A stretch of DNA of 63,486 nucleotides, counting the filler. It is 4 parts of 4 records of this genome, joined end to end, with 100 filler letters (N's around TTAATTAATTAA, not from the genome) between each part and the next. Parts side by side here need not be neighbours in the genome. Positions count along the whole stretch, not along the records: positions 1 to 30,073 come from SRR20825019_1842; 3 more parts are not named here. One strand, 5' to 3'. Under the pieces are notes generated by a model, which saw nothing but the letters and a program-made list of their open reading frames with translations, had not been told where the DNA came from and ran no database searches. This document shows, piece by piece, positions 1-63,486 of the stretch (positions are counted from its first letter, which is position 1; each line of letters starts with the position of its first letter). Made by a program: the position numbers and the translations under genes.

Positions 1-79
1 GGTTGCTATTCTTGGCAACCGGTGCCGGGAACTATCTCTTCCATCCCAATCGGGGAGCTATTCAGTGTTTAGGGTTTGT

Positions 80-305
80 CCAGCCTGGCCCGGCCCCGGC
101 CGGCGCCGCGGGCGCTCGCCGTCCGGGCGCGGCCAGTCCGACTGCGGCCGGCCGGCCCGCTCGCTTGCCAACCCTGGATCGGCGAGCGACGGCTCGGTGG
201 ACCAGAAGTCGCCCGGCCCGCCGTTGACGCCCCCCGCGCCGGCTACGCGGCCCGGCCCCGGCCGCGCCCGCCCGCCCGTCCGGTCGGCCGGGCAGCCGAG
301 GCCCA
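80..305. promoter_or_regulatory. GC-rich island upstream of glyoxalase II
   Basis: Long runs of almost pure G/C (CCGG, GGCC, GCCG). Only spurious Pro/Gly/Ala/Arg ORFs. Ends ~60-115 bp before the ATGs at 367/421. Confidence 0.6.
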
Positions 306-366
306 CATGCATTTGGGGATGACGCCCATATAAAGTCAACTTGGGCTCTTTAACGAATCCGAGGTT

Positions 367-1568
367 ATGTTTGCGTGCATAAGGACTTTATCCAGGTCAT
401 TCTCCACCAGAAGCACAAAAATGAAAGTTTTGGAAGTCCCCGTTCTCTCTGACAACTACTCGTACCTTCTTGTTGGAAGTGATGGGACTGCTGCTTGTGG
501 TAAGTTGAACAGGTTTGCGCGATCCGATAGACTATGGCTTAGGTTCGCGCAGTGGATCCTGCTGAACCCGATAAGGTTTTGGCGGCTGCGAAGCAGAATG
601 GTCTAAAGTGAGTAGTTCTCTACTCTGGCTGCATTTCACCAGTACTGAATTCTGAACAGCCTGACTTATTTGCTGACCACTCACCATCATTGGGATCATG
701 CCGGCGGAAATGAAGAAATGGCTAAGGTATTGGGCTCTTCGCTTACAGTTGTTGGATGTGGAGAGAATGGAGAGGAGTCTCGCATCCCTGCTATCAACAA
801 GCTCGTTAAGGATAATGAAGTAGGTATCCTAAGGGTAGCGCAATGGGATGCTGACCCATAGCATGAAGGAGTTTAAGATTGGGTCCATGACTGTCAAGTG
901 TTTGTATACACCTTGCCACACTAGGGTACCGTCCATCAACAAAATCATAACTTGGTAACCTTACAAGCTTCGTCAGAACCACATCTTGTACTTTGTCACC
1001 GATAGTGACAGCGAAGATCCTGTGGTGTTTACTGGAGACACCTTGTTTATTGGCGGCTGTGGACGCTTTTTTGAAGGGAACGGGAAAGAGATGTTGACGA
1101 ACATGGATCGCATTGCGAAGCTTCCTCCGTGAGTTTACATGTCATTTTGTTGAGAAGGTGCTAAAGGGTCATTGTATAATCGATGAAGAAACACGATGGT
1201 ATATCCAGGCCACGAGTATACCGTTGCAAACTACAAATTTGCTGTATCAGTTGAGAAAGACAACGCCTCCTTGACTGTATGTTACAATTTGTACTTATAA
1301 TATGACTACTTCTGACTAGTGTACTAGCAAGCATATGCGGACGCCCAGGCTCAAAGAAAGGCAGACAAGCCCACCATCCCTTCAACAGGTACGCCATGGG
1401 TCCGCTGCTTCTCTTTTATTATACTGACATTGGAAATTTCCAGTGGGGAAGGAGCTGGCGACCAACCCGTTCATGAGGTGTAACGAGCCTTCGGTGCAGA
1501 ATATTTTGGGAATAGCAGATCCCGTAGTTGCTATGGACAAGCTGCGGGAAATGAAAAACAACTTCTGA
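367..1568 (+). CDS. Hydroxyacylglutathione hydrolase (glyoxalase II), multi-exon; alternative ATG at 421
   Basis: Spliced product has [58 protein letters not shown] and the LREMKNNF terminus. GT-AG introns include 500-552, 608-659 and 820-868. Confidence 0.93.
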
Positions 1569-1721
1569 GCTTGCACCGGAGTCCGGCCTTGCCGAGTCGC
1601 TGGCTGGAATAATAGCTTCTGAACTGAAACCAAAATAGATTGCCATTCGACTTTATATTTTGCGTGCACCATCTCTAGTATTTCCCACCTCGCTCCTCCT
1701 CTCAAGTGTCCGCTTACCTTT

Positions 1722-2076
1722 TTACTCTCCACTGACCCTGGTGCGATTGTGGCGGATCTTGGCACACTCCGGGCAATCCGTTTTCCCCTGTGGCATTGCC
1801 TCAAGTTATTCAGCCAGGGATCACCACATCACCCCGGAATATGGGTCAATAGGGATCCCTAGACCCAATGCACGCCGGTACTCGTGGATGGGAATGAAGA
1901 ACGCTTCGGACAGTTGCTTCTGCAGGTGGACTGCACCTGTCTAGTAAGCAGAATGCTTAGTAGGCACTGCGGCCTCCGGAATTGGCCAACGTACTGCTAG
2001 TGATGCGAGTAGGATTGTTTCTTACGCTGGGTCGCAAACTGGTTGCGGGATCTCCACTGCTGAGACCGTGCGGCAT
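1722..2076 (-). CDS. Small hypothetical spliced protein (~80 aa) with C-terminal CPEC motif
   Basis: Manual model with two short GT-AG introns gives MPHGLSSG...AVHLQKQLSEAFFIPIHEYRRALGLGIPIDPYSG/GKTDCPECAKIRHNRTRVSGE*. Start uncertain and no family recognised. Confidence 0.35.
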
Positions 2077-2269
2077 TCACGCAGTTCACTTGGCGATAAC
2101 ATCATGGAAAGTGCTGCAGTTAGAGTCTGACTCCAAAATAATCACAGCATTTACTCCGACGGTCATCATTCCAAAACCATGGGCAAAACATCGTCGACGC
2201 CGGTGTCGGCGATCGGCCCGGACGTGGATCGATCACTCCTCGGCCCATGCGACGCACGGATGAGAATCG

Positions 2270-2480
2270 GTGCGGGGTGTGTGCTGCCCTCCCGACAAGA
2301 TGGGGGGCGAGCGGTCACGGCCCGACGCAGCCGGGTCTCACGTCCCCGTTGATCCCTAATCGCAGGACTGCCCTGTGATGACTTGCGGAGGCCAGCGGGG
2401 TGCAACGAGGCCCGCCACTGGCCGCCGCGGCGGGCCGCCGGGCGGCCTGACCGGGTCCAGCCGGAATGGGTCTGGTGGGG
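2270..2480. promoter_or_regulatory. GC-rich island at divergent junction (weaker)
   Basis: GC-rich patch (ggccgccgcggcgggccgccgggcggcc) between the minus-strand small gene and the kinase start. Confidence 0.45.
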
Positions 2481-2567
2481 CGGATCAACGGCCAGTAAAC
2501 ATGCGCAAGACTCACTGTTGAAGTAAGTATCTTGTGCCAACATGGTAGCCCCCTTGAGGACGCTACG

Positions 2568-4912
2568 ATGGCGTCTGACGATTCGAAGTCTATTCGGGCG
2601 GGGGACTCGCCTTCTTCACCAGACACCTCAAAGATGGAAAAGGACTTGGTCAACAGAGTCGCTGAGTTTCTGCGATCCAATACTGTCGATACACCAGATG
2701 GAAACATCGATACAGATGCATTGCTTCAGTCACTCGGGGATGTCCAGGGTGCCCGCTTGGAAGGTAGCGTGGACGTTGGCCGAGAATAATTTTGAAAATT
2801 AATTCTTCTCCAGAGCTATTGCTTCAAGCTATGGAACTTGTTGGAAGTATCCCTCCACCACCCGAAGGCGATAAGGAAGTTGATGTAAGTGAGGCCGAAG
2901 TTGCTGCAGCAGGGCTAGGGGAAGGCTCAATATTGAAGGACCCTCTTATCACCGGTATGCGCGCACCAGTTGTAGGGCTTGTCTGCCTAAGTTAACCCTG
3001 CCGAGTAGACTTGATTAAGCAAGCTGTAAAGAGCGAAGCTAGTGGTGATTCTGTAGGAAGGGATTCCGACCTATCTGTTGAAGACAAGGCGGATGGGCAG
3101 GGTGCGACTGAGGGAAAAGTGGAGAAGTCAGGGGAGCAACAGCAGGTCCAGGGTGAGGAGCCTGATGGTGCAGACAAGAACGTCGATGACGACGATGATG
3201 ACGACGATGACGATGACGACTATGACGACGAGGAATTTACTGAAGACGAATGGTCCGATGACGAAGACGTGGGCTATCGTAGGGTGATTCCCACCTATGA
3301 GGGTATCTTGAACGATAATCCAGAAGAGATGGAGGAGCTAGCTGCGTTTGATTTGATGTATCAGAATGGGGTAACCTTGCACTGGCTTAGTTGGTGTCTT
3401 GTGGCTGACTGCAGTTGTAGGAATTGGACCAGCTTCTCACTTATCCAGTGCACAATGAAAATATGAAGCGCAAGGCAGCGGAGCGGAAGGCATCGGATGG
3501 GTGTGGTAGTAATTCCGTACTTCTGGGATGGGGACTCATTCGATTTTGCAGAGAGATATTGACTTCACCACCAACAAGAACAGAGCCTCGTATGTCGCTT
3601 TCGGAAATGGATCCTGCCGCTGTCGCGGAGAAAAAGGGCGATGCAGTCGAGGCAAGCGACTCTGCGGCGACCGTCCCCACGCAGTCGCTTGAGCAGGTCT
3701 ATGAGTCATTCAACTTGAAAATCGTATACCAAGGAGGGCGTACTGGTTTTGAAGAGTCGAAGGACTATCCCATTAAGATTAACTCTGTGATAGCCGGTCG
3801 ATATCGTATTCTAGAATATCTTGGTTCTGCTGCATTCAGCAAGGCTATCCAGTGCCTTGATATGGAAACCAATCAGCTGGTATGACGCATGGTGTAGTAA
3901 TTTCCATGTTGGTTGACATCCTTGCAGGTTTGCATTAAAATCATCAAGAATAACAAGGATTTCTTTGATCAAAGTCTGGACGAGATCAAGTTGCTGAAGT
4001 ATCTTGGCGCAAATGATCCCAACGACGACAAACATGTCCTTAAAATGTTTGGTAGGTAGAAGGTCGAGTGTATGCAGAGATGACTGAAAGGTGGTGTGTG
4101 CAATGTTAGACTTCTTTTACCACAAGGAGCACCTGTTCATTGTCTGTGAACTGCTTCGAGACAATCTATACGAATTCTCAAAGTTCAATAGAGAATCGGG
4201 TGCTGAAAATTACTTCAATATTCCACGACTACAGAAAATTACAAAGCAAATCCTGACCGCGCTGGAGTTTGTACATGGGCTTAATCTCATCCACAGCGAT
4301 CTCAAACCCGAGAATGTACTTATTAAGAGCTACTCGAGGTGCGATTATGAAAGTTGTGTCTATTCTCGTAGCTGACCTTGGTATAGGTGTGAGGTGAAGC
4401 TGATTGACTTTGGGTCTTCCTGCTTTACGACAGACCATCTTAGTTCCTATGTTCAGTCGAGGTCTTATCGCGCGCCAGAAGTCATATTAGGACTCCCGTA
4501 CGATCAGAGGATTGATATCTGGTCGTTAGGATGCATATTGGCGGAGTTATTGACGGGGCTGGTGTTGTTCCAAAATGATTCTCTTCAGACGCTATTGTGC
4601 CGTGTGCAAAGCATTGTTGGGCCATTCGATGAAGAAATGCTCAAATGTGGCAGGTACGCTCATAAGTTCTTTAACAGCGATGGTATTGTCTATGAACAAG
4701 AGAAGGCGGATGATGGGACGTGCCGGTATGCCTTCCTAGCGCCCAAGATCACGACCCTTCGCCACAGACTGCACACTGATGACGAGGCCTTCCTGGATTT
4801 CTTGGGGTGTCTGCTGCAGAGCAATCCGAAAAAGAGGCCCACAGCAAAGGAAGCGCTCAAACATCGTTGGCTGACTCAGGTGACCTATGACGACAGCCCT
4901 GACGAAGAGTAA
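2568..4912 (+). CDS. DYRK-family kinase, DYRKP (plant-type) subfamily, multi-exon, long acidic N-terminus
   Basis: RTGFEESKDYPI..NSVIAGRY, YLGSAAFSKAIQC, NNKDFFDQSLDEIKLL, HSDLKPEN, KLIDFGSS, SYVQSRSYRAPEV. GSAAFS and RTGFEE are DYRKP hallmarks. Start approximate. Confidence 0.9.
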
Positions 4913-5082
4913 AATAAGAGCGCAAATGAAATGCACGAGTCAGTCCGATTTACTTTTGCAGAAAGCATAAAAAAATGTGCAACCGATGAAGCAGCCGCCT
5001 TCGCAAATATGCAGTACCTCATGCGCAATAGGCGCGGACAGCATGGAATGAAACTCACTAGGGTTCCCCAGCTGATGTGATC

Positions 5083-6360
5083 TCATTCAACCTCACCAAA
5101 ACCTTCATTTTGATTGATCATCGTGTCAATGATCGCAGACAGCTCATGGGCATCATCAGCATTTGATGTTCCCTCGTTATTGTGTGCATAGTCATCCATG
5201 GCTGATTGTAAGTCACCAAGCTCCAAGCCAGATGAGTTAAACGACCACTGCCGAGATGGCCCCGTCGGTGGACCACCGCCACCACGATACGAGTTCAGAA
5301 CCTTTAACACATCCGTGTTTGGGCTTGCCGGCACACCAGCGCTTTGCATGAGAGCGCCGAAAGGATCATGGTTGACATTATTCGACACGACTTGATCACT
5401 CGGTATAAATTCATCATCATCTTGAACCTCCTCAATAGATACGCTCGGCTTCTTTCCTGGCTTGCTCTCACTACTGTGTCGCCCGACAATGGTGGGAGCG
5501 GCCCGCTCCTCTGCTGTCCACTGTTCTGCATCTTCATTTAATTCCTGCAACCGTTCCTTCCTCCGCCTCTTATTTGTATCTGCACTGGAGTCTGCAACAC
5601 GCTTCTGGCTTGCCCGTTTGTGGGCCGAGGTCTGGCCATCCAAAGGTTGCCCTTTGCTATTGAACATGTTGGCAAAAAAGTTCATCATTCGGTCGACTGT
5701 TCCTTTCGTACTTGCGTGCTGCCTCTTCTGATCTGACATCTCGTTCACTAATTTGTGAATTGTATTCTGCATCTGCTCTTGCTCTTTGCGTAAACGAACA
5801 AGCTCCATGAACAAAATATTTTTGTCTCTCCGCAACTGTTCAACTTCTCCAGAACCCCCAGACCCAAAAGCCCCAACCTCAACTACATCGCGCCGCAGCT
5901 CGTCGTTCTTCTCACTGCTCGATCCTACCGGTTTCCGCTTCATATCCTTCAGCAACTCCGGCTCCCCTCGTTTGAAGTTCTCGTGCTGAAACTGCCAGTG
6001 ATCGGGGTCAGTTTTTCTAAAGCCATATGTATTCAGCTGCCTAACAAAGCTTGAAAAATTGTTGTGCTTGAAATAGAGTGGGAGCAAGTCCCGTCCGCAT
6101 TCCGCAGGCTTCCATACCGTAAAGCTCTTCCCGTCAGGCATCCAAGAAACAATATCATCAGTATTGGGGTCGCTAACTATGTCATACGCCTTCGTGAGAA
6201 AGGGGGGGACATAGTCCTGACGACGATTCGACCGTCCGTTCCCAGAAGATTGCTTGGCAGGAGGTTGCTGCAAGGGCTGACTGAAGGTGGGTTGTGGAAT
6301 GGCAGCATCAGGCATGTCCCAGTCTACATCAAGAAAGTCGGGAACCTTCACGCCCGCCAT
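5083..6360 (-). CDS. Heat shock transcription factor (intronless)
   Basis: HSF DNA-binding domain [11 protein letters not shown]...[20 protein letters not shown] followed by HR-A/B heptads (VEVGAFG...[23 protein letters not shown]). Confidence 0.95.
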
Positions 6361-6669
6361 GACGAAACACTACCTTCTTTAAATCATTCCGTCATAAATA
6401 AGTGTTGGCTTTATGAACTTCATCCAAACTGAGTGTCATTGCTCTGGGTATGGTGTAACTACAACTAGCATGACGCCTCCGGTTGCTTTCCTCCACTACG
6501 GCACATGTGAGTAGCGGTGCGTTCGATAGAAGTTCTCCACAAGTGGAAACTTACAAGTGTGCCACCAGGGCTGGAGGACAGTGCCCTTCGAGAAACTTCG
6601 TCTCAGTATGACAGGCCCATACTACAATTGTGTCGTCCAACATGAGGGAATTGTCGGCCAGGCCATGAT

Positions 6670-7225
6670 GTCGCCACCCCCCCGCCTCCTGGCCTGCCCG
6701 CCCCCACCATCGTGGGAGCCCGGCCGCCGGGCCGGGGCCGCGGCGTGCCGTGCTATTATTGATGTGCCGCGGGCCGCGGGCTGCCCGCCCGGCGAGCTCG
6801 GAGCCGCCCGGGACCCACCAGGTCGGACGGCATTGCCTATGGTTGGGACGACGACGGATGAATGAACCAGGTAGCCCCCGAATGATCGTTAAGTCGAGAT
6901 TAATCCTTATTTTGTGACCGTCGGAGACCGTGAGTCCAGCGCGGTCTGGCCCGATTCCGGCCCCGCTGGCCATGTGGTGTGTCCCCACCCATCGGGGGCG
7001 CCCCGAAGGCCGGACCGGCGGGCTGCGGGCGGTGCGGGGCAGCGGGCCGGGGCCGAGTGCCCGCCGGGGCGGCCGCCCCCCGGGCCCGCGCCGGCCGGCA
7101 CGGCGGGCCGGACCGACCCCGGCTGCCGCCCCGGGGCCGGCCGCGCGGGGCCAGTCCCGGGGCCGGCCGCCGGCGCTGGCGACGCCCCGCTACTGGGGCA
7201 CGCGGGCCCCAGTGGTGGCGGCCTG
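6670..7225. promoter_or_regulatory. GC-rich island at HSF / oxygenase divergent junction
   Basis: Two near-pure G/C blocks (~6680-6820, ~6990-7210) between head-to-head genes. Confidence 0.6.
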
Positions 7226-7370
7226 TCTACAAAAAGTTGGAGTTCAGACCGGGTGTACGTGTGGTGCAAAAGATTGGCCGCACTGTGCTGTTTTTGATAG
7301 ATGGAAGTCTCACGCTCTGGCGTGAAGTAAACTCCAGCGCAACGACCGCAATCTTGCACGTCAATCACGT

Positions 7371-8156
7371 ATGGATATTTTGGATGCTTCGTGTCCATCT
7401 TTCGAGGTACTGGTGGATATCATAACCAGCGATGGCTTTTTGTGCCTCCCGATGTCTAGTCACTTTCAGCAAACCGTGCGAACGTGTCAGGATAGCGCCG
7501 ACGTGTGGTTTAAGAATGCAGAGAGACACGAGAAAGAGTGTACTCAGCATCTGTATGGCGAAGGTGGTTCCCTTGGCCTTGTCGGGTGGAATAGGCCCTC
7601 GCTGGCCAAGGAAGTATTTCGCGTTCGTGGCACGAGCACTCAAGCCGGCCTGACTCCAGTTCCATTCCACAAAGGCAAGGATGTATACACGGGGTTGGAC
7701 AGGTGTCTGAGATCACTGTTGGATGCTGTATTGAAGAAATCTGGTGGGCATACAAGTTGCTGCTCCAATGATCTATGCATTCCGGACTCTGATTTGTCGG
7801 ATGGTCAGTTGAGCAACTCGCCATTTGATATATTTTTCTATCATAACAAAGAGCCTTTAAGTGGGGATGAACGGGTTATTGACGACTTCAATTGCTCCGT
7901 GCACGTGGATCCCGGGTACCTTACTTGCGTACCCACATCCGCCTCGCCCGGTCTCACTACGGTAGTGCCTCAGGGTGACACGGTGTGCTCAGTGGAGATG
8001 GGCCTCGAACAGGCTTCGCATTTGGTAATTTTCGGAGGAAAAAGTTTGAGCGATATAACTGGCGGCAAAGTGCCTGCATGCATCCACTGGGTGCAGCGTA
8101 CTCCTGGCAAGGCGCGAGTATCTCTTGTCTATGAGTTGCGCCAGACATTGCTGTGA
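7371..8156 (+). CDS. 2-oxoglutarate/Fe(II)-dependent oxygenase-like protein
   Basis: HVDPG (HxD), distal H in ACIHWV, and RVSLVYELR (RxS) motif. Confidence 0.75.
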   Translation: MDILDASCPSFEVLVDIITSDGFLCLPMSSHFQQTVRTCQDSADVWFKNAERHEKECTQHLYGEGGSLGLVGWNRPSLAKEVFRVRGTSTQAGLTPVPFHKGKDVYTGLDRCLRSLLDAVLKKSGGHTSCCSNDLCIPDSDLSDGQLSNSPFDIFFYHNKEPLSGDERVIDDFNCSVHVDPGYLTCVPTSASPGLTTVVPQGDTVCSVEMGLEQASHLVIFGGKSLSDITGGKVPACIHWVQRTPGKARVSLVYELRQTLL

Positions 8157-8203
8157 TGTTCCTTTGCTGACCGGATATTTCGTCGAAATATATTTTATTG
8201 ATT

Positions 8204-10342
8204 TTACCACTGAAACGCGGATCTCAGTCTAAGGGCCGCAACTCCATGAGTGTTCCACTCAGATCGACTGATAAACATATCGATGCACCCTTCCATGTTG
8301 CTCATGATTGCCGCCCCACGCCAAGTGGTTGTGGACGGAGAGACCTTATGGTTCACAAGGACCTTGACAGTGGCATCGGCCTCCCCTTGGGGCAGACTTG
8401 TCTCCACCCTCCTCTCAATAGTGTCCTTCAGCCCGCGCATCTCTGCAGGACCGCCAGTCAGCAGAATGCAAGAAAACAACCGCTTCCGCACTTCTGGCCT
8501 CTCTGCATCACATCACATCATCAGATATTGGTACCCAGTAGCAATCCGTGTCCCTACCAATTTTCATTACGCTATCGACAACTGCCTTGTGCAGGGCAAT
8601 AAACCCTTCTTCAGGGGGTAACTCCTCCTCCATCGGAACTACATCTGGCGCGGCATCCGTCCCAGGAGCGCCTCCAGCCGCCAACTCTGCTTCTGCCTTG
8701 GCCTCCATTTGTTTCTTTTTGTTCTTCTCTTGCACCTGAGCCTCGCACCATAAGATCCCAACAGACATGCCCATCATTCAATTAACCAACCTCTTGAAAG
8801 AAATCGTCAGCCAAGTCATCGTAGTCTCCCAGTTCCTGAAACACTACAAACACAAGGTGGTCAGGCTCAAGCCCATATCGCCAGCGTACAAGACATACGA
8901 AGTTCAGGCTTGGCCCACAGCCTCGGATGAAAAAGGCCGAGGGTACAAAAGATTCTCTCTCCCCCAATCTTATAGAAATACGCATTGGCTTGATCCGTTC
9001 CAGGCGCGGTCAGTGCGAAGCGAAACTCAACAGAGTTCCCAATATTTTCCTACAGGTCAACTTAGAGTCAGGACTTGTCCAACATGAAAGGAGCAAGGCA
9101 CGAACCGAGCCCAGTTCACAGCATTCCTCCTTCATTTTCCTCAGAATCTGGACATCCTGATGGGTCATATCCCGAATTGGCAGCGGGGGCTGAACATCGG
9201 CAAGCAGGCGGAGTAAACACTGTTCCATATCCGATCCTCCATATGGCATCGTGAAGCGCGAGGCTGGGTTGCAGAATCCTTCATCAACACACGCAACAGA
9301 AGTTTTTTCGTGCCCGATGTCAACAACACACGCTGTGGATTGTCCGGCACCAAAGCAAGAACATACGGACTCCTGATAAACGCGAACAAGAGGAGCAAAC
9401 AGGTCAGATTCAACAAGGCGCGGGGTGTGAACGTGAGTACCAGATGAACTAGAACCTCCTTGAAGCCCATCTCGTTCAGGATTAGGTCGACAATCTCCTT
9501 CACATCCCGTCGGATGAAGTCGTCCGGAAGAGCCAGGACCACCGGTCGATCCTAACCGCACTGAAGTCAGGACTAAATACTCATGTCAACTAGGTTGCAA
9601 CGCACCTTGTAGTCCTTAGGGTTTAGCCCCATCTTATTCTTCAAGATATGGTTCAATATGGTGACCAGGTTCTCACGAAGGGCCATTATTGATAGTTTCG
9701 AGTTGACAGCAAGCCGCCCCTCCTTGATCGGCCAGACAACTTGGAATTTATCAGTGGGAAGAAGTTTGAAAACCTGTACGCACGCATCTAGCCATGAGAC
9801 GTGTTCCAGGCTCATATAAAGCCTAACCTACATCCTCTCCAACAAGGTAACCAGGAAGCTCCTCATTAGGATCTCGCCACCCGTATACCTCCTCAGGATC
9901 AGCCTTTCCTTCCATACGACCAAAGGACTCCTCCCCAAGTCCCTAGGTTGCGCTTGAGTGGTATGAAAATCTATGAATGAAGACTATCATACCTTCTTCC
10001 TTCCCTTTCCTCTTTTCTCAGATCTAATCCTGTTGTGTATTTGCTTCAGACCCTCAGATCTCATGGAACTGTAGTCAATCAAGTCCACCATTTCCTCGTC
10101 TTGCGTCTCATTCTGCGCACCTTCTTTGCACTTCCACGCAATACAGCAGGGTACTGCAGCAAGTGCAACGTGAGCTGCCAGCTATCTTGTCAAAAATTAA
10201 ACTCACCTTGGTGTGGCTCAAAGTCTGTAGAAAAACCAACTCGGAGAAAGAGAGAGCCAAAATTAATTACGACAGCCTTGTCTTTATGCTCGAAGTCCGA
10301 CGAAGCTGCACTTGATCCAGACTGGGAGTCAGCAGCGCTCAT
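8204..10342 (-). CDS. ARP8: Actin-related protein 8 (INO80 complex; plant ARP9-like), multi-exon
   Basis: VVINFGSLFLRVG, WPIKEGRL, ACVVDIGHEKTSVACVDEG, PYGGSD, ILLTGG, and the Arp8-type terminus WRGAAIM...EWNTHGVAALRLRSAFQW. Confidence 0.85.
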
Positions 10343-10499
10343 TCTCGTAGTGGTAAAAGTGCAAATTTGTGAGGCTGGAGTTTCACACTAATATTTTAGG
10401 CAGAGTGAGAGGGGAGAGGTGAGAGGCCTGATTCCAGGCTTGCGCAGCGGCGAGTCCTCGAGGATGGCGACGCATGGCCATTGGCCAAACGGGACGAAC

Positions 10500-10990
10500 C
10501 CAAGCATGCGCTCCGCCCAACTGCCGTCAGTCAGCCCCCCCAACGCGTTGCCATGCCGGCCAGCCGCCAGCGGCGCCGGGCGCGGCCCAGCCGGGGGGGA
10601 GCCCGGCGGCGGGCGGTCCGGTCCGGCCCCCAAGTTGGGTCTCGGAGTGACTCCCGATGTTGAAGTCATCAGTCAGTCGCCGCCGCGGATGCCGGCGCCG
10701 GTCCCGGGCCCGGGCCGCCCCGGCCCCCCATACCTGAGCCCCCGCCGACGGCTCGCGCTCGCCGGAACTTACGGAGCGCCCCGGCGGCGTCGGTCGGGTC
10801 GGCAAGTGGCGGGGCTCGGCTCGGCCGGGGCCGGCGCCGCCGCGGGCGGGGCCGGCGCTTTACGGCCCGGGCCCCTCCCGTCCCGACCGGCGCGGCGGCC
10901 CGGCCGGCCCGTGGCGACTCAGCCACCGGCACGCCGCCGGCGGCCGGTCGACTGCGGCTCGGCTCAGCTGGGCGATCACCGGGGACCCCA
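10500..10990. promoter_or_regulatory. GC-rich island at Arp8 / NagA-RCC1 divergent junction
   Basis: Near-pure G/C stretches between ATGs at 10342 (-) and 11063 (+). Confidence 0.6.
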
Positions 10991-11062
10991 GACTAAATAT
11001 GTGCAAAGTAGGATATGAATACAGAGGGGTGTTTGTAGAGCCGCCTTAGGTGAAGCCGTCTC

Positions 11063-13750
11063 ATGGCCGCATCTAGCACTGGTGAACGTGTCATTGCTGT
11101 GCGCGGCAACGTCGTGGTTGTGTCACCCACCCGGGTGCTCTGCCCAGGTATGTGAAACCTGGTGGCGTTCCCTCAGTTGGGCCCGCTTGTATTCATCAAC
11201 TTTAGTTTCCCTTTTAGAATTTGTGTTTAATTAAGTGGTAGTATGCTTACGCAAGCTGACGCCTTTCGTGTAGGCTTTGTTCTCACTGATGAGCATGGGC
11301 AGATATCTGAAATAGCCACGAGCTTGGATCATCTTGAGAGCCCGCCGACAAAGGTGTTGGAAGGAGATATCGTTGTTCCAGGTATTATCAGCAGAAGTGC
11401 TCAGGCAGTCGTTTAATGGAGTGCGCGCGCAGGGTTTGTGGATATTCATAACCATGGGATGGGAGGTGCAGCAGACGTGCTGGACTACTGGTCCAATCCG
11501 GACCATACTCTAAAGCTCCTGGCAGAGCAAGGCACAACATCGGTCCTCGCTTCACTGGTGTTCCCCGAGGACAGCAGTCAGAGAATTGATGCTGCATTTG
11601 CGGCGGTAGATGGGGCGTGCAGTGTGGTCAAGGTTGGTTGTATATGGGTCTTGTTTGGAAATGGTCTCACACATGTTCTGATGCCAGCCGGGTGCTGCTG
11701 TACTCGAGGGAGTTCATGCAGAGGGCCCGCTTATTACCACGCGGGGCGGCCTTCCGGAGAACAACGAATACAGCACACGTGAAGCCGTGGAGGCTATAAT
11801 CGAACGCGTTCCTGCCCTCAAGGTGATGACCATATCTCCATCGGCTGATGCCAAGATGGACTATGCAGCGATGACTGCAGTTATACAGCGTGGAGCGGTG
11901 CCTGCGTTAGGCCACGACAAAGTCGCAACGGAAGAAGATATCCTCGGTGCCCTCCGGTTGGCCGGTAAACTTGGGTCACGCGTGCACTGTACGCACCTTT
12001 ATAATGTCATGTCGTTTCACCACCGCGACCCGTCTCTCGTCAATATCGGTCTTCTCCCCAGCTTTCCTCAGCTGCCGAGATACGAGGGGTGCGCAGAGCC
12101 GTCAGTAGAAGTGATCGGCGACTCGTTCCACGTGTCTGCTCCGGCAGTACAGCTTGCGATTGCCGCCAAGAAGGCTACCTCGGGCAAAGTCTGCTTCGTG
12201 ACTGATGCGATTGCACAGTCGTCGCCCGGCTTTTCTGCACATTACTGTGGCAGGCCAGTACGAGTAGCCCCAGACGGGATGAGAGTATTCGCAGCTGAGT
12301 CGGATACGCTTGTCGGGAGTTGTGCGTTTGTTATTGACGCATTTCGGAGGCTGGTCAACGACCATGGTGTCGAGCTTGCTGATGCTGTGGGGATGTGCTC
12401 AACTAACCCAGCCGCTATTGCTGGCATTCGAGAGGCCGGGACGCTCAATACTGGGACACGTGCCGACATGCTCCTTCTTGACTCAAAACTGGGCCTTCAA
12501 TATACCGTAGTGGCCGGCAGGGTCGCCCATTGCAATGTGACCCGTGTTATGGTGTGCGGGGCGGGAGGGGAGGCCCAAATGGGAACTGGGAACCTGGACG
12601 ACCTGCATGCGCCCACTCCGTGGCCATCAGGGCAGCCCTCCGCCCACATCATGTGTCTCAGTCCATCAGGACTCCATGGCGGAATGGTCACAACACAGCG
12701 CAAGATGTACATGTGGGGCACCAAGAATTTTGGCCAGATTGGTGACGGTGAAGTGACATCCAGTGACGTTGAAGTGCTTCCGAGAGAAATTGACCTTCCT
12801 GGAGATGTGCATGCGCGCAGTGTTAGCGCGGGATGGTGGCATTCGGCGGCCATTGACCATGAAGGCGGAGTGTGGGCGTGGGGGAGGAATACCAATGGCC
12901 AGGCGGGACATGAAGAAATCGCAGAACCGGTCAAGTTGCCTCAACAAGTCCATCTGCCTGTGCGTGCTGTCAATGTCAGCTGTGGAATGAAGCACACATT
13001 GGTGTTGGGGGACGACGGGAGACCATATGGGTTTGGATGTGGCAAAGATGGACAACTGGGCTCTTCCGTAGATAAATCAAGCGGCGTCACTTGCACGGCT
13101 GCCCGCCCGATAACTGGCCTGGGAAGCATGTTTATTGTCCAGATTGCGGCAGGCGGTGCACATTCTGGATTCCTGACCGAAACGGGAAGGGTATATATGT
13201 GCGGAAAAGGAAAGAACGGCCAGCTTGGCACTGGGGCAACCGAGTCCTCGAGGGTGCCAATCTGCGTTGCAGGACTACCTCCAGTGCGGAAAATCAGTGT
13301 TGGATGGTCCCATTCGTTGGCCCTGTCCCGTTTTGGCGTCGTGTACTCATGGGGTCGTAATGACTTTGGTCAAGTTGGATCGGGAGGTGCCGAACCAGTT
13401 GTCCCAGTTGCAACAAGGATCACGGTCGGATCCACGCACGAGAAGGTTAGTGACATTGCATGTGGTGCTGAGCATTGCGTGGCAACTACAAGTAAGTGAC
13501 TTTGTTGTGAGAAAACTTATGTGAAACACTAATGCGACAAAGGTACCGGCGAAGCGTACACATGGGGCTGGGCGGATCACGGACAACTGGGCCATGGGGA
13601 TACAGTCGACCGTCGCGAACCGACGCACTTGAGAGGCTTGGATCCTGTCCAGCAAGTTCATGCAGGTATGGCATAATTGCGCTGTGCATTTATGGAGTCT
13701 GATCCGCGAAATTCCAAGGTGGGGCTGTCACTTTCTTCATCCTGAAGTGA
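11063..13750 (+). CDS. N-acetylglucosamine-6-phosphate deacetylase (NagA) fused to C-terminal RCC1 beta-propeller repeats, multi-exon
   Basis: NagA motifs PGFVDIHNHG, GVHAEGP, LGHD, THLYNVM, IGDSFHV, FVTDAI, LVGS and STNPA. The same exon continues into RCC1 repeats (WGTKNFGQIG, SAGWWHS, WGRNTNGQAG, SCGMKHT, AAGGAHS, CGKGKNGQLG, SVGWSHS, WGRNDFGQVG, WGWADHGQLG). Confidence 0.88.
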
Positions 13751-13769
13751 ACACGCGCATCTCCTTTCT

Positions 13770-15914
13770 TTACAGTTCCGAATGGCGAGGAGGCCCGTGC
13801 ATTCCCATGCCAGAGAAGAACATGATCACCTCTGCGGACAGCATGAAAAGTACAAACAGAATAAGTTTGGTTTGCCTTGGAACAGCAGGGGACTTTTCCG
13901 CCTTTCTTGCAGCACTTCCAATTTTCTTGCGCTTCGCCTCCAGGTCCTCAGCGCGGGCAAGCTCCTCCTCATAGGAATCAACAGCATCTTCCACCTCTTC
14001 CTCCTCAGATAATTCGATCTCGCCCTGTGGTACAATGAGCAAAGGGATGACAAATCCCAGCAAAACGAATACCCACTTTCTGGTATAGTGTATATGCGTG
14101 GGGGACTACATCGTTGTAAATGGTCCTCAGTACCACCGTGCAAAGCTCTAAGAACTGCGGGTCGCTTAGATACGTGAAAAGGGAGAAGAAACCCACTGGT
14201 CCACGCTTCCCCTGGGACACATTCTTTCCCTCAGACCAAGATATTGTGGACGGCGGAGATGATGCAACGTTGCTCATCTTGAGAACGGACTCGGTGAAGT
14301 ACGGATTCTTGTTGAACTCGAATTCGGCCTGGTAAGTCATATTCTTCAAAGCGAGTTAGGTCACAAAGTCTCAGTACAAAATATACCAGGTATCATACCG
14401 ACATATTGTGCTCAACGCGTACATCACGCAAATAGGCCAATACATCCTGAGCACAAATCAGAAAATGCGTGATCATCCCACTTTCCTTCGTACCAAATCC
14501 GCCGTGCGGATGATCTGACGAACATCATCATGATTCTTCAGCGCCGTCAGCCAAAAGAGAGACAACGCGGAGTCAGGATTAGACTTCATCTCGGAAGACA
14601 AAATATCACATCGCTGCACGAAGAGAATTAGCCATTCCACAACCCGAGCCTTGTTGATAACCACACACCTCCTCGTACAGTCCCTTCATAGTGTTGGCAT
14701 GTTTGGCAACAGTTTCATCTTTTTTCTCTTGATACACTGTATAAAATTTGTTGATAGTTTCCTGAATGTCTTTGAGGTTTTTGAGCCGTTCTTGGACGGC
14801 GACCGAGAATGAAAGCATATCCTCGTTCTGATCGTCCTGGAAAATAGGTCAGAGCCCACCGCGCCATCCTCACTGTGCCACCCACATCATTCAAGTCACG
14901 GTGGGGACCCAGAAGGTTGCAGTCCATAAAGTATGAGTACGCATGGGGAACCAGGCTCTCCTTGATGTGGGAGGACAAATCCAAGTCGGACTTGACATAC
15001 TGTTCCTGGGGACACGCGAAGAAGTGGAAGAAGCTGGCCTGACGCTTCTGCTTCTGCTTTCCATCTGATGAGCAAGGCTTAGGAAGGCAAGAAGTGGCCA
15101 TACACTGCAAGAACTTACCCTTATCGACCTTCCCTTTGGCCCCCTTCTTGTTCCCCCCCTTTCCAACGGTTTTCACGGTGTAGTTCATATTAGGCTTCCA
15201 ATCGATTTCAGTGCTGCATTTCATGTCAACAACAACGGTATCTCGGTGCTCAATGCATACCCTTCGATCCGGATCTTCGCGTCCTTCCCATGAATCGTGT
15301 AAGTTTTGGAAAGCGTCCTGTTCGTAAAGTAATCATTCTTTGCAAAGGTGAACTCCAATTTCAGGCCGCCCTGCAATAAATTAGACCACGTGTTCCTTCG
15401 CCCAATAAGGGCGTCGTTGAACTTACTCCGGGCTGTGGCTTGACGGTGACATCTTCCAAATCCTGCAGGACATCTTCATCATCACGAGACACCATCTCAG
15501 TAAGGCGAACGTCGTTCTGCATGGCAGTGAGCCAGAATGATGGCACTCCCACTTCCTCTTCGTCCTCTTCCAATCCATCCTCGTCGTCTGCGGCCGTCCG
15601 TCAGGTTACACAAGATCAATATGTGCAGTCTACCCACCTTCCGCCTTCTTGGCCTTGGCAGCCTCGCCCACGCCCTTCACGATTGCAGCACGCTTGTTGA
15701 ATGACTTCGAGCACTTTGAGAAGAAGTCGGGGAATAGCTTCTCTACATCCTGGAGCTGCAAGTCCAAGGCTTCCCCAATACGTTTCTACGAAACTATAAT
15801 TAAAACACACTCTCCACTCCTCAACCTTTCTAATGTGAACATACGCTGTTATCCTCTAGCTTTGCAAGTGCCATGCCTACCAATATCTTCGCTACTATAC
15901 GTGAGGAAGGTCAT
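13770..15914 (-). CDS. Nucleosome assembly protein (NAP/SET)-like protein with two tandem NAP domains and a C-terminal hydrophobic segment, multi-exon
   Basis: Two copies of NAP motifs: VPSFWLTAMQN/LEFTFAKNDYFTN/TEIDWK/SFFHFF/LVPHAYSYF and FWLTALKN/FEFNKNPYFTE/TISWSEGKN/GFFSLF/VVPHAYTLY. Ends KLILFVLFMLSAEVIMFFSGMG...RHSEL*. Start approximate. Confidence 0.8.
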
Positions 15915-15994
15915 ATCTAAAACCACGTGAGGACTAAAGACACCAAAAAATTGTCGCCGGACTGCGGGTTTACCTCATCTTGACCCTGAGTTCC

Positions 15995-16290
15995 CAGCCA
16001 CGACGGCCCTGCAGCCGGCCGCACGAGGCGGCCCCAGGCGGGTGGCCGCGGCCTGGCCGGCCGGTCGGCAGGGTGCGGCGGGCCGTGTCATTCCGTGCAC
16101 GGTACAAACATCGCGACTGGACCCGGACCGGCCAACGCTACTGAAGCCCGGCCGGACCGGCCGGGCCGACACGGCAGCACTCGGCACCCGCGCGGCACCC
16201 GGCAAGCCCGGCCAGACCTCCGAGATGGCGGAAGCCTCGGGCTTTACGGCCCGGCAGCCGGCCACCGGGCGCAGACCCAACGGCGATCGA
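15995..16290. promoter_or_regulatory. GC-rich island at NAP / SCC3 divergent junction
   Basis: G/C-rich block between head-to-head genes. Confidence 0.6.
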
Positions 16291-16696
16291 CCGGATTTCT
16301 GGAGTCATGCTTCATTTTGTAGTCAACAAGACTACCCTCGATTTTACGAGTTGGCGGGAGTTTTTTGGCGCCAACCACTGGTGGCACTGATCTCATCAGT
16401 GAGGAGCAGTGCTGGCTGGCGGCCGATGCAAGCCGTTCAGCCGAGTGATCCGGACCAGGGTGAGTCTCACTGGTCGGCGGTCACTGAGGCAGCCTACTAA
16501 GCACACCTTGCCGAGGCCGCTCACGCTGCCACTTCCCATGGCTATGCTGAGAGAGCTTTTGCGCGGCATCGTGCCTCCACCTTTCAGCCCAAAGGCGGGG
16601 CTGCTCCTCGGCTTTTGCTCTTTCCTTGCTTAGACCCTGGCGCGACATGATATTTATGCAAGTGCTTGCGATGTGGCGAGGATGGTGAGTTTCAGT

Positions 16697-19600
16697 ATGG
16701 CAGGAACTGAAGAGAGGAGAAGAAGCCTGCGAAACCGCGACAAAGTTGTCCTGTACAACGAGAATGAAGCGGCGAAGGCTCAAATGACACAAGAGGCTGA
16801 GGATGCTGATTTTGAGACACCAAAAAGCAAAAAGAGCCGCAAGGTTGGTTATTTGTTATATATTGCGTTTCCAATCGTTTCTGACTTTTCAACAGAGCAC
16901 TGGGCAAGAGTCTACTTCGCAGCCCCCATCACAACCCCGATCCAATAAGAGTAATAGGAGCGCTGGCAGGCGCGTTTCCACAGGCAGTCGCATGTCCGTT
17001 GGCAGTACCAAGCATGGTGCTCCCAAAGTACCAAGCAAGGGGCTGATCGGAGAGCTTGGCGCCAGTGGTGTTGATGTGGAAGAGCTTGTGAAGCAGTGGA
17101 TTGTCCAGTTCAAGGCTCTGGACGTGAATGGGGAGGAAGATGCTGAAATGAGGTCAACTGCCTTACAAAGGCTCCTCAATTTGGTGCTGCATGCCGCTGG
17201 GTTCTCCTCCGAAGATGGCGATGATGCTCCCTTGACTGTTGAACAAATCATGGATGCTGACATCGAGGTTGACAAGGTAATCGATAACATTGTTGAGGAA
17301 TGTCCTGTAAAGGGAGGCTCCTTGCTCTTCAACTTTGGCGACAAAGCTCTCAAGACGCTTCACAACAACTTCGAGCAATTCTGGACTGCGTTAGTTGAGA
17401 TTGGTGAAGCTGAGGGATTACTCGATGAGCCTGAGTTCCATGAGAACGTCATGACATATCTTGCTGTGGGATCCACATCGCGCTTGCGTCCTCTGCGCCT
17501 TGCAAGCACCTGCGCCTCGCAGAAATATCTGGAGGGTCTGGTGAAGGCTGCTGCAACGGCCACCAAGGAGATTGAAAACGACACAGACATGCTTGAGAAG
17601 GAGAAGAAGGGCAAGAAGAAAGACAAGGACAACAAGGAGCGTATTTCGATGTTGGAGGGGAGAATCGAAGCCAATGAGAAGACCGTGTCTGATTCCGACC
17701 GTCTTGCGGACGAGATGTTCAAGGCCATTACTGTACACCGTTACAGAGATGTGGATGAGAAAGTACGCGAGATGGTGATTCGCAGCCTCACTGATTGCGT
17801 TTCACTCTACCCAACCAAGTTTGGCAAGCCGTCATACACCAAGTATGTTGGCTGGACCCTGTTTGACACCGATGCTGCGGTAAGGTGTGCTGCGGTAGAG
17901 AGTCTCATTCGTATGTGCAATGATCTCGAGGATGCAACGGGTGTTCTTGGCGACTTCATTGACCGCTTCACTGAACGTATTGTTTCCATGGTTATCGATG
18001 TCAACCCATCAGTGTGCGCTCTTACCCTTGAGCTTCTTATTGTGATGAACGAAAAGCTAGGCCGCGAAGTTTTGACAGATGACCAAGTCCAGACAACATG
18101 CCAGTTGTTGCGCGAGAAAAACCCGAAAATTTCTGCCGCTGCGGCCAAGTTTGTAGAAACTGTCGTAATGGGAGACTTGCGTAGATCCAGCAACAGTGGA
18201 GGTTCCAGCAAGTCTAAGTCCAAAAAGAACAAGGACCGCGAGATAGCAATGCAGACTATGGAGATCAAGGAGCATGTCACCATCTTGAAGACTATCTTGG
18301 AGCCAGGAGACAAGATTAATGATGTCGTTGACACACTTTGGGGGTACTCCGCCGTCCTCCGCGAAGTGAGTCTCATGGGGTCCATTCTATTGCGGAGAGC
18401 AGAGGTACACACTGATGGAAATGGAAACGAAGAAGATGACTTGGATGACGAAGAGACTGCTATTCTGGCTCGTATGATGTGTGTTTGTCTAAAGCGCCTT
18501 TCCGGCAAGTCGATCTCCGGAGACGCATACGAACCCTCAAATTCATCTGCAAAGCAGACAAAGAAAGACATAGACAAGTATGAAGCTGAATGCGGAGAGC
18601 TAGGTGGATTGCTGGAGGATCTTCTCACAGCGTACAAGCCGGAAGAATCCATCTTGATCCATATTGCTGAATTGCCTTTATACATGAACTTGAGTGAATT
18701 CGGTGGAAGGTCACGTGACAGTTTCAAGAAGTCCCTGGATATTCTGTCGAAGTCTTTCTTGTCCACTCAAGATGATGGCGTGTCTCAATCCATTGGAAGT
18801 ACCCTGCTGCACCTCGCGATGAACGAACACGCCATGAGAGAGGAATCTGCCAGGAAGGTCATGGGATTGTCTGATCAGCTGAGGAAGACTTTTTCAAATG
18901 AGATGGTTAAGGCGAAGAGCAGGCCTGATGTATTGCATCGTACGATGCACAAGCTCAATATCATCATCAGTGAAAGTGAGCACGATGCTGACCTTGTATA
19001 TGGTGACTTGTGGGATGAGCTTATGGGACTTCTGGAGAAATGTATTGATGCTGATTTCACGGAAACAGTTTCGGTGCCAATGATGAATCTCCTGACAACC
19101 ATATTTGTCAATAGCACGAGAGGTATCATCATGAGTGCCGAAGAGGAAGATGGTATCAACTTTGACGCTGCCCTTGTGGGCCACAACAAGGAGGCTCGCG
19201 ATAATCTTCTCCGGGGTCTAGAGGAGATGATGAGACTGGGATCTGATGTTGTCAAAACTGTTGCCTTTGAACAGGTTTGTGAGATTTGCCAGTGGACAGG
19301 AGAGATGGTCACGGAGACATGTGAGCAGCTTCGCCTGAAACATATTGAGGCTAACAATAGTGAAGATGAAGCCGAGAAACCCAAGCGTGGAAAGGGCAAG
19401 GGAAAGAAAGCGAAGCAAGGTCTTGATGAAGAATCCCTTGAACAACTTGCAGATTTGAAGCTTGAGCCGTCAGAAAGCCTTATTGACTGCATGCTCGCTA
19501 CCTTTGACGAGGCCATGGACACTTATGCTGTGCTTCCTGGCTATTACGATGACTGTGCAGAGGGTGCCGAAGATGTTGCCTCTTCCGTTAGAAAGCAGCG

Positions 19601-20513
19601 GTTGCTGTGTGAATTCTCTAAGGCCTTCATAAGGAATTATCACATGTTTGATTTGTGTGCGCCCCGTGTTCTGCGCCACTACATCAACTCAGATGTCAAG
19701 GATACAGTGAAACAGGTTTACCATAGCATCAAGGGCATTGTTGACCAGCCCTGGAAGATTGAATTCACATCGCTTACCCAGGTAGGTTCTATTTTGTCAA
19801 ATGCTTCTTGGATTCGTTTTAATTGTAGGATTGCAGTTGTATGAGAGCATTGTGGATGCCCGCGCAAACAAAGAGAAGAAACTGGCCGAGAACTTGAAGA
19901 ATGATCTTATGCAGCTTTCCAAGGCAATGTCTAAGTTCTATTTCCAATATCAGAGCAAGGATGCCAGAGGACAGTCTCCTATCTCCAAATTGATTGCGAG
20001 GTCCCTTAGCTATGCTCTTTCCAAGGGCGAAAATTACCTCCTTTTCTTGGAGTATGCCATGACACCCTATGTCAAGCGTGTTAGCCAGCGTGATGCTTAC
20101 GAGCTTCGCAAAACTCTTCGGAACGAGTGGAGCGAAAAGATCGATGAGCTTTCCGGAAATGCCGCTCTTGATGCATTCTTTGAGGAACTGGAGGCTCGTG
20201 CAAATGGTGGTGCACCCAGGCACGCTGACGTTGGCGAAGTTGAAGAAGAACCTGTTTCTCGCCGCCTGTCAATGAATGACGAGGCTGCTAGAACCGGCGA
20301 TGAGCCCGAAGAGGAAGAGGAGGAACGATCCCAGGAGCCAGATGAGGATGAGTTCCGCGAAGAGTTGGAGTAAGTTTTCTCTCGCCCTTGTTCGTGTGTA
20401 AGCGTTTGACCATGTGTGTTAGGGATAGCAACGATGGCGAGGGCAATTATGAACAGCCATCACAGGTCGACCCTGCCGTTTTGAATAACTCAAAGAGACC
20501 TCGTAGAAGATAG
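16697..20513 (+). CDS. SCC3: Cohesin subunit SCC3/STAG (stromalin), multi-exon
   Basis: STAG domain (STSRLRPLRLAST) and SCD motif VHRYRDVDEKVR...YTKYVGWTLFD..VR...FIDRFTERIVSM..D. Short introns near 16844, 19782 and 20370. Confidence 0.92.
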
Positions 20514-20576
20514 TTATGTATAAAATCACAGAATAGCACCTGGCTAGTCGCTTTCGCCGCCACCACCTGCCTCCTA

Positions 20577-21672
20577 CTAGTTGACCCCTTCAGATTTTTG
20601 TCCATCACCGGCGTTGGTTGGAACAGTTAGCTTCGCTCCAACAGACTCGAGCAAGTCAACAATTATGGGGTCCCCTCCAGAACGAATGATCTCCTTGAGA
20701 GGAGTCCATCCAACATCATCAACAATATTGGGCTGAAGGCCCTCACACCCCACCAAGAACTCAACGATATCTGCGTGTTTCTGATAGCAAGCAACATGAA
20801 GGATTGTCTTCCCCCCTTGCTTCTTCAGGTTGACATCAGCCCCTTCTTGTATGAGAAGTTTCAATATGGTCAGGTTGCCCCGGAAGCAGCAATAGTGTGG
20901 GGCAGTCCACCCACTGTTGTCTTGGTGGTTCGGATCCGAACCATTCGCAATCAAGAATTTTACAACCAGGTCTCGCTCAAGTTCGCATGCCCATTGCAAC
21001 GCGGTCCGACCATTCTTGGCTACAAGGTTCACGTCGGCTCCTCTTTCCACAAGAATTTGCACCATGTGGTCCTGGCTAAATACTGAAAAATCAACCCTGG
21101 CATTAGAGAGGATACCTTCACACACACAAAATGCAACATACAGCAAGCCCACATGAGCGCGGTCAAGCCAGCATTGTTTTGAAGATTTGGATCTGTTCCT
21201 TCGTCTAGCAATCTCTCTGCAACCTCGGGATGGCCGTTGCAAGCTGCAATCATCAAAGGAGTCCGGTCCTGGTCATCACGTAAGCGCATATTGGTACTCG
21301 TTTTCTGAAGATGATATTCCAAGGAAGAGATGTCTCCTGCACGAGCAGCATCATGAATGGTCGTATTTCTAGGATTGACCTGATATGCAAACAGGAGCAG
21401 TCAGATATCATTGCAGACCCATCAGGACCATCATACATCGACCGTCGAGTTTTCATGCTTCCTGTTAAGATACTACTGGGAAACTAAGTACCCGAGTCGT
21501 CATTACCCCATTTCGACACTTACTTCCTCCGCCAAGACTCCACCAAACAGAGCTTTAAAGTTCAATGGGTCCCTGCACTACATCAGAACCTGATACCTTT
21601 TTGCATCGTGCATACTTACGCCCTTCTCGAGGTTTTAGTGTTATCCTCAGGCTGACTCCTTCTAGTATTCAT
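20577..21672 (-). CDS. Ankyrin-repeat protein, multi-exon
   Basis: Repeats TIHDAARAG, RTPLMIAACNGH, LTALMWAC, GRTALQWAC, GWTAPHYCC, GKTILHVAC, GWTPLKE. Confidence 0.88.
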
Positions 21673-21829
21673 GCCACGTGCGGTTTGTCCCGACCGGGCA
21701 GTCTGCATTGAAGTTCTGCTCGTAGCCATACCTAAAAAATGGACTTCTTCGTTCCTCTAGTGTGTGTAGTTGATACATCGTTTTTATGTAGTGGCAATTG
21801 CTGTCTGTGTCGCAATGCCACAACATGTC

Positions 21830-22320
21830 GCAAGCGCCGCCTGCACGCCGGTCACAGGTCACTCGCCCCAGGGGTGGGCGGCGCCGGCGGTGTCGTTGTC
21901 ATGTTCACCGGACGCGCGGGCGCACCTCGCGCTGCCGCGGCGCCAGGGCCCCGCTCTCGAGCTGGGGCCGGGTGCGGGCGCGCGCCGCGGGCCCGGGGAC
22001 CTCAGTTTTAGTTGTCCCCGACTCGCCCTCCGCCTGCTCATGCCGTGATTGACCGAGAGCCCCCGGCCTGCCGCGTGCTGGCAGCGGCGTACCGGTCGGC
22101 GCGGCCGGCGCGGCCACCGGCCGGGGGGCGGACCCCCCGGGGCGATCAGCCCCGGCGCCCTCGGGCTCCCCCCGGGCCGGGCCCGGCCGCGAGCCGCCCC
22201 CGCGGAGCGGCGCCGCGGCGGCCCGCCCCGCACCCTCCCCACGCAGTCCGGCTGGTCACTGGCAGCGCCGGGGCCGCGCACTGGCAGCGCCGGGGCCGCG
22301 CACGCCGGTGATGAACCGCT
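21830..22320. promoter_or_regulatory. GC-rich island upstream of ankyrin gene, containing a 22-bp tandem duplication (22257-22303)
   Basis: Near-pure G/C. CACTGGCAGCGCCGGGGCCGCG occurs twice in tandem. Confidence 0.6.
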
Positions 22321-22369
22321 AGCCACCAGGCACCCTGTTGACACTTGTACCTCCTTTCCACATGAATCT

Positions 22370-23660
22370 TTTTAAAAGGTGAAACCTCGTTATAGCGATT
22401 GGGACAGGAATCTTGAGCTGATGTCCGCTGAGAAGTTGACAGAATCACGTGCTCTATAAACTGATGTCCGCTGCGGGGTTGACAGAATCACATGCTCTGT
22501 ACTGTTGTGTTTCATTGGTACCTCATTTCAGTGAGTCAAACCCCCTCACGTACGGACAATTTGCAAGACGTCTTTCTTCTGAGTGTCCGCCCTACTGATT
22601 CATGATTTCAGTTTGGTCACTGCATCTGAAGCGCTCTTTAAGACGTCTTGTTTATCTTTAGATTAGGCGGACAATGCTAAGTCATGTGACAGACTGGGCG
22701 GACACAATGCTAGTCCGTGACGTGTTGATCATGTCATGACCAAATGATGTCTACGTCATGTGACATGACGTCGCCGTCGTCGGGGTTATCTCTCATTCGG
22801 GCGGACACCACTTTCATGAACAGTTGGCTCTGCCGCCAGCATCGCGAATCGGCAGGGGGTGCTGATGATTGCCAATGATTGCTCATCACTGATCATCACT
22901 GAGAGGTGGCCACTCCCCATCCGTGTCAAGCAGGGGGAGCTCATCAGTCGCCATGCCATCTCGTAACCTCAACCTCCAACTGGGCCACTCAAACTCAAAC
23001 GGGACAGGCTCAACTGGCCCAAATATACATCTATGTTTCCCGAAAAAAGAAGTAAATAATAGAAGCAGAGACGCCAGAAGCATAAGATGACCTGCCCCGC
23101 AGAAATAATCGCATCAGCGTGGCAGAAGGCCCCCGCTCGGAAACGCGTTCCTGAAAATAATGGCTTCGAGAACGAGGATGGGATACGCCTGCAGATAGTA
23201 TCACAGGCGTTCCAAGAGGCGTTGAAAAAGCCACCTACCCGGAAACGCACGCAGGAAAATGGTGATTTCACCAATGAAGATGGGAAAGAATATTTATCGT
23301 TGTTGATAGGAAGCACTTCACCTACACAGTGCACAACCCAAAAAAATTGTGTGGCGGCACCATTGATCGTGAATGCACTTGCTAGGTTGGATAGCTCTCA
23401 AATTGTAGGCAATATTACAGTTGAATATGACATGGACTTGGCCTCGGATATGGAAGAAGGTTGAAGAGTCTACGATTAGTAGGCAGGAACGAATAGTCGA
23501 GAGAAAGTTTCATATCTGGAACAGTTGCAGATTGAAAGAGTAGCGTGGGTGACCGGCACTCCAACATGGCAACAAAACTGCGGGTCAACCCCCTCTAGTC
23601 TAATACTATATTCATGATAGTAAATAGTGAAGCTCCTAAACACGTTATTTCTAGCAGGAC
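22370..23660. mobile_element. Possible degenerate DNA-transposon relic / inserted segment
   Basis: Lower GC. GTGAAACCTCGTTATAGCGA (22379-22398) resembles pogo/Tigger-type termini. Clustered GCGGACA motifs and only broken ORFs. No transposase or partner TIR seen. Confidence 0.3.
22418..22498. repeat. Imperfect 38-bp direct repeat (2 copies)
   Basis: ctgatgtccgctg-NNNN-gttgacagaatcacRtgctct at 22418-22455 and 22461-22498 (34/38 identical). Confidence 0.85.
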
Positions 23661-23684
23661 CAGTCATTGAATAATGCTAGAGCT

Positions 23685-24185
23685 TTAAGCCGTTTTCCGT
23701 TTGAAGAGCACTCGTTTTGCGGATGTTCCCAAAAGCGTGAACCCTGTAGGTATCGCTATAGCCCACTTGATGGACGCAAACGTAGATGCTACCATTATAG
23801 ATCCCCACCCAGCACTTGTCATGTCAGGAAGCATACTGTAGTGAACATAATTTTCAATTATGTCACAAGCACCAGCGGTGAGCGAGAGGCTGCAAAGGAC
23901 AGCACAGAGTGCGCTTCTGGTTTCCCCAAACAGTCGAATACTCCATGTAACAAACATTAGTGAGTACAGAACAGGATGGCACCAATAGTCGACAAGGAAA
24001 TGGTCGGTGAATCTCGAATACTCGCTAGGCCCCCAGTTCGATACAACGTCAAGAAACCGAGCCTTTGTAAACGCAGTTTGAATACCGATAATGTCCCTCT
24101 CCATGCCCCCTAACGTCATAATAATCCAGCCCTGTGAGGTACAAGCAGCTAGGAAAAAGAAGGGGAATAACTTTCCGAGGGTCAT
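23685..24185 (-). CDS. Intronless small multi-pass membrane protein of unknown function
   Basis: ~166 aa ORF with about four hydrophobic segments, plus QTAFT...W...HFLVDY and ACDIIEN motifs. Confidence 0.7.
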   Translation of the reverse strand: MTLGKLFPFFFLAACTSQGWIIMTLGGMERDIIGIQTAFTKARFLDVVSNWGPSEYSRFTDHFLVDYWCHPVLYSLMFVTWSIRLFGETRSALCAVLCSLSLTAGACDIIENYVHYSMLPDMTSAGWGSIMVASTFASIKWAIAIPTGFTLLGTSAKRVLFKRKTA

Positions 24186-24399
24186 TTCCAGAAGATCTGA
24201 CACTCTATTTGGATTGTCGACAACGTACCCTTATTTAACGTGGAAGCACTGTTCCGCCACCCCTTCCGGTGCCTGGGTTCAACTGCCTCTTCCTCTGCTT
24301 GCTTTCGGCCGGCCGGCTGCAACAGCCATCCCTTTGTTTTTAAACTCCTGTTTGGGGCTATGACCCGTGCAACTTGCCTTGTCGACTCTAGGTCAGACT

Positions 24400-25545
24400 A
24401 CCGGACGCGGGCCGAGTCCCCCGCCGGCCTAACTTCATCCGGGCGCGGTCCCCGTCAGCAGTGTTTGCGCAGCCGCCGTCCGGTCCCAAGGCGCGTGCCG
24501 GGCGCCCAAGGGTGCCAAACGCGGCCCGGCCGGCAAGACTCCCGGCGACGCAGCATGGCCTACTCAGATGCATTTTCGCCCCCCCGGATCGCCGCCGGCC
24601 CCGGCCCGCCGACCGGCGGCGGTCCCCGGGCCGGGCCAGCCGCAGCCCCGGCTCGCTGCTCCCAGCCCAACCACCAGCACTCCGAAGTCGGTGGCCCGGG
24701 CGCGGCACGCCGAGGAACCGCAAGTCAGTGGCGGGCCCCGTGATGGCGAGCATCTGCCGGCGGCGGCCCCCGCCGCCGAGGGGCGGGGTGCACTACGGCA
24801 GCCGCGTGGGGACCGGGCGGAGCGGCGTCCTGAGGCATTCTTGAGAGTCAGCCCCGCTCGCCGACACTCAGTCCGACCGCGGGCCGGGGCTTGAGAGTCC
24901 GATCGGCCGGGTCCGCGCCGCCGCGCCACATCCGGGAAAGTGCTCAGTGATCAAGCCCTCGCTCAGCCGCGGCCCAATGTTACGTGACCATCCTCGAGCC
25001 TTTCCATGAATTGGCGGGAGTTTATGCTCATCGATGGAAGTAAGTTCCCAAAATAGGTCGATCCTTGCCAATGTAAGGACAGGATACATGGCTAGGGATA
25101 GACTCTTTGGACGGGATACGTCTGATTTTTTGTTTCCTTCCCAAAAAATTCGACTCACATGTTCACCAAGAATCCCGAAAAATTCCATCGTTAGTCTACA
25201 CTGTGGGCTGCACTAAACCGACGGAAAGAAGAAGCGACGGTGCCGCGAAGGCCGGGCCGAGATACTTACACCAAAATTGAATTGCCCTAGATCCGCTCAC
25301 CGGATTTTTCGTGTTAGACCAGCAGAGATTGGGCGCGGGTGACCCTGCCAAACATCATCGGGAGCAGTTTGACCAGTTTAGGGCTGCGTTTCGACGGGGC
25401 GTGTTTGTTGGCGGGCCACGGGCCGCGCGGCCGGAGGCCGCTCAGCGGCCTTCTGAGATGCGTGAGCAGTGACAAGCGGCGGCTCCTGAACGCCGGTGAG
25501 CCCCCCCCGCCCCCGCCCGCCGGTCCCGTGCGGGCGATTCCGCTC
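24400..25545. promoter_or_regulatory. GC-rich islands (24400-24975 and 25400-25545) at membrane-protein / CCT divergent junction
   Basis: G/C-rich blocks between head-to-head genes. Confidence 0.55.
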
Positions 25546-25865
25546 AGCTCAAGCCGTCCACCGAAAACGATTTGTGGAATTCCTCCATGAAAGGATTCTT
25601 CCTGCGACGCACCATGTGCAAGGTGGATCCACCCGCAGATTTTTCTTCCAACCTCGGCCTGGAAGCGTTTGAGGTCATAGCAGTGGGCTGCTCCGATATC
25701 TCCTCGGCTTGCTGGCACCTTTGAGAAGGCATCACAAGCGCCAAGGACAAGTATTACAATATAGCAGCTCCCTCTTCAGTAAACACTTCATATTTATTTT
25801 CCTGCAGGATTTTTGCTATCTCTTCCGTCTTGATTTTAAGTAGTCAGTAGACTTGGAAGTTGGAT

Positions 25866-27297
25866 ATGGGTCCTGGAAGTGATTTAGCCGTGGACACGCA
25901 TAGCCCTGTGATATTTTCAAAACCCGTAGCAAGTGCCGGGCTGCGAACGACATCCTTTGACGAGAGCAGGAGGAAGTTGGATGCCCTTGTCAACGTAGCT
26001 GTTGTGGAGGAATATGAAAACAGAATGCAGCCAGTGGGTTGCCAGGTCGGTATTTACGTCCCTTGAATGGTTGACGCGTTGCTTACACCTTGTTCGATAG
26101 TCTCCTATGGATAACCGCGGTATGACCACCGCGCACTCCGGGAGTCGCCGCATTCAACCCTCCAAATTTGGTGGGCTCCCCCCTCGTACCCCTACGCCTA
26201 CACAAAGCCGGTTAGCAATGGATCCTATGAAAGCCAAGGTTCAATGCGCCGAAAGTAAGGCCGAGGCCAATCCTTTGAGAAGTAGTTTAGATATGATGGT
26301 GGTTGATAAGACTACTGGTGCGCCTGTCGAGTCGCCGGTAGAGGGGGGTGGGAGGACTTGCAACTTGTCTTGCGGCACGACGACACCGCCCCCCAAGTCT
26401 TTCGTACCTATTTGCTCTCCCATGAAAACCGAGGTTCCTGTTGTTGTCCCGAAGCCTAGCCAGCACGTGGTGCCCAAGCCTGTCCAAGCGTCAAGGTGGA
26501 CTATGTATGGACTGAACATGATGTCGCCGGTGTCTGGTGGGTCAGCGTCGGGGTTAGGGCTATCGGTGACTCCTCAGCCTGTGAATCGGAGGACGGAGTC
26601 ATCTCCAGGGGCATATGTGATGACTCCTATTCTTGATGCACAGCCATCCCCCTTTGGGCAGCAGCAGAGGGCCTTTTCGCAAGGCACTCCTAGAGTGACT
26701 GTGCCCTCGCCAACTGTGGATCTAACTGGATTGAGATGCCCTTCGCCCAGTCCCGTCGATTTGAGGTCTCCTTCTCCCAGCCAGGCCGCTTTTCTAAGCA
26801 TTGGTCATGCCGCTGCAGTTTCGGCAGCCACAAATGCATTAGACCAATTCCGCTCTGCGTTTCAGAGCGGCAAGCGGCTAAACATCCCCGCTGTTGTTCG
26901 TGCATCCACGCCAGTTCATATGGCGCCAAGCGCACCGTCACCATGCCAGTCACCAATGCCTGGTGGGGCGTCGTCCCCTGGCCCTTTCGCTAGTGCAGGT
27001 GCTTCTGGCATGGTGACCATGGCGCCAGTCGTACAAAGAGGTGGCGACAGGCAACTGAAGGTTCAGAAGTACTTGGCGAAGCGCCGCCAGCTGGCGCAGG
27101 TGAACCAGGCAAAGAAGCCCGAGAGAACTATCTCCAAGGTACGAAAGACAATTGCTCAGAGCCGACCAAGGTCAGGGGGGCGTTTTATTACCACCCCTGA
27201 CCCTGTGACATATTTCAAGCCAATTGATGACTCCCCAACCCCGATGGATGATCGGGACATTCCGGTATCCCAGCAGAACAGGCCGCAGAGCGTGTGA
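25866..27297 (+). CDS. CCT-domain (CONSTANS/CO-like/TOC1) protein with Ser/Pro-rich N-terminus
   Basis: C-terminal RQLKVQKYLAKRRQ...ISKVRKTIAQSRPRSGGRFI matches the CCT pattern. Probable first exon 25866-26045 and intron 26046-26100, in frame with ORF 26107-27297. Confidence 0.75.
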
Positions 27298-27532
27298 AGT
27301 GCATAATTGGCATCTTCGTTGTTTTTTATGCCTTGGGCCACATAGATTGGAACACTACGGTGCAAACGCGCCGCCAGTTTCTATCGACATGGACAATGCA
27401 CAGAAATAGGATTTCTTTGCATATGAATTCCATGTTTATGATCTCAGTGACTTTCACTTCAGTTGCGTGTATCGCTTCTTCGTCTAACTGAGTGGAATAA
27501 AATCTTACTCAGTTTTGTTTTAATGTTTTCAT

Positions 27533-29040
27533 TTACTTGATGGATCCATTCTTCAGACTGCAGGTGCAGTTTCCTGCCTCGGTCTTGAATGGCGCATCCT
27601 TGTAATAGGCAACTCCATCGGCCTTGGTGTGAAGGTCAGGTTGCACAGCCTCGAAAATCTTTTTCTTAGGATTGAGCTGGGACTCTGGCTCTCCAGGATA
27701 ACCGTCGAAGGTGATACGTGCGCCGATAGGGGCACCCTCAGGGGGGCTCACGAGCTCCACACTGGAAGATAGAGCATTAGTTGCAACACAGTTCAACGCT
27801 CAACTCCGTCCATACACTGTGTGGTCGGCGTTGGATGCAGCCAGAACCATAGCCTCGGACCGGACTCCGCGCATATTTGCGGGCTTTAAGTTGCACAAAA
27901 CAACTACACGGCGGTTCTGCGGACCAGTCAACGGGAATTCCCCACATCAAACAGTGCAAGTCATACCTCCATCTGCTCAATAGGAATAAATTTCACCAAG
28001 CCAGAGCACACTGAGCGTGGCTTCTCCTCGCCAATGTCGATCTCCTCGCAATAGAGCGAGTCTGCTTCGGGATGCTTCCACACCTTCTTGATCTGACCAA
28101 CGCGAATATTCAATTTTGAGGCAGGATGGGCATCATCTGCTGCCGCCGCGGCGCCCTTTCCTCCCTTCTCCTTTTTCTCCTTGCCCTTCTTGTCGTCTCC
28201 CTTCTTCTCTTCTCCTTTCTTTTTGTCATCTAAAGTCTTCCGGTCAGCACAGGCGCCCCATCAGGACAACAGACACACACCTCCGCCTTTCTTCCCATCA
28301 GGCTTCTTCGCGTCTGCATCTGACAAATTGGTTGGTTCAGTTGCACGTGAGATACCTGGCCATAAACAAACCTTTTCCCTTCCCGGCCTTGGCAGCTTCT
28401 TTTTCAGCCTTGGCAGCCTGCTGGGCCTTCACATAGTCCTCTGGCACATATGTGTGCTTGATGTGGACCAAACCAAGCGCGCTAACCTTGCCGGCCACCG
28501 AAGGAAGCCTCTGAACATGAACAAGCCACCTGGTTACGGCGCATGCATAGAACTTCTGATAGTCACTGAAACGAGACTAGAAAGACGCCGTCAAGAAACA
28601 GATCAAAGACACCACATAGCAGCAATACATACCACAACAGGGTGCGCATGGGCAAAGCAAACGAGGTCAGCCGCAGTGAGACGGTGAGAAACGAGGTAGG
28701 TAAGGGGCAACAAGGAGTGGTTCAGCTTATCAATATCAAAGCGGTTGCAAAAGGTAAACCACTGGCTAACATCGGCTTTCTCAGCAGGGTTTGAACCCAT
28801 CAAGCTTTCGTTGTCGTGAAGCAAAGCCTGCGCAATAGCAAAAGTTCCAGTTATAGGCCCCTCCGCACTAACTAGAACAGGAGCGTCCGCCTAACGTGCA
28901 AGTCAGCTCAGGAATGCGGAACGTAGTGCCGAACATACATGGCCATCGTTGACAACCTTCGCCTTATCTCCACTTGCTGAGTTGAGAAGCAAGCACGCGT
29001 TCGAGGCGTCGGAACTGTTCACGTGAAGTGTCAAAGACAT
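27533..29040 (-). CDS. Arc1p/AIMP1-like aminoacyl-tRNA synthetase cofactor (GST-like N-domain + EMAPII tRNA-binding domain), multi-exon
   Basis: EKADVSQW...[13 protein letters not shown] (GST-C-like), Lys-rich linker, then [44 protein letters not shown] and [19 protein letters not shown]. Confidence 0.88.
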
Positions 29041-29299
29041 TTGGTATGTGAAGAATTTAATTTTTTTCCCAGTCCTCACATATAGCTGAAGATCAGGGGC
29101 TGTATCCGCCACGGGGGGCGGTATTGTTGGCGCTTGCTGCTGTCTCTGGCCATAGATCGCCCTCCTGACAGAGCGCGAGAGCCTAGCCGCATGGAGGGTA
29201 TTGTTGCCCTTCCGCGTGCTCCTTGATCCTAGGTGGGCACCGGTCGGGTGTTGTACCATCGACAGGAACGTCAACCGACCAACGAACGACACTGGCGTG

Positions 29300-30073
29300 G
29301 GTCCGGCCGCTGACCTGACAGCCCGGCGGCACCCCGACGTGGACACCCGGGCTCCTATCATCATCGTCCCTGCGTGGCGGCGCCCCGCGACTATCGTGCC
29401 GCCTGCTGGGCCGTGGCAACCGGACGGCCGGGGCTTGAGCCCCGGCCCGTGGGGACGATGACTGATGAGATGATTGCCCTGTCCGGAGGCCAGCCGCGGG
29501 CCGCCCGGGCTGTCCCCCACTGCCTGAATGCCCGTGGTGGTAGGGCACCCGCCCGCCGCCGGGCGGGGCCGCTCCGGGCCTGCCCCGGCGGCCGCGTGGC
29601 CTGCAGTCGGCGGCTGGCCTTGCAAGCCGCTCGCCGCGGCCGGGTCGTTGCCGGTGGGGCCCGGGCCGGGTGCCACTCGCCGCCGGGCAGGCGCGTGACC
29701 GCCCCGGCCGTAACCGGGGGGCCCGGCTGCCGGCCCGGCCGTCACTGGCCCGGGTGCCGCCTCGTGCGGACCGATGGAGTCGGCCGCCGCCGGGCCTTGC
29801 GGTGGCGCGGGCCGGCGGCCGCGTCGGCCGCCGGTCAGTGCGGCGGCCGCCGACGGCCGGGCCGGGTCCGGGCGGGGGGCCCGCGGCCTCGCATTGTTAC
29901 GGTACTGATGGGCGCGATCGCCCGGACTGCACAAAGTTGCCGTGCCCCTCCTCAAGTAGATTCGCAACGAGATCAATTCTGGCATTGTTGAAGGGGGCAG
30001 CCCCCGCGCATGGGCCGCGTCCCGGGCCGGCGCCGTCATGCGCCGTCGGGGCATCCCTGCCCCCCGCCCGCCC
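29300..30073. promoter_or_regulatory. GC-rich island upstream of Arc1-like gene (runs to contig end)
   Basis: Near-pure G/C. The contig breaks inside it. Confidence 0.6.
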
Positions 30074-30173
30074 NNNNNNNNNNNNNNNNNNNNNNNNNNN
30101 NNNNNNNNNNNNNNNNNTTAATTAATTAANNNNNNNNNNNNNNNNNNNNNNNNNNNNNNNNNNNNNNNNNNNN
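30074..30173. other. Artificial contig junction (N-run + TTAATTAATTAA linker)
   Basis: Ns flank a six-frame stop linker. The identical structure recurs at 40759-40858 and 57016-57115. Confidence 0.99.
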
Positions 30174-30174
30174 C

Positions 30175-30234
30175 GCCGCCAAGGCCGCCGAGCCCTCTGA
30201 CGACGATGATGACGATATGGGAGGTCTCTTCTAA
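30175..30234 (+). CDS. 3' end of 60S acidic ribosomal stalk protein (P0/P1/P2), partial
   Basis: AAKAAEPSDDDDDDMGGLF*: Ala hinge, acidic run and MGGLF terminus like kinetoplastid P0. Confidence 0.8.
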   Translation, partial: AAKAAEPSDDDDDDMGGLF

Positions 30235-30346
30235 ATCAACGAATCCGTTACTATTTAGTTTTAAGTTGTTGTTAAAGCCTATGTATCATGTATTACTGTG
30301 TGTTGCTGTTTTTTCACACTTCTGTATGTTTCCCCCATTAGTTATC

Positions 30347-31078
30347 ATGTCCGTTCCTGCTGCTGTTGCCCCCCGGCCGGTGCTTAGCATCTTTGATTTC
30401 GACGGTACCTTGTTCCGCAGCCCATCCCCATCGGAGGCTGTGAAGGCCAAGTACGGGCCGGACATCACCATGCCTGTATTTGCTGGTGGGATGGGTTGGT
30501 TCCAGAATGTTGAGACGTTGGCCGCACCGTACGTGCCCGAGAAGATTGCCCTGAACGATGACACGTGGTTCATCCCCGCCACTGTGGAGGCGTACCTCGC
30601 CGCCAAAAAGGATGGCCACATTACAGCCATCCTCACCGGTCGGGAGGAGTACTTCCGTAAACGTATCACCCAGCTCACCACCGACGCCGGAATGAAGTTT
30701 GATCACATCTTCCTCAAGCCCGACGCCAAGGGTGGAACCGTTGCCTTTAAGCTCGATGTGTTTGCTGAGATGATCGCCAAGTACCAGCCATCCCAGATTG
30801 TGTACTACGAGGACAGGGAGGAGCAGGGGCATAAGATTCAAGAGGCATACAACCTGCTCAAGGAGGGAAAGAAGCCCCACCCCCGCAACGCCGCCCTCTC
30901 CCCTACTCTAATTCCCTTTGCGCAAAATTTCACAATGGTGATGATCCCCGACAAGGACAAGCCCTTCGCCCCAGAGGTCGAAGCCGAGGTACTTGCTCGT
31001 ATTTTGAAGTCGGTGGAGAACTTCAACCGCCGCCGCAACATCAACACACGCAACGGGCCTGATAACAGCAGGAGATGA
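30347..31078 (+). CDS. HAD-superfamily phosphatase (Swiss-Army-Knife RNA-repair-like HAD type)
   Basis: IFDFDGTLFRSP, GWF, LTGR, FLKP, T..FK and YEDR motifs. Confidence 0.75.
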   Translation: MSVPAAVAPRPVLSIFDFDGTLFRSPSPSEAVKAKYGPDITMPVFAGGMGWFQNVETLAAPYVPEKIALNDDTWFIPATVEAYLAAKKDGHITAILTGREEYFRKRITQLTTDAGMKFDHIFLKPDAKGGTVAFKLDVFAEMIAKYQPSQIVYYEDREEQGHKIQEAYNLLKEGKKPHPRNAALSPTLIPFAQNFTMVMIPDKDKPFAPEVEAEVLARILKSVENFNRRRNINTRNGPDNSRR

Positions 31079-31240
31079 TACGATTATGTATATAACCTAG
31101 CACTAATATTAAGGGAACTACTTTATGATATATGTATGCAGTACGGGATAGATGAACTTGACTTGATAGTTGTGGAACAGTGTATAGGATGAAGGATTAC
31201 GGTACTGACTTTCCCCCCAAATTTTAAAGTTCAAGTCCCA

Positions 31241-32389
31241 ATGACAGCTGTTGAAACTAAGAGCACCAAGATTCCCTTCTTGGCCGTCAAGCCGCAGGTG
31301 ATGGTGCTGTACGTGGGAGGTACACTGGGAATGGTGCCCAACGAGAAGGGCTCGCTGGACGTCAAGAAGGGATACCTCACAACCCAGATGAATGAGATGG
31401 CCGAGCTTAAGGCTCCAGGCATGCCCGACTTTACCATCAAGGAGTACTCCACCCTAAAGGACAGTAGTGATATGGGTATGAAGGATTGGATCATGATGGC
31501 CAAGGATATCCGTGACCACTACGATGATGTCTCTGGATTTGTCATCTGCCATGGTACTGACACGATGCACTTCACTGCCACCGCCCTGAGCTTTATGTTG
31601 GAGAATCTAGCCAAACCGGTGATTGTCACTGGTGCTATGGTGCCCTTCAACCAGGCCTACAATGACGCAAGGAATAATATTATTGTGGCCCTTAAGTTTG
31701 CTGCATCCAACGAACTGTCTGAGGTATGCCTATTCTCCAACGACCGCCTTCTCAGAGGCAACAGGGCAGTGAAGGCTAGGGTAACCATGTCCAGCTTTGA
31801 AAGCCCCAACTATCCCCCCCTGGCACTCGTAAATGCTGAGAAGCTTGAGCTAAAGAGGGAGCTGCTCAGGCCCCAGCCCCATGGCACCTTTAGGTCTATT
31901 TACAACCTCAGAGATGTAAACGTTGTGCGCATGATGATAACTACTGGTTTCGATCTACTGGAATTCGAAAGCCTCGTTGCAAGGCACATGCAAGAGAAGC
32001 AACTCGAGCGGTCAACTGAGAAGGTAATCGACTGTGTGGTGTTTGAGATTATCGACAATGTGAGGGTTGGTAACTCCTTTACAAAGATGCTTTCGTATGT
32101 AGTAAAGCTTGCCGACGATGCTGGTATTGTGGTGGTGGTCAACAGCTACGACATCCATGGAACCCTACCCCGCACGGCTATGCGGATCATCAATCAGGCA
32201 TGCCCCAACGTAGTGTTCATCGGTGACATGCTAACGGAGACTGCTGTAGTCAAGGCAATCTACCTATTTGGGCGGGGGGAGACCCCCAACAATGTGCGCA
32301 AGTTTATGTGCCAGGACCTCAGGGGTGAGCTCACCGACGACGACAGTCACACCCGTCTGTTGGATGTGAGCGCTATCAGTAAATTGTAA
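31241..32389 (+). CDS. L-asparaginase type I, ending in PTS1 -SKL
   Basis: YVGGTLGM, DSSDM, HGTDTM, KPVIVTG, LRGNR and FESPNYPPLA motifs. Confidence 0.9.
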   Translation: MTAVETKSTKIPFLAVKPQVMVLYVGGTLGMVPNEKGSLDVKKGYLTTQMNEMAELKAPGMPDFTIKEYSTLKDSSDMGMKDWIMMAKDIRDHYDDVSGFVICHGTDTMHFTATALSFMLENLAKPVIVTGAMVPFNQAYNDARNNIIVALKFAASNELSEVCLFSNDRLLRGNRAVKARVTMSSFESPNYPPLALVNAEKLELKRELLRPQPHGTFRSIYNLRDVNVVRMMITTGFDLLEFESLVARHMQEKQLERSTEKVIDCVVFEIIDNVRVGNSFTKMLSYVVKLADDAGIVVVVNSYDIHGTLPRTAMRIINQACPNVVFIGDMLTETAVVKAIYLFGRGETPNNVRKFMCQDLRGELTDDDSHTRLLDVSAISKL

Positions 32390-32486
32390 TGTATTCCAGT
32401 GTTTTATAGACTATGGTGTATTATAATGTAATATGTTTGCTGTCTTGCAATGTTTCTTCTCTCTTCAAATTCATTTTATAGCCATC

Positions 32487-34076
32487 ATGGCGAGATCGAA
32501 TCCGCCCTCACTGGTGGTGGATGAGAGTCCCCAAGACAATGCGGTTGAAGCCCGTAGCCGTACCTTTGGCATTGCTAGCTTTCCAGGTGCGAGAATTATA
32601 GGCGAGATGTGGCATGGGGATGAGGGCGAGGAGAAGGACTCCAACTCTCTATTTACACTTTGCGTCCAGGTGATAGTGATGTCCCTTCCTACTAGTATTG
32701 GCAATATACTAATGTTCAGCATCCAGTCCATCACCGCCTCCTTTGTGGGGAGGAGGTTGGGCTCCGACGCATTCGCCCACTTCATGATTGGAGTGTCGGT
32801 GTTTAACATATTCGGCCTGTCCATTGGAAGCGGGTTGGTGTCTGCCCTCGATACCCTCGTATCACAGTCATTTGGTAGAAATAAACAGAACTCCCCAGAG
32901 ATCGGTGACTACCTCCAACGGGCCTCGTTGGTCAATTGTATTCTGATGGTCCCCTTGGGATTCCTGTTCATGTACGGAAAGCCGCTGTGGATGGTCGCCT
33001 TTGGAACTGATGGCGGTACTGGGGCAGCTATATTCACTGAGAATGCTATCCCATACCTATTTATTGCGTTGATGACGTCGACATTGAGTAGAGTGCTAGC
33101 CGCCATCAACGAGCCTCTACTGCCTATGTACGTCAATGGGGCCACGGCAGTAGCCTGCTTCCTATTCAACTACTATTACACCTACGACGACATCCTCTCA
33201 GCCGTCCACGTTCTTACTGCTACCTTCACTGTAAACCTAGTGCTCATGGTGGCTATGTACGTATTCCACCCCCGCATTACGTTTTGGAAGCGTTGTGCGT
33301 GGCCCTCCACAAAGCTGCTCAACAGGGGCGGTATGGAGGAGTACTTCAGGATCGGTATCCCCTCGTTGATTAGCGTTATTGCCGAGTGGTGGGCCTTCGA
33401 GGTACTGCAGATCATCGCCGCCAACATTGGGATGAGGCAAGTGGCCGAGTTGAATATTATAACCGCCGTCAGTATGATGATGTTCAGTGTGGCCCTTGGA
33501 GTCAGCGTTGCGGCCTCTGTTCGAATTGGAAACGCATTGGGTGAAAACAAACCAACACTGGCACGGCGATTTGCACTGGCTTCGTTTGTTGTTGATCAGG
33601 GGTTTAACCTCTTGGACGTTGTGTTTGTTATCCTCCTCCGCCGGCCCATCGCGGCATTATTTACCAATGAGGAGGCGCTGCAGGAGGAGTTTGCGTGGTT
33701 GGCATTCCTGTTAGGGGTGCACCACTGGGGGGACTCCACACAGTTTCTATTCCAGGGCATCTTCAGGGGGGCGGGTATGCAGTCCCAGGCCGTCAGGGCC
33801 GTGCTGCTATCTTTGTGGATGGTGGGACTGCCGCTTTGTGTTTTATTTGCCAAGGTGCTGCATATGGGCACAGCAGGCATCATGTTGGGGGTAATCGTTG
33901 GGTTCTGCGTCGAGCTCCCCCTGCTTTACCGTAGCTTCCGTACATGGGACTGGAAGGCGATGGCACAGACCGCCTCTAAGGAGGAGGTGCGGATGGAGGA
34001 CGCAACTGTCCTCACCGACAGTGAGTACGACCATGAGGAGGATGTTTCTAACAGGCCCCTCGTCATTGCAACATAA
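32487..34076 (+). CDS. MATE-family transporter
   Basis: About 12 TM segments; ALDTLVSQSFG, EWWAFE, ASVRIGNALG, QGIFRGAG. Confidence 0.93.
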   Translation: MARSNPPSLVVDESPQDNAVEARSRTFGIASFPGARIIGEMWHGDEGEEKDSNSLFTLCVQVIVMSLPTSIGNILMFSIQSITASFVGRRLGSDAFAHFMIGVSVFNIFGLSIGSGLVSALDTLVSQSFGRNKQNSPEIGDYLQRASLVNCILMVPLGFLFMYGKPLWMVAFGTDGGTGAAIFTENAIPYLFIALMTSTLSRVLAAINEPLLPMYVNGATAVACFLFNYYYTYDDILSAVHVLTATFTVNLVLMVAMYVFHPRITFWKRCAWPSTKLLNRGGMEEYFRIGIPSLISVIAEWWAFEVLQIIAANIGMRQVAELNIITAVSMMMFSVALGVSVAASVRIGNALGENKPTLARRFALASFVVDQGFNLLDVVFVILLRRPIAALFTNEEALQEEFAWLAFLLGVHHWGDSTQFLFQGIFRGAGMQSQAVRAVLLSLWMVGLPLCVLFAKVLHMGTAGIMLGVIVGFCVELPLLYRSFRTWDWKAMAQTASKEEVRMEDATVLTDSEYDHEEDVSNRPLVIAT

Positions 34077-34184
34077 TGCTAATACAACAACACGTTTATT
34101 TGAATTCAGTGACTCTATTTTATATACGTATTACTGAGTTTTTAATTTTATTATCCCCTCCCCATACATCATTTTAAAAGATCA

Positions 34185-35483
34185 ATGGCGTCCCTTGATA
34201 TCCATGTAGTGTGCCCGAGGGAGACGTCCTCACTCGAATCGCCCTTTTGTTCATATGTAGAGCCGTATACCATGAAGATTGTAAACAACGAGCAGATACC
34301 GTGTATGTACAAGGTGCTCACACAACACCCCTCCAAGTACCTAATATCACCCCCGTACGGACTATTGGGCCCCAACACCACTATCGACATCCAAATCAGG
34401 CTGAGCCCCCCTAAGGACTATCTAAGGTACGACCCATTCGCTAAGGTCAAGGGCTCATCGAGTCGGGTAGCAACAAGCACTGCCTTTGAGTTGGCCACCA
34501 CCACCACCAGTGCTGCACTGGAGGAAGAGGGCGACGAGCTGGCCGAGACTGTTCGGAGGGCCAACCGGGCAGCCCAGAGCGGTAGTGGGGCATTCCCCAT
34601 CTCGATGGAGACACTAGGTAAACCTGTAACATCGGTGGTCAAAATAGCCCGTATGGGTGTTCAGACAGTTGGCCTCCAGTCCCTTAATGAATTGGAGGGT
34701 ATAGAGGACTACCTTGAAAGTAAAACGTCCTCCGCGGTGTTTAAGGTAACCCTTGCCGTGGTGCAGGCTAGTATGGGCAACCCTACCCCACAGCTACGGT
34801 TCCTTCAGCGAAAGAGGACGCTAAACAAAATAGCTGCTGAGCATGTGGCATCGGTATATCGCCGTATGAAGGGTCGTAGCATTCTAAAAGAGAAGAATAT
34901 GTTCGAGGGTATCTTTGACTCGGTGAGAACAGTCGGCGGCATTCTGGGGCATGCAGAGGATGCTGCTGTTGCGTTGGACATGACGGCTGGCAAGCAACTA
35001 TTATTGGACTCTGAGGAGGTGGCAGCTGCGGCAGCCGACATACACAGGGATGCACTGGAGCTGTTCGACCATCTCTGGGACACATCAGTGCTTCACTCCA
35101 CCCACACCGTGGTGATGAAGACGGTCGCAGAGAGCATCACCGAGTTCTTTGAGACGGTAGCGTCTAAGCACGACACCATGCTGCAGGAAGCCCGGCAACG
35201 TAAAGCCAGTGCCCTCCAGGACGTGCAACGCTTGTGGGCCGAACGGGACGCTGCCATTGCAGAGGAGAATAGACGCCGCAACCTGTTTACACTTTACAGG
35301 GACCCATCTACTCCCTTAGTTGCTTTGGGAATGGCCGTTGATCTTGAAGAGCTTCAGGCTCAAGGTGAGGAGGAAGGATTGGAGGCCGAGGGGAAGAATG
35401 AGGTCAGGACTTTAAAGGTTCTCATCCCCAAGTGGGTGCTGCTGGTCGCAGCGTGTGCATCATTTGTGGCATCGGCATGGTAA
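34185..35483 (+). CDS. MSP-domain (VAP-like) protein with coiled coil and C-terminal TM
   Basis: MKIVN...MYKVLTQHPSKYLISPPYGLLGP (MSP domain) and hydrophobic tail WVLLVAACASFVASAW. Confidence 0.7.
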   Translation: MASLDIHVVCPRETSSLESPFCSYVEPYTMKIVNNEQIPCMYKVLTQHPSKYLISPPYGLLGPNTTIDIQIRLSPPKDYLRYDPFAKVKGSSSRVATSTAFELATTTTSAALEEEGDELAETVRRANRAAQSGSGAFPISMETLGKPVTSVVKIARMGVQTVGLQSLNELEGIEDYLESKTSSAVFKVTLAVVQASMGNPTPQLRFLQRKRTLNKIAAEHVASVYRRMKGRSILKEKNMFEGIFDSVRTVGGILGHAEDAAVALDMTAGKQLLLDSEEVAAAAADIHRDALELFDHLWDTSVLHSTHTVVMKTVAESITEFFETVASKHDTMLQEARQRKASALQDVQRLWAERDAAIAEENRRRNLFTLYRDPSTPLVALGMAVDLEELQAQGEEEGLEAEGKNEVRTLKVLIPKWVLLVAACASFVASAW

Positions 35484-35632
35484 TTGCCACACAGACCCCC
35501 ATTGTAATAATACCGGTACTTATGTTTGCGTTGTATACATACACACATCTTCACACATTGCAATGAATTGAGTTGATTATTCCCTTTTATATTTCCCATT
35601 TGCCACCTTGCCTTTAGTTTCGTATCAACAAT

Positions 35633-36604
35633 ATGGAGTGGGAGCTACAGTACGAGAAGGACGTCGCGGCACAAACTACATCTGGACCTCACACCATTGG
35701 CCCCAAGGAGATGGATGCCAACCGTGCTGTTGCCGCGCAGCTCAAGGACATCATGCCCTTTGCTGACCTCCACAAAATGAATGACTGCGACCTTATCTAC
35801 CGGTTCCTCATTGCCAAGAAGTGGGCCGTAGAGACCACTGTGGTTGCAATGCGTGAGTACATCGACTACCGTAAGAAGGAGAACCTTGACGGGCTACTGT
35901 GGGAGTCGTTCCCTGAGAAGGCCGAGCTGATGGCCGCCCCATACCGTGGCTTTGACAAGGAGGGTCATCCCCTGTATATCGACCAACCCGACCCAGCCCT
36001 CCTGACTCAACTACTGACCGAGTTCCCCCGTGAGCTGCTTCTCCGTGTGCATCTCCGTGCTATGGAGGAGGGTCGCCGCCTTCAAAAGGTGTACAACACC
36101 GACCGTGTTACATGCGCCATTGACTTCTCCAACATGACCATGTCTATCGTGCGTAACACCAAGGCCCTTGGTTTTATGAAGGAGATGTCGCACTACGACC
36201 AAATGTACTACCCTGAGAACATGCGCACGATGCTCATCTGCAACGGCGGGTGGACCTTCAGTGCCGCCTACAAGATAGTCAAGCCATGGTTAGACCCCCG
36301 TGTCCAACAGAAGATCCACTTTATGGGCGGAGGAGCTAATTTCGGCCCCGAGGTGCATAAGTTTGTCGAGCCAGCCCAACTACCCCCTGGCTCCTTCCTT
36401 GGAACCCACGACGGTACCCCCCTTATCGACAAGGTAACCCTGAGGGCTGAGGTCCCAGTCGGCACCCAACCCCTCGTGATCAACAAGGCGTCCCACACCA
36501 AGATCCTCTTCCACAATAGCGATATGCCCCCGGCGGAAAACCTCCAGGGGGAGCCACCGGAGGATGCGACGGTGGATTTCAACGACGACGACGACTTGCT
36601 TTAA
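35633..36604 (+). CDS. CRAL-TRIO / Sec14-like lipid-binding protein
   Basis: LIYRFLIAKKW, GFDKEGHP, QMYYPENM, KIVKPWLDPRVQQKI, QLP..GG-like motifs. Confidence 0.92.
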   Translation: MEWELQYEKDVAAQTTSGPHTIGPKEMDANRAVAAQLKDIMPFADLHKMNDCDLIYRFLIAKKWAVETTVVAMREYIDYRKKENLDGLLWESFPEKAELMAAPYRGFDKEGHPLYIDQPDPALLTQLLTEFPRELLLRVHLRAMEEGRRLQKVYNTDRVTCAIDFSNMTMSIVRNTKALGFMKEMSHYDQMYYPENMRTMLICNGGWTFSAAYKIVKPWLDPRVQQKIHFMGGGANFGPEVHKFVEPAQLPPGSFLGTHDGTPLIDKVTLRAEVPVGTQPLVINKASHTKILFHNSDMPPAENLQGEPPEDATVDFNDDDDLL

Positions 36605-36737
36605 ACAGTCATCTTTGAGGCGTCCCCTTTTTTAATCGCATCAAACATTAAACTTTCAATTTTTTGGATATTATGCTGTTGAATATTTAAAAATGACACT
36701 TCATTTTCCGTCCTTCTTTACCTACTAGTTTACACCA

Positions 36738-39455
36738 ATGAAACGTTACGAAAATAATCACAAGGATGTTCTGTGGAACTCTCTTCACCGACAAGTAGTT
36801 GAGCAGAGAGAACGGAGGAAGGACAAGAATTTCGTCGCCGGGAAAATAGGAGGTACTGCATACCAACCGGAAGATCCAGTCGACTATAGTGTGGGACATA
36901 ACAATCCCAAGCTACAAAATACCAATCGTCGCTCAATGTCGCCACTAGACCGATTTAACATGCTGAATGACGACGACCGTCTTCGTGCCCTGATGCCCCC
37001 ACAGGAGGGCGGGCGGCAGCGGGAGCCATCCCAGTATTCAGAGAATTCTCCAACCAAAGCCCATGCATCAAAGCGCCTGTCTACTTGGGATCGTTACGTG
37101 CATGCATCCGATGAAACTAGACTTTCGAAACTACTGTCTAGCACCGACAACGCGTCAACACGAAATGCCCCAAGGGCCGGCACAGAAACCAGTTTAGCTG
37201 TTGGATCTGAGCATCGTAATCACGACGAGGATGAGAAGAAGGCTCAGTACAAACACTTTCTACTTCAACAAATAGAAGAAAAGAAACAACGTGGAAGGAA
37301 GGGTCATGTACAAGGGCACATCAGTAGTGATGAGGGATGGTTCAATAACGAACAGCGTAAAGTCCACACTCATAGGGGGGAGTACCGCAGGGATCAGCCA
37401 AACTACAATGGGGACCTTGATCGGCAGGAATGGGGCTCACCACACACAAGACGAAACCCACGTGGCGGCGGTGATTACCCACAATCCCAGTATAACCCAT
37501 CTGCTGCTACTGCCGTAACATCCCCACATCATGACGACGGTGCCGCTTTAAGAAAGGAGGCTCTTAAGAATGATCTACTGACACAAATTGAGGAGAAAAG
37601 GGCACGAAAACAGGCAGAGAAGGATGCGGACCTTGTAATGGATCAAAGACGCTTTCAGCAACACTCTCCCAATTTATCACGAAACGTGTCACCAAACGTG
37701 TCGCGCAATCCGCACATAGCTGTTCAACAGCCACCCATGTATACCTCACCTCAAAATCAGTGGGGGTCACCTAATGGCGATCAATACGAACATCAGTATG
37801 ACCAATCCCCACACACGTACCCCGAGGCCGCCCTGGGCAACTCTCTAAACAATTCTAAGCCAAAAGTGGCTGCCACATACGATGAAGCTGCTGCAGCTGG
37901 GGAACAACGGGCCAAGGTGCTCCAATTGAAAAATGAACTTGAGAACCAGATCGAAGAGAAGAAGCGGGCCAAGGCTGCCCAAAAGCAACATGATAGGGAG
38001 GAAGAGGAGCGTATTGATCGTGAGGTCCAACGGGTTGCAAAGGAAGAGAAGGACCGTATTGAGGCCGAGAAGGAAAAACGTCGCCAAAAGGCTATCGAGG
38101 ACGAGAATGCGCGCCTTCATATTGCAGCCATGCTACAGCAGGAGGAGGATCGCAAAGCCGACGCTGCTCGTAAAATGCCGCCTGTTGTTGCCCAAGATGA
38201 TGTCCATCAAAGCTCCCATCAACCCACTGCTAAGGCATTCCTTCAGGTTGGTCACACTCAGTCACCACCACGTGTTGAGGTCAGTGGGGAGTACCGGGGC
38301 TATCGCAGCGAGTTACCACAAGACGATTCATACGATGACCCACCCCATCAGTACGACGCCCCATCCCATTATGAGCAGCCTCCTCCGCCTGTTGCCGCCA
38401 AGACCTCCTTCGAGAAGTACATACGGGATGTGGACGAACGGCCCTTTGAGCGGGATACCGTCCTCGGAAGGAACAAGTGGCACCCCAGCGACCACCATCA
38501 ATCTCCTGAGGCTGAGCGACGAAACCCATACGCCTATAACCGTGTGGACGATGTGAAGCAAGACTTTAACCAACGGCAGCCGGAGCCTATGAGTGTGACG
38601 GTGTTAGAGGAGGCCCACCACAACCACCATACCGTTGTGCGAGAGTCTCCCCCTCCCCAGCCGAACCAGTTCGTGTTCAACCACCACACCTATCAACACG
38701 CATCCCCGCAGGTTACCACGAGCCCCCCACTACTCCCCGCTGCTCGTCCACTTGATGAGCCTGAGGGGCCCGACTCGTTGGAGGGATCCTGTATCATAAT
38801 TCGGGACCCCGATACCCCCAGTAAATCCCCAGTTGCAAGACACGTAGGTCGGGGTGGGGGGAGGGATAAGAGGCGCAAATCCCTCCAAGATGTCCGTACT
38901 AGTTTGGAGGCCCTACACCGTGTAATTACCGACGAGCCAATGCATGAGAAGGCTGCGGCATATGTACCAATGGTGTATGAAAGTGAGGCAGTCCCTCCCA
39001 CACCAGTAGTATCCCATGAACACCAAGACGATGTCTCCCAGCATGAAGACATAACCCCCATCAAGGAAGAGCACACCCCATACAAGTCGTTCCTTGACAA
39101 GGAGCCTAGTAGTGTCGGGGGTCTATCTCGATTCGGTGCCGGCCACTACAACACAAATGTTGACTCGATGAACCGACTAGCCCCCATTGAGAGAGTAACC
39201 CAGCTAGATGCGGATGAAGAGAGCCACCATGGGCGCATACTGTCCAAAACCCACCAATCACCCAACACCCTAAAGCCCCTCCATAACGCCCCTACTCTGA
39301 AGAAGGGTAATACTGTTAGTGGACTGTCCCAACTGGAGAGGGACCTAATGGCGGAAGTGTCAGCTATGGCAAGGGATAGGCAGTCTCATCGACTTCGCCC
39401 AATCCAACGCCCACTCGAGGTGTACGTTGTGGAGGACGACTACAAACCATTTTAA
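36738..39455 (+). CDS. Large low-complexity coiled-coil protein with three L..QIEEK motifs (CCDC66/CSPP1-like)
   Basis: 905-aa ORF containing LLQQIEEKK, LLTQIEEKR and LENQIEEKK. Confidence 0.65.
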   Translation: MKRYENNHKDVLWNSLHRQVVEQRERRKDKNFVAGKIGGTAYQPEDPVDYSVGHNNPKLQNTNRRSMSPLDRFNMLNDDDRLRALMPPQEGGRQREPSQYSENSPTKAHASKRLSTWDRYVHASDETRLSKLLSSTDNASTRNAPRAGTETSLAVGSEHRNHDEDEKKAQYKHFLLQQIEEKKQRGRKGHVQGHISSDEGWFNNEQRKVHTHRGEYRRDQPNYNGDLDRQEWGSPHTRRNPRGGGDYPQSQYNPSAATAVTSPHHDDGAALRKEALKNDLLTQIEEKRARKQAEKDADLVMDQRRFQQHSPNLSRNVSPNVSRNPHIAVQQPPMYTSPQNQWGSPNGDQYEHQYDQSPHTYPEAALGNSLNNSKPKVAATYDEAAAAGEQRAKVLQLKNELENQIEEKKRAKAAQKQHDREEEERIDREVQRVAKEEKDRIEAEKEKRRQKAIEDENARLHIAAMLQQEEDRKADAARKMPPVVAQDDVHQSSHQPTAKAFLQVGHTQSPPRVEVSGEYRGYRSELPQDDSYDDPPHQYDAPSHYEQPPPPVAAKTSFEKYIRDVDERPFERDTVLGRNKWHPSDHHQSPEAERRNPYAYNRVDDVKQDFNQRQPEPMSVTVLEEAHHNHHTVVRESPPPQPNQFVFNHHTYQHASPQVTTSPPLLPAARPLDEPEGPDSLEGSCIIIRDPDTPSKSPVARHVGRGGGRDKRRKSLQDVRTSLEALHRVITDEPMHEKAAAYVPMVYESEAVPPTPVVSHEHQDDVSQHEDITPIKEEHTPYKSFLDKEPSSVGGLSRFGAGHYNTNVDSMNRLAPIERVTQLDADEESHHGRILSKTHQSPNTLKPLHNAPTLKKGNTVSGLSQLERDLMAEVSAMARDRQSHRLRPIQRPLEVYVVEDDYKPF

Positions 39456-39566
39456 CAATATGTATGTATCATGTGAATATTTTACTGTACGTGAAAACTG
39501 TCTTCCATTCTGATTACACTGAAATTATACCTTAGCATTTTAGTCTATTGTAGTCGTTCTTTAATT

Positions 39567-40758
39567 ATGGAAAATATAGTCCAATCCGCCGTTCACCTGA
39601 AGCAGACCCAGATCGATGCGGCCCGGCCTCGATTTCTCAAAGCCCCTGACTTCCAACAACATACACTATTCCATTGGAGTATCGCCGCTACCCCAAACAG
39701 TCCCAAGGATACCCCCCTCCAACTGTCCCTCCGGCATGCGTGCCTGGGGTCGCTGCAACATCGGGCCCATCTTAGGAAACTAGTGGCCAACCACCACAGT
39801 CTCCCCAAGGACGACCAGACCCCCAGTGAGCTACAAGCAACACTCCAGAGCCTTGCCGGTGTGTATCAGTTCGTGCTTGAGCAGCTTCGTATTGCAGGAG
39901 AGCGGTTTAATACCAAGGGTGCCACTCAAGAAGAATCGGATTCAAATTTATGTGCGGCAGTTGGTCATTATGAGGCAGTTTATGGCGTGTTCAGCTACCT
40001 TGAGCCCAAGAACATTGGCGATGTTGATGAGGCAGTGCTACCCACCCAAAGTACAATTGTGGAGTCGACAATGAAGGGAGGTATTGCCGACAGTAGTGTG
40101 GTGTATCATACCTTCACGGCCCAAGATCTCACACCCCTCCTGACGTGGACAACAGGCATACTACGTAGCCCCGATAGTGATGATGAGGATGCATCCTACA
40201 GAGCAGCCGAGGGTATTCACCGAGCACTGCGGGAACTACTATTTACCTGTATCCCAAAGCTCATGTGTAACTTGGCCCTCACTGTTGAAAGGCAGGGGCA
40301 GAAGGAGACCGCCTGTGCTGCGCTTCGTGAACTTCTGTCGGATTGCTGCGTTGGACGGGGCGGGTTTGTCCATGATGCACTCACCAACACGACCGATAAG
40401 TGGTTGCGATTTCTAGGTGGGCCATCTCAGCGAGCCACCTTCCTCTTAGCCACAATCACCGAGAAGTCTGTATCAGCGACTTCCACTTCTATCGAGCAAG
40501 TGGTGCGTATCCTAACTAACACCTGTAACGCCCATAAGCTATTGGCCCTCAGCGACGACGCGCTTCAAGATGCCCCTGAATACGTGCGACTAATGGTAAC
40601 TGAACGGACTGAATGTCTCAGGGTGCTAAGCCGTTTACAACGCGATGTCAAGTCGCAACGTCACAAAGATGAGCGTCGATTTGGTGCCGGAAAGCTAAGC
40701 GGTGTTATTGGGGCATCCCAACCTAATAGTGCGGCAACGTCTGGTGCCGCCCCCCCTA
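39567..40758 (+). CDS. Hypothetical helical protein, truncated at contig end
   Basis: Open frame of ~397 codons running into the N-run; same strand and spacing as its neighbours. Confidence 0.65.
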
Positions 40759-40858
40759 NNNNNNNNNNNNNNNNNNNNNNNNNNNNNNNNNNNNNNNNNN
40801 NNTTAATTAATTAANNNNNNNNNNNNNNNNNNNNNNNNNNNNNNNNNNNNNNNNNNNN
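40759..40858. other. Artificial contig junction
   Basis: N-run + TTAATTAATTAA. Confidence 0.99.
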
Positions 40859-41307
40859 TGCGCCGGCACCGCCCTGAGCGCTTCATTCTCAGACACTGAG
40901 AAAAAGTGCTCTGCGAGATTTTCCCGGAACGGAAGGACGCGCTCGATATCAATGCCGAGCTGATAGCGATCGGAAACGGCGAGAACCGCCGTCGGGCCGC
41001 TGTGACTGAGATTGAAATGAAGCGGCGGTTCACCGCGCCCGGCAAGCCGGGGTTTGCCAAAGGCATTGTATGAGAAGGAAAGTCGGTTTGGCGCCACGCC
41101 TAGATAGGACCCGAGGATCGCTCTCAGCCGACCTCGCCCGGTGATGAACCGCAACCGGTGCTGCTCGTGTACGAAACGCGAGGCACGTGCGAACTCCGCC
41201 TCGTTGAGTGCCGAGACGAGCGGTGGAAGCGCATCCAGGGATACGTCCAGGGACCATTGCCAAATATCGATCGTGCTGGCGCCGATGCTGACGGGTTTAA
41301 GCTGCAT
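40859..41307 (-). CDS. Sfp-type 4'-phosphopantetheinyl transferase, truncated
   Basis: E..RA.RF...RF..GR..LR..L, GKP, FNLSHS, LGIDIE, FFS..E. Start overlaps the upstream gene's stop. Confidence 0.92.
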
Positions 41308-42475
41308 AGGACAGCCGCCTTTCCGGCGTTTTCCGTCCGGCCATGCGGCGGGCGAGATAGGCCATCAGCGCCGTGGGATAGTTTTCGCCCAGGCTTATGC
41401 GGCAGGTGCGCTTCAGAATATCCAGCGAGCGGGCACACATGTCGGGCCCGTACTCCACATCGGTCGAAGCCCAGCCATAGGGGTTCATCGCCGGATGAAA
41501 TGCCCTCTTCTCCAGGATCGGAGTCCAGTGGGTACACACATGGCGACTTGAATCGAAAACCCGATAGACGCCGCGTCGGTTTTGTGCGGCAAAAGCCTTT
41601 GCCTCGCCTTCCGTCTCAAACAGCACATGAAGGCCGACGGCGTTTTGCGGGTCGTTGTGCGGTCCGAGCCGGAAGGCATCGCTGCCCGACAGGATGTGCG
41701 ACATGACCTGATGCCGCCTGCGCATACGGCGCAGCATGGGATCCAGCTTTCCAAGCTGCACATTGAGCATCGCACCCTGGATCTGGCTTGCCTTGAAGTT
41801 CACGCCGAAAAAGCTCGGCTCGTTGTAGTTGTCGAGATGCCCGCGAAAGAGTTCACCCACATCGTGATACATACGGGCGCGGGCGAAATACCGGTCGCTC
41901 TGCGAGGCCACCGCACCACCCTCGCCGATGTTCATGTTCTTGAACTGGTTAAAGCTGAAAGCGCCAATGTCGCCAATCGTGCCGGCACGCTGCCCCCGAT
42001 AGCTCACCCCCACCGCCTGGCAGGCGTCCTCGATGACCATCAGCCCATTCTGACGGGCGAGTGTCGTGATCGCCGCCATGTCACAGACCATGTTGGCCAT
42101 GTGCACCGGCAGAATGGCGCGGGTGCGCGGGGTGATCTTGCGCGCAATGTCTTCGGGATCCATGGTCAGCGTCTCGTCGATATCGACGATGACCGGGACA
42201 GCTCCCACCGCGAGCACGGAAGCGGCCGTTGCAATCCATGTATAGGCGGGCACGAGTACCTCGTCGCCGGGCCCCACGCCGGAGGCCGCCAGTGCGCTGA
42301 TCAACGCGCCGGTGCCGCTGCTGACCGTCAACACATGTTTGACGCCGAACTTTTCGGAAAAGGCCTTTTCGAACCGGTCGAGCGGCCCCTCGCCGGGGCC
42401 ACCATATCGGGCAAGACGCCCCGAGGCGATGACCCCGCCGATGGCCAGCCACTCACGCAAACCAACTTTTGCCAT
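41297..42475 (-). CDS. DegT/DnrJ/EryC1/StrS PLP-dependent sugar aminotransferase
   Basis: SSGTGAL, GPGDEV, AILPVH, IEDACQA, FSFNQFKN..GEGG (PLP Lys). Confidence 0.93.
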   Translation of the reverse strand: MAKVGLREWLAIGGVIASGRLARYGGPGEGPLDRFEKAFSEKFGVKHVLTVSSGTGALISALAASGVGPGDEVLVPAYTWIATAASVLAVGAVPVIVDIDETLTMDPEDIARKITPRTRAILPVHMANMVCDMAAITTLARQNGLMVIEDACQAVGVSYRGQRAGTIGDIGAFSFNQFKNMNIGEGGAVASQSDRYFARARMYHDVGELFRGHLDNYNEPSFFGVNFKASQIQGAMLNVQLGKLDPMLRRMRRRHQVMSHILSGSDAFRLGPHNDPQNAVGLHVLFETEGEAKAFAAQNRRGVYRVFDSSRHVCTHWTPILEKRAFHPAMNPYGWASTDVEYGPDMCARSLDILKRTCRISLGENYPTALMAYLARRMAGRKTPERRLSYAA

Positions 42476-42763
42476 GGTGTTTTCCCGCTTGGCCGACGGG
42501 CGAGCCACGCCCGCGGCGCCCCAATTGTCCCTGAAGCGTATGCCCGGGCCATGGGGTTTTCAAATAATCCAATAATGTAGCGGCAGTGCGTTTTGCCCTA
42601 CCCGGCAATGGCCAAAACCCTTAGCAAGCTGCCCCTTCTATGCAATTTGGATGAGTTCGGCCGGGCGCTGGATTTTGATAGCCTTTTGTCGGGGCTTTAC
42701 GACGCAGCGAACTCACTCCTTCGCAACTGACGTGCTGCTCTGGTAGCCCGCTCAGGGGGCAGT

Positions 42764-44419
42764 GTGTCCATTCTAGATTTGCGCAGCGTGCCATCCGGCA
42801 CACGGTTTGACACCGATCTCGCTCTAGTCGGGGCGGGTCCGGCCGGACTGACGCTTGCGCGGGAATTTGCCGATACACGTCTCAAGATACTCCTGATCGA
42901 AAGCGGCGGCGTGGAGTTTGATTCCGAAATCCAGCTCCTCAATCGAGTCGAAAATATCGGCGAACCGAACACTCGGGGCACCATGCCTCTTCAACGAGGT
43001 TACACAGGTGACCTCGCCTGGCTCAACGACATTCCAGCATTCGAACTGCGCAACCGGATGGTGGGTGGCAGCACGCACACCTGGGTTGGCAAATGCGCCG
43101 CATTCGACGAGATCGACTTCAACGTGCGTCAATGGGTTCCCGATTCCGGCTGGCCTCTGCAACGGCGCGATCTGGCGGATGTGCTCGACCGGGCAGCAAA
43201 GCTGCTCAACCTCGGTCCCAATATCTACGACAAGGCACTTTTCCGCCGACTGAAATCGCCGCCTGCGGAAATCGATCTCAATGACAACCTGCTGCGCACT
43301 TTCTTCTGGCAATTCAGCCATAAGCCCAAGAGCCACGAGCCATTGCGGTTTTCGGAGCTCGCGGCAAGACTCTCAGCGGACAACATTGATATTCTCACAC
43401 ATGCGACCGTTACCGGCATTGGACTATGTGAAAGCGGGAGGAAGGCGGAAACACTCGATGTCAGAAGCCTTTCCGGGGTGGACGCCTTGATACGGGCACC
43501 GGTGATCGTGCTGTGTGGTGGCGGCATTGAAAATGCGCGCATGCTCCTGGCATCCACGAATGTGGCCACACAGGGCATCGGCAACGATCATGACTGCGTG
43601 GGCCGATACCTGGCTGACCATCCGCGAACCGTGATCGCCCGCTTTGGAAAAGACACGCTGCAGGATGTAACCGAGCATTTCGGCTTCTACGGGCTCAGTC
43701 ACAACCGTCGCACGCATTTTTATCTGCGAGGACTGGCCCTCAGTCCGCGTCTGCAGGCGCGTGAGGGCCTGCTCAACTGCGCCACTTATCCGGTGCAGGT
43801 GCTGGCTCCGAACGACCCATGGCTGGCTCTCAAGCGATTTTACTCCAGCAGGAGACGGTTTCGGCTCGATGATCTCAGGACCGCACTTGCGGCCCCCGGC
43901 GGACTGGCAGCCGGCCTGCACCGCCGGCTCATCATGAAACGAGGCCTGCCACGCCAGCTCACCGAACTGCGCTTCGACGCCATGGCCGAACAGAGGCCCG
44001 ACCGCGACAGCCGCGTAACGCTCTCATCGGCACGTGATCGTCTGGGCGTACCGCTGGCGCGTGTGGACTGGAAGATCGGCTGGGCGGAAGCCGCCAGTCT
44101 CGCGCGGCTCGCCGAACTCATTTCGGCCGAATTCTGGCGGGTCGGCCTGCCACAGCCCAAACTCGAACCCTGGGTCCTGGATGAAGATTTCGCGAACGCC
44201 CCTTTCAGCGACATGGCCCACCCGGCCTGCACCACGCGCATGGGGGAGAACCCGAAGACAAGCGTTGTCGATCCGAACGCCAGGGTTCACGGGATCGAAG
44301 GACTTTTTGTGGCCGGCAGCTCGGTTTTCCCAACGCCCGGCCACGCCAATCCGACACTGATGATCATCGCCATGACGCTGCGCCTTGCCGATCATCTCAA
44401 GAAGCGACTTCTCGGGTGA
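42764..44419 (+). CDS. GMC-family FAD oxidoreductase
   Basis: VGAGPAG, LLIESGG, VGGSTHTW, GGIENARMLL, VGRYLADHP, HPACTTRMG, GSSVFPT.GHANPTL. Confidence 0.92.
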   Translation: MSILDLRSVPSGTRFDTDLALVGAGPAGLTLAREFADTRLKILLIESGGVEFDSEIQLLNRVENIGEPNTRGTMPLQRGYTGDLAWLNDIPAFELRNRMVGGSTHTWVGKCAAFDEIDFNVRQWVPDSGWPLQRRDLADVLDRAAKLLNLGPNIYDKALFRRLKSPPAEIDLNDNLLRTFFWQFSHKPKSHEPLRFSELAARLSADNIDILTHATVTGIGLCESGRKAETLDVRSLSGVDALIRAPVIVLCGGGIENARMLLASTNVATQGIGNDHDCVGRYLADHPRTVIARFGKDTLQDVTEHFGFYGLSHNRRTHFYLRGLALSPRLQAREGLLNCATYPVQVLAPNDPWLALKRFYSSRRRFRLDDLRTALAAPGGLAAGLHRRLIMKRGLPRQLTELRFDAMAEQRPDRDSRVTLSSARDRLGVPLARVDWKIGWAEAASLARLAELISAEFWRVGLPQPKLEPWVLDEDFANAPFSDMAHPACTTRMGENPKTSVVDPNARVHGIEGLFVAGSSVFPTPGHANPTLMIIAMTLRLADHLKKRLLG

Positions 44420-44431
44420 GCAGACAGCGCT

Positions 44432-45928
44432 TTATCGGCCGGACTTGAGCCAGCCTGTCCATCTCCAGCTTGCATAAAGAACGCCCAGATAAATCAGTGC
44501 ACCCACCAGAACCTGCATCGCCATTTGCGAATAGGCCGGCATGTGAGCCTCGGTGGGCCAGTGAGCAAGGGACGAAACGCCGACGAACATCACGGCGGCC
44601 GCCAGCATGATGAGACCACTATTGGCGGAGATCCCCATCCAGTCGAGCTTTCCGTAGCGTATTTGGAACCAGACCGACAGCGCCCCCGCGAAGGCAGCCG
44701 CCACGCATTGCCCGAGCGCCGCATACACAAGCCCAAAGGGTGCGAGAACCACGATCATAAGGATCGAGGCGAAGCTGATGAACAGCGACAATGGCCAAAG
44801 CCGTTTGACCTCGCCGCGAACCGCCAGTAGCGGCTCCGTTACATATCCCTGGAACATCAGGAGCTGGCGGATCGCGAGGATTTTGACGACCAGTGCCACC
44901 GGCGCCCAGGCTGCCCCGAGGGCAATGTCCACCAGATTCCCGGCGACGAGAACCAGACCGAGATAAACGGGTGCTGCGATGGCGAAAAGAACTGGGAGGA
45001 AAAAGCTGCCGGCACGGGTGACCGGATCAACTGCCGTGGCAGGAGCGTTCCGGCTGTTTGCGCGGCGAAAAACAACCCAGGCAAGCAGTCTGGCCGGCTC
45101 GCCAACCAGTTCCGAGAAGGCGGCCACGATCCTCTCCGCCGCCCGGTAGTAGCCAGCATCCGCAAGGCCGAGCAAGCCGCCGACCGCCAGCGTGCCGGAA
45201 TAGGATCGCGCAAAGACGATGATCCGAACACTCAGAATATAGCGCGCGAAGTGGATCACCTCGGCGAACACCGCACGGCTCGGGATTTTCGGTGCGATCC
45301 AGCCGATCACCCAGACCCCGCCAAGGACACTCAAGATGTGCGTGGCCAGCCGCCCGACCACGAGTGCGGCGATGTTCCACCCGGCCCAAAGGCCAAACAG
45401 TGTTATCGCAAGCCCCACCGTTTCCGCAAAAATGCGGATCACCGCCTGTCTGTTGAGAAGATTCCGGTGTACCAGCATTCCGTCGTACACCGCGTTGAGT
45501 GCCGCAGGTGTAAACCAGAGCGCAAACAGCGCGAAGAGCCATGCCTGCCAGGCCGGGAACCAGAAGGCGCCCACGAGAACAACCAAAGTCAGCCCGGCAG
45601 CGGTGAAACCACAGCCGCTGGCAAGCGCAATCGCAGTGAGTTGCGGCAATCGCTGCTCACCATGATCGGCGCGCATGATGAATTCCGCCCATCCTCCTTC
45701 GCTCACGACGACAAAGAGGAAGGCGATGGCTGACACAAACGCAAAAAAGCCGAACTCGGCCGGCGAAAGAACACGGGCAGCGGCCACAAAGGCCGCCAGT
45801 TGCGCGACCTGCGAAAAGAGCCGCGCCACCATGACCCACACGCCACCGCCGAGGAGCGTCGAGACCGACAATCCGAAAAATCCACCCGGTTGTGTATCAT
45901 GTTGCGGTGGTTTGTGATCCGGTTTCAC
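44432..45928 (-). CDS. Polysaccharide flippase (Wzx/PST family)
   Basis: W....R...Q.......AR.LSPAEFG N-terminal signature, GYYRAA, 12-14 TM segments. GTG start with purine-rich RBS. Confidence 0.88.
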   Translation of the reverse strand: MKPDHKPPQHDTQPGGFFGLSVSTLLGGGVWVMVARLFSQVAQLAAFVAAARVLSPAEFGFFAFVSAIAFLFVVVSEGGWAEFIMRADHGEQRLPQLTAIALASGCGFTAAGLTLVVLVGAFWFPAWQAWLFALFALWFTPAALNAVYDGMLVHRNLLNRQAVIRIFAETVGLAITLFGLWAGWNIAALVVGRLATHILSVLGGVWVIGWIAPKIPSRAVFAEVIHFARYILSVRIIVFARSYSGTLAVGGLLGLADAGYYRAAERIVAAFSELVGEPARLLAWVVFRRANSRNAPATAVDPVTRAGSFFLPVLFAIAAPVYLGLVLVAGNLVDIALGAAWAPVALVVKILAIRQLLMFQGYVTEPLLAVRGEVKRLWPLSLFISFASILMIVVLAPFGLVYAALGQCVAAAFAGALSVWFQIRYGKLDWMGISANSGLIMLAAAVMFVGVSSLAHWPTEAHMPAYSQMAMQVLVGALIYLGVLYASWRWTGWLKSGR

Positions 45929-46332
45929 GTTGCCTTCCCCCCTGCCGCTATTCACCTGTGCCGGCGCTTCCGCTACGATTTCCTCTGGAACACTGATGAT
46001 TCGTCGTCCTTGACGATGGGGTTCATGAGTGTGCGGCCGTGTGGATGACGAGGCTCGATACGGCCTAATGCCCGATGCGGGGACGCGAATTTGTGTGTTT
46101 TCCCTAGTCTGGTTTCCAGTTTCGATGCTTTGTGGCGGACAATGAGCAGCCAGTGCGAGATGCAAGCAAACAAGACCAGTTGAACCATGGTTTCCTTGCG
46201 CGGCCGTTCAAGGCAATCAGCGCCAAGGTTTCAATACGCTGGTTCGTTGTTGTTTTCTGCCTCGTCGTCTGGCTGGCCGTTTTGCTGTTCTTCCTTTTCT
46301 AGAGGGTCATCCTCTCTGCGCCTTACCTTTCG

Positions 46333-47010
46333 TCAGCAGCCATTGCGGTCGAACAGAAAGACACCGACGGTGCGCCAGACAATCTTCAGATCGAGCCAAG
46401 TCGTGCGGTCGTGAAAATACTGGACATCGAGTTGAACCCGCTCGGCGTAAGACGTGTCGCTGCGTCCTGACACCTGCCAAAGACCGGTGATGCCGGGTTT
46501 CATCAACAGATAATCGTTTATCCGCTCTCCATAGCGTACCATCTCGTCCTCGACGATCGGGCGCGGACCGACCACACTCATCTCACCGCGCAGCACGTTC
46601 ACGAACTGCGGCAACTCATCGAGACTCGACATCCGCAGAAGATGGCCGATGGGATGAATGCGCGGATCGTTACGCAGCTTCTGACAGGCGCGCCATTCCT
46701 GGAGAAGAACCGGGTTCTGGTCGAGTAGCTCTCTGAGCAAGCGATCCGCATCGCGTCGCATGGTGCGAAACTTCAAGCAGTCGAACACCTTGCCGTCGCG
46801 TCCGATCCGCTTCTGCCGATAAAAGACAGGCCGTCCGTCGCTGATCAGAATGCCAAGAGAAATGAGCGCAATCGCAGGGAGAAGAATGATGAGCACGAGG
46901 ATGCTGAATGCAACATCGAACGTTCTCTTCAAAATGACGTAAGAGCGGAAATGCCTGACTTTCCGCAGCTCCAGTCCCTGCTTTACGGAATCATCATATG
47001 CGTACAGCAT
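46333..47010 (-). CDS. Priming glycosyl-phosphotransferase (ExoY/WcaJ-like)
   Basis: [61 protein letters not shown]. Confidence 0.95.
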
Positions 47011-47212
47011 GAACCCGCCCCTGGGTGTTTTGTTTGCCTCGCCGTCGATCATTATAAGGCCCCGCAAAGCCCGTGATATAACTCCATCGGGGTATTGGGC
47101 GGGGCCATTTAGGTGCAATCCACCGCACAATCGAACCATGACTACCCCTGCAGCGCAGCCGGACTAACCGGCTTCATTTGACTGGCTGGCTGCGTGGCCA
47201 AAAGCATTAGAA

Positions 47213-48517
47213 TCAAGCCCCGGCTTCCCGGGCGGTGCCGGCTGTTCCGAAAGCTTGCGCACCCGTTCGCTCTTTCGGCGCCTGCGTCGGCGCCCGTGCC
47301 TTGATCGCGTCATCCAGAATCCTGGCATAGAGAGCCAACAGCGCCTCCAGCCAGCTCTCCGTCGTGTTGGCGAGATGCGGCGCGCATGAGCGGGCTCTTT
47401 CACTCATCGCCAAGACCAGATCGTCGTCGTCGGCCAATCGGCGCAGCTTGGCAGCCAGAGCCTCGATGCCCCCCGTGGGAAACGTGAATGCCGCGCCTGC
47501 CTCCGCCAGTTCAGCAGCCAACAAAGCATGGGACGGAAGCACCACCGGGATGCCGCTCCCCACCGCCTCCAGCGCGGCAAGGCCAAACGGCTCGGGTACC
47601 CGTGAAGAGATAATGACGCATCGTGCATCGCGCAGGCGGTCCGCCATCTGGGCACGATTGCACCAACCATGAAGCGTCACCTCCGGATAGCGTTCCTCAA
47701 GAAGCGCACGGCCAGCGCCCTCGCCGATCACTTGCAGGGGAACGCCGGCGAGGCGCGCGGCCCGTGCTGCGTCTTCGAATCCCTTCTCCGGCTCCAGCCG
47801 GCCGATAAAGAAGAAATCGTGTTTTGTGTGCGGCTGGGTCCTTGAAGACAGAAACGGCGCGACCGGGTTGCGGATGGTTGCCATGCGACTGTCGTCAATT
47901 CCAGCGCGTTTGAAGAAGCCCCGCATCTGCTCATGCACCAGGACGATATTGGCGGGCCGGCTGCGCAGTGCGAAGAAGCGCTGCATCAGCAGGTGCCGCG
48001 TGGAGCGCCAGGCCTTCTGATGATAGCCACGCTTGTCGCATTGGGTTGTCAGGCAGCGAAGCGACATGGGATCGAGGGTGCAAATGGACGATGCCGGATA
48101 GTTGATGAAGCCGCCATTGGGACAGGCGAGAAAATAATCATGTGCATGCAGCACCACCCGCTCGCGCACGGGCATCAGGGCGCGAAAGATGGATGGCGAC
48201 AGAATCTTGGACCATCCATGCACGTGATAGATGGTCGAAGGTTTGTCGTGTCCGGCGACCCAGCCCCTCAGGGTTTTGTAGGCATCCCGGTTATAAAGCC
48301 CGCCCGCAAGGGCAGACAGACGCCCACGCTCAACGAGCGGCTTTCCATTGAGATGAATCGCTTGCGGCTGCGTCATTCCTGAAGGTTCATCGCCAGCAAA
48401 AAAGGTTACCGGCACGCCGGCCTCACGCAGTATCCGCGCAGCCAGACAGGACAGGTTCGACGCCCCGCCAATCTCCGCCGACCGATCATTAATGAGGACA
48501 ACCCGCCCCGGACGCAT
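47213..48517 (-). CDS. Glycosyltransferase family 4
   Basis: HAHDY..ACP, FIGRLEPEKG, EPFGLAALEAVGSGIP. Confidence 0.9.
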   Translation of the reverse strand: MRPGRVVLINDRSAEIGGASNLSCLAARILREAGVPVTFFAGDEPSGMTQPQAIHLNGKPLVERGRLSALAGGLYNRDAYKTLRGWVAGHDKPSTIYHVHGWSKILSPSIFRALMPVRERVVLHAHDYFLACPNGGFINYPASSICTLDPMSLRCLTTQCDKRGYHQKAWRSTRHLLMQRFFALRSRPANIVLVHEQMRGFFKRAGIDDSRMATIRNPVAPFLSSRTQPHTKHDFFFIGRLEPEKGFEDAARAARLAGVPLQVIGEGAGRALLEERYPEVTLHGWCNRAQMADRLRDARCVIISSRVPEPFGLAALEAVGSGIPVVLPSHALLAAELAEAGAAFTFPTGGIEALAAKLRRLADDDDLVLAMSERARSCAPHLANTTESWLEALLALYARILDDAIKARAPTQAPKERTGAQAFGTAGTAREAGA

Positions 48518-48525
48518 GATCCCCC

Positions 48526-49440
48526 CTATTCCAGAACGGTCACGTTCCGGGGTGAGAGGCGACCGCGCACCAGGTCACCGACGGCCCGCATATTGCCGAG
48601 AAGCCGGCCGCGCCGATCCACCCATGGTTCGGGCCGGATAAACTTGACGGCGTTGGCTACGAGATTGCGCATGATCTGCGGAGCGGCATGACGCGGGCTC
48701 ATGGTCTTCTTGCTCATCAGATAAACGGGATTGGCAATCTGCGAATAACCCAGCCGGAGGCCGGAGGTCCGCCCTGACTTGGTGCCCAGATGAACACCGT
48801 GGAGGCGTTCAGAACTTACAATCCGTCCGTGTCGCGCAAGCTGCCTGCTGAAGTCCACGTCCTCGAGCCAGCCATAGAGTGGCAGGTTTTCGTCAAACCG
48901 AAGGCCATATCCGCGGACGGTCGACAGGCGCACCGCCATATTGCAACCGTAACCGCTATAGACCTGCTTTTCGCGACCAGTGGGTGTGGTCTTCGAATGC
49001 GAACGGATGATGCGCAAACCATCTTCGAGCGGGATCCCCGGCCCGAGAATGCCATCGGCATCGACCGTACCTGTGCTCATGACGACGTCGGGGTAGGATC
49101 GGAAGATGCGCACGGTCTCTTCCAGATAGTTCGGTGCGATGAGGAAATCATCGTCGAGAAAAAGCAGAATGTCGACGTCTTCCATGTCCTGGAGAATGCG
49201 ATTTCGCTGCCGGCATAGCCCCCGTTCGGCGAACACGATGCGTGTGCGATCAAGCAATGCGCCCAACGCACCGGCGTCCACGTCATCACGGTCTGCCGCG
49301 CATATGACGATGCAATCGGCCAGACGCGACTGATCCAGCAGATGCGGCACCACCGAATGAAGTATTCTCCTGCGCCCGGTGGTGGCGATGCCGACTGCTA
49401 TGCGAAGATCGGTCCGGCCCGGATAACGTTCAAACGGCAT
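48526..49440 (-). CDS. Glycosyltransferase family 2
   Basis: GIATTGR, GLCRQRN, FLDDD, GCNMA, FDENL..YGWLEDVDF. Start overlaps the wzc-like stop. Confidence 0.9.
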   Translation of the reverse strand: MPFERYPGRTDLRIAVGIATTGRRRILHSVVPHLLDQSRLADCIVICAADRDDVDAGALGALLDRTRIVFAERGLCRQRNRILQDMEDVDILLFLDDDFLIAPNYLEETVRIFRSYPDVVMSTGTVDADGILGPGIPLEDGLRIIRSHSKTTPTGREKQVYSGYGCNMAVRLSTVRGYGLRFDENLPLYGWLEDVDFSRQLARHGRIVSSERLHGVHLGTKSGRTSGLRLGYSQIANPVYLMSKKTMSPRHAAPQIMRNLVANAVKFIRPEPWVDRRGRLLGNMRAVGDLVRGRLSPRNVTVLE

Positions 49441-51697
49441 GACGGCCTCCCGCTTCGAGCCGGTTTCTCCCCATCGCAGGCCACCACTGTCGGGTTTTGC
49501 GCTTGTTGAAGACGACACCCAGAATTCCAACACGGGATTTGCCGAATGTCGCGAGTGCGCTCGCCAGCCATTCGACGGTCATCTTGCGCCGGTTGCCGAG
49601 AACCAGAAGGATACCGTCAAGATGGGCGCTGGCTGCCCGCGTGTCTGCCGATGTGGCGAAGGTCGAGAGATCGACGATGATGACATCGTAGTTCTGGCGG
49701 AGTTCCTCGATCTTTTTCCTGAGAGCCGGCAGATGCCCAAAGCGATGTCCCGGATGCGCAGCTTTTCGGATCTGCTCCACGGTAAGCACCGGGAGGATCA
49801 ACCCATCCTCCATCGGAGTCTGCTTTTCCTTCCTGCGTTTCTCAGGTGGTGGGTCACCGGGCTGTTCGTCACCGTGATAAACGGAAAGGCCAGCTTTTGG
49901 CCCGGAATTTGCCGCCTGCAAGCTCAGGAACGGATTCCGGAAATTTGCATCGACGAGTACCACACGCAGCCCCTCATTGGCATAGAGCTGGCCCAGATTG
50001 GCCGCGATGGTGCTCTTTCCTTCGTCGCCGCTGACTGAAGTGAGCCCCACGACGATCGGCCCACCTGAAGGAAATGCCGCGTCAATAGAGCTCTTCACGC
50101 CACGCAGCGCCTCGGAGAAACCTGAATAGGGTGCGTCCAGCACGAACCGAAGGGCGCCCTTGCTGCCGGGCAGCTGAAAGCGGGTGAAGGGAACATGGCC
50201 AAGTGTCGGCAGGCCCAGTTCACGGCTCAGACGCTCGCCCGAACTGATGCGTCGGTCGAGCACATCGCGCAGGCCCGCAAGCCCCAGACCGCCGGCAAAA
50301 CCGAGCATCAGGGCCATGGGGATGATGAGCGTGGTTTTCGGCCAGTTCTTCGCAAGCGGGGGTGTCGCCGCCGTCACCATGCGGGCATCACCGATGGGGA
50401 AGGATTGCTTCTGCAGTGTCGTGATGAGTTGCTGAAGGACGCTTTCATACATGCGCCTATAGGTGGTTGCCCGGCTTTCGAGCTCAGTAAGCTGAACACG
50501 TGCCAGGTTCTTTTCGGTGACACTGCCCTTGATCGCCTGAAGCTGCTCCCTGAGCAGTTCCTCGCGGGCCTGCGCGGTGTCGAGATTGGATTTGTAGACA
50601 CCTTGAATGCGAACGAGTTCGGTGTTGATTTGCGCTTCCAGCCGCGCGATCTCCGACTTTGCCGCCAGGGTCGGTTCACTATTGGAGCCATAGCGGGTCT
50701 GCAAGGTCTCAAGCCGCGTACGCGCCGCTCCGAGTTCCGCTCTCAGACGGTTGATTTCGGTGTTGCTCAACGCATCGCCTACATAACTGTCAGGCAGTTC
50801 CCCGGCCAGCATGCGGTTGATTGTGGCAAGCCGCGCCTCCTCGCCTGCGGTCGCAGCCTGCGCCGCCAGCAACTGGCTGCTGATCTCGGCTAGCTGCTGC
50901 TGATCAAGGCCAGAGGAACCGACCTGGGCGATATCGTTACTGTTCCTGTATTGCTCGGCACTGAGAGCGGCTTCCTGTGCTTGTCGTCCAATCTCCACGA
51001 GCCGATCCTCGATCCATTGCGCTCCGCGCGCGATGATCTGCGATTTGGCATCGAGACTTGACTGCATGTAGGTGTTGGCGATGGCATTTGCGGCGCGCGC
51101 TGCCTTGCCCGGGTCGGTGGAGGTGTAGCCGATTTCAAGGACATAGGACTGCCCCACGCGGCGCACGGATACGCGTCCCAGGAAACCCGCCATGGTGCGC
51201 CGCATGATCTCTTCTTCGTTCGGCTCGCCCGCCATCTCCGCCCCGTCCTCTGTCGCCGGGTCGAATAAGGAGAGCGTCGCTGCAAGCGCGCCGCGCACGA
51301 CCGATCGCCAGGAACTGCTCGTCTGGATCTCAGGGTCTTCGGTCAGATTGAGCTGCCTGATCACCGAGCGGGCAATCGCCTCCGATTTGACGATCTCGAC
51401 CTCGCTGGCAATTTCCGCGGTTTCGATGATGATGGTGCCGGTGGAAGCGTCCTGCGATGCGATACGCGCCTGCTCGCGATCGATGACGATGCGGGCGATG
51501 GAGGTATAGGTAGGTTCCGTATTTGCGATGTAGAGCGCGCCAAGCGCCACGCCGGCGGCCGACGCAAGGGCAAGGACCAGAAAGTGCCTTTGCAGGAAGG
51601 CCCAGATATCGCGAAAGGAAATATAGTCCTCATGCCGCCCGCTTTCCCTGGACGCCATCTCCGTCCCGGTCAGCCTCCTGATTTCCTGAACCACCAT
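49430..51697 (-). CDS. Polysaccharide co-polymerase / BY-kinase (Wzc/ExoP-like)
   Basis: Two TM segments flank a coiled-coil periplasmic region; FSEALR, Walker A GDEGKST, VLVDAN.RNP, YDVIIVD. Confidence 0.92.
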   Translation of the reverse strand: MVVQEIRRLTGTEMASRESGRHEDYISFRDIWAFLQRHFLVLALASAAGVALGALYIANTEPTYTSIARIVIDREQARIASQDASTGTIIIETAEIASEVEIVKSEAIARSVIRQLNLTEDPEIQTSSSWRSVVRGALAATLSLFDPATEDGAEMAGEPNEEEIMRRTMAGFLGRVSVRRVGQSYVLEIGYTSTDPGKAARAANAIANTYMQSSLDAKSQIIARGAQWIEDRLVEIGRQAQEAALSAEQYRNSNDIAQVGSSGLDQQQLAEISSQLLAAQAATAGEEARLATINRMLAGELPDSYVGDALSNTEINRLRAELGAARTRLETLQTRYGSNSEPTLAAKSEIARLEAQINTELVRIQGVYKSNLDTAQAREELLREQLQAIKGSVTEKNLARVQLTELESRATTYRRMYESVLQQLITTLQKQSFPIGDARMVTAATPPLAKNWPKTTLIIPMALMLGFAGGLGLAGLRDVLDRRISSGERLSRELGLPTLGHVPFTRFQLPGSKGALRFVLDAPYSGFSEALRGVKSSIDAAFPSGGPIVVGLTSVSGDEGKSTIAANLGQLYANEGLRVVLVDANFRNPFLSLQAANSGPKAGLSVYHGDEQPGDPPPEKRRKEKQTPMEDGLILPVLTVEQIRKAAHPGHRFGHLPALRKKIEELRQNYDVIIVDLSTFATSADTRAASAHLDGILLVLGNRRKMTVEWLASALATFGKSRVGILGVVFNKRKTRQWWPAMGRNRLEAGGRHAV

Positions 51698-51729
51698 GGT
51701 TTGCCCCGCCCGTCTGGCTGTAAAATTCT

Positions 51730-53061
51730 CTAACGCGACCGCGCCTGTCTCATTTCGGTTTCAAGAGAAGCGCGCGGCATCGAGGCGCGCAGCAGATCCA
51801 GCTGCACGTCCAGGACATCACCGGGTTCGAGCCCGGACGTTTCAAGCGCGTCCACACGCTTTTTGTCACTACCGCCGCGCAGGATGCTGAACCGCAGCGG
51901 CTGCTGCTCGAACGCCCTGTCCTCACGACGCAGGATCGACGCCCCGGTTGCCTGAAGAAGCTGCTCCGTCATTCCACGGCGCAGTTCCAGGTCGTCGATT
52001 TCCAGGTTGACCCTTTGCAGCTCGGCGCCGATTTCCGTGCGCCGCGAGCCTTCGAGACTGAGCGCATCACGATCGGTTTCACTCAATCTCTGCCGGGCGC
52101 GCATCGAGGCCACCGCAAGGTCGAGCCGACTGGACTGCAGGTCGGCCACTATGCGTTCAAGGCCGGTTTCGCGCGATTTCGTGACGGTGCCTCTTTTGAC
52201 CAGTTGAGCGACATTGCCGAGTTCTTCCTCGGCGATTTTTATCTGCCGATCCTGCGCCACCATCTTCTCGCCAAGAATCCGGATTTCCTCACGGAAGAGC
52301 GTACCGAGTTCGTCGAGCGCGTTGCGCTGGCGCTCATAGGCGTTGCGGCGGGCTTCGAATATCGCCCGCTCATCCCGCACGAATTGCGCTGCGTGGCCGG
52401 CCAGGGGGCGTCCCTGCAGCGCTGCATCAAAATCGACACTCTCGCCCTCGATCAGTTCTGTTTCGAGCCGTGCTCTACGGATCGTGAGCTGAAGGAGCTG
52501 AAGATCGATACGTCCGATCTCACCCGCGTAGCGGATCTGCTCGAGTTCGGAATAGCCACCTGCCTGATCAGACCTGCGGACACGGCCGCCGGCCATCGCC
52601 AGAGCCTGCAAAACGTTAAGCCCCGGCTTAAACTCAAACTCTCCCGGCCGTTCCACACTCCCGGTGACGAATACAGGCGGGTAACGCACCACTTCCACCG
52701 TGGTGGCGGGCGGCGCAATCAGTCCTGTTCTCTTTTGAAGTGCTGCCGCGATTTCACCGGCAAGCTCCTGAGAGGTTTTGCCATCCGCCTTGAGCTGGCC
52801 CACCAAGGGAAGAGCTACCATGCCTGCAGGCGAGACAGTGTATTCACCGTTCAGGGCTGTCCATTCCCGATACTCTCCCTGCGCCTCGTCCCATTCCACC
52901 ACGGCAATCTTGACCCGCGTCTGCGCCAGAAGCTTAAACTCATCCTGCGCGCGGACAGCGACACCGCTAACAAGAAAGCAAAGAGTGAACACGAGCGCCG
53001 CAAGCACGAATGATCGTGCTTTGGGGAAGGAAATGGTGAGACCAGCTTTTGCCTGCTTCAT
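51730..53061 (-). CDS. Polysaccharide export protein (OPX, Wza/ExoF-like)
   Basis: Signal peptide, G...LPLVG PES motif, VFVTGSVERPG, ALAMAGG, long coiled coil, LEPGDVL. Confidence 0.9.
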   Translation of the reverse strand: MKQAKAGLTISFPKARSFVLAALVFTLCFLVSGVAVRAQDEFKLLAQTRVKIAVVEWDEAQGEYREWTALNGEYTVSPAGMVALPLVGQLKADGKTSQELAGEIAAALQKRTGLIAPPATTVEVVRYPPVFVTGSVERPGEFEFKPGLNVLQALAMAGGRVRRSDQAGGYSELEQIRYAGEIGRIDLQLLQLTIRRARLETELIEGESVDFDAALQGRPLAGHAAQFVRDERAIFEARRNAYERQRNALDELGTLFREEIRILGEKMVAQDRQIKIAEEELGNVAQLVKRGTVTKSRETGLERIVADLQSSRLDLAVASMRARQRLSETDRDALSLEGSRRTEIGAELQRVNLEIDDLELRRGMTEQLLQATGASILRREDRAFEQQPLRFSILRGGSDKKRVDALETSGLEPGDVLDVQLDLLRASMPRASLETEMRQARSR

Positions 53062-53383
53062 TCTGCCCGTTCCGGAGTGTTCATTGCCTTCGGGAAGACG
53101 CAAAGCCGCCTCCCCTACCATCGATCATCAGCGGAAACGGGGGAAGGTAAATTCAGTTGAAATGGTGTCCGGCTAGTCCCTTTCGCCTAAAGCCTCTAAG
53201 CCCATTGGGCTTTTGACGCAGATTGATTGTCGCACAGGTTTGGGTGACGCCCGATCGGATGACCTCCTAGGCCGTTTGAGCGCACTTCTGCGCCCTTCAG
53301 ACACGGGTTCAACCGTATTGTCGGTGTGCCCTGCTGCGCTTTTTCAAAGCACTATTCCGGAGGGCAAATCCGGGAGAAGCATC

Positions 53384-54580
53384 TTGCGCGTCGCCATCGT
53401 TCACTATTGGCTGGTCTCCATGCGCGGGGGCGAAAAGGTCGTTGAAGCCCTGTGCGACATGTATCCCGAGGCCGACATCTTCACGCTGGTCTATGACGAA
53501 AGGCGGGTGTCGGAGAAGATTCGCAGGCACCGGGTCATCCCCTCCTTTTTGCAGAAGATTCCGGGGGCTCGGCGGCATTATCAGTCACTGCTGCCGCTGA
53601 TGCCATTTGCGTTGGAAAGCCTGGATGTCTCGGGCTACGACCTGATCATTTCCAGCGAATCCGGCCCCGCCAAGGGCATCACGCCCGGGCCGCAGGCAAC
53701 GCATGTGTGTTATTGTCATTCGCCCATGCGCTATGTGTGGGATCACTACCATTTTTATCGGGCCAACGCCGGCCTGCCGACCCGGCTGCTCATGCCGTGG
53801 ATCGCCCCGGCTCTGCGGGCATGGGACGTCACTACCGCTGCACGTGTCGACGCATTTGTTGCCAATTCACGCCATGTGGCCGACCGGATCGGCAAATATT
53901 ACCGACGTCGGGCCATCGTGCTCAATCCACCGGTGAACGTCGATGAATTCGCGCCGGCGACCGAACTGGGCGATTACTATCTCGTTGCCGGTCAACTGGT
54001 TGGCTACAAGCGGGTCGATCTGGCCGTACGCGCGTTCACTCGGATGGACCGCAAGCTTGTTGTCATCGGGGAAGGCCCTGAGATGGCGGCGCTTAAGCGG
54101 CTGGCCGGGCCCAATGTATCGCTTCTGGGCCGGGCGCCCTTCTCACAATTGAAGGATATGCTCGCCCGCTGCAGGGCGCTGGTCTTTCCCGGAACAGAAG
54201 ATTTCGGGATTGTGCCGGTGGAGGCGATGGCGAGCGGCCGGCCGGTAATCGCCCATGCAAGCGGGGGTGTGCTCGATTCGATCGTACCCGACCAGACCGG
54301 GCTCCTGTTCAACGAACAGTCCGAGGCCGGACTCATTGAGGCGGTGCATCGCTTCGAGGCCATGGAAGGGCGTTTCCGTCCCGAAGACATTCGCCGGCAC
54401 GCACAGCAGTTCAGCGATGCCCATTTTAAACAACGGATGCAGCAGATCATCGAGGAGGAGATGGCCAGGCGAAAGCCGGCCCCGGTTTCACTCTCGGGTG
54501 CCGTCCGCAAACAGCCATCGCTGCGTCCCCGCGTCGCCAGGGTCAAACTCCCCGACAGTCATTTGAGAAACGGAGCGTGA
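53384..54580 (+). CDS. Glycosyltransferase family 4 (WbaZ-like)
   Basis: VAIVHYWL..MRGGEKV, YCHSPMRY.WD, YKRVDLA, EDFGIVPVEAMASGRPV. Confidence 0.92.
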   Translation: MRVAIVHYWLVSMRGGEKVVEALCDMYPEADIFTLVYDERRVSEKIRRHRVIPSFLQKIPGARRHYQSLLPLMPFALESLDVSGYDLIISSESGPAKGITPGPQATHVCYCHSPMRYVWDHYHFYRANAGLPTRLLMPWIAPALRAWDVTTAARVDAFVANSRHVADRIGKYYRRRAIVLNPPVNVDEFAPATELGDYYLVAGQLVGYKRVDLAVRAFTRMDRKLVVIGEGPEMAALKRLAGPNVSLLGRAPFSQLKDMLARCRALVFPGTEDFGIVPVEAMASGRPVIAHASGGVLDSIVPDQTGLLFNEQSEAGLIEAVHRFEAMEGRFRPEDIRRHAQQFSDAHFKQRMQQIIEEEMARRKPAPVSLSGAVRKQPSLRPRVARVKLPDSHLRNGA

Positions 54581-54587
54581 CAGAGCC

Positions 54588-54998
54588 ATGTTTTCAGCCT
54601 TGCGTCTACGCAGCGCGGTGCGCGACCATGAAACCGATACATTGCGGTTCAAAACGCTCGCCCACACGCTTGACCTTCTCGACCGGGAATTGCATACCGA
54701 ACGCTGCGGCCTGAAGGAGCGCTGCGAGCGGCTCGCTGCTACAGCGGCGTTCGCGCAGGAGCGCTTTGAGAGTCACGGTAGTGAAAACAAGCTCTCAACG
54801 CGGATCGATGACATGACCCGGTCCATGAAAGACTACACACGGCGAATGAAGGCGCTCCAGCGTCAGATCGAAATCGTCGGGCAGTTGCGCGCGACGGCTT
54901 CAAACTTGATCGAACCCGGGGACACACGAGAAGCGCCCGGCTTGCGGCCTGTTCTCGCACCGGGACCGCAGCCGCTACGCACATGCGTTTCAAAATGA
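54588..54998 (+). CDS. Hypothetical coiled-coil protein
   Basis: 136-aa ORF starting 7 bp after the GT4 stop; heptad-rich. Confidence 0.55.
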   Translation: MFSALRLRSAVRDHETDTLRFKTLAHTLDLLDRELHTERCGLKERCERLAATAAFAQERFESHGSENKLSTRIDDMTRSMKDYTRRMKALQRQIEIVGQLRATASNLIEPGDTREAPGLRPVLAPGPQPLRTCVSK

Positions 54999-55368
54999 TT
55001 AGAAGAGGCCCGCCGGTACGCTGACAAGATGAACGCTGTAACACCTAAGCGCAGGGGATTTGCCCCAACGTTCTATCTGCACGATGCGCCTGGGCTTTTA
55101 TGATTTCCAGCAGTTGGAAAGAATGAGAATCGTCAAAAATGAAACGCTAAGCCACCGCCTTTATTAAGGTTTCCCGGCTTGGCGCGCGCAGAAACGAGGC
55201 TCCGGATCGCCAGTGCGCAAGCCATGGCGAGGGATGTCTCCCGGTTCAGACGGAGAGGAACGGACCGGGAGCGGGGGAGGACACGCGTAAGGATGGACAC
55301 GTCCGGGGCGGGCTGGCCTCGCAGCGGACGGTAGACCACGAAAGGTCGGCGAACCGGGCAGAACTCTG

Positions 55369-56412
55369 ATGGCAAGCAGTGGCAGTTCAGAACGAGCACT
55401 TCAGCACACAGACACAACCGGCATGCTCGCACTGATCGAAGACAACATTCGTGTCTTCGATCTGAGTCTGTCTGGACTGCGTGTCGTGGTTCCCGTGGAC
55501 AGCCGGTTTCTCGCCGCCACTGCAGCAACCGCACTGATGGCGGGAGCCGCTGCAGTGACCGCCGTGACACCGACGGCCACCCGCTTCCAGTCAGCCGAAG
55601 AGGCGGCGGAGGCCACACGCACGCTGGTCGAGGCTGCAGGCCTCGTGAAGGGGCTTTCCGTAGACGAGCGGATCGATCACGAAACCTGCCGCGCAACCAA
55701 TATTCTTCTTAACGGGCCATCCATCCGGCCTGTCACGCGCTCACTCATCGAACGCCTACCCGACCATTCGGTGGTGGCGCTGATGCACGAGGCATGGATG
55801 ACGCTGGCAGGCGAAGTGGACATCGAGGCGTGTCTTGAGCATGACATTCCTATCTCCGCCATCAATGAATCGCATCCTCTGGTCGGTGCCAGAGATCGCC
55901 ACCCGGCCCTCTGTCTCGAATTGCTCAAGGAGGCGGAAATCCCGGTGGAGGGAGCGGATATCGCACTAATCTGCGACAATCCCCTCTCCGACACGCTGGA
56001 AAAAGGGCTCCGGCGGGCCGGCGCGCAGGTGGCCGTCGTCGCGCACGCCAACCAGATCTTCGAACACGACTGGCGCGCCATTCTTCTCGCCAAACGGCCG
56101 AGAGATGAACCGCGCCTTGGAATTCAGGATCTCGGCTGGATTGCCAAGAGCGCGCCAGATGCAACAATCATCCAATATTGGGGCGATGTGGATCGAAAAG
56201 CCGCGCGGTATTTCGAGCTGAAAGTGTGGCCGCAGCGCACACCCGGCAAGGGACGGTGGGGAATACCGCTGGATACGCTGGGCCCCGGGCCGATATTGCA
56301 GCGCATCACGGCTGGCCTAAAAGCGGCACAATCGGTGCTGGCAGGAATGCCGACTACGCCTGACAGCCTTGCACAAACCCTTACATCGACTGACATTTTC
56401 AACAGCGATTGA
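55369..56412 (+). CDS. Uncharacterised protein with weak D-2-hydroxyacid dehydrogenase-like features
   Basis: 347-aa ORF. IRP, LMHEAW and VDIEACLEHDIPISAINE resemble the substrate-binding domain, but there is no clear GxGxxG. Confidence 0.6.
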   Translation: MASSGSSERALQHTDTTGMLALIEDNIRVFDLSLSGLRVVVPVDSRFLAATAATALMAGAAAVTAVTPTATRFQSAEEAAEATRTLVEAAGLVKGLSVDERIDHETCRATNILLNGPSIRPVTRSLIERLPDHSVVALMHEAWMTLAGEVDIEACLEHDIPISAINESHPLVGARDRHPALCLELLKEAEIPVEGADIALICDNPLSDTLEKGLRRAGAQVAVVAHANQIFEHDWRAILLAKRPRDEPRLGIQDLGWIAKSAPDATIIQYWGDVDRKAARYFELKVWPQRTPGKGRWGIPLDTLGPGPILQRITAGLKAAQSVLAGMPTTPDSLAQTLTSTDIFNSD

Positions 56413-56529
56413 CATTCGGCAATCTTCATTGCGCGCCTTCGCATCCGCAAAAAACTATGTCATATCCCTGTCGCAATCGTTTTGACGCGGCGTGTTCCGC
56501 ATCGTGTCGATATGCGAAGGGAGGACAGT

Positions 56530-57015
56530 TTGAGCGCTAACGCACGGATTTCGGCACTGACGCCCCCTGATGTCCTGGCAAGAAAGGGTGGCGAGCCGCT
56601 CGTCTGCCTGACCGCCTACACCACCCCGCTTGCGCGCATCGTCGATCGGCACTGCGACATAGTGCTGGTGGGCGACAGTGTCGGCATGGTCCTGCATGGT
56701 CTGCGAAGCACTGTCGGTGTTTCTCTCGACATGATGATCATGCACGGACAGGCTGTTCGGCGGGGCGTGGAGCGGGCCCTTCTTGTGGTCGACATGCCCT
56801 TCGGCAGCTACGAGGAATCGCCAGAACAGGCCTTTCGCAATGCTTCCCGCATCATGGCGGAGACCGGCTGTGGCGCCGTGAAGCTCGAAGGCGGCGAGAC
56901 AATGGAAAAGACCATCAGGTTCCTTACGCGACGCGGAATTCCGGTCATGGCGCATATCGGTCTGACGCCCCAGGCCGTGAACACTTTCGGCGGCTACAAG
57001 GTGCAGGGGCGCGGC
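56530..57015 (+). CDS. panB: 3-methyl-2-oxobutanoate hydroxymethyltransferase, truncated
   Basis: [46 protein letters not shown]. Confidence 0.97.
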
Positions 57016-57115
57016 NNNNNNNNNNNNNNNNNNNNNNNNNNNNNNNNNNNNNNNNNNNNTTAATTAATTAANNNNNNNNNNNNNNNNNNNNNNNNNNNNN
57101 NNNNNNNNNNNNNNN
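57016..57115. other. Artificial contig junction
   Basis: N-run + TTAATTAATTAA. Confidence 0.99.
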
Positions 57116-57771
57116 GCATGTGGGCCATGCCGGATCTGATGGCGGCGATGCTGGAGCAGAAGATCGGCCATCCGAAGGCCGGTGCGAACACCGCCTGGGT
57201 GCCGTCGCCTACGGCCGCTACGCTTCACGCCACGCATTATCATCAGGTGGATGTGCATGCCGTTCAGGCCGAACTGAAAAACCGCAAGCGCGCAGCGCTT
57301 TCCGATATTCTCTCGGTGCCGGTAGCGACGCGCCCCAACTGGACGCCGGAGGAAGTCCAGAAGGAGCTCGACAACAACGCGCAGGGCATACTGGGCTATG
57401 TGGTGCGCTGGATCGATCAGGGCGTCGGCTGCTCCAAGGTTCCCGATATCAATGATGTCGGCCTGATGGAAGATCGCGCGACATTGCGTATTTCCGCCCA
57501 GCACATGGCAAACTGGCTTCACCACGGCGTTGCCAGCAAGGAACAGGTGATGGAAACGATGAAGCGCATGGCGGCGGTCGTCGACCGGCAGAATGCCGGC
57601 GATCCGCTCTATCGCCCGATGGCTACCGATTTCGATAAGTCCATTGCCTTCCAGGCGGCATGTGACCTTGTGTTCAAGGGCCGGGAGCAACCCAATGGCT
57701 ACACTGAGCCGGTTCTGCATGCACGCCGCCTTGAACTGAAGGCGCAAGACAGTGCAAGTAGAGCATCATGA
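57116..57771 (+). CDS. glcB: Malate synthase G, C-terminal part
   Basis: [64 protein letters not shown]. Confidence 0.97.
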
Positions 57772-57832
57772 CCCGCTGATGGCGCATCGGATTCGCTGGC
57801 GGAACAACAACAGGTCGCCGGATTGTGCCTGA

Positions 57833-58513
57833 ATGAAGATCCTTGCAATCGATACCGCGGCGGCGCTCTGCGCCGCCTGCGTTCTTGAAACCGATACGGA
57901 TGAAGAGCTCAGTCGGCATGTGCTGGACCTGGGCAAGGGGCATGCCGAATACGTCATGTCCGTCATCGAAGACGCGCTGCAGACTGCCGGTCTCGGCTAT
58001 GAGGCACTCGGAGCTGTGGCTGTCTCGGTCGGACCGGGATCATTCACCGGCGTGCGGGTCGGAGTGTCGGCAGCACGCGGCCTTGCACTGGCTCTCAATG
58101 TGCCTGCCATTGGCGTTTCCACACTGGAGGCGCTTGGCGAGGAGGCGCGCGCGGTGTTTCCCGGGCGCACTGTTCTCGTGGCGCTTGGTCAGCGCGCGCC
58201 CAGTCTTTTCGCCGCGGGCTTCAACCGCGAGGGGCGCGTTCTTCTCGAACCTCAGAGCCAGCCAGCGGAGAGGCTGGCCGAATGGGCCTCTGCCGAGAAT
58301 GCAGTCGTCTACGGCGTTGCCGCAGAGCTTGTAGCCGCGGCGGGCTCGCCGGCGCTCGACATCCAGCCAGCTGGCGCGACAGCGGATATTCTGACCTTCG
58401 CCCGGCTGGCGGCTGGGAAGGGGGCGAGTGGCGAGCTGCCGAAGCCACTCTATCTGCGCGCACCGGACGCCGCACCGCAGCAGAATTTCGCGCTCCCGCG
58501 GAAGGAAGGCTGA
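57833..58513 (+). CDS. tsaB: tRNA threonylcarbamoyladenosine biosynthesis protein TsaB
   Basis: ILAIDTA, GHAE, GPGSFTGVRVG, PLYLR.PDA. Confidence 0.95.
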   Translation: MKILAIDTAAALCAACVLETDTDEELSRHVLDLGKGHAEYVMSVIEDALQTAGLGYEALGAVAVSVGPGSFTGVRVGVSAARGLALALNVPAIGVSTLEALGEEARAVFPGRTVLVALGQRAPSLFAAGFNREGRVLLEPQSQPAERLAEWASAENAVVYGVAAELVAAAGSPALDIQPAGATADILTFARLAAGKGASGELPKPLYLRAPDAAPQQNFALPRKEG

Positions 58514-58998
58514 TGGCGCTCTTTCCGAGAAAACGCGAGTTTGTTGTGCGACCGCTGGAGGTCGCAGACAGTCTTGTTCTGGCCGACATGCACGCCGAAG
58601 ACTTTGCTCGCCCGTGGAGCGATGCGGAGTTTGAAGCACTCCTCACACAGGATGGCGTGTTCGGTTTCGCCGTTTCCGAAATCGGCAGAAAACCGCCGCA
58701 GCTTGCCGGGTTCGTGCTTGCGCGACAGGCCGCGGATGAGGGCGAGATCCTCACCATTCTCGTGACGCGCAACCAGCGCCGTCACGGCCTTGGCCGTCAG
58801 TTGATGGATGCGGTGCTTTTCAGAATGCATGGTGACCGGGTGGCGGCGCTGTTCCTCGAGGTGGATGAAACCAACACTGCTGCCATCGCGCTCTACCGTC
58901 GCCTCGGCTTCCGTCAGGTTGGAGGCCGGCCCGACTATTACCGCGATGCGAATGGTCGGCGCACCAGCGCTCTGGTAATGCGCCGCGACCTGCGTTGA
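58513..58998 (+). CDS. rimI: Ribosomal protein alanine N-acetyltransferase
   Basis: F..PWS, DEGEILTI, RRHGLG, LFLEV...N.AA.ALY...GF...G.R..YY. TGATG overlap with tsaB. Confidence 0.9.
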   Translation: MALFPRKREFVVRPLEVADSLVLADMHAEDFARPWSDAEFEALLTQDGVFGFAVSEIGRKPPQLAGFVLARQAADEGEILTILVTRNQRRHGLGRQLMDAVLFRMHGDRVAALFLEVDETNTAAIALYRRLGFRQVGGRPDYYRDANGRRTSALVMRRDLR

Positions 58999-59093
58999 GC
59001 TGGAGCCTGATGTTTCCCGCAAACGGAAAATGCTGTAGAGGGTCCATTCCTCGCAACGGGCCTCAAAGCTAATTCAGGGCTGATCAAAGGCTG

Positions 59094-59888
59094 ATGTTCA
59101 GCACGCTACGTTTCGTCATCTCAATTCTGATTGTCGCGCTCTACACACTGCCGCTTATGATGGTGCAGGAGATCGCGCTCAGAACCGGGTTTTTCAGCGA
59201 CTGCATCGTGCCGCGCCTCTGGCACAGGCTCACCCTGCGCGTGCTCGGTGTGCGGGTGCGCATGGAAGGGCATCCGTCACGGGAGCGCCCACAGATGATC
59301 GTCGCCAATCATGTCTCCTGGCTCGACATTCTGGTGCTCGGGTCACTCGATGGCGTACACTTCATTGCCAAGTCAGAAATGCGGAACTGGCCCATCCTCG
59401 GCACATTCGCGCGGCAGCAGCGTTCAGTGTTCGTTGAGCGCGAGCGCCGCCGCACCTCGCCGGAGCAGGCGCGGGAGATTGCCGAGCGGCTTTCCGACGG
59501 GGATCCGATGGTGCTTTTTGCCGAGGGCACGACCGGTGATGGCAACAAGGTCCTGCCGTTCAAGAGCACGCTTTTCAGCGCCGCGCAGCTTGCGCTGGCG
59601 AGCGACCGGGCCGAAAGCGTCACGGTGCAGCCCGTGGCGATCACTTATCTGAGTAAGGGCGGGCTCCGCCTCGACCGGCGCGAGCGCGCCGCGTTGTCGT
59701 GGATCGGCGATACCGACCTCTTGCCCAACCTCATCACGGTTCTTCAGTCGCGGCCCGTCGATATTGTTGTGCGCTATGGCGATCCGATCCCGTTTCTGGC
59801 AAAAGGCGACCGCAAGACCGTCACGCGGGAAGCCGAGGCGCAGGTGCGCGCCATGCTCACGGCAGGCTTACGCGGCACCGAAATCTGA
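59094..59888 (+). CDS. PlsC-family acyltransferase (probably lyso-ornithine lipid acyltransferase OlsA by position)
   Basis: NHVSWLD, FIAKSE, FVERE, FAEGTT. Sits directly upstream of miaB, as olsA does in Sinorhizobium meliloti. Confidence 0.88.
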   Translation: MFSTLRFVISILIVALYTLPLMMVQEIALRTGFFSDCIVPRLWHRLTLRVLGVRVRMEGHPSRERPQMIVANHVSWLDILVLGSLDGVHFIAKSEMRNWPILGTFARQQRSVFVERERRRTSPEQAREIAERLSDGDPMVLFAEGTTGDGNKVLPFKSTLFSAAQLALASDRAESVTVQPVAITYLSKGGLRLDRRERAALSWIGDTDLLPNLITVLQSRPVDIVVRYGDPIPFLAKGDRKTVTREAEAQVRAMLTAGLRGTEI

Positions 59889-59951
59889 CGGATTCATCAC
59901 ACAGCGAAGAATCGTCTGTTTTTTGACACGCAAAAACGTTAGGAAACCGGC

Positions 59952-61364
59952 ATGGAACAGAATATCGCGCCGGAAACCGGCAGCTCCGAAAGCACTGGCA
60001 ACGCATCTGAAGTGCGCCCCGCCACCAAGAAGGTTTTCGTGAAGACCTATGGCTGCCAGATGAATGTCTACGACTCGCAGCGCATGTCCGATGCGCTCGC
60101 AGCCGACGGCTATGCGCCGACGGATCAGATCGAAGAGGCCGACCTCGTGCTTCTCAATACCTGCCACATCCGCGAGAAGGCGGCGGAGAAGGTGTACTCC
60201 GAGCTTGGCCGCATCCGCCAGCTCAAGGAAGCGCGCAGCCAGGCCGGCCGCGAAACCGTGATCGGCGTGGCCGGTTGCGTGGCGCAGGCCGAGGGGCAGG
60301 AGATCCTGCGCCGTGCGCCTGCCGTGGATCTGGTGATCGGGCCGCAGACCTACCACCGCCTGCCCAAAGTGGTGAAGCGCGCGCTTGGCGGCGAAAAGAT
60401 CGTCGAGACCGAATACGCGATCGAAGACAAGTTCGAGCATCTGCCGCAGCCGCAGAAGCGCGTGGTGCGCAATCGCGGCGTGACGGCATTCCTCACCGTT
60501 CAGGAAGGCTGCGACAAGTTCTGCACCTTCTGTGTGGTGCCCTATACGCGTGGTTCGGAAATCTCCCGGCCTGTGGCGCAGATCGTTGCCGAGGCGGAAC
60601 GCCTCGCCGAGGGCGGCGTGCGCGAGGTGACGCTGCTTGGACAGAACGTCAACGCCTGGCATGGCGAGGGTGCGGACGGGCGGGAATGGGGGCTTGGCGA
60701 ACTTCTTTTCCGGCTGGCTGAAATCCCCGGTCTCGACCGGCTGCGCTACACGACCAGTCATCCGCGCGACATGGATGACGCGCTGATCGCCGCCCACCGC
60801 GATTTGCCCAAGCTGATGCCTTATCTCCACCTTCCGGTGCAGTCGGGATCCGACCGGATCCTGAAAGCAATGAACCGCAAGCATACGGGCGATGATTATC
60901 GCCGGCTGATCGACAGGATCAGAGAGGCGCGGCCCGACATCGCCATGTCGGGCGATTTCATCGTCGGTTTCCCTGGCGAAACGGATCAGGATTTCGAGGA
61001 CACGATGCAACTGATCCGCGACGTGACCTATGCGCAGGCCTTCTCGTTCAAATATTCGCCGCGTCCGGGTACGCCGGGGGCGGATCTGGGCGGTCAAGTG
61101 CCGGAAGCGGTTAAGGATGAGCGGCTTCAGGCGCTCCAGGCGCTGCTCACCGAACAGCAGCGCGCTTTCGTTCAGAGCCTCGTCGGTACCGAGATGGACG
61201 TGCTTCTTGAAAAACCCGGTCGTCAGCCGGGACAGCGTGTCGGCCGGTCGCCCTGGCTGCAACCTGTGATTCTTGATGAAAAAGCCGGCGAAATCGGTGA
61301 CATTATCAATGTTCGAATCACGCAGGCAGGCCCCAACAGCCTGTTTGCCGAGCCGGTGTCGTAA
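59952..61364 (+). CDS. miaB: tRNA-2-methylthio-N6-dimethylallyladenosine synthase
   Basis: [16 protein letters not shown], radical [21 protein letters not shown]-terminal TRAM domain. Confidence 0.97.
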
Positions 61365-61375
61365 AGGAGAGGCGT

Positions 61376-62392
61376 TTGACCGCCAGCACTGAGTTGAAGA
61401 ACATGCCCTCCGGGGCCTCCGACATGGCACACATCGTGCTGACCTTCGATGACAACAAGCTGGCCAGCGCCCTCTACGGGCCATTCGACGAGAATCTGGC
61501 CCAGATCGAGCAGCGGCTCGGCGTGGATATCCGCTCCAAGGGCAATCAGCTTACCGTCAAGGGAGAGAGCGTTGCGGCCGCACAGGCGCGCCGTGCGCTC
61601 GATTATCTCTACGATCTCCTCCAAAAGGGGACGGAGCTTGCCCCCTCCGATGTGGACGGTGCCGTGCGGCTGGCCATCGCCGCCGATGAACAGCTCACCT
61701 TCCCGACGATGGAGAGCAAGGGAAAGCTCGCCGCCGCGCAGATTTCCACGCGCAAGCGCACCGTGCACGCGCGCTCGGCCAATCAGGACGCCTATATGCG
61801 GGCGCTGGAGCGCTCGGAACTGGTGTTCGGCATCGGTCCTGCCGGCACGGGAAAGACCTTCCTCGCCGTAGCCTATGCCGCCATGCTTCTGGAGCGCGGC
61901 GCGGTGGACCGCATCATTTTGTCGCGGCCGGCTGTGGAAGCAGGTGAGCGGCTTGGCTTCCTGCCGGGCGACATGCGCGAAAAGGTCGACCCCTACCTGC
62001 GCCCGCTCTATGACGCGCTTTACGACATGATACCGGCGGAAAAGGTGGAACGCGCGCTGGCGGCGGACGTGATCGAGATTGCGCCACTTGCCTTCATGCG
62101 CGGCCGCACGCTGGCCAATTCAGTGGTCATCCTCGATGAGGCGCAGAACACCACGCCGATGCAGATGAAGATGTTTTTGACGCGGCTTGGCGAGAACGCC
62201 CGAATGATCGTCACCGGCGACCCGAGCCAGATCGACCTCCCGCCCAACACAAAGTCGGGCCTGGTTGAAGCGCTTGAGGTTCTGGGTGACGTGTCTGGTA
62301 TCGTTACCGTCCGCTTCGACGAGAAGGACGTGGTGCGCCATCCGCTGGTGGCTGCGATTGTCCGGGCCTATGACAAGAAGGCGCGGGGCTGA
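61376..62392 (+). CDS. phoH: PhoH-like ATPase (YbeZ)
   Basis: GPAGTGKT, RPAVEAGE.LGFLPG, MRGRTL, DEAQN, VVRHPLV. Confidence 0.95.
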   Translation: MTASTELKNMPSGASDMAHIVLTFDDNKLASALYGPFDENLAQIEQRLGVDIRSKGNQLTVKGESVAAAQARRALDYLYDLLQKGTELAPSDVDGAVRLAIAADEQLTFPTMESKGKLAAAQISTRKRTVHARSANQDAYMRALERSELVFGIGPAGTGKTFLAVAYAAMLLERGAVDRIILSRPAVEAGERLGFLPGDMREKVDPYLRPLYDALYDMIPAEKVERALAADVIEIAPLAFMRGRTLANSVVILDEAQNTTPMQMKMFLTRLGENARMIVTGDPSQIDLPPNTKSGLVEALEVLGDVSGIVTVRFDEKDVVRHPLVAAIVRAYDKKARG

Positions 62393-62405
62393 TCCGCGCG
62401 GGCTG

Positions 62406-62909
62406 ATGGACGATATTCCTCCTGCCGGTGCAAAGCCGGAAATCGTTGTTGAAGTCGCCATTGAGGCGGGTGACTGGACATCTGAAACTGCGCTTCAGAC
62501 GCTGGCTGAGCGGGCCGTTCGCGCGGCTGTAGCCGTTATTGAACTTGAGCCGGATGAGGGCGGGGCGGTCAGCCTGCTTTTCACTGGCGACGCCGAAATC
62601 CAGGTGTTGAATCGCGAATGGCGCGGCAGGGACAAGCCCACCAATGTGCTTTCCTTTCCTGCTCCTGAGATGCTCAATCCGGGAGATGAATTGCAGCCCC
62701 TCGGGGACATTATTGTCGCCCACGAGACCGTCGCGAGGGAAGCTGCAGAAGAGGGTAAGCAATTCGATCACCATCTGACGCATCTCATCGTTCATGGATT
62801 TTTGCATATCATGGGATATGACCATGAAACCGATGAAGAAGCTGAAGAGATGGAAGAATTGGAGCGCAAAGCGCTGCAAACACTTGCCATTCACGATCCG
62901 TACGCCTAA
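62406..62909 (+). CDS. ybeY: Endoribonuclease YbeY
   Basis: LN..WRG.DKPTNVLSF, LGDI, HGFLHIMGYDH. Confidence 0.96.
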   Translation: MDDIPPAGAKPEIVVEVAIEAGDWTSETALQTLAERAVRAAVAVIELEPDEGGAVSLLFTGDAEIQVLNREWRGRDKPTNVLSFPAPEMLNPGDELQPLGDIIVAHETVAREAAEEGKQFDHHLTHLIVHGFLHIMGYDHETDEEAEEMEELERKALQTLAIHDPYA

Positions 62910-62936
62910 CTGAGGGGCTTAATTGAACAAACGGCC

Positions 62937-63486
62937 ATGACAGAGAACACGATGATCGCGGCGGGAGATGTGCCCGCAAGCGAGACGAACTCCCCCGAGG
63001 AGGGGGAAGAGGGGTCTAGTAGGCCCCCGCAACGAAACACCGGCAGCCGCCTGTCCCTTTGGGAGAGAATGATGGCAGCGCTAGGCATTCGAAACGGCTC
63101 CTCGCTGCGCGATGATCTCGCGGATGCACTGGACGAGCACACCCACGACACGGCGGCCTTCTCCCCCGGTGAAAGGGCAATGCTGAAGAACATCCTTCGC
63201 CTGCGCGAATTGCGCGTCGAGGATGTGATGGTTCCACGCGCCGATATCGAGGCAGTGGATCTCAACACAACGCTGGGCGAGCTCCTGAACGCCTTCGAGC
63301 GGTCAGGTCATTCGCGCATGCCGGTCTACGGCGAGACGCTTGATGATCCGCGCGGGATGGTGCACATCCGGGATGTGGTGACCCACATCACCAAAACGGC
63401 CAGGGCCAAAAGAGGCCGGGCAAGAAAAACGCCTGAGCCTGCCGCGTTCGATCTAGGCAAGGTCGATCTTGACCGCACGATCGGCG
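62937..63486 (+). CDS. corC: CorC/HlyC CBS-domain protein, truncated at window end
   Basis: ERAMLKNILRLRELRVEDVMVPRADI and SGHSRMPVY; conserved position after ybeY. Confidence 0.88.
   Translation, partial: MTENTMIAAGDVPASETNSPEEGEEGSSRPPQRNTGSRLSLWERMMAALGIRNGSSLRDDLADALDEHTHDTAAFSPGERAMLKNILRLRELRVEDVMVPRADIEAVDLNTTLGELLNAFERSGHSRMPVYGETLDDPRGMVHIRDVVTHITKTARAKRGRARKTPEPAAFDLGKVDLDRTIG

Follow-up and report, generated by a model that had tools for sequence, protein, structure and literature searches.

GC-rich, non-coding blocks between divergent genes in nuclear DNA from a compact, unsampled protist

Genes on a contig of protist nuclear DNA are arranged in head-to-head and tail-to-tail pairs, and the head-to-head junctions span about 0.8-0.9 kb, with a TATA-type core promoter and a very short 5'UTR at each edge. 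Between these edge promoters, the sequence rises to 75-86% G+C in one or two blocks with sharp borders; the blocks are non-coding and absent from the mapped mature mRNAs. Because the mapped transcript 5' ends fall outside the blocks and four of the six have an AT-rich box near -35, we interpret the blocks as spacers between two TATA-type core promoters; that they are upstream spacers of promoter pairs and take their composition from a very local GC-biased process seems to us about evenly poised between right and wrong. As to cause and function, local GC-biased repair or slippage would be the favoured explanation, and a selected role in chromatin or insulation its main rival.

The window, i.e. 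the whole stretch of DNA analysed (63,486 nucleotides, filler included), consists of four contigs placed end to end with N spacers between them (N44-spacer-N44). Contig A (1-30073) is eukaryotic, nuclear DNA of a protist found within a bacterial assembly; contigs C and D are bacterial, and contig B is a second eukaryote-like contig. Genome G001 matches the window at 98-99% identity from 40859 onwards (the bacterial contigs) and has no match to 1-20000; the 201 genomes of its family gave no match, and searches of genome and metagenome collections with STAG and HSF as queries found no related loci. The preliminary description had called this DNA eukaryotic and compact, and this was borne out by GT..AG introns of 47-59 nt, lengths that cDNA joints confirm. 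In-frame TGAs interrupt the kinase and actin-related domains, and a reassigned TGA was considered and rejected: the genetic code is standard, since the kinase TGA sits within a 48-nt GT..AG intron and introns of 47-59 nt are cDNA-confirmed. Among 5.8 billion sequences, none exceeds about 66% identity to the proteins of contig A. The STAG protein is 27-29% identical to its best match, a coral protein and metagenome proteins match the NagA part at 44-45% identity, and a DYRK exon is 62-66% identical to sequences from a Rhodelphis-labelled set, Guillardia, a haptophyte, green algae and plants. The organism behind this nuclear contig is thus a compact protist that has not been sampled before, and the DYRK exon matches suggest an affinity that is vaguely Archaeplastida/Cryptista/Haptista-like.

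Sliding GC together with segmentation (40 bp / 77.5%) delimited 12 GC blocks at eight loci on contig A, with a total of 3436 bp, or 11.4% of the contig. Block GC is 75-86%, and the remainder of the contig has 50.1%; the islands had been described as near-pure G/C, which is true locally (individual 60-nt rows reach 97%) but not as an average. The first block (69-312, 81% GC) lies 5' of an MBL-fold gene (334-1330, +), with a TATA-like CATATAAAG within about 20 nt after it, and the second, a weak core of 92 bp (2384-2475, 80% GC) in a zone of 65-73% GC (2200-2500), lies 5' of the DYRK-type kinase gene (+). The divergent junction of HSF and 2OG holds two blocks, 6655-6832 on the HSF side (79% GC) and 6932-7227 on the 2OG side (85.5% GC), with 99 nt of ordinary composition between them, and one block each is found at the divergent junctions of ARP with NagA-RCC1 (10532-10977, 81% GC) and of NAP with STAG (15990-16294, 76% GC). 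To the right of the ankyrin gene (-) are 21834-22011 and 22049-22327 (79% and 85% GC, 37-nt gap), a locus that includes an exact tandem duplication of 22 nt at 22257-22303. The blocks 24390-24945 (76% GC) and 25391-25551 (75% GC), the latter 5' of the CCT-motif gene (+), have 445 nt of about 50% GC between them, and 29290-29903 and 29986-30072 (80-82% GC) lie 5' of the Arc1p/tRNA-binding gene (-). Block lengths range from 92 to 614 bp; block 29986-30072 reaches the contig end, and position 30073 is merely that end, falling inside a GC island. All eight loci proposed earlier were thus matched, although 2270-2480 is weak, with its 92-bp core only, and 24400-25545 is two blocks rather than one.

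Twelve genes on contig A, from 2499 to 28890, are supported by Pfam, cDNA joints or coding scores. In order, they are a plant-type DYRK kinase gene (2499..4912, +, introns of about 50 nt), an HSF gene (5083..6380, -, single exon, ATG 6360), a 2OG-Fe(II)-oxygenase-like gene with a weak Pfam match of 22.5 bits at a cut-off of 23 (7276..8156, +, ATG 7371), an actin-related protein gene (8207..10387, -), a fusion ORF of NagA (GlcNAc-6-P deacetylase) and RCC1 that has two 3' introns and NagA homology from about 11336 (11231..13720, +), a double-NAP-domain gene, which is one gene with 10 cDNA-supported introns (13771..15884, -, ATG 15874), a gene for the cohesin subunit STAG/SCC3 in which cDNA supports 3 introns (16684..20487, +, ATG 16697), an ankyrin-repeat gene (20577..21483, -), an expressed gene of no assigned family (23054..23627, +, ORF 23063-23461), an unknown gene (-), a CCT-motif gene (25851..27297, +) and an Arc1p-N/tRNA-binding (EMAP-like) gene (27536..28890, -). 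Neighbouring genes in this series lie on opposite strands at all 11 of their 11 junctions (2^-11 = 0.0005, for a region chosen post hoc), as the alternation proposed earlier would have it, but two members of the proposed series, gene 2 (about 1480-2380) and a "relic" (22330-23054), are not supported in their own right, and purine skew is weak (-0.026 and -0.054).

The islands follow junction type. On contig A they are present at all five supported divergent junctions and at none of the six convergent ones (chance 1/462), upholding the view that they are confined to divergent or 5' junctions; convergent spacers, of which four were measured, have 41.7% GC. To place the islands relative to transcription, we used 5' ends from spliced, cDNA-like contigs with adaptor-tagged ends in two public runs, which appear from their joints and adaptor tails to be cDNA; the loose ends of the run contigs are presumably template-switch adaptor. 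Among the ends listed, six are gene-upstream (6380, 7276, 15884, 16684, 23054 and 24072) and two of the eight are clearly internal (14512 and 19646). The expectation that transcription starts within the islands was not borne out: among the ends listed, and with the proviso that cDNA ends can be truncated, none of the six lies inside an island, and they fall 49-727 nt outside (49 nt for 2OG, 106 for NAP, 275 for HSF and 390 for STAG). Longer isoforms that start in an island may exist, cDNA 5' ends being prone to truncation. The first in-frame ATG follows the 5' end by 10 nt in NAP, 13 nt in STAG and 20 nt in HSF. An AT-rich 8-mer beginning at -38 to -31 accompanies four of the six gene-upstream ends and neither internal end, compared with 2.7% of background positions, and for this reason the core promoters look conventional, i.e. 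TATA-like, and not GC-rich. The islands have little or no depth in the cDNA-like contig bins; GC-rich sequence drops out technically, and we do not count this as evidence.

By sequence, a CpG island is at least 200 bp long with GC of at least 50% and CpG o/e of at least 0.6. All 12 blocks have at least 75% GC and a CpG o/e of 0.89-1.11, while 7 of 12 reach 200 bp, and a block of that length is present at seven of the eight loci (the exception being 2384-2475). Sliding-window GC and CpG o/e, the check suggested at the outset, showed high GC and a CpG o/e of about 1.0 in the islands of contig A, whereas introns stand at 0.74, exons at 0.77 and flanks at 0.83 (0.79 for the contig background); TpG/CpA is 1.2-1.36. 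CpG depletion outside the islands is mild.

These values invite comparison with vertebrate genomes, in which, by the definition in PMC2670823, bidirectional promoters serve divergent genes with transcription start sites less than 1 kb apart. Here too, GC- and CpG-rich, non-repetitive islands are common to head-to-head genes, and the distance between starts stays below 1 kb in the two pairs for which each gene has a mapped 5' end: 896 bp for HSF/2OG (6380 and 7276) and 800 bp for NAP/STAG (15884 and 16684). The idea of bidirectional promoters is supported to this extent, and by the islands between divergent genes, but the mapped starts are not inside the islands. The islands might be CpG-island promoters in the vertebrate sense, with a methylated genome, unmethylated islands and initiation inside them, a reading that the retention of CpG inside the islands, its depletion with an excess of TpG/CpA outside and the common 5' junctions less than 1 kb wide would fit. 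We regard it as improbable, given that the listed gene-upstream ends lie outside at TATA-like boxes near -35, that CpG depletion elsewhere is mild, that the main signal is G+C (80% vs 50%, more extreme against background than in vertebrates) rather than CpG retention, and that folding of any 5'UTR across an island would reach -0.5 to -0.74 kcal/mol per nt. The compact genome, with introns of about 50 nt, is a further difference from vertebrates.

If the islands were translated exons, a coding signal would be expected within them. Six frames are all open across islands, e.g. 28906-30072 (-) with 389 aa, as would suit first exons of high GC, targeting peptides or extended 5'UTRs; high GC alone yields such open frames. 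The 3-base periodicity z is -1.1 to +0.72 in all 12 blocks and exceeds 2 in seven of nine coding controls, no island ORF matched Pfam (275 contig A ORFs scanned, of 303 of at least 55 aa), and 28906-29290 (-) has a coding score of -21. The islands precede the mapped 5' ends and the start codons; indeed, the HSF, 2OG and STAG ORFs begin well 3' of the islands, with an in-frame stop before the HSF and 2OG ORFs. We consider it extremely unlikely that the islands belong to genes as transcribed or translated sequence. Nor do they resemble structured non-coding RNA genes: Rfam gave no match at E <= 0.1 over 1-40758, no tRNA was found, and fold z against dinucleotide shuffles is -0.7 to +0.4 in seven of ten blocks and -1.5, -2.4 and -2.7 in the other three, so that eight of ten fall in the range from -1.5 to +0.4.

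Such blocks could also stem from a dispersed repeat or transposon family, or arise as an artefact when low-complexity, GC-rich reads are assembled. Matches between islands number 256, compared with 66-134 in shuffles, but these are weak and reflect a shared CCGG/GGCC-rich texture; the best (72% over 110 nt) scores 45.5 bits, barely above the 28-41 bits of 20 dinucleotide shuffles, in agreement with the earlier statement that the islands are not copies of each other. The contig stops within a GC block on the right and starts 68 nt from one on the left, suggesting regions that are hard to assemble. Set against this, neither ends nor terminal repeats are common to the islands, and the eight loci all occupy one kind of junction, each with unique flanks. 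This origin is very unlikely in our judgement, and on sequence evidence the islands are a compositional feature rather than an element.

The texture of the islands is consistent with a local process. They hold many short degenerate tandem repeats in addition to the exact 22-mer duplication, CCGG and GGCC are about 2.5 times commoner in them than CGCG and GCGC, and these slippage-like repeats and word excess are accompanied by the CpG o/e of 1.0. Under our favoured explanation, short-tract GC-biased repair or gene conversion at open or marked chromatin upstream of promoters would be the most likely process, and replication slippage on CCGG/GGCC-type words would then amplify the bias; CpG would be retained in the spacer, whereas transcribed DNA would lose it mildly, and as a consequence the spacer would hold the paired promoters apart. 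Ordinary gene-conversion tracts are hundreds of bases long, and spill into neighbouring sites is expected of them; hotspot peaks as described are also much less sharp than the island edges here. No 5' to 3' GC3 gradient was found in six ORFs adjoining islands, the 15 introns have a mean of 44% GC, introns near islands have 33-61%, and one of 36% lies only 146 nt from an island edge. Because the GC3 gradient is absent and AT-rich introns occur within 150 nt, any GC-biased process has to act over an unusually short distance; otherwise the cause must be another one.

Selection offers such a cause. The islands might be functional elements that fix nucleosomes or are read by a CpG/GC-binding factor, serving insulation, suppression of divergent ncRNA or replication origins, with composition kept by selection rather than by biased repair. 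Their strict position between divergent starts and their very sharp edges adjoining the core promoters would agree with this, as would the lack of GC spill to synonymous sites and introns, which is easier to explain for a bounded element than for conversion tracts. Furthermore, the 7-mer CCACCAG occurs in seven of eight junction regions, and none of 100 local shuffles gave any such word in seven regions. Against selection, no sequence or structure is conserved among the islands, and their spread in length and slippage-like texture are as in unconstrained DNA. They also carry no R-loop or G-quadruplex signature, an idea that we rejected on finding only eight G4 motifs and an island GC skew of -0.10 to +0.14. 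Taken together, we think a selected element rather unlikely.

The local-process explanation has a counterpart in the promoter and CpG-island recombination hotspots with GC-biased gene conversion that operate without PRDM9, as sketched for the dog in PMC4350167 and for placental mammals and others in PMC11161765. Such hotspots are, in these accounts, a route to local GC richness of promoter-linked DNA and would explain why spacer that has no function is affected at 5' and not at 3' junctions; unlike here, leakage to nearby synonymous sites and introns is expected of them. The host of contig A shares other features with two further systems. In yeast-type compact genomes the regions between divergent genes are AT-rich and nucleosome-depleted, and common 5' regions of compact eukaryotic genomes are usually called AT-rich and nucleosome-free. 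The divergent strand-switch regions of kinetoplastids separate long polycistronic arrays of intronless genes; they likewise place special sequence where transcription diverges, but here there is a junction per gene pair, cis-spliced introns and a TATA-like start per gene. With yeast-type promoters (PMC9481977), contig A shares a compact genome, common 5' intergenic regions and TATA-like elements about 30-40 nt 5' of starts; unlike them, its mid-region is 75-86% GC and not AT-rich, the opposite intrinsic nucleosome preference.

It is possible, though we hold it doubtful, that the host's whole nuclear genome is built of alternating convergent pairs with a non-transcribed island of 80-90% GC at each head-to-head junction and starts outside it. 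On this view, a GC-biased process of very short range that reinforces itself in the chromatin upstream of promoters would make the island, and the island would insulate the paired promoters. Promoter GC/CpG islands are held to mark vertebrate genomes and, less strongly, some other large ones, and keyword searches of the literature, which can miss such an account, found none of islands like these in protists. If the pattern is true genome-wide, a CpG-island-like compartment would be described here for the first time in a compact microbial eukaryote. The organism would then offer a small, tractable system for addressing both the origin of islands (biased repair, slippage, selection) and their role (insulation, nucleosome placement, hotspots, origins), and for telling biased repair apart from selection as their cause. 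Contig A also flags an unsequenced protist lineage inside a bacterial assembly. The second eukaryote-like contig is organised differently, with seven co-directional genes, spacers of 26-37% GC and no islands; it probably belongs to a different organism, because it differs from contig A in codon usage, in TpA level and in the stop codons used.

Twelve GC-rich blocks at eight loci punctuate contig A (1-30073), where they total 3436 bp, or 11.4% of its length. We located them with a 200-nt GC profile and an objective segmentation, and these recovered the same eight loci that the preliminary description had listed. The blocks are 75-86% GC and the contig outside them is 50.1% GC; single 60-nt rows reach up to 97%, with the neighbouring 60-nt row at the edges at 42-48%. 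Several loci are double, with a stretch of ordinary composition in the middle (6655-6832 and 6932-7227; 21834-22011 and 22049-22327; 24390-24945 and 25391-25551). Twelve genes in the interval 2499-28890 have a strand supported by Pfam matches, cDNA or coding scores, and the alternating orientation proposed earlier holds at every junction among them, with a strand switch at 11 of 11. The association of islands with divergent rather than convergent junctions was likewise borne out (five of five divergent junctions, none of six convergent ones), and the four convergent spacers measured have 41.7% GC. The chance probability is ~0.0005 for the strand switching and ~0.002 for the island placement, in a region that was chosen for this very look. 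A proposed gene at ~1480-2380 and a "relic" at 22330-23054 are unsupported.

The window carries six runs of 44 N, paired three times around a stop linker, and it therefore consists of four contigs; each joint (30074-30173, 40759-40858 and 57016-57115) is built of N44, a 12-nt all-frame stop linker and N44. Contig A is eukaryotic, contig B (30174-40758) carries eukaryote-type ORFs, and contigs C (40859-57015) and D (57116-63486) are bacterial. The finding spans exactly contig A, so position 30073 marks where a contig stops, not a biological boundary. This contig stops within a GC block on the right and starts 68 nt from one on the left, which points to islands as places where short-read assemblies break, and to island lengths measured at contig ends as lower bounds.

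Contig A is compact eukaryotic nuclear DNA. Its genes were identified through Pfam domains on stop-to-stop ORFs and comprise, in order, a metallo-beta-lactamase-fold gene (+), a DYRK-type kinase (+), HSF (-), a weak match to 2OG-oxygenase (+), an actin-related protein (-), a GlcNAc-6-P deacetylase (NagA) fused to RCC1 repeats (+), a gene with two NAP domains (-, also supported by cDNA joints), a STAG/SCC3 cohesin subunit (+), an ankyrin protein (-), a CCT-motif protein (+) and an Arc1p-N/tRNA-binding protein (-). Tiny introns split the domains of these genes, and in the kinase an apparent in-frame TGA falls within a 48-nt GT..AG intron, so the genetic code is standard. The NagA and RCC1-repeat domains share a single uninterrupted 605-codon ORF (11231-13720, +), and none of the 120 matches listed has both domains together. 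Across the collections searched, no match exceeds 29% identity to STAG, 45% to the NagA part (over its full alignment) or 66% to a conserved kinase exon, whose best named matches are scattered over a Rhodelphis-labelled set, Guillardia, a haptophyte, green algae and plants. Neither the genome nor the metagenome collections searched yielded related loci, and none came from 201 genomes of the family of G001, the genome nearest to contigs C and D among those searched. With no close relative in these collections, the organism is an unsampled protist whose placement is uncertain.

The islands are neither exons nor a repeat family. Three-base periodicity is absent in all 12 blocks (z -1.1 to +0.7) and exceeds z = 2 in seven of nine coding controls; ORFs within the islands have no Pfam match, and the long ORF at 28906-29290 (-) scores -21 under a codon model trained on genes of contig A. 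These three results rule out islands as exons. The best inter-island alignment, 45.5 bits as against 28-41 in 20 shuffles, rules out a repeat family and agrees with the earlier statement that the islands are not copies of each other; weak inter-island matches number 256 versus 66-134 in shuffles, a surplus that is a common texture, not homology. That texture is cryptically simple: short, degenerate tandem repeats are numerous, one 22-mer is duplicated exactly, and CCGG/GGCC words are ~2.5 times as frequent as CGCG/GCGC. No known RNAs were found in the islands, and their folding is no stronger than composition predicts (fold z-scores between -0.7 and +0.4 in seven of ten, and -1.5, -2.4 and -2.7 in the others). 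GC skew is negligible, and G4 motifs number only 8.

Two small public runs contain contig A sequence, and we compared their contigs with it over 6001-26000. The segments that these contigs skip are 47-59 nt long, bounded by GT..AG in + genes and by CT..AC in the NAP gene (-), and on this basis we infer that both runs are cDNA; the joints, 15 of 30 of which are listed, confirm that the introns are real. The two NAP domains form one transcript (13771-15884, -) with 10 cDNA-supported introns, of which a 49-nt intron at ~14837-14885 bridges a reading-frame break; the unspliced frame is ended by a stop at 14715-14717. One cDNA contig (13491-14076) links the 3' exons of NagA-RCC1 (+) directly with the NAP gene's (-) 3' end, where these convergent transcripts abut or overlap. 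Over 6058-23377, the listed differences between the cDNA-like contigs and the genomic one comprise 20 single-base changes, of which 13 are transitions; they indicate a different strain or allele, or errors at contig ends.

Several run contigs end in loose letters that we take to be the 3' part of a template-switch adaptor. Such an adaptor marks cDNA 5' ends. Among the tagged ends, 8 of 12 of which are listed, six are upstream of genes and all six lie outside the islands, at 6380 (HSF, -, 275 nt from the nearest island edge), 7276 (2OG-like gene, +, 49 nt), 15884 (NAP, -, 106 nt), 16684 (STAG, +, 390 nt), 23054 (ORF of unknown function, +, 727 nt) and 24072 (-, 318 nt); those at 14512 and 19646 are plainly internal. 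The preliminary description had proposed CpG-island-like bidirectional promoters; in its vertebrate-style form that reading fails its key test, since none of the mapped starts lies inside an island. An AT-rich 8-mer begins at -38 to -31 of the HSF, NAP and STAG genes and the gene at 23054, and at neither of the two internal ends; such 8-mers occupy 2.7% of contig A positions. TATA-like words also stand just beyond island edges without a mapped 5' end, for example CATATAAAG ~20 nt after the block at 69-312. With the mapped ends outside the islands and these AT-rich boxes beside them, the core promoters look conventional, standing at both edges of an 800-896-bp divergent junction with the island as the spacer between them. 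The first in-frame ATG follows the tagged end by 20 nt in HSF, 10 nt in NAP and 13 nt in STAG; if these ends are true starts, the 5'UTRs have these lengths (6360-6380, 15874-15884 and 16684-16697).

The islands are non-coding, specific to head-to-head junctions, and upstream of mapped TATA-associated starts. As to their cause and function, we favour a very local GC-biased process, in which short-tract biased repair or conversion would act at promoter-upstream chromatin, with expansion by slippage. The reasons are the seemingly unconstrained DNA (its sequence not conserved, its length variable, its texture simple) and the restriction of the effect to 5' junctions, a pattern known from promoter-linked hotspots in species without PRDM9 (PMC4350167, PMC11161765). 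High GC is not general to the non-coding DNA of contig A: introns average 44% GC, one of 36% lies only 146 nt from an island, and the convergent spacers are the GC-poorest parts of the contig. Six island-adjacent ORFs have no 5'-to-3' GC3 gradient. That no GC leaks into neighbouring synonymous sites or introns poses a genuine problem for such a biased process, and it keeps alive a selected role for the islands, as a nucleosome-anchoring insulator, a factor platform or an origin, against which stands the unconstrained look of the DNA. CpG o/e is ~1.0 in the islands, 0.74 in 15 introns, 0.77 in long exons and 0.83 in non-island upstream flanks, with TpG/CpA at 1.2-1.36; this is a mild CpG-decay signature, which the islands escape.

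GC or CpG islands at bidirectional junctions are known, and those of contig A are alike in kind; they differ in their compact protist host, in starts outside the island and in the extreme contrast to background. In keyword searches of the literature, no account of such islands in a protist came up. The evidence base for the pattern is one 30-kb contig. The architecture of contig B is the opposite: seven intronless eukaryote-type ORFs (HAD_SAK_1, asparaginase, MatE, MSP-domain, CRAL-TRIO and two unknown), all on the + strand in a polycistron-like layout, are separated by spacers of 43-162 nt with 26-37% GC, and no window of the contig exceeds 68% GC. Codon usage correlates at r = 0.34 between contigs A and B, as against 0.60 within A and 0.62 within B; TpA o/e differs as well (0.85 in B, 0.61 in A), and TAA accounts for five of the six stop codons of B, TGA for five of the seven of A. 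Given these differences, contig B is probably from another eukaryote within this assembly and not a counter-example to the genome-wide pattern proposed earlier.

The 7-mer CCACCAG, on either strand, is present in seven of the eight junction regions (404, 2472, 6562, 6815, 11159, 16378, 22323 and 24671); these regions account for eight of the 12 copies in contig A, and in 100 local shuffles no such 7-mer reached seven regions. Chosen post hoc, it is a candidate promoter-upstream motif. Just right of the island at 21834-22327, a ~20-nt word with CACGTG/CACATG (TGACAGAATCAC[G/A]TGCTCT) occurs in two copies ~40 nt apart (22437-22500), possibly a regulatory repeat.

Contigs C and D carry a polysaccharide-export and glycosyltransferase cluster, TsaB-like, PhoH and other genes, and are 98-99% identical to G001 over the part compared (up to 58999); G001 has no counterpart of bases 1-20000. 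The exopolysaccharide cluster of contig C comprises a Wzz/GNVR tyrosine-kinase type, Poly_export, Bac_transf, GT1/GT2/GT4, a DegT aminotransferase and a flippase, and the two bacterial pieces lie ~2.9 Mb apart on the G001 map.
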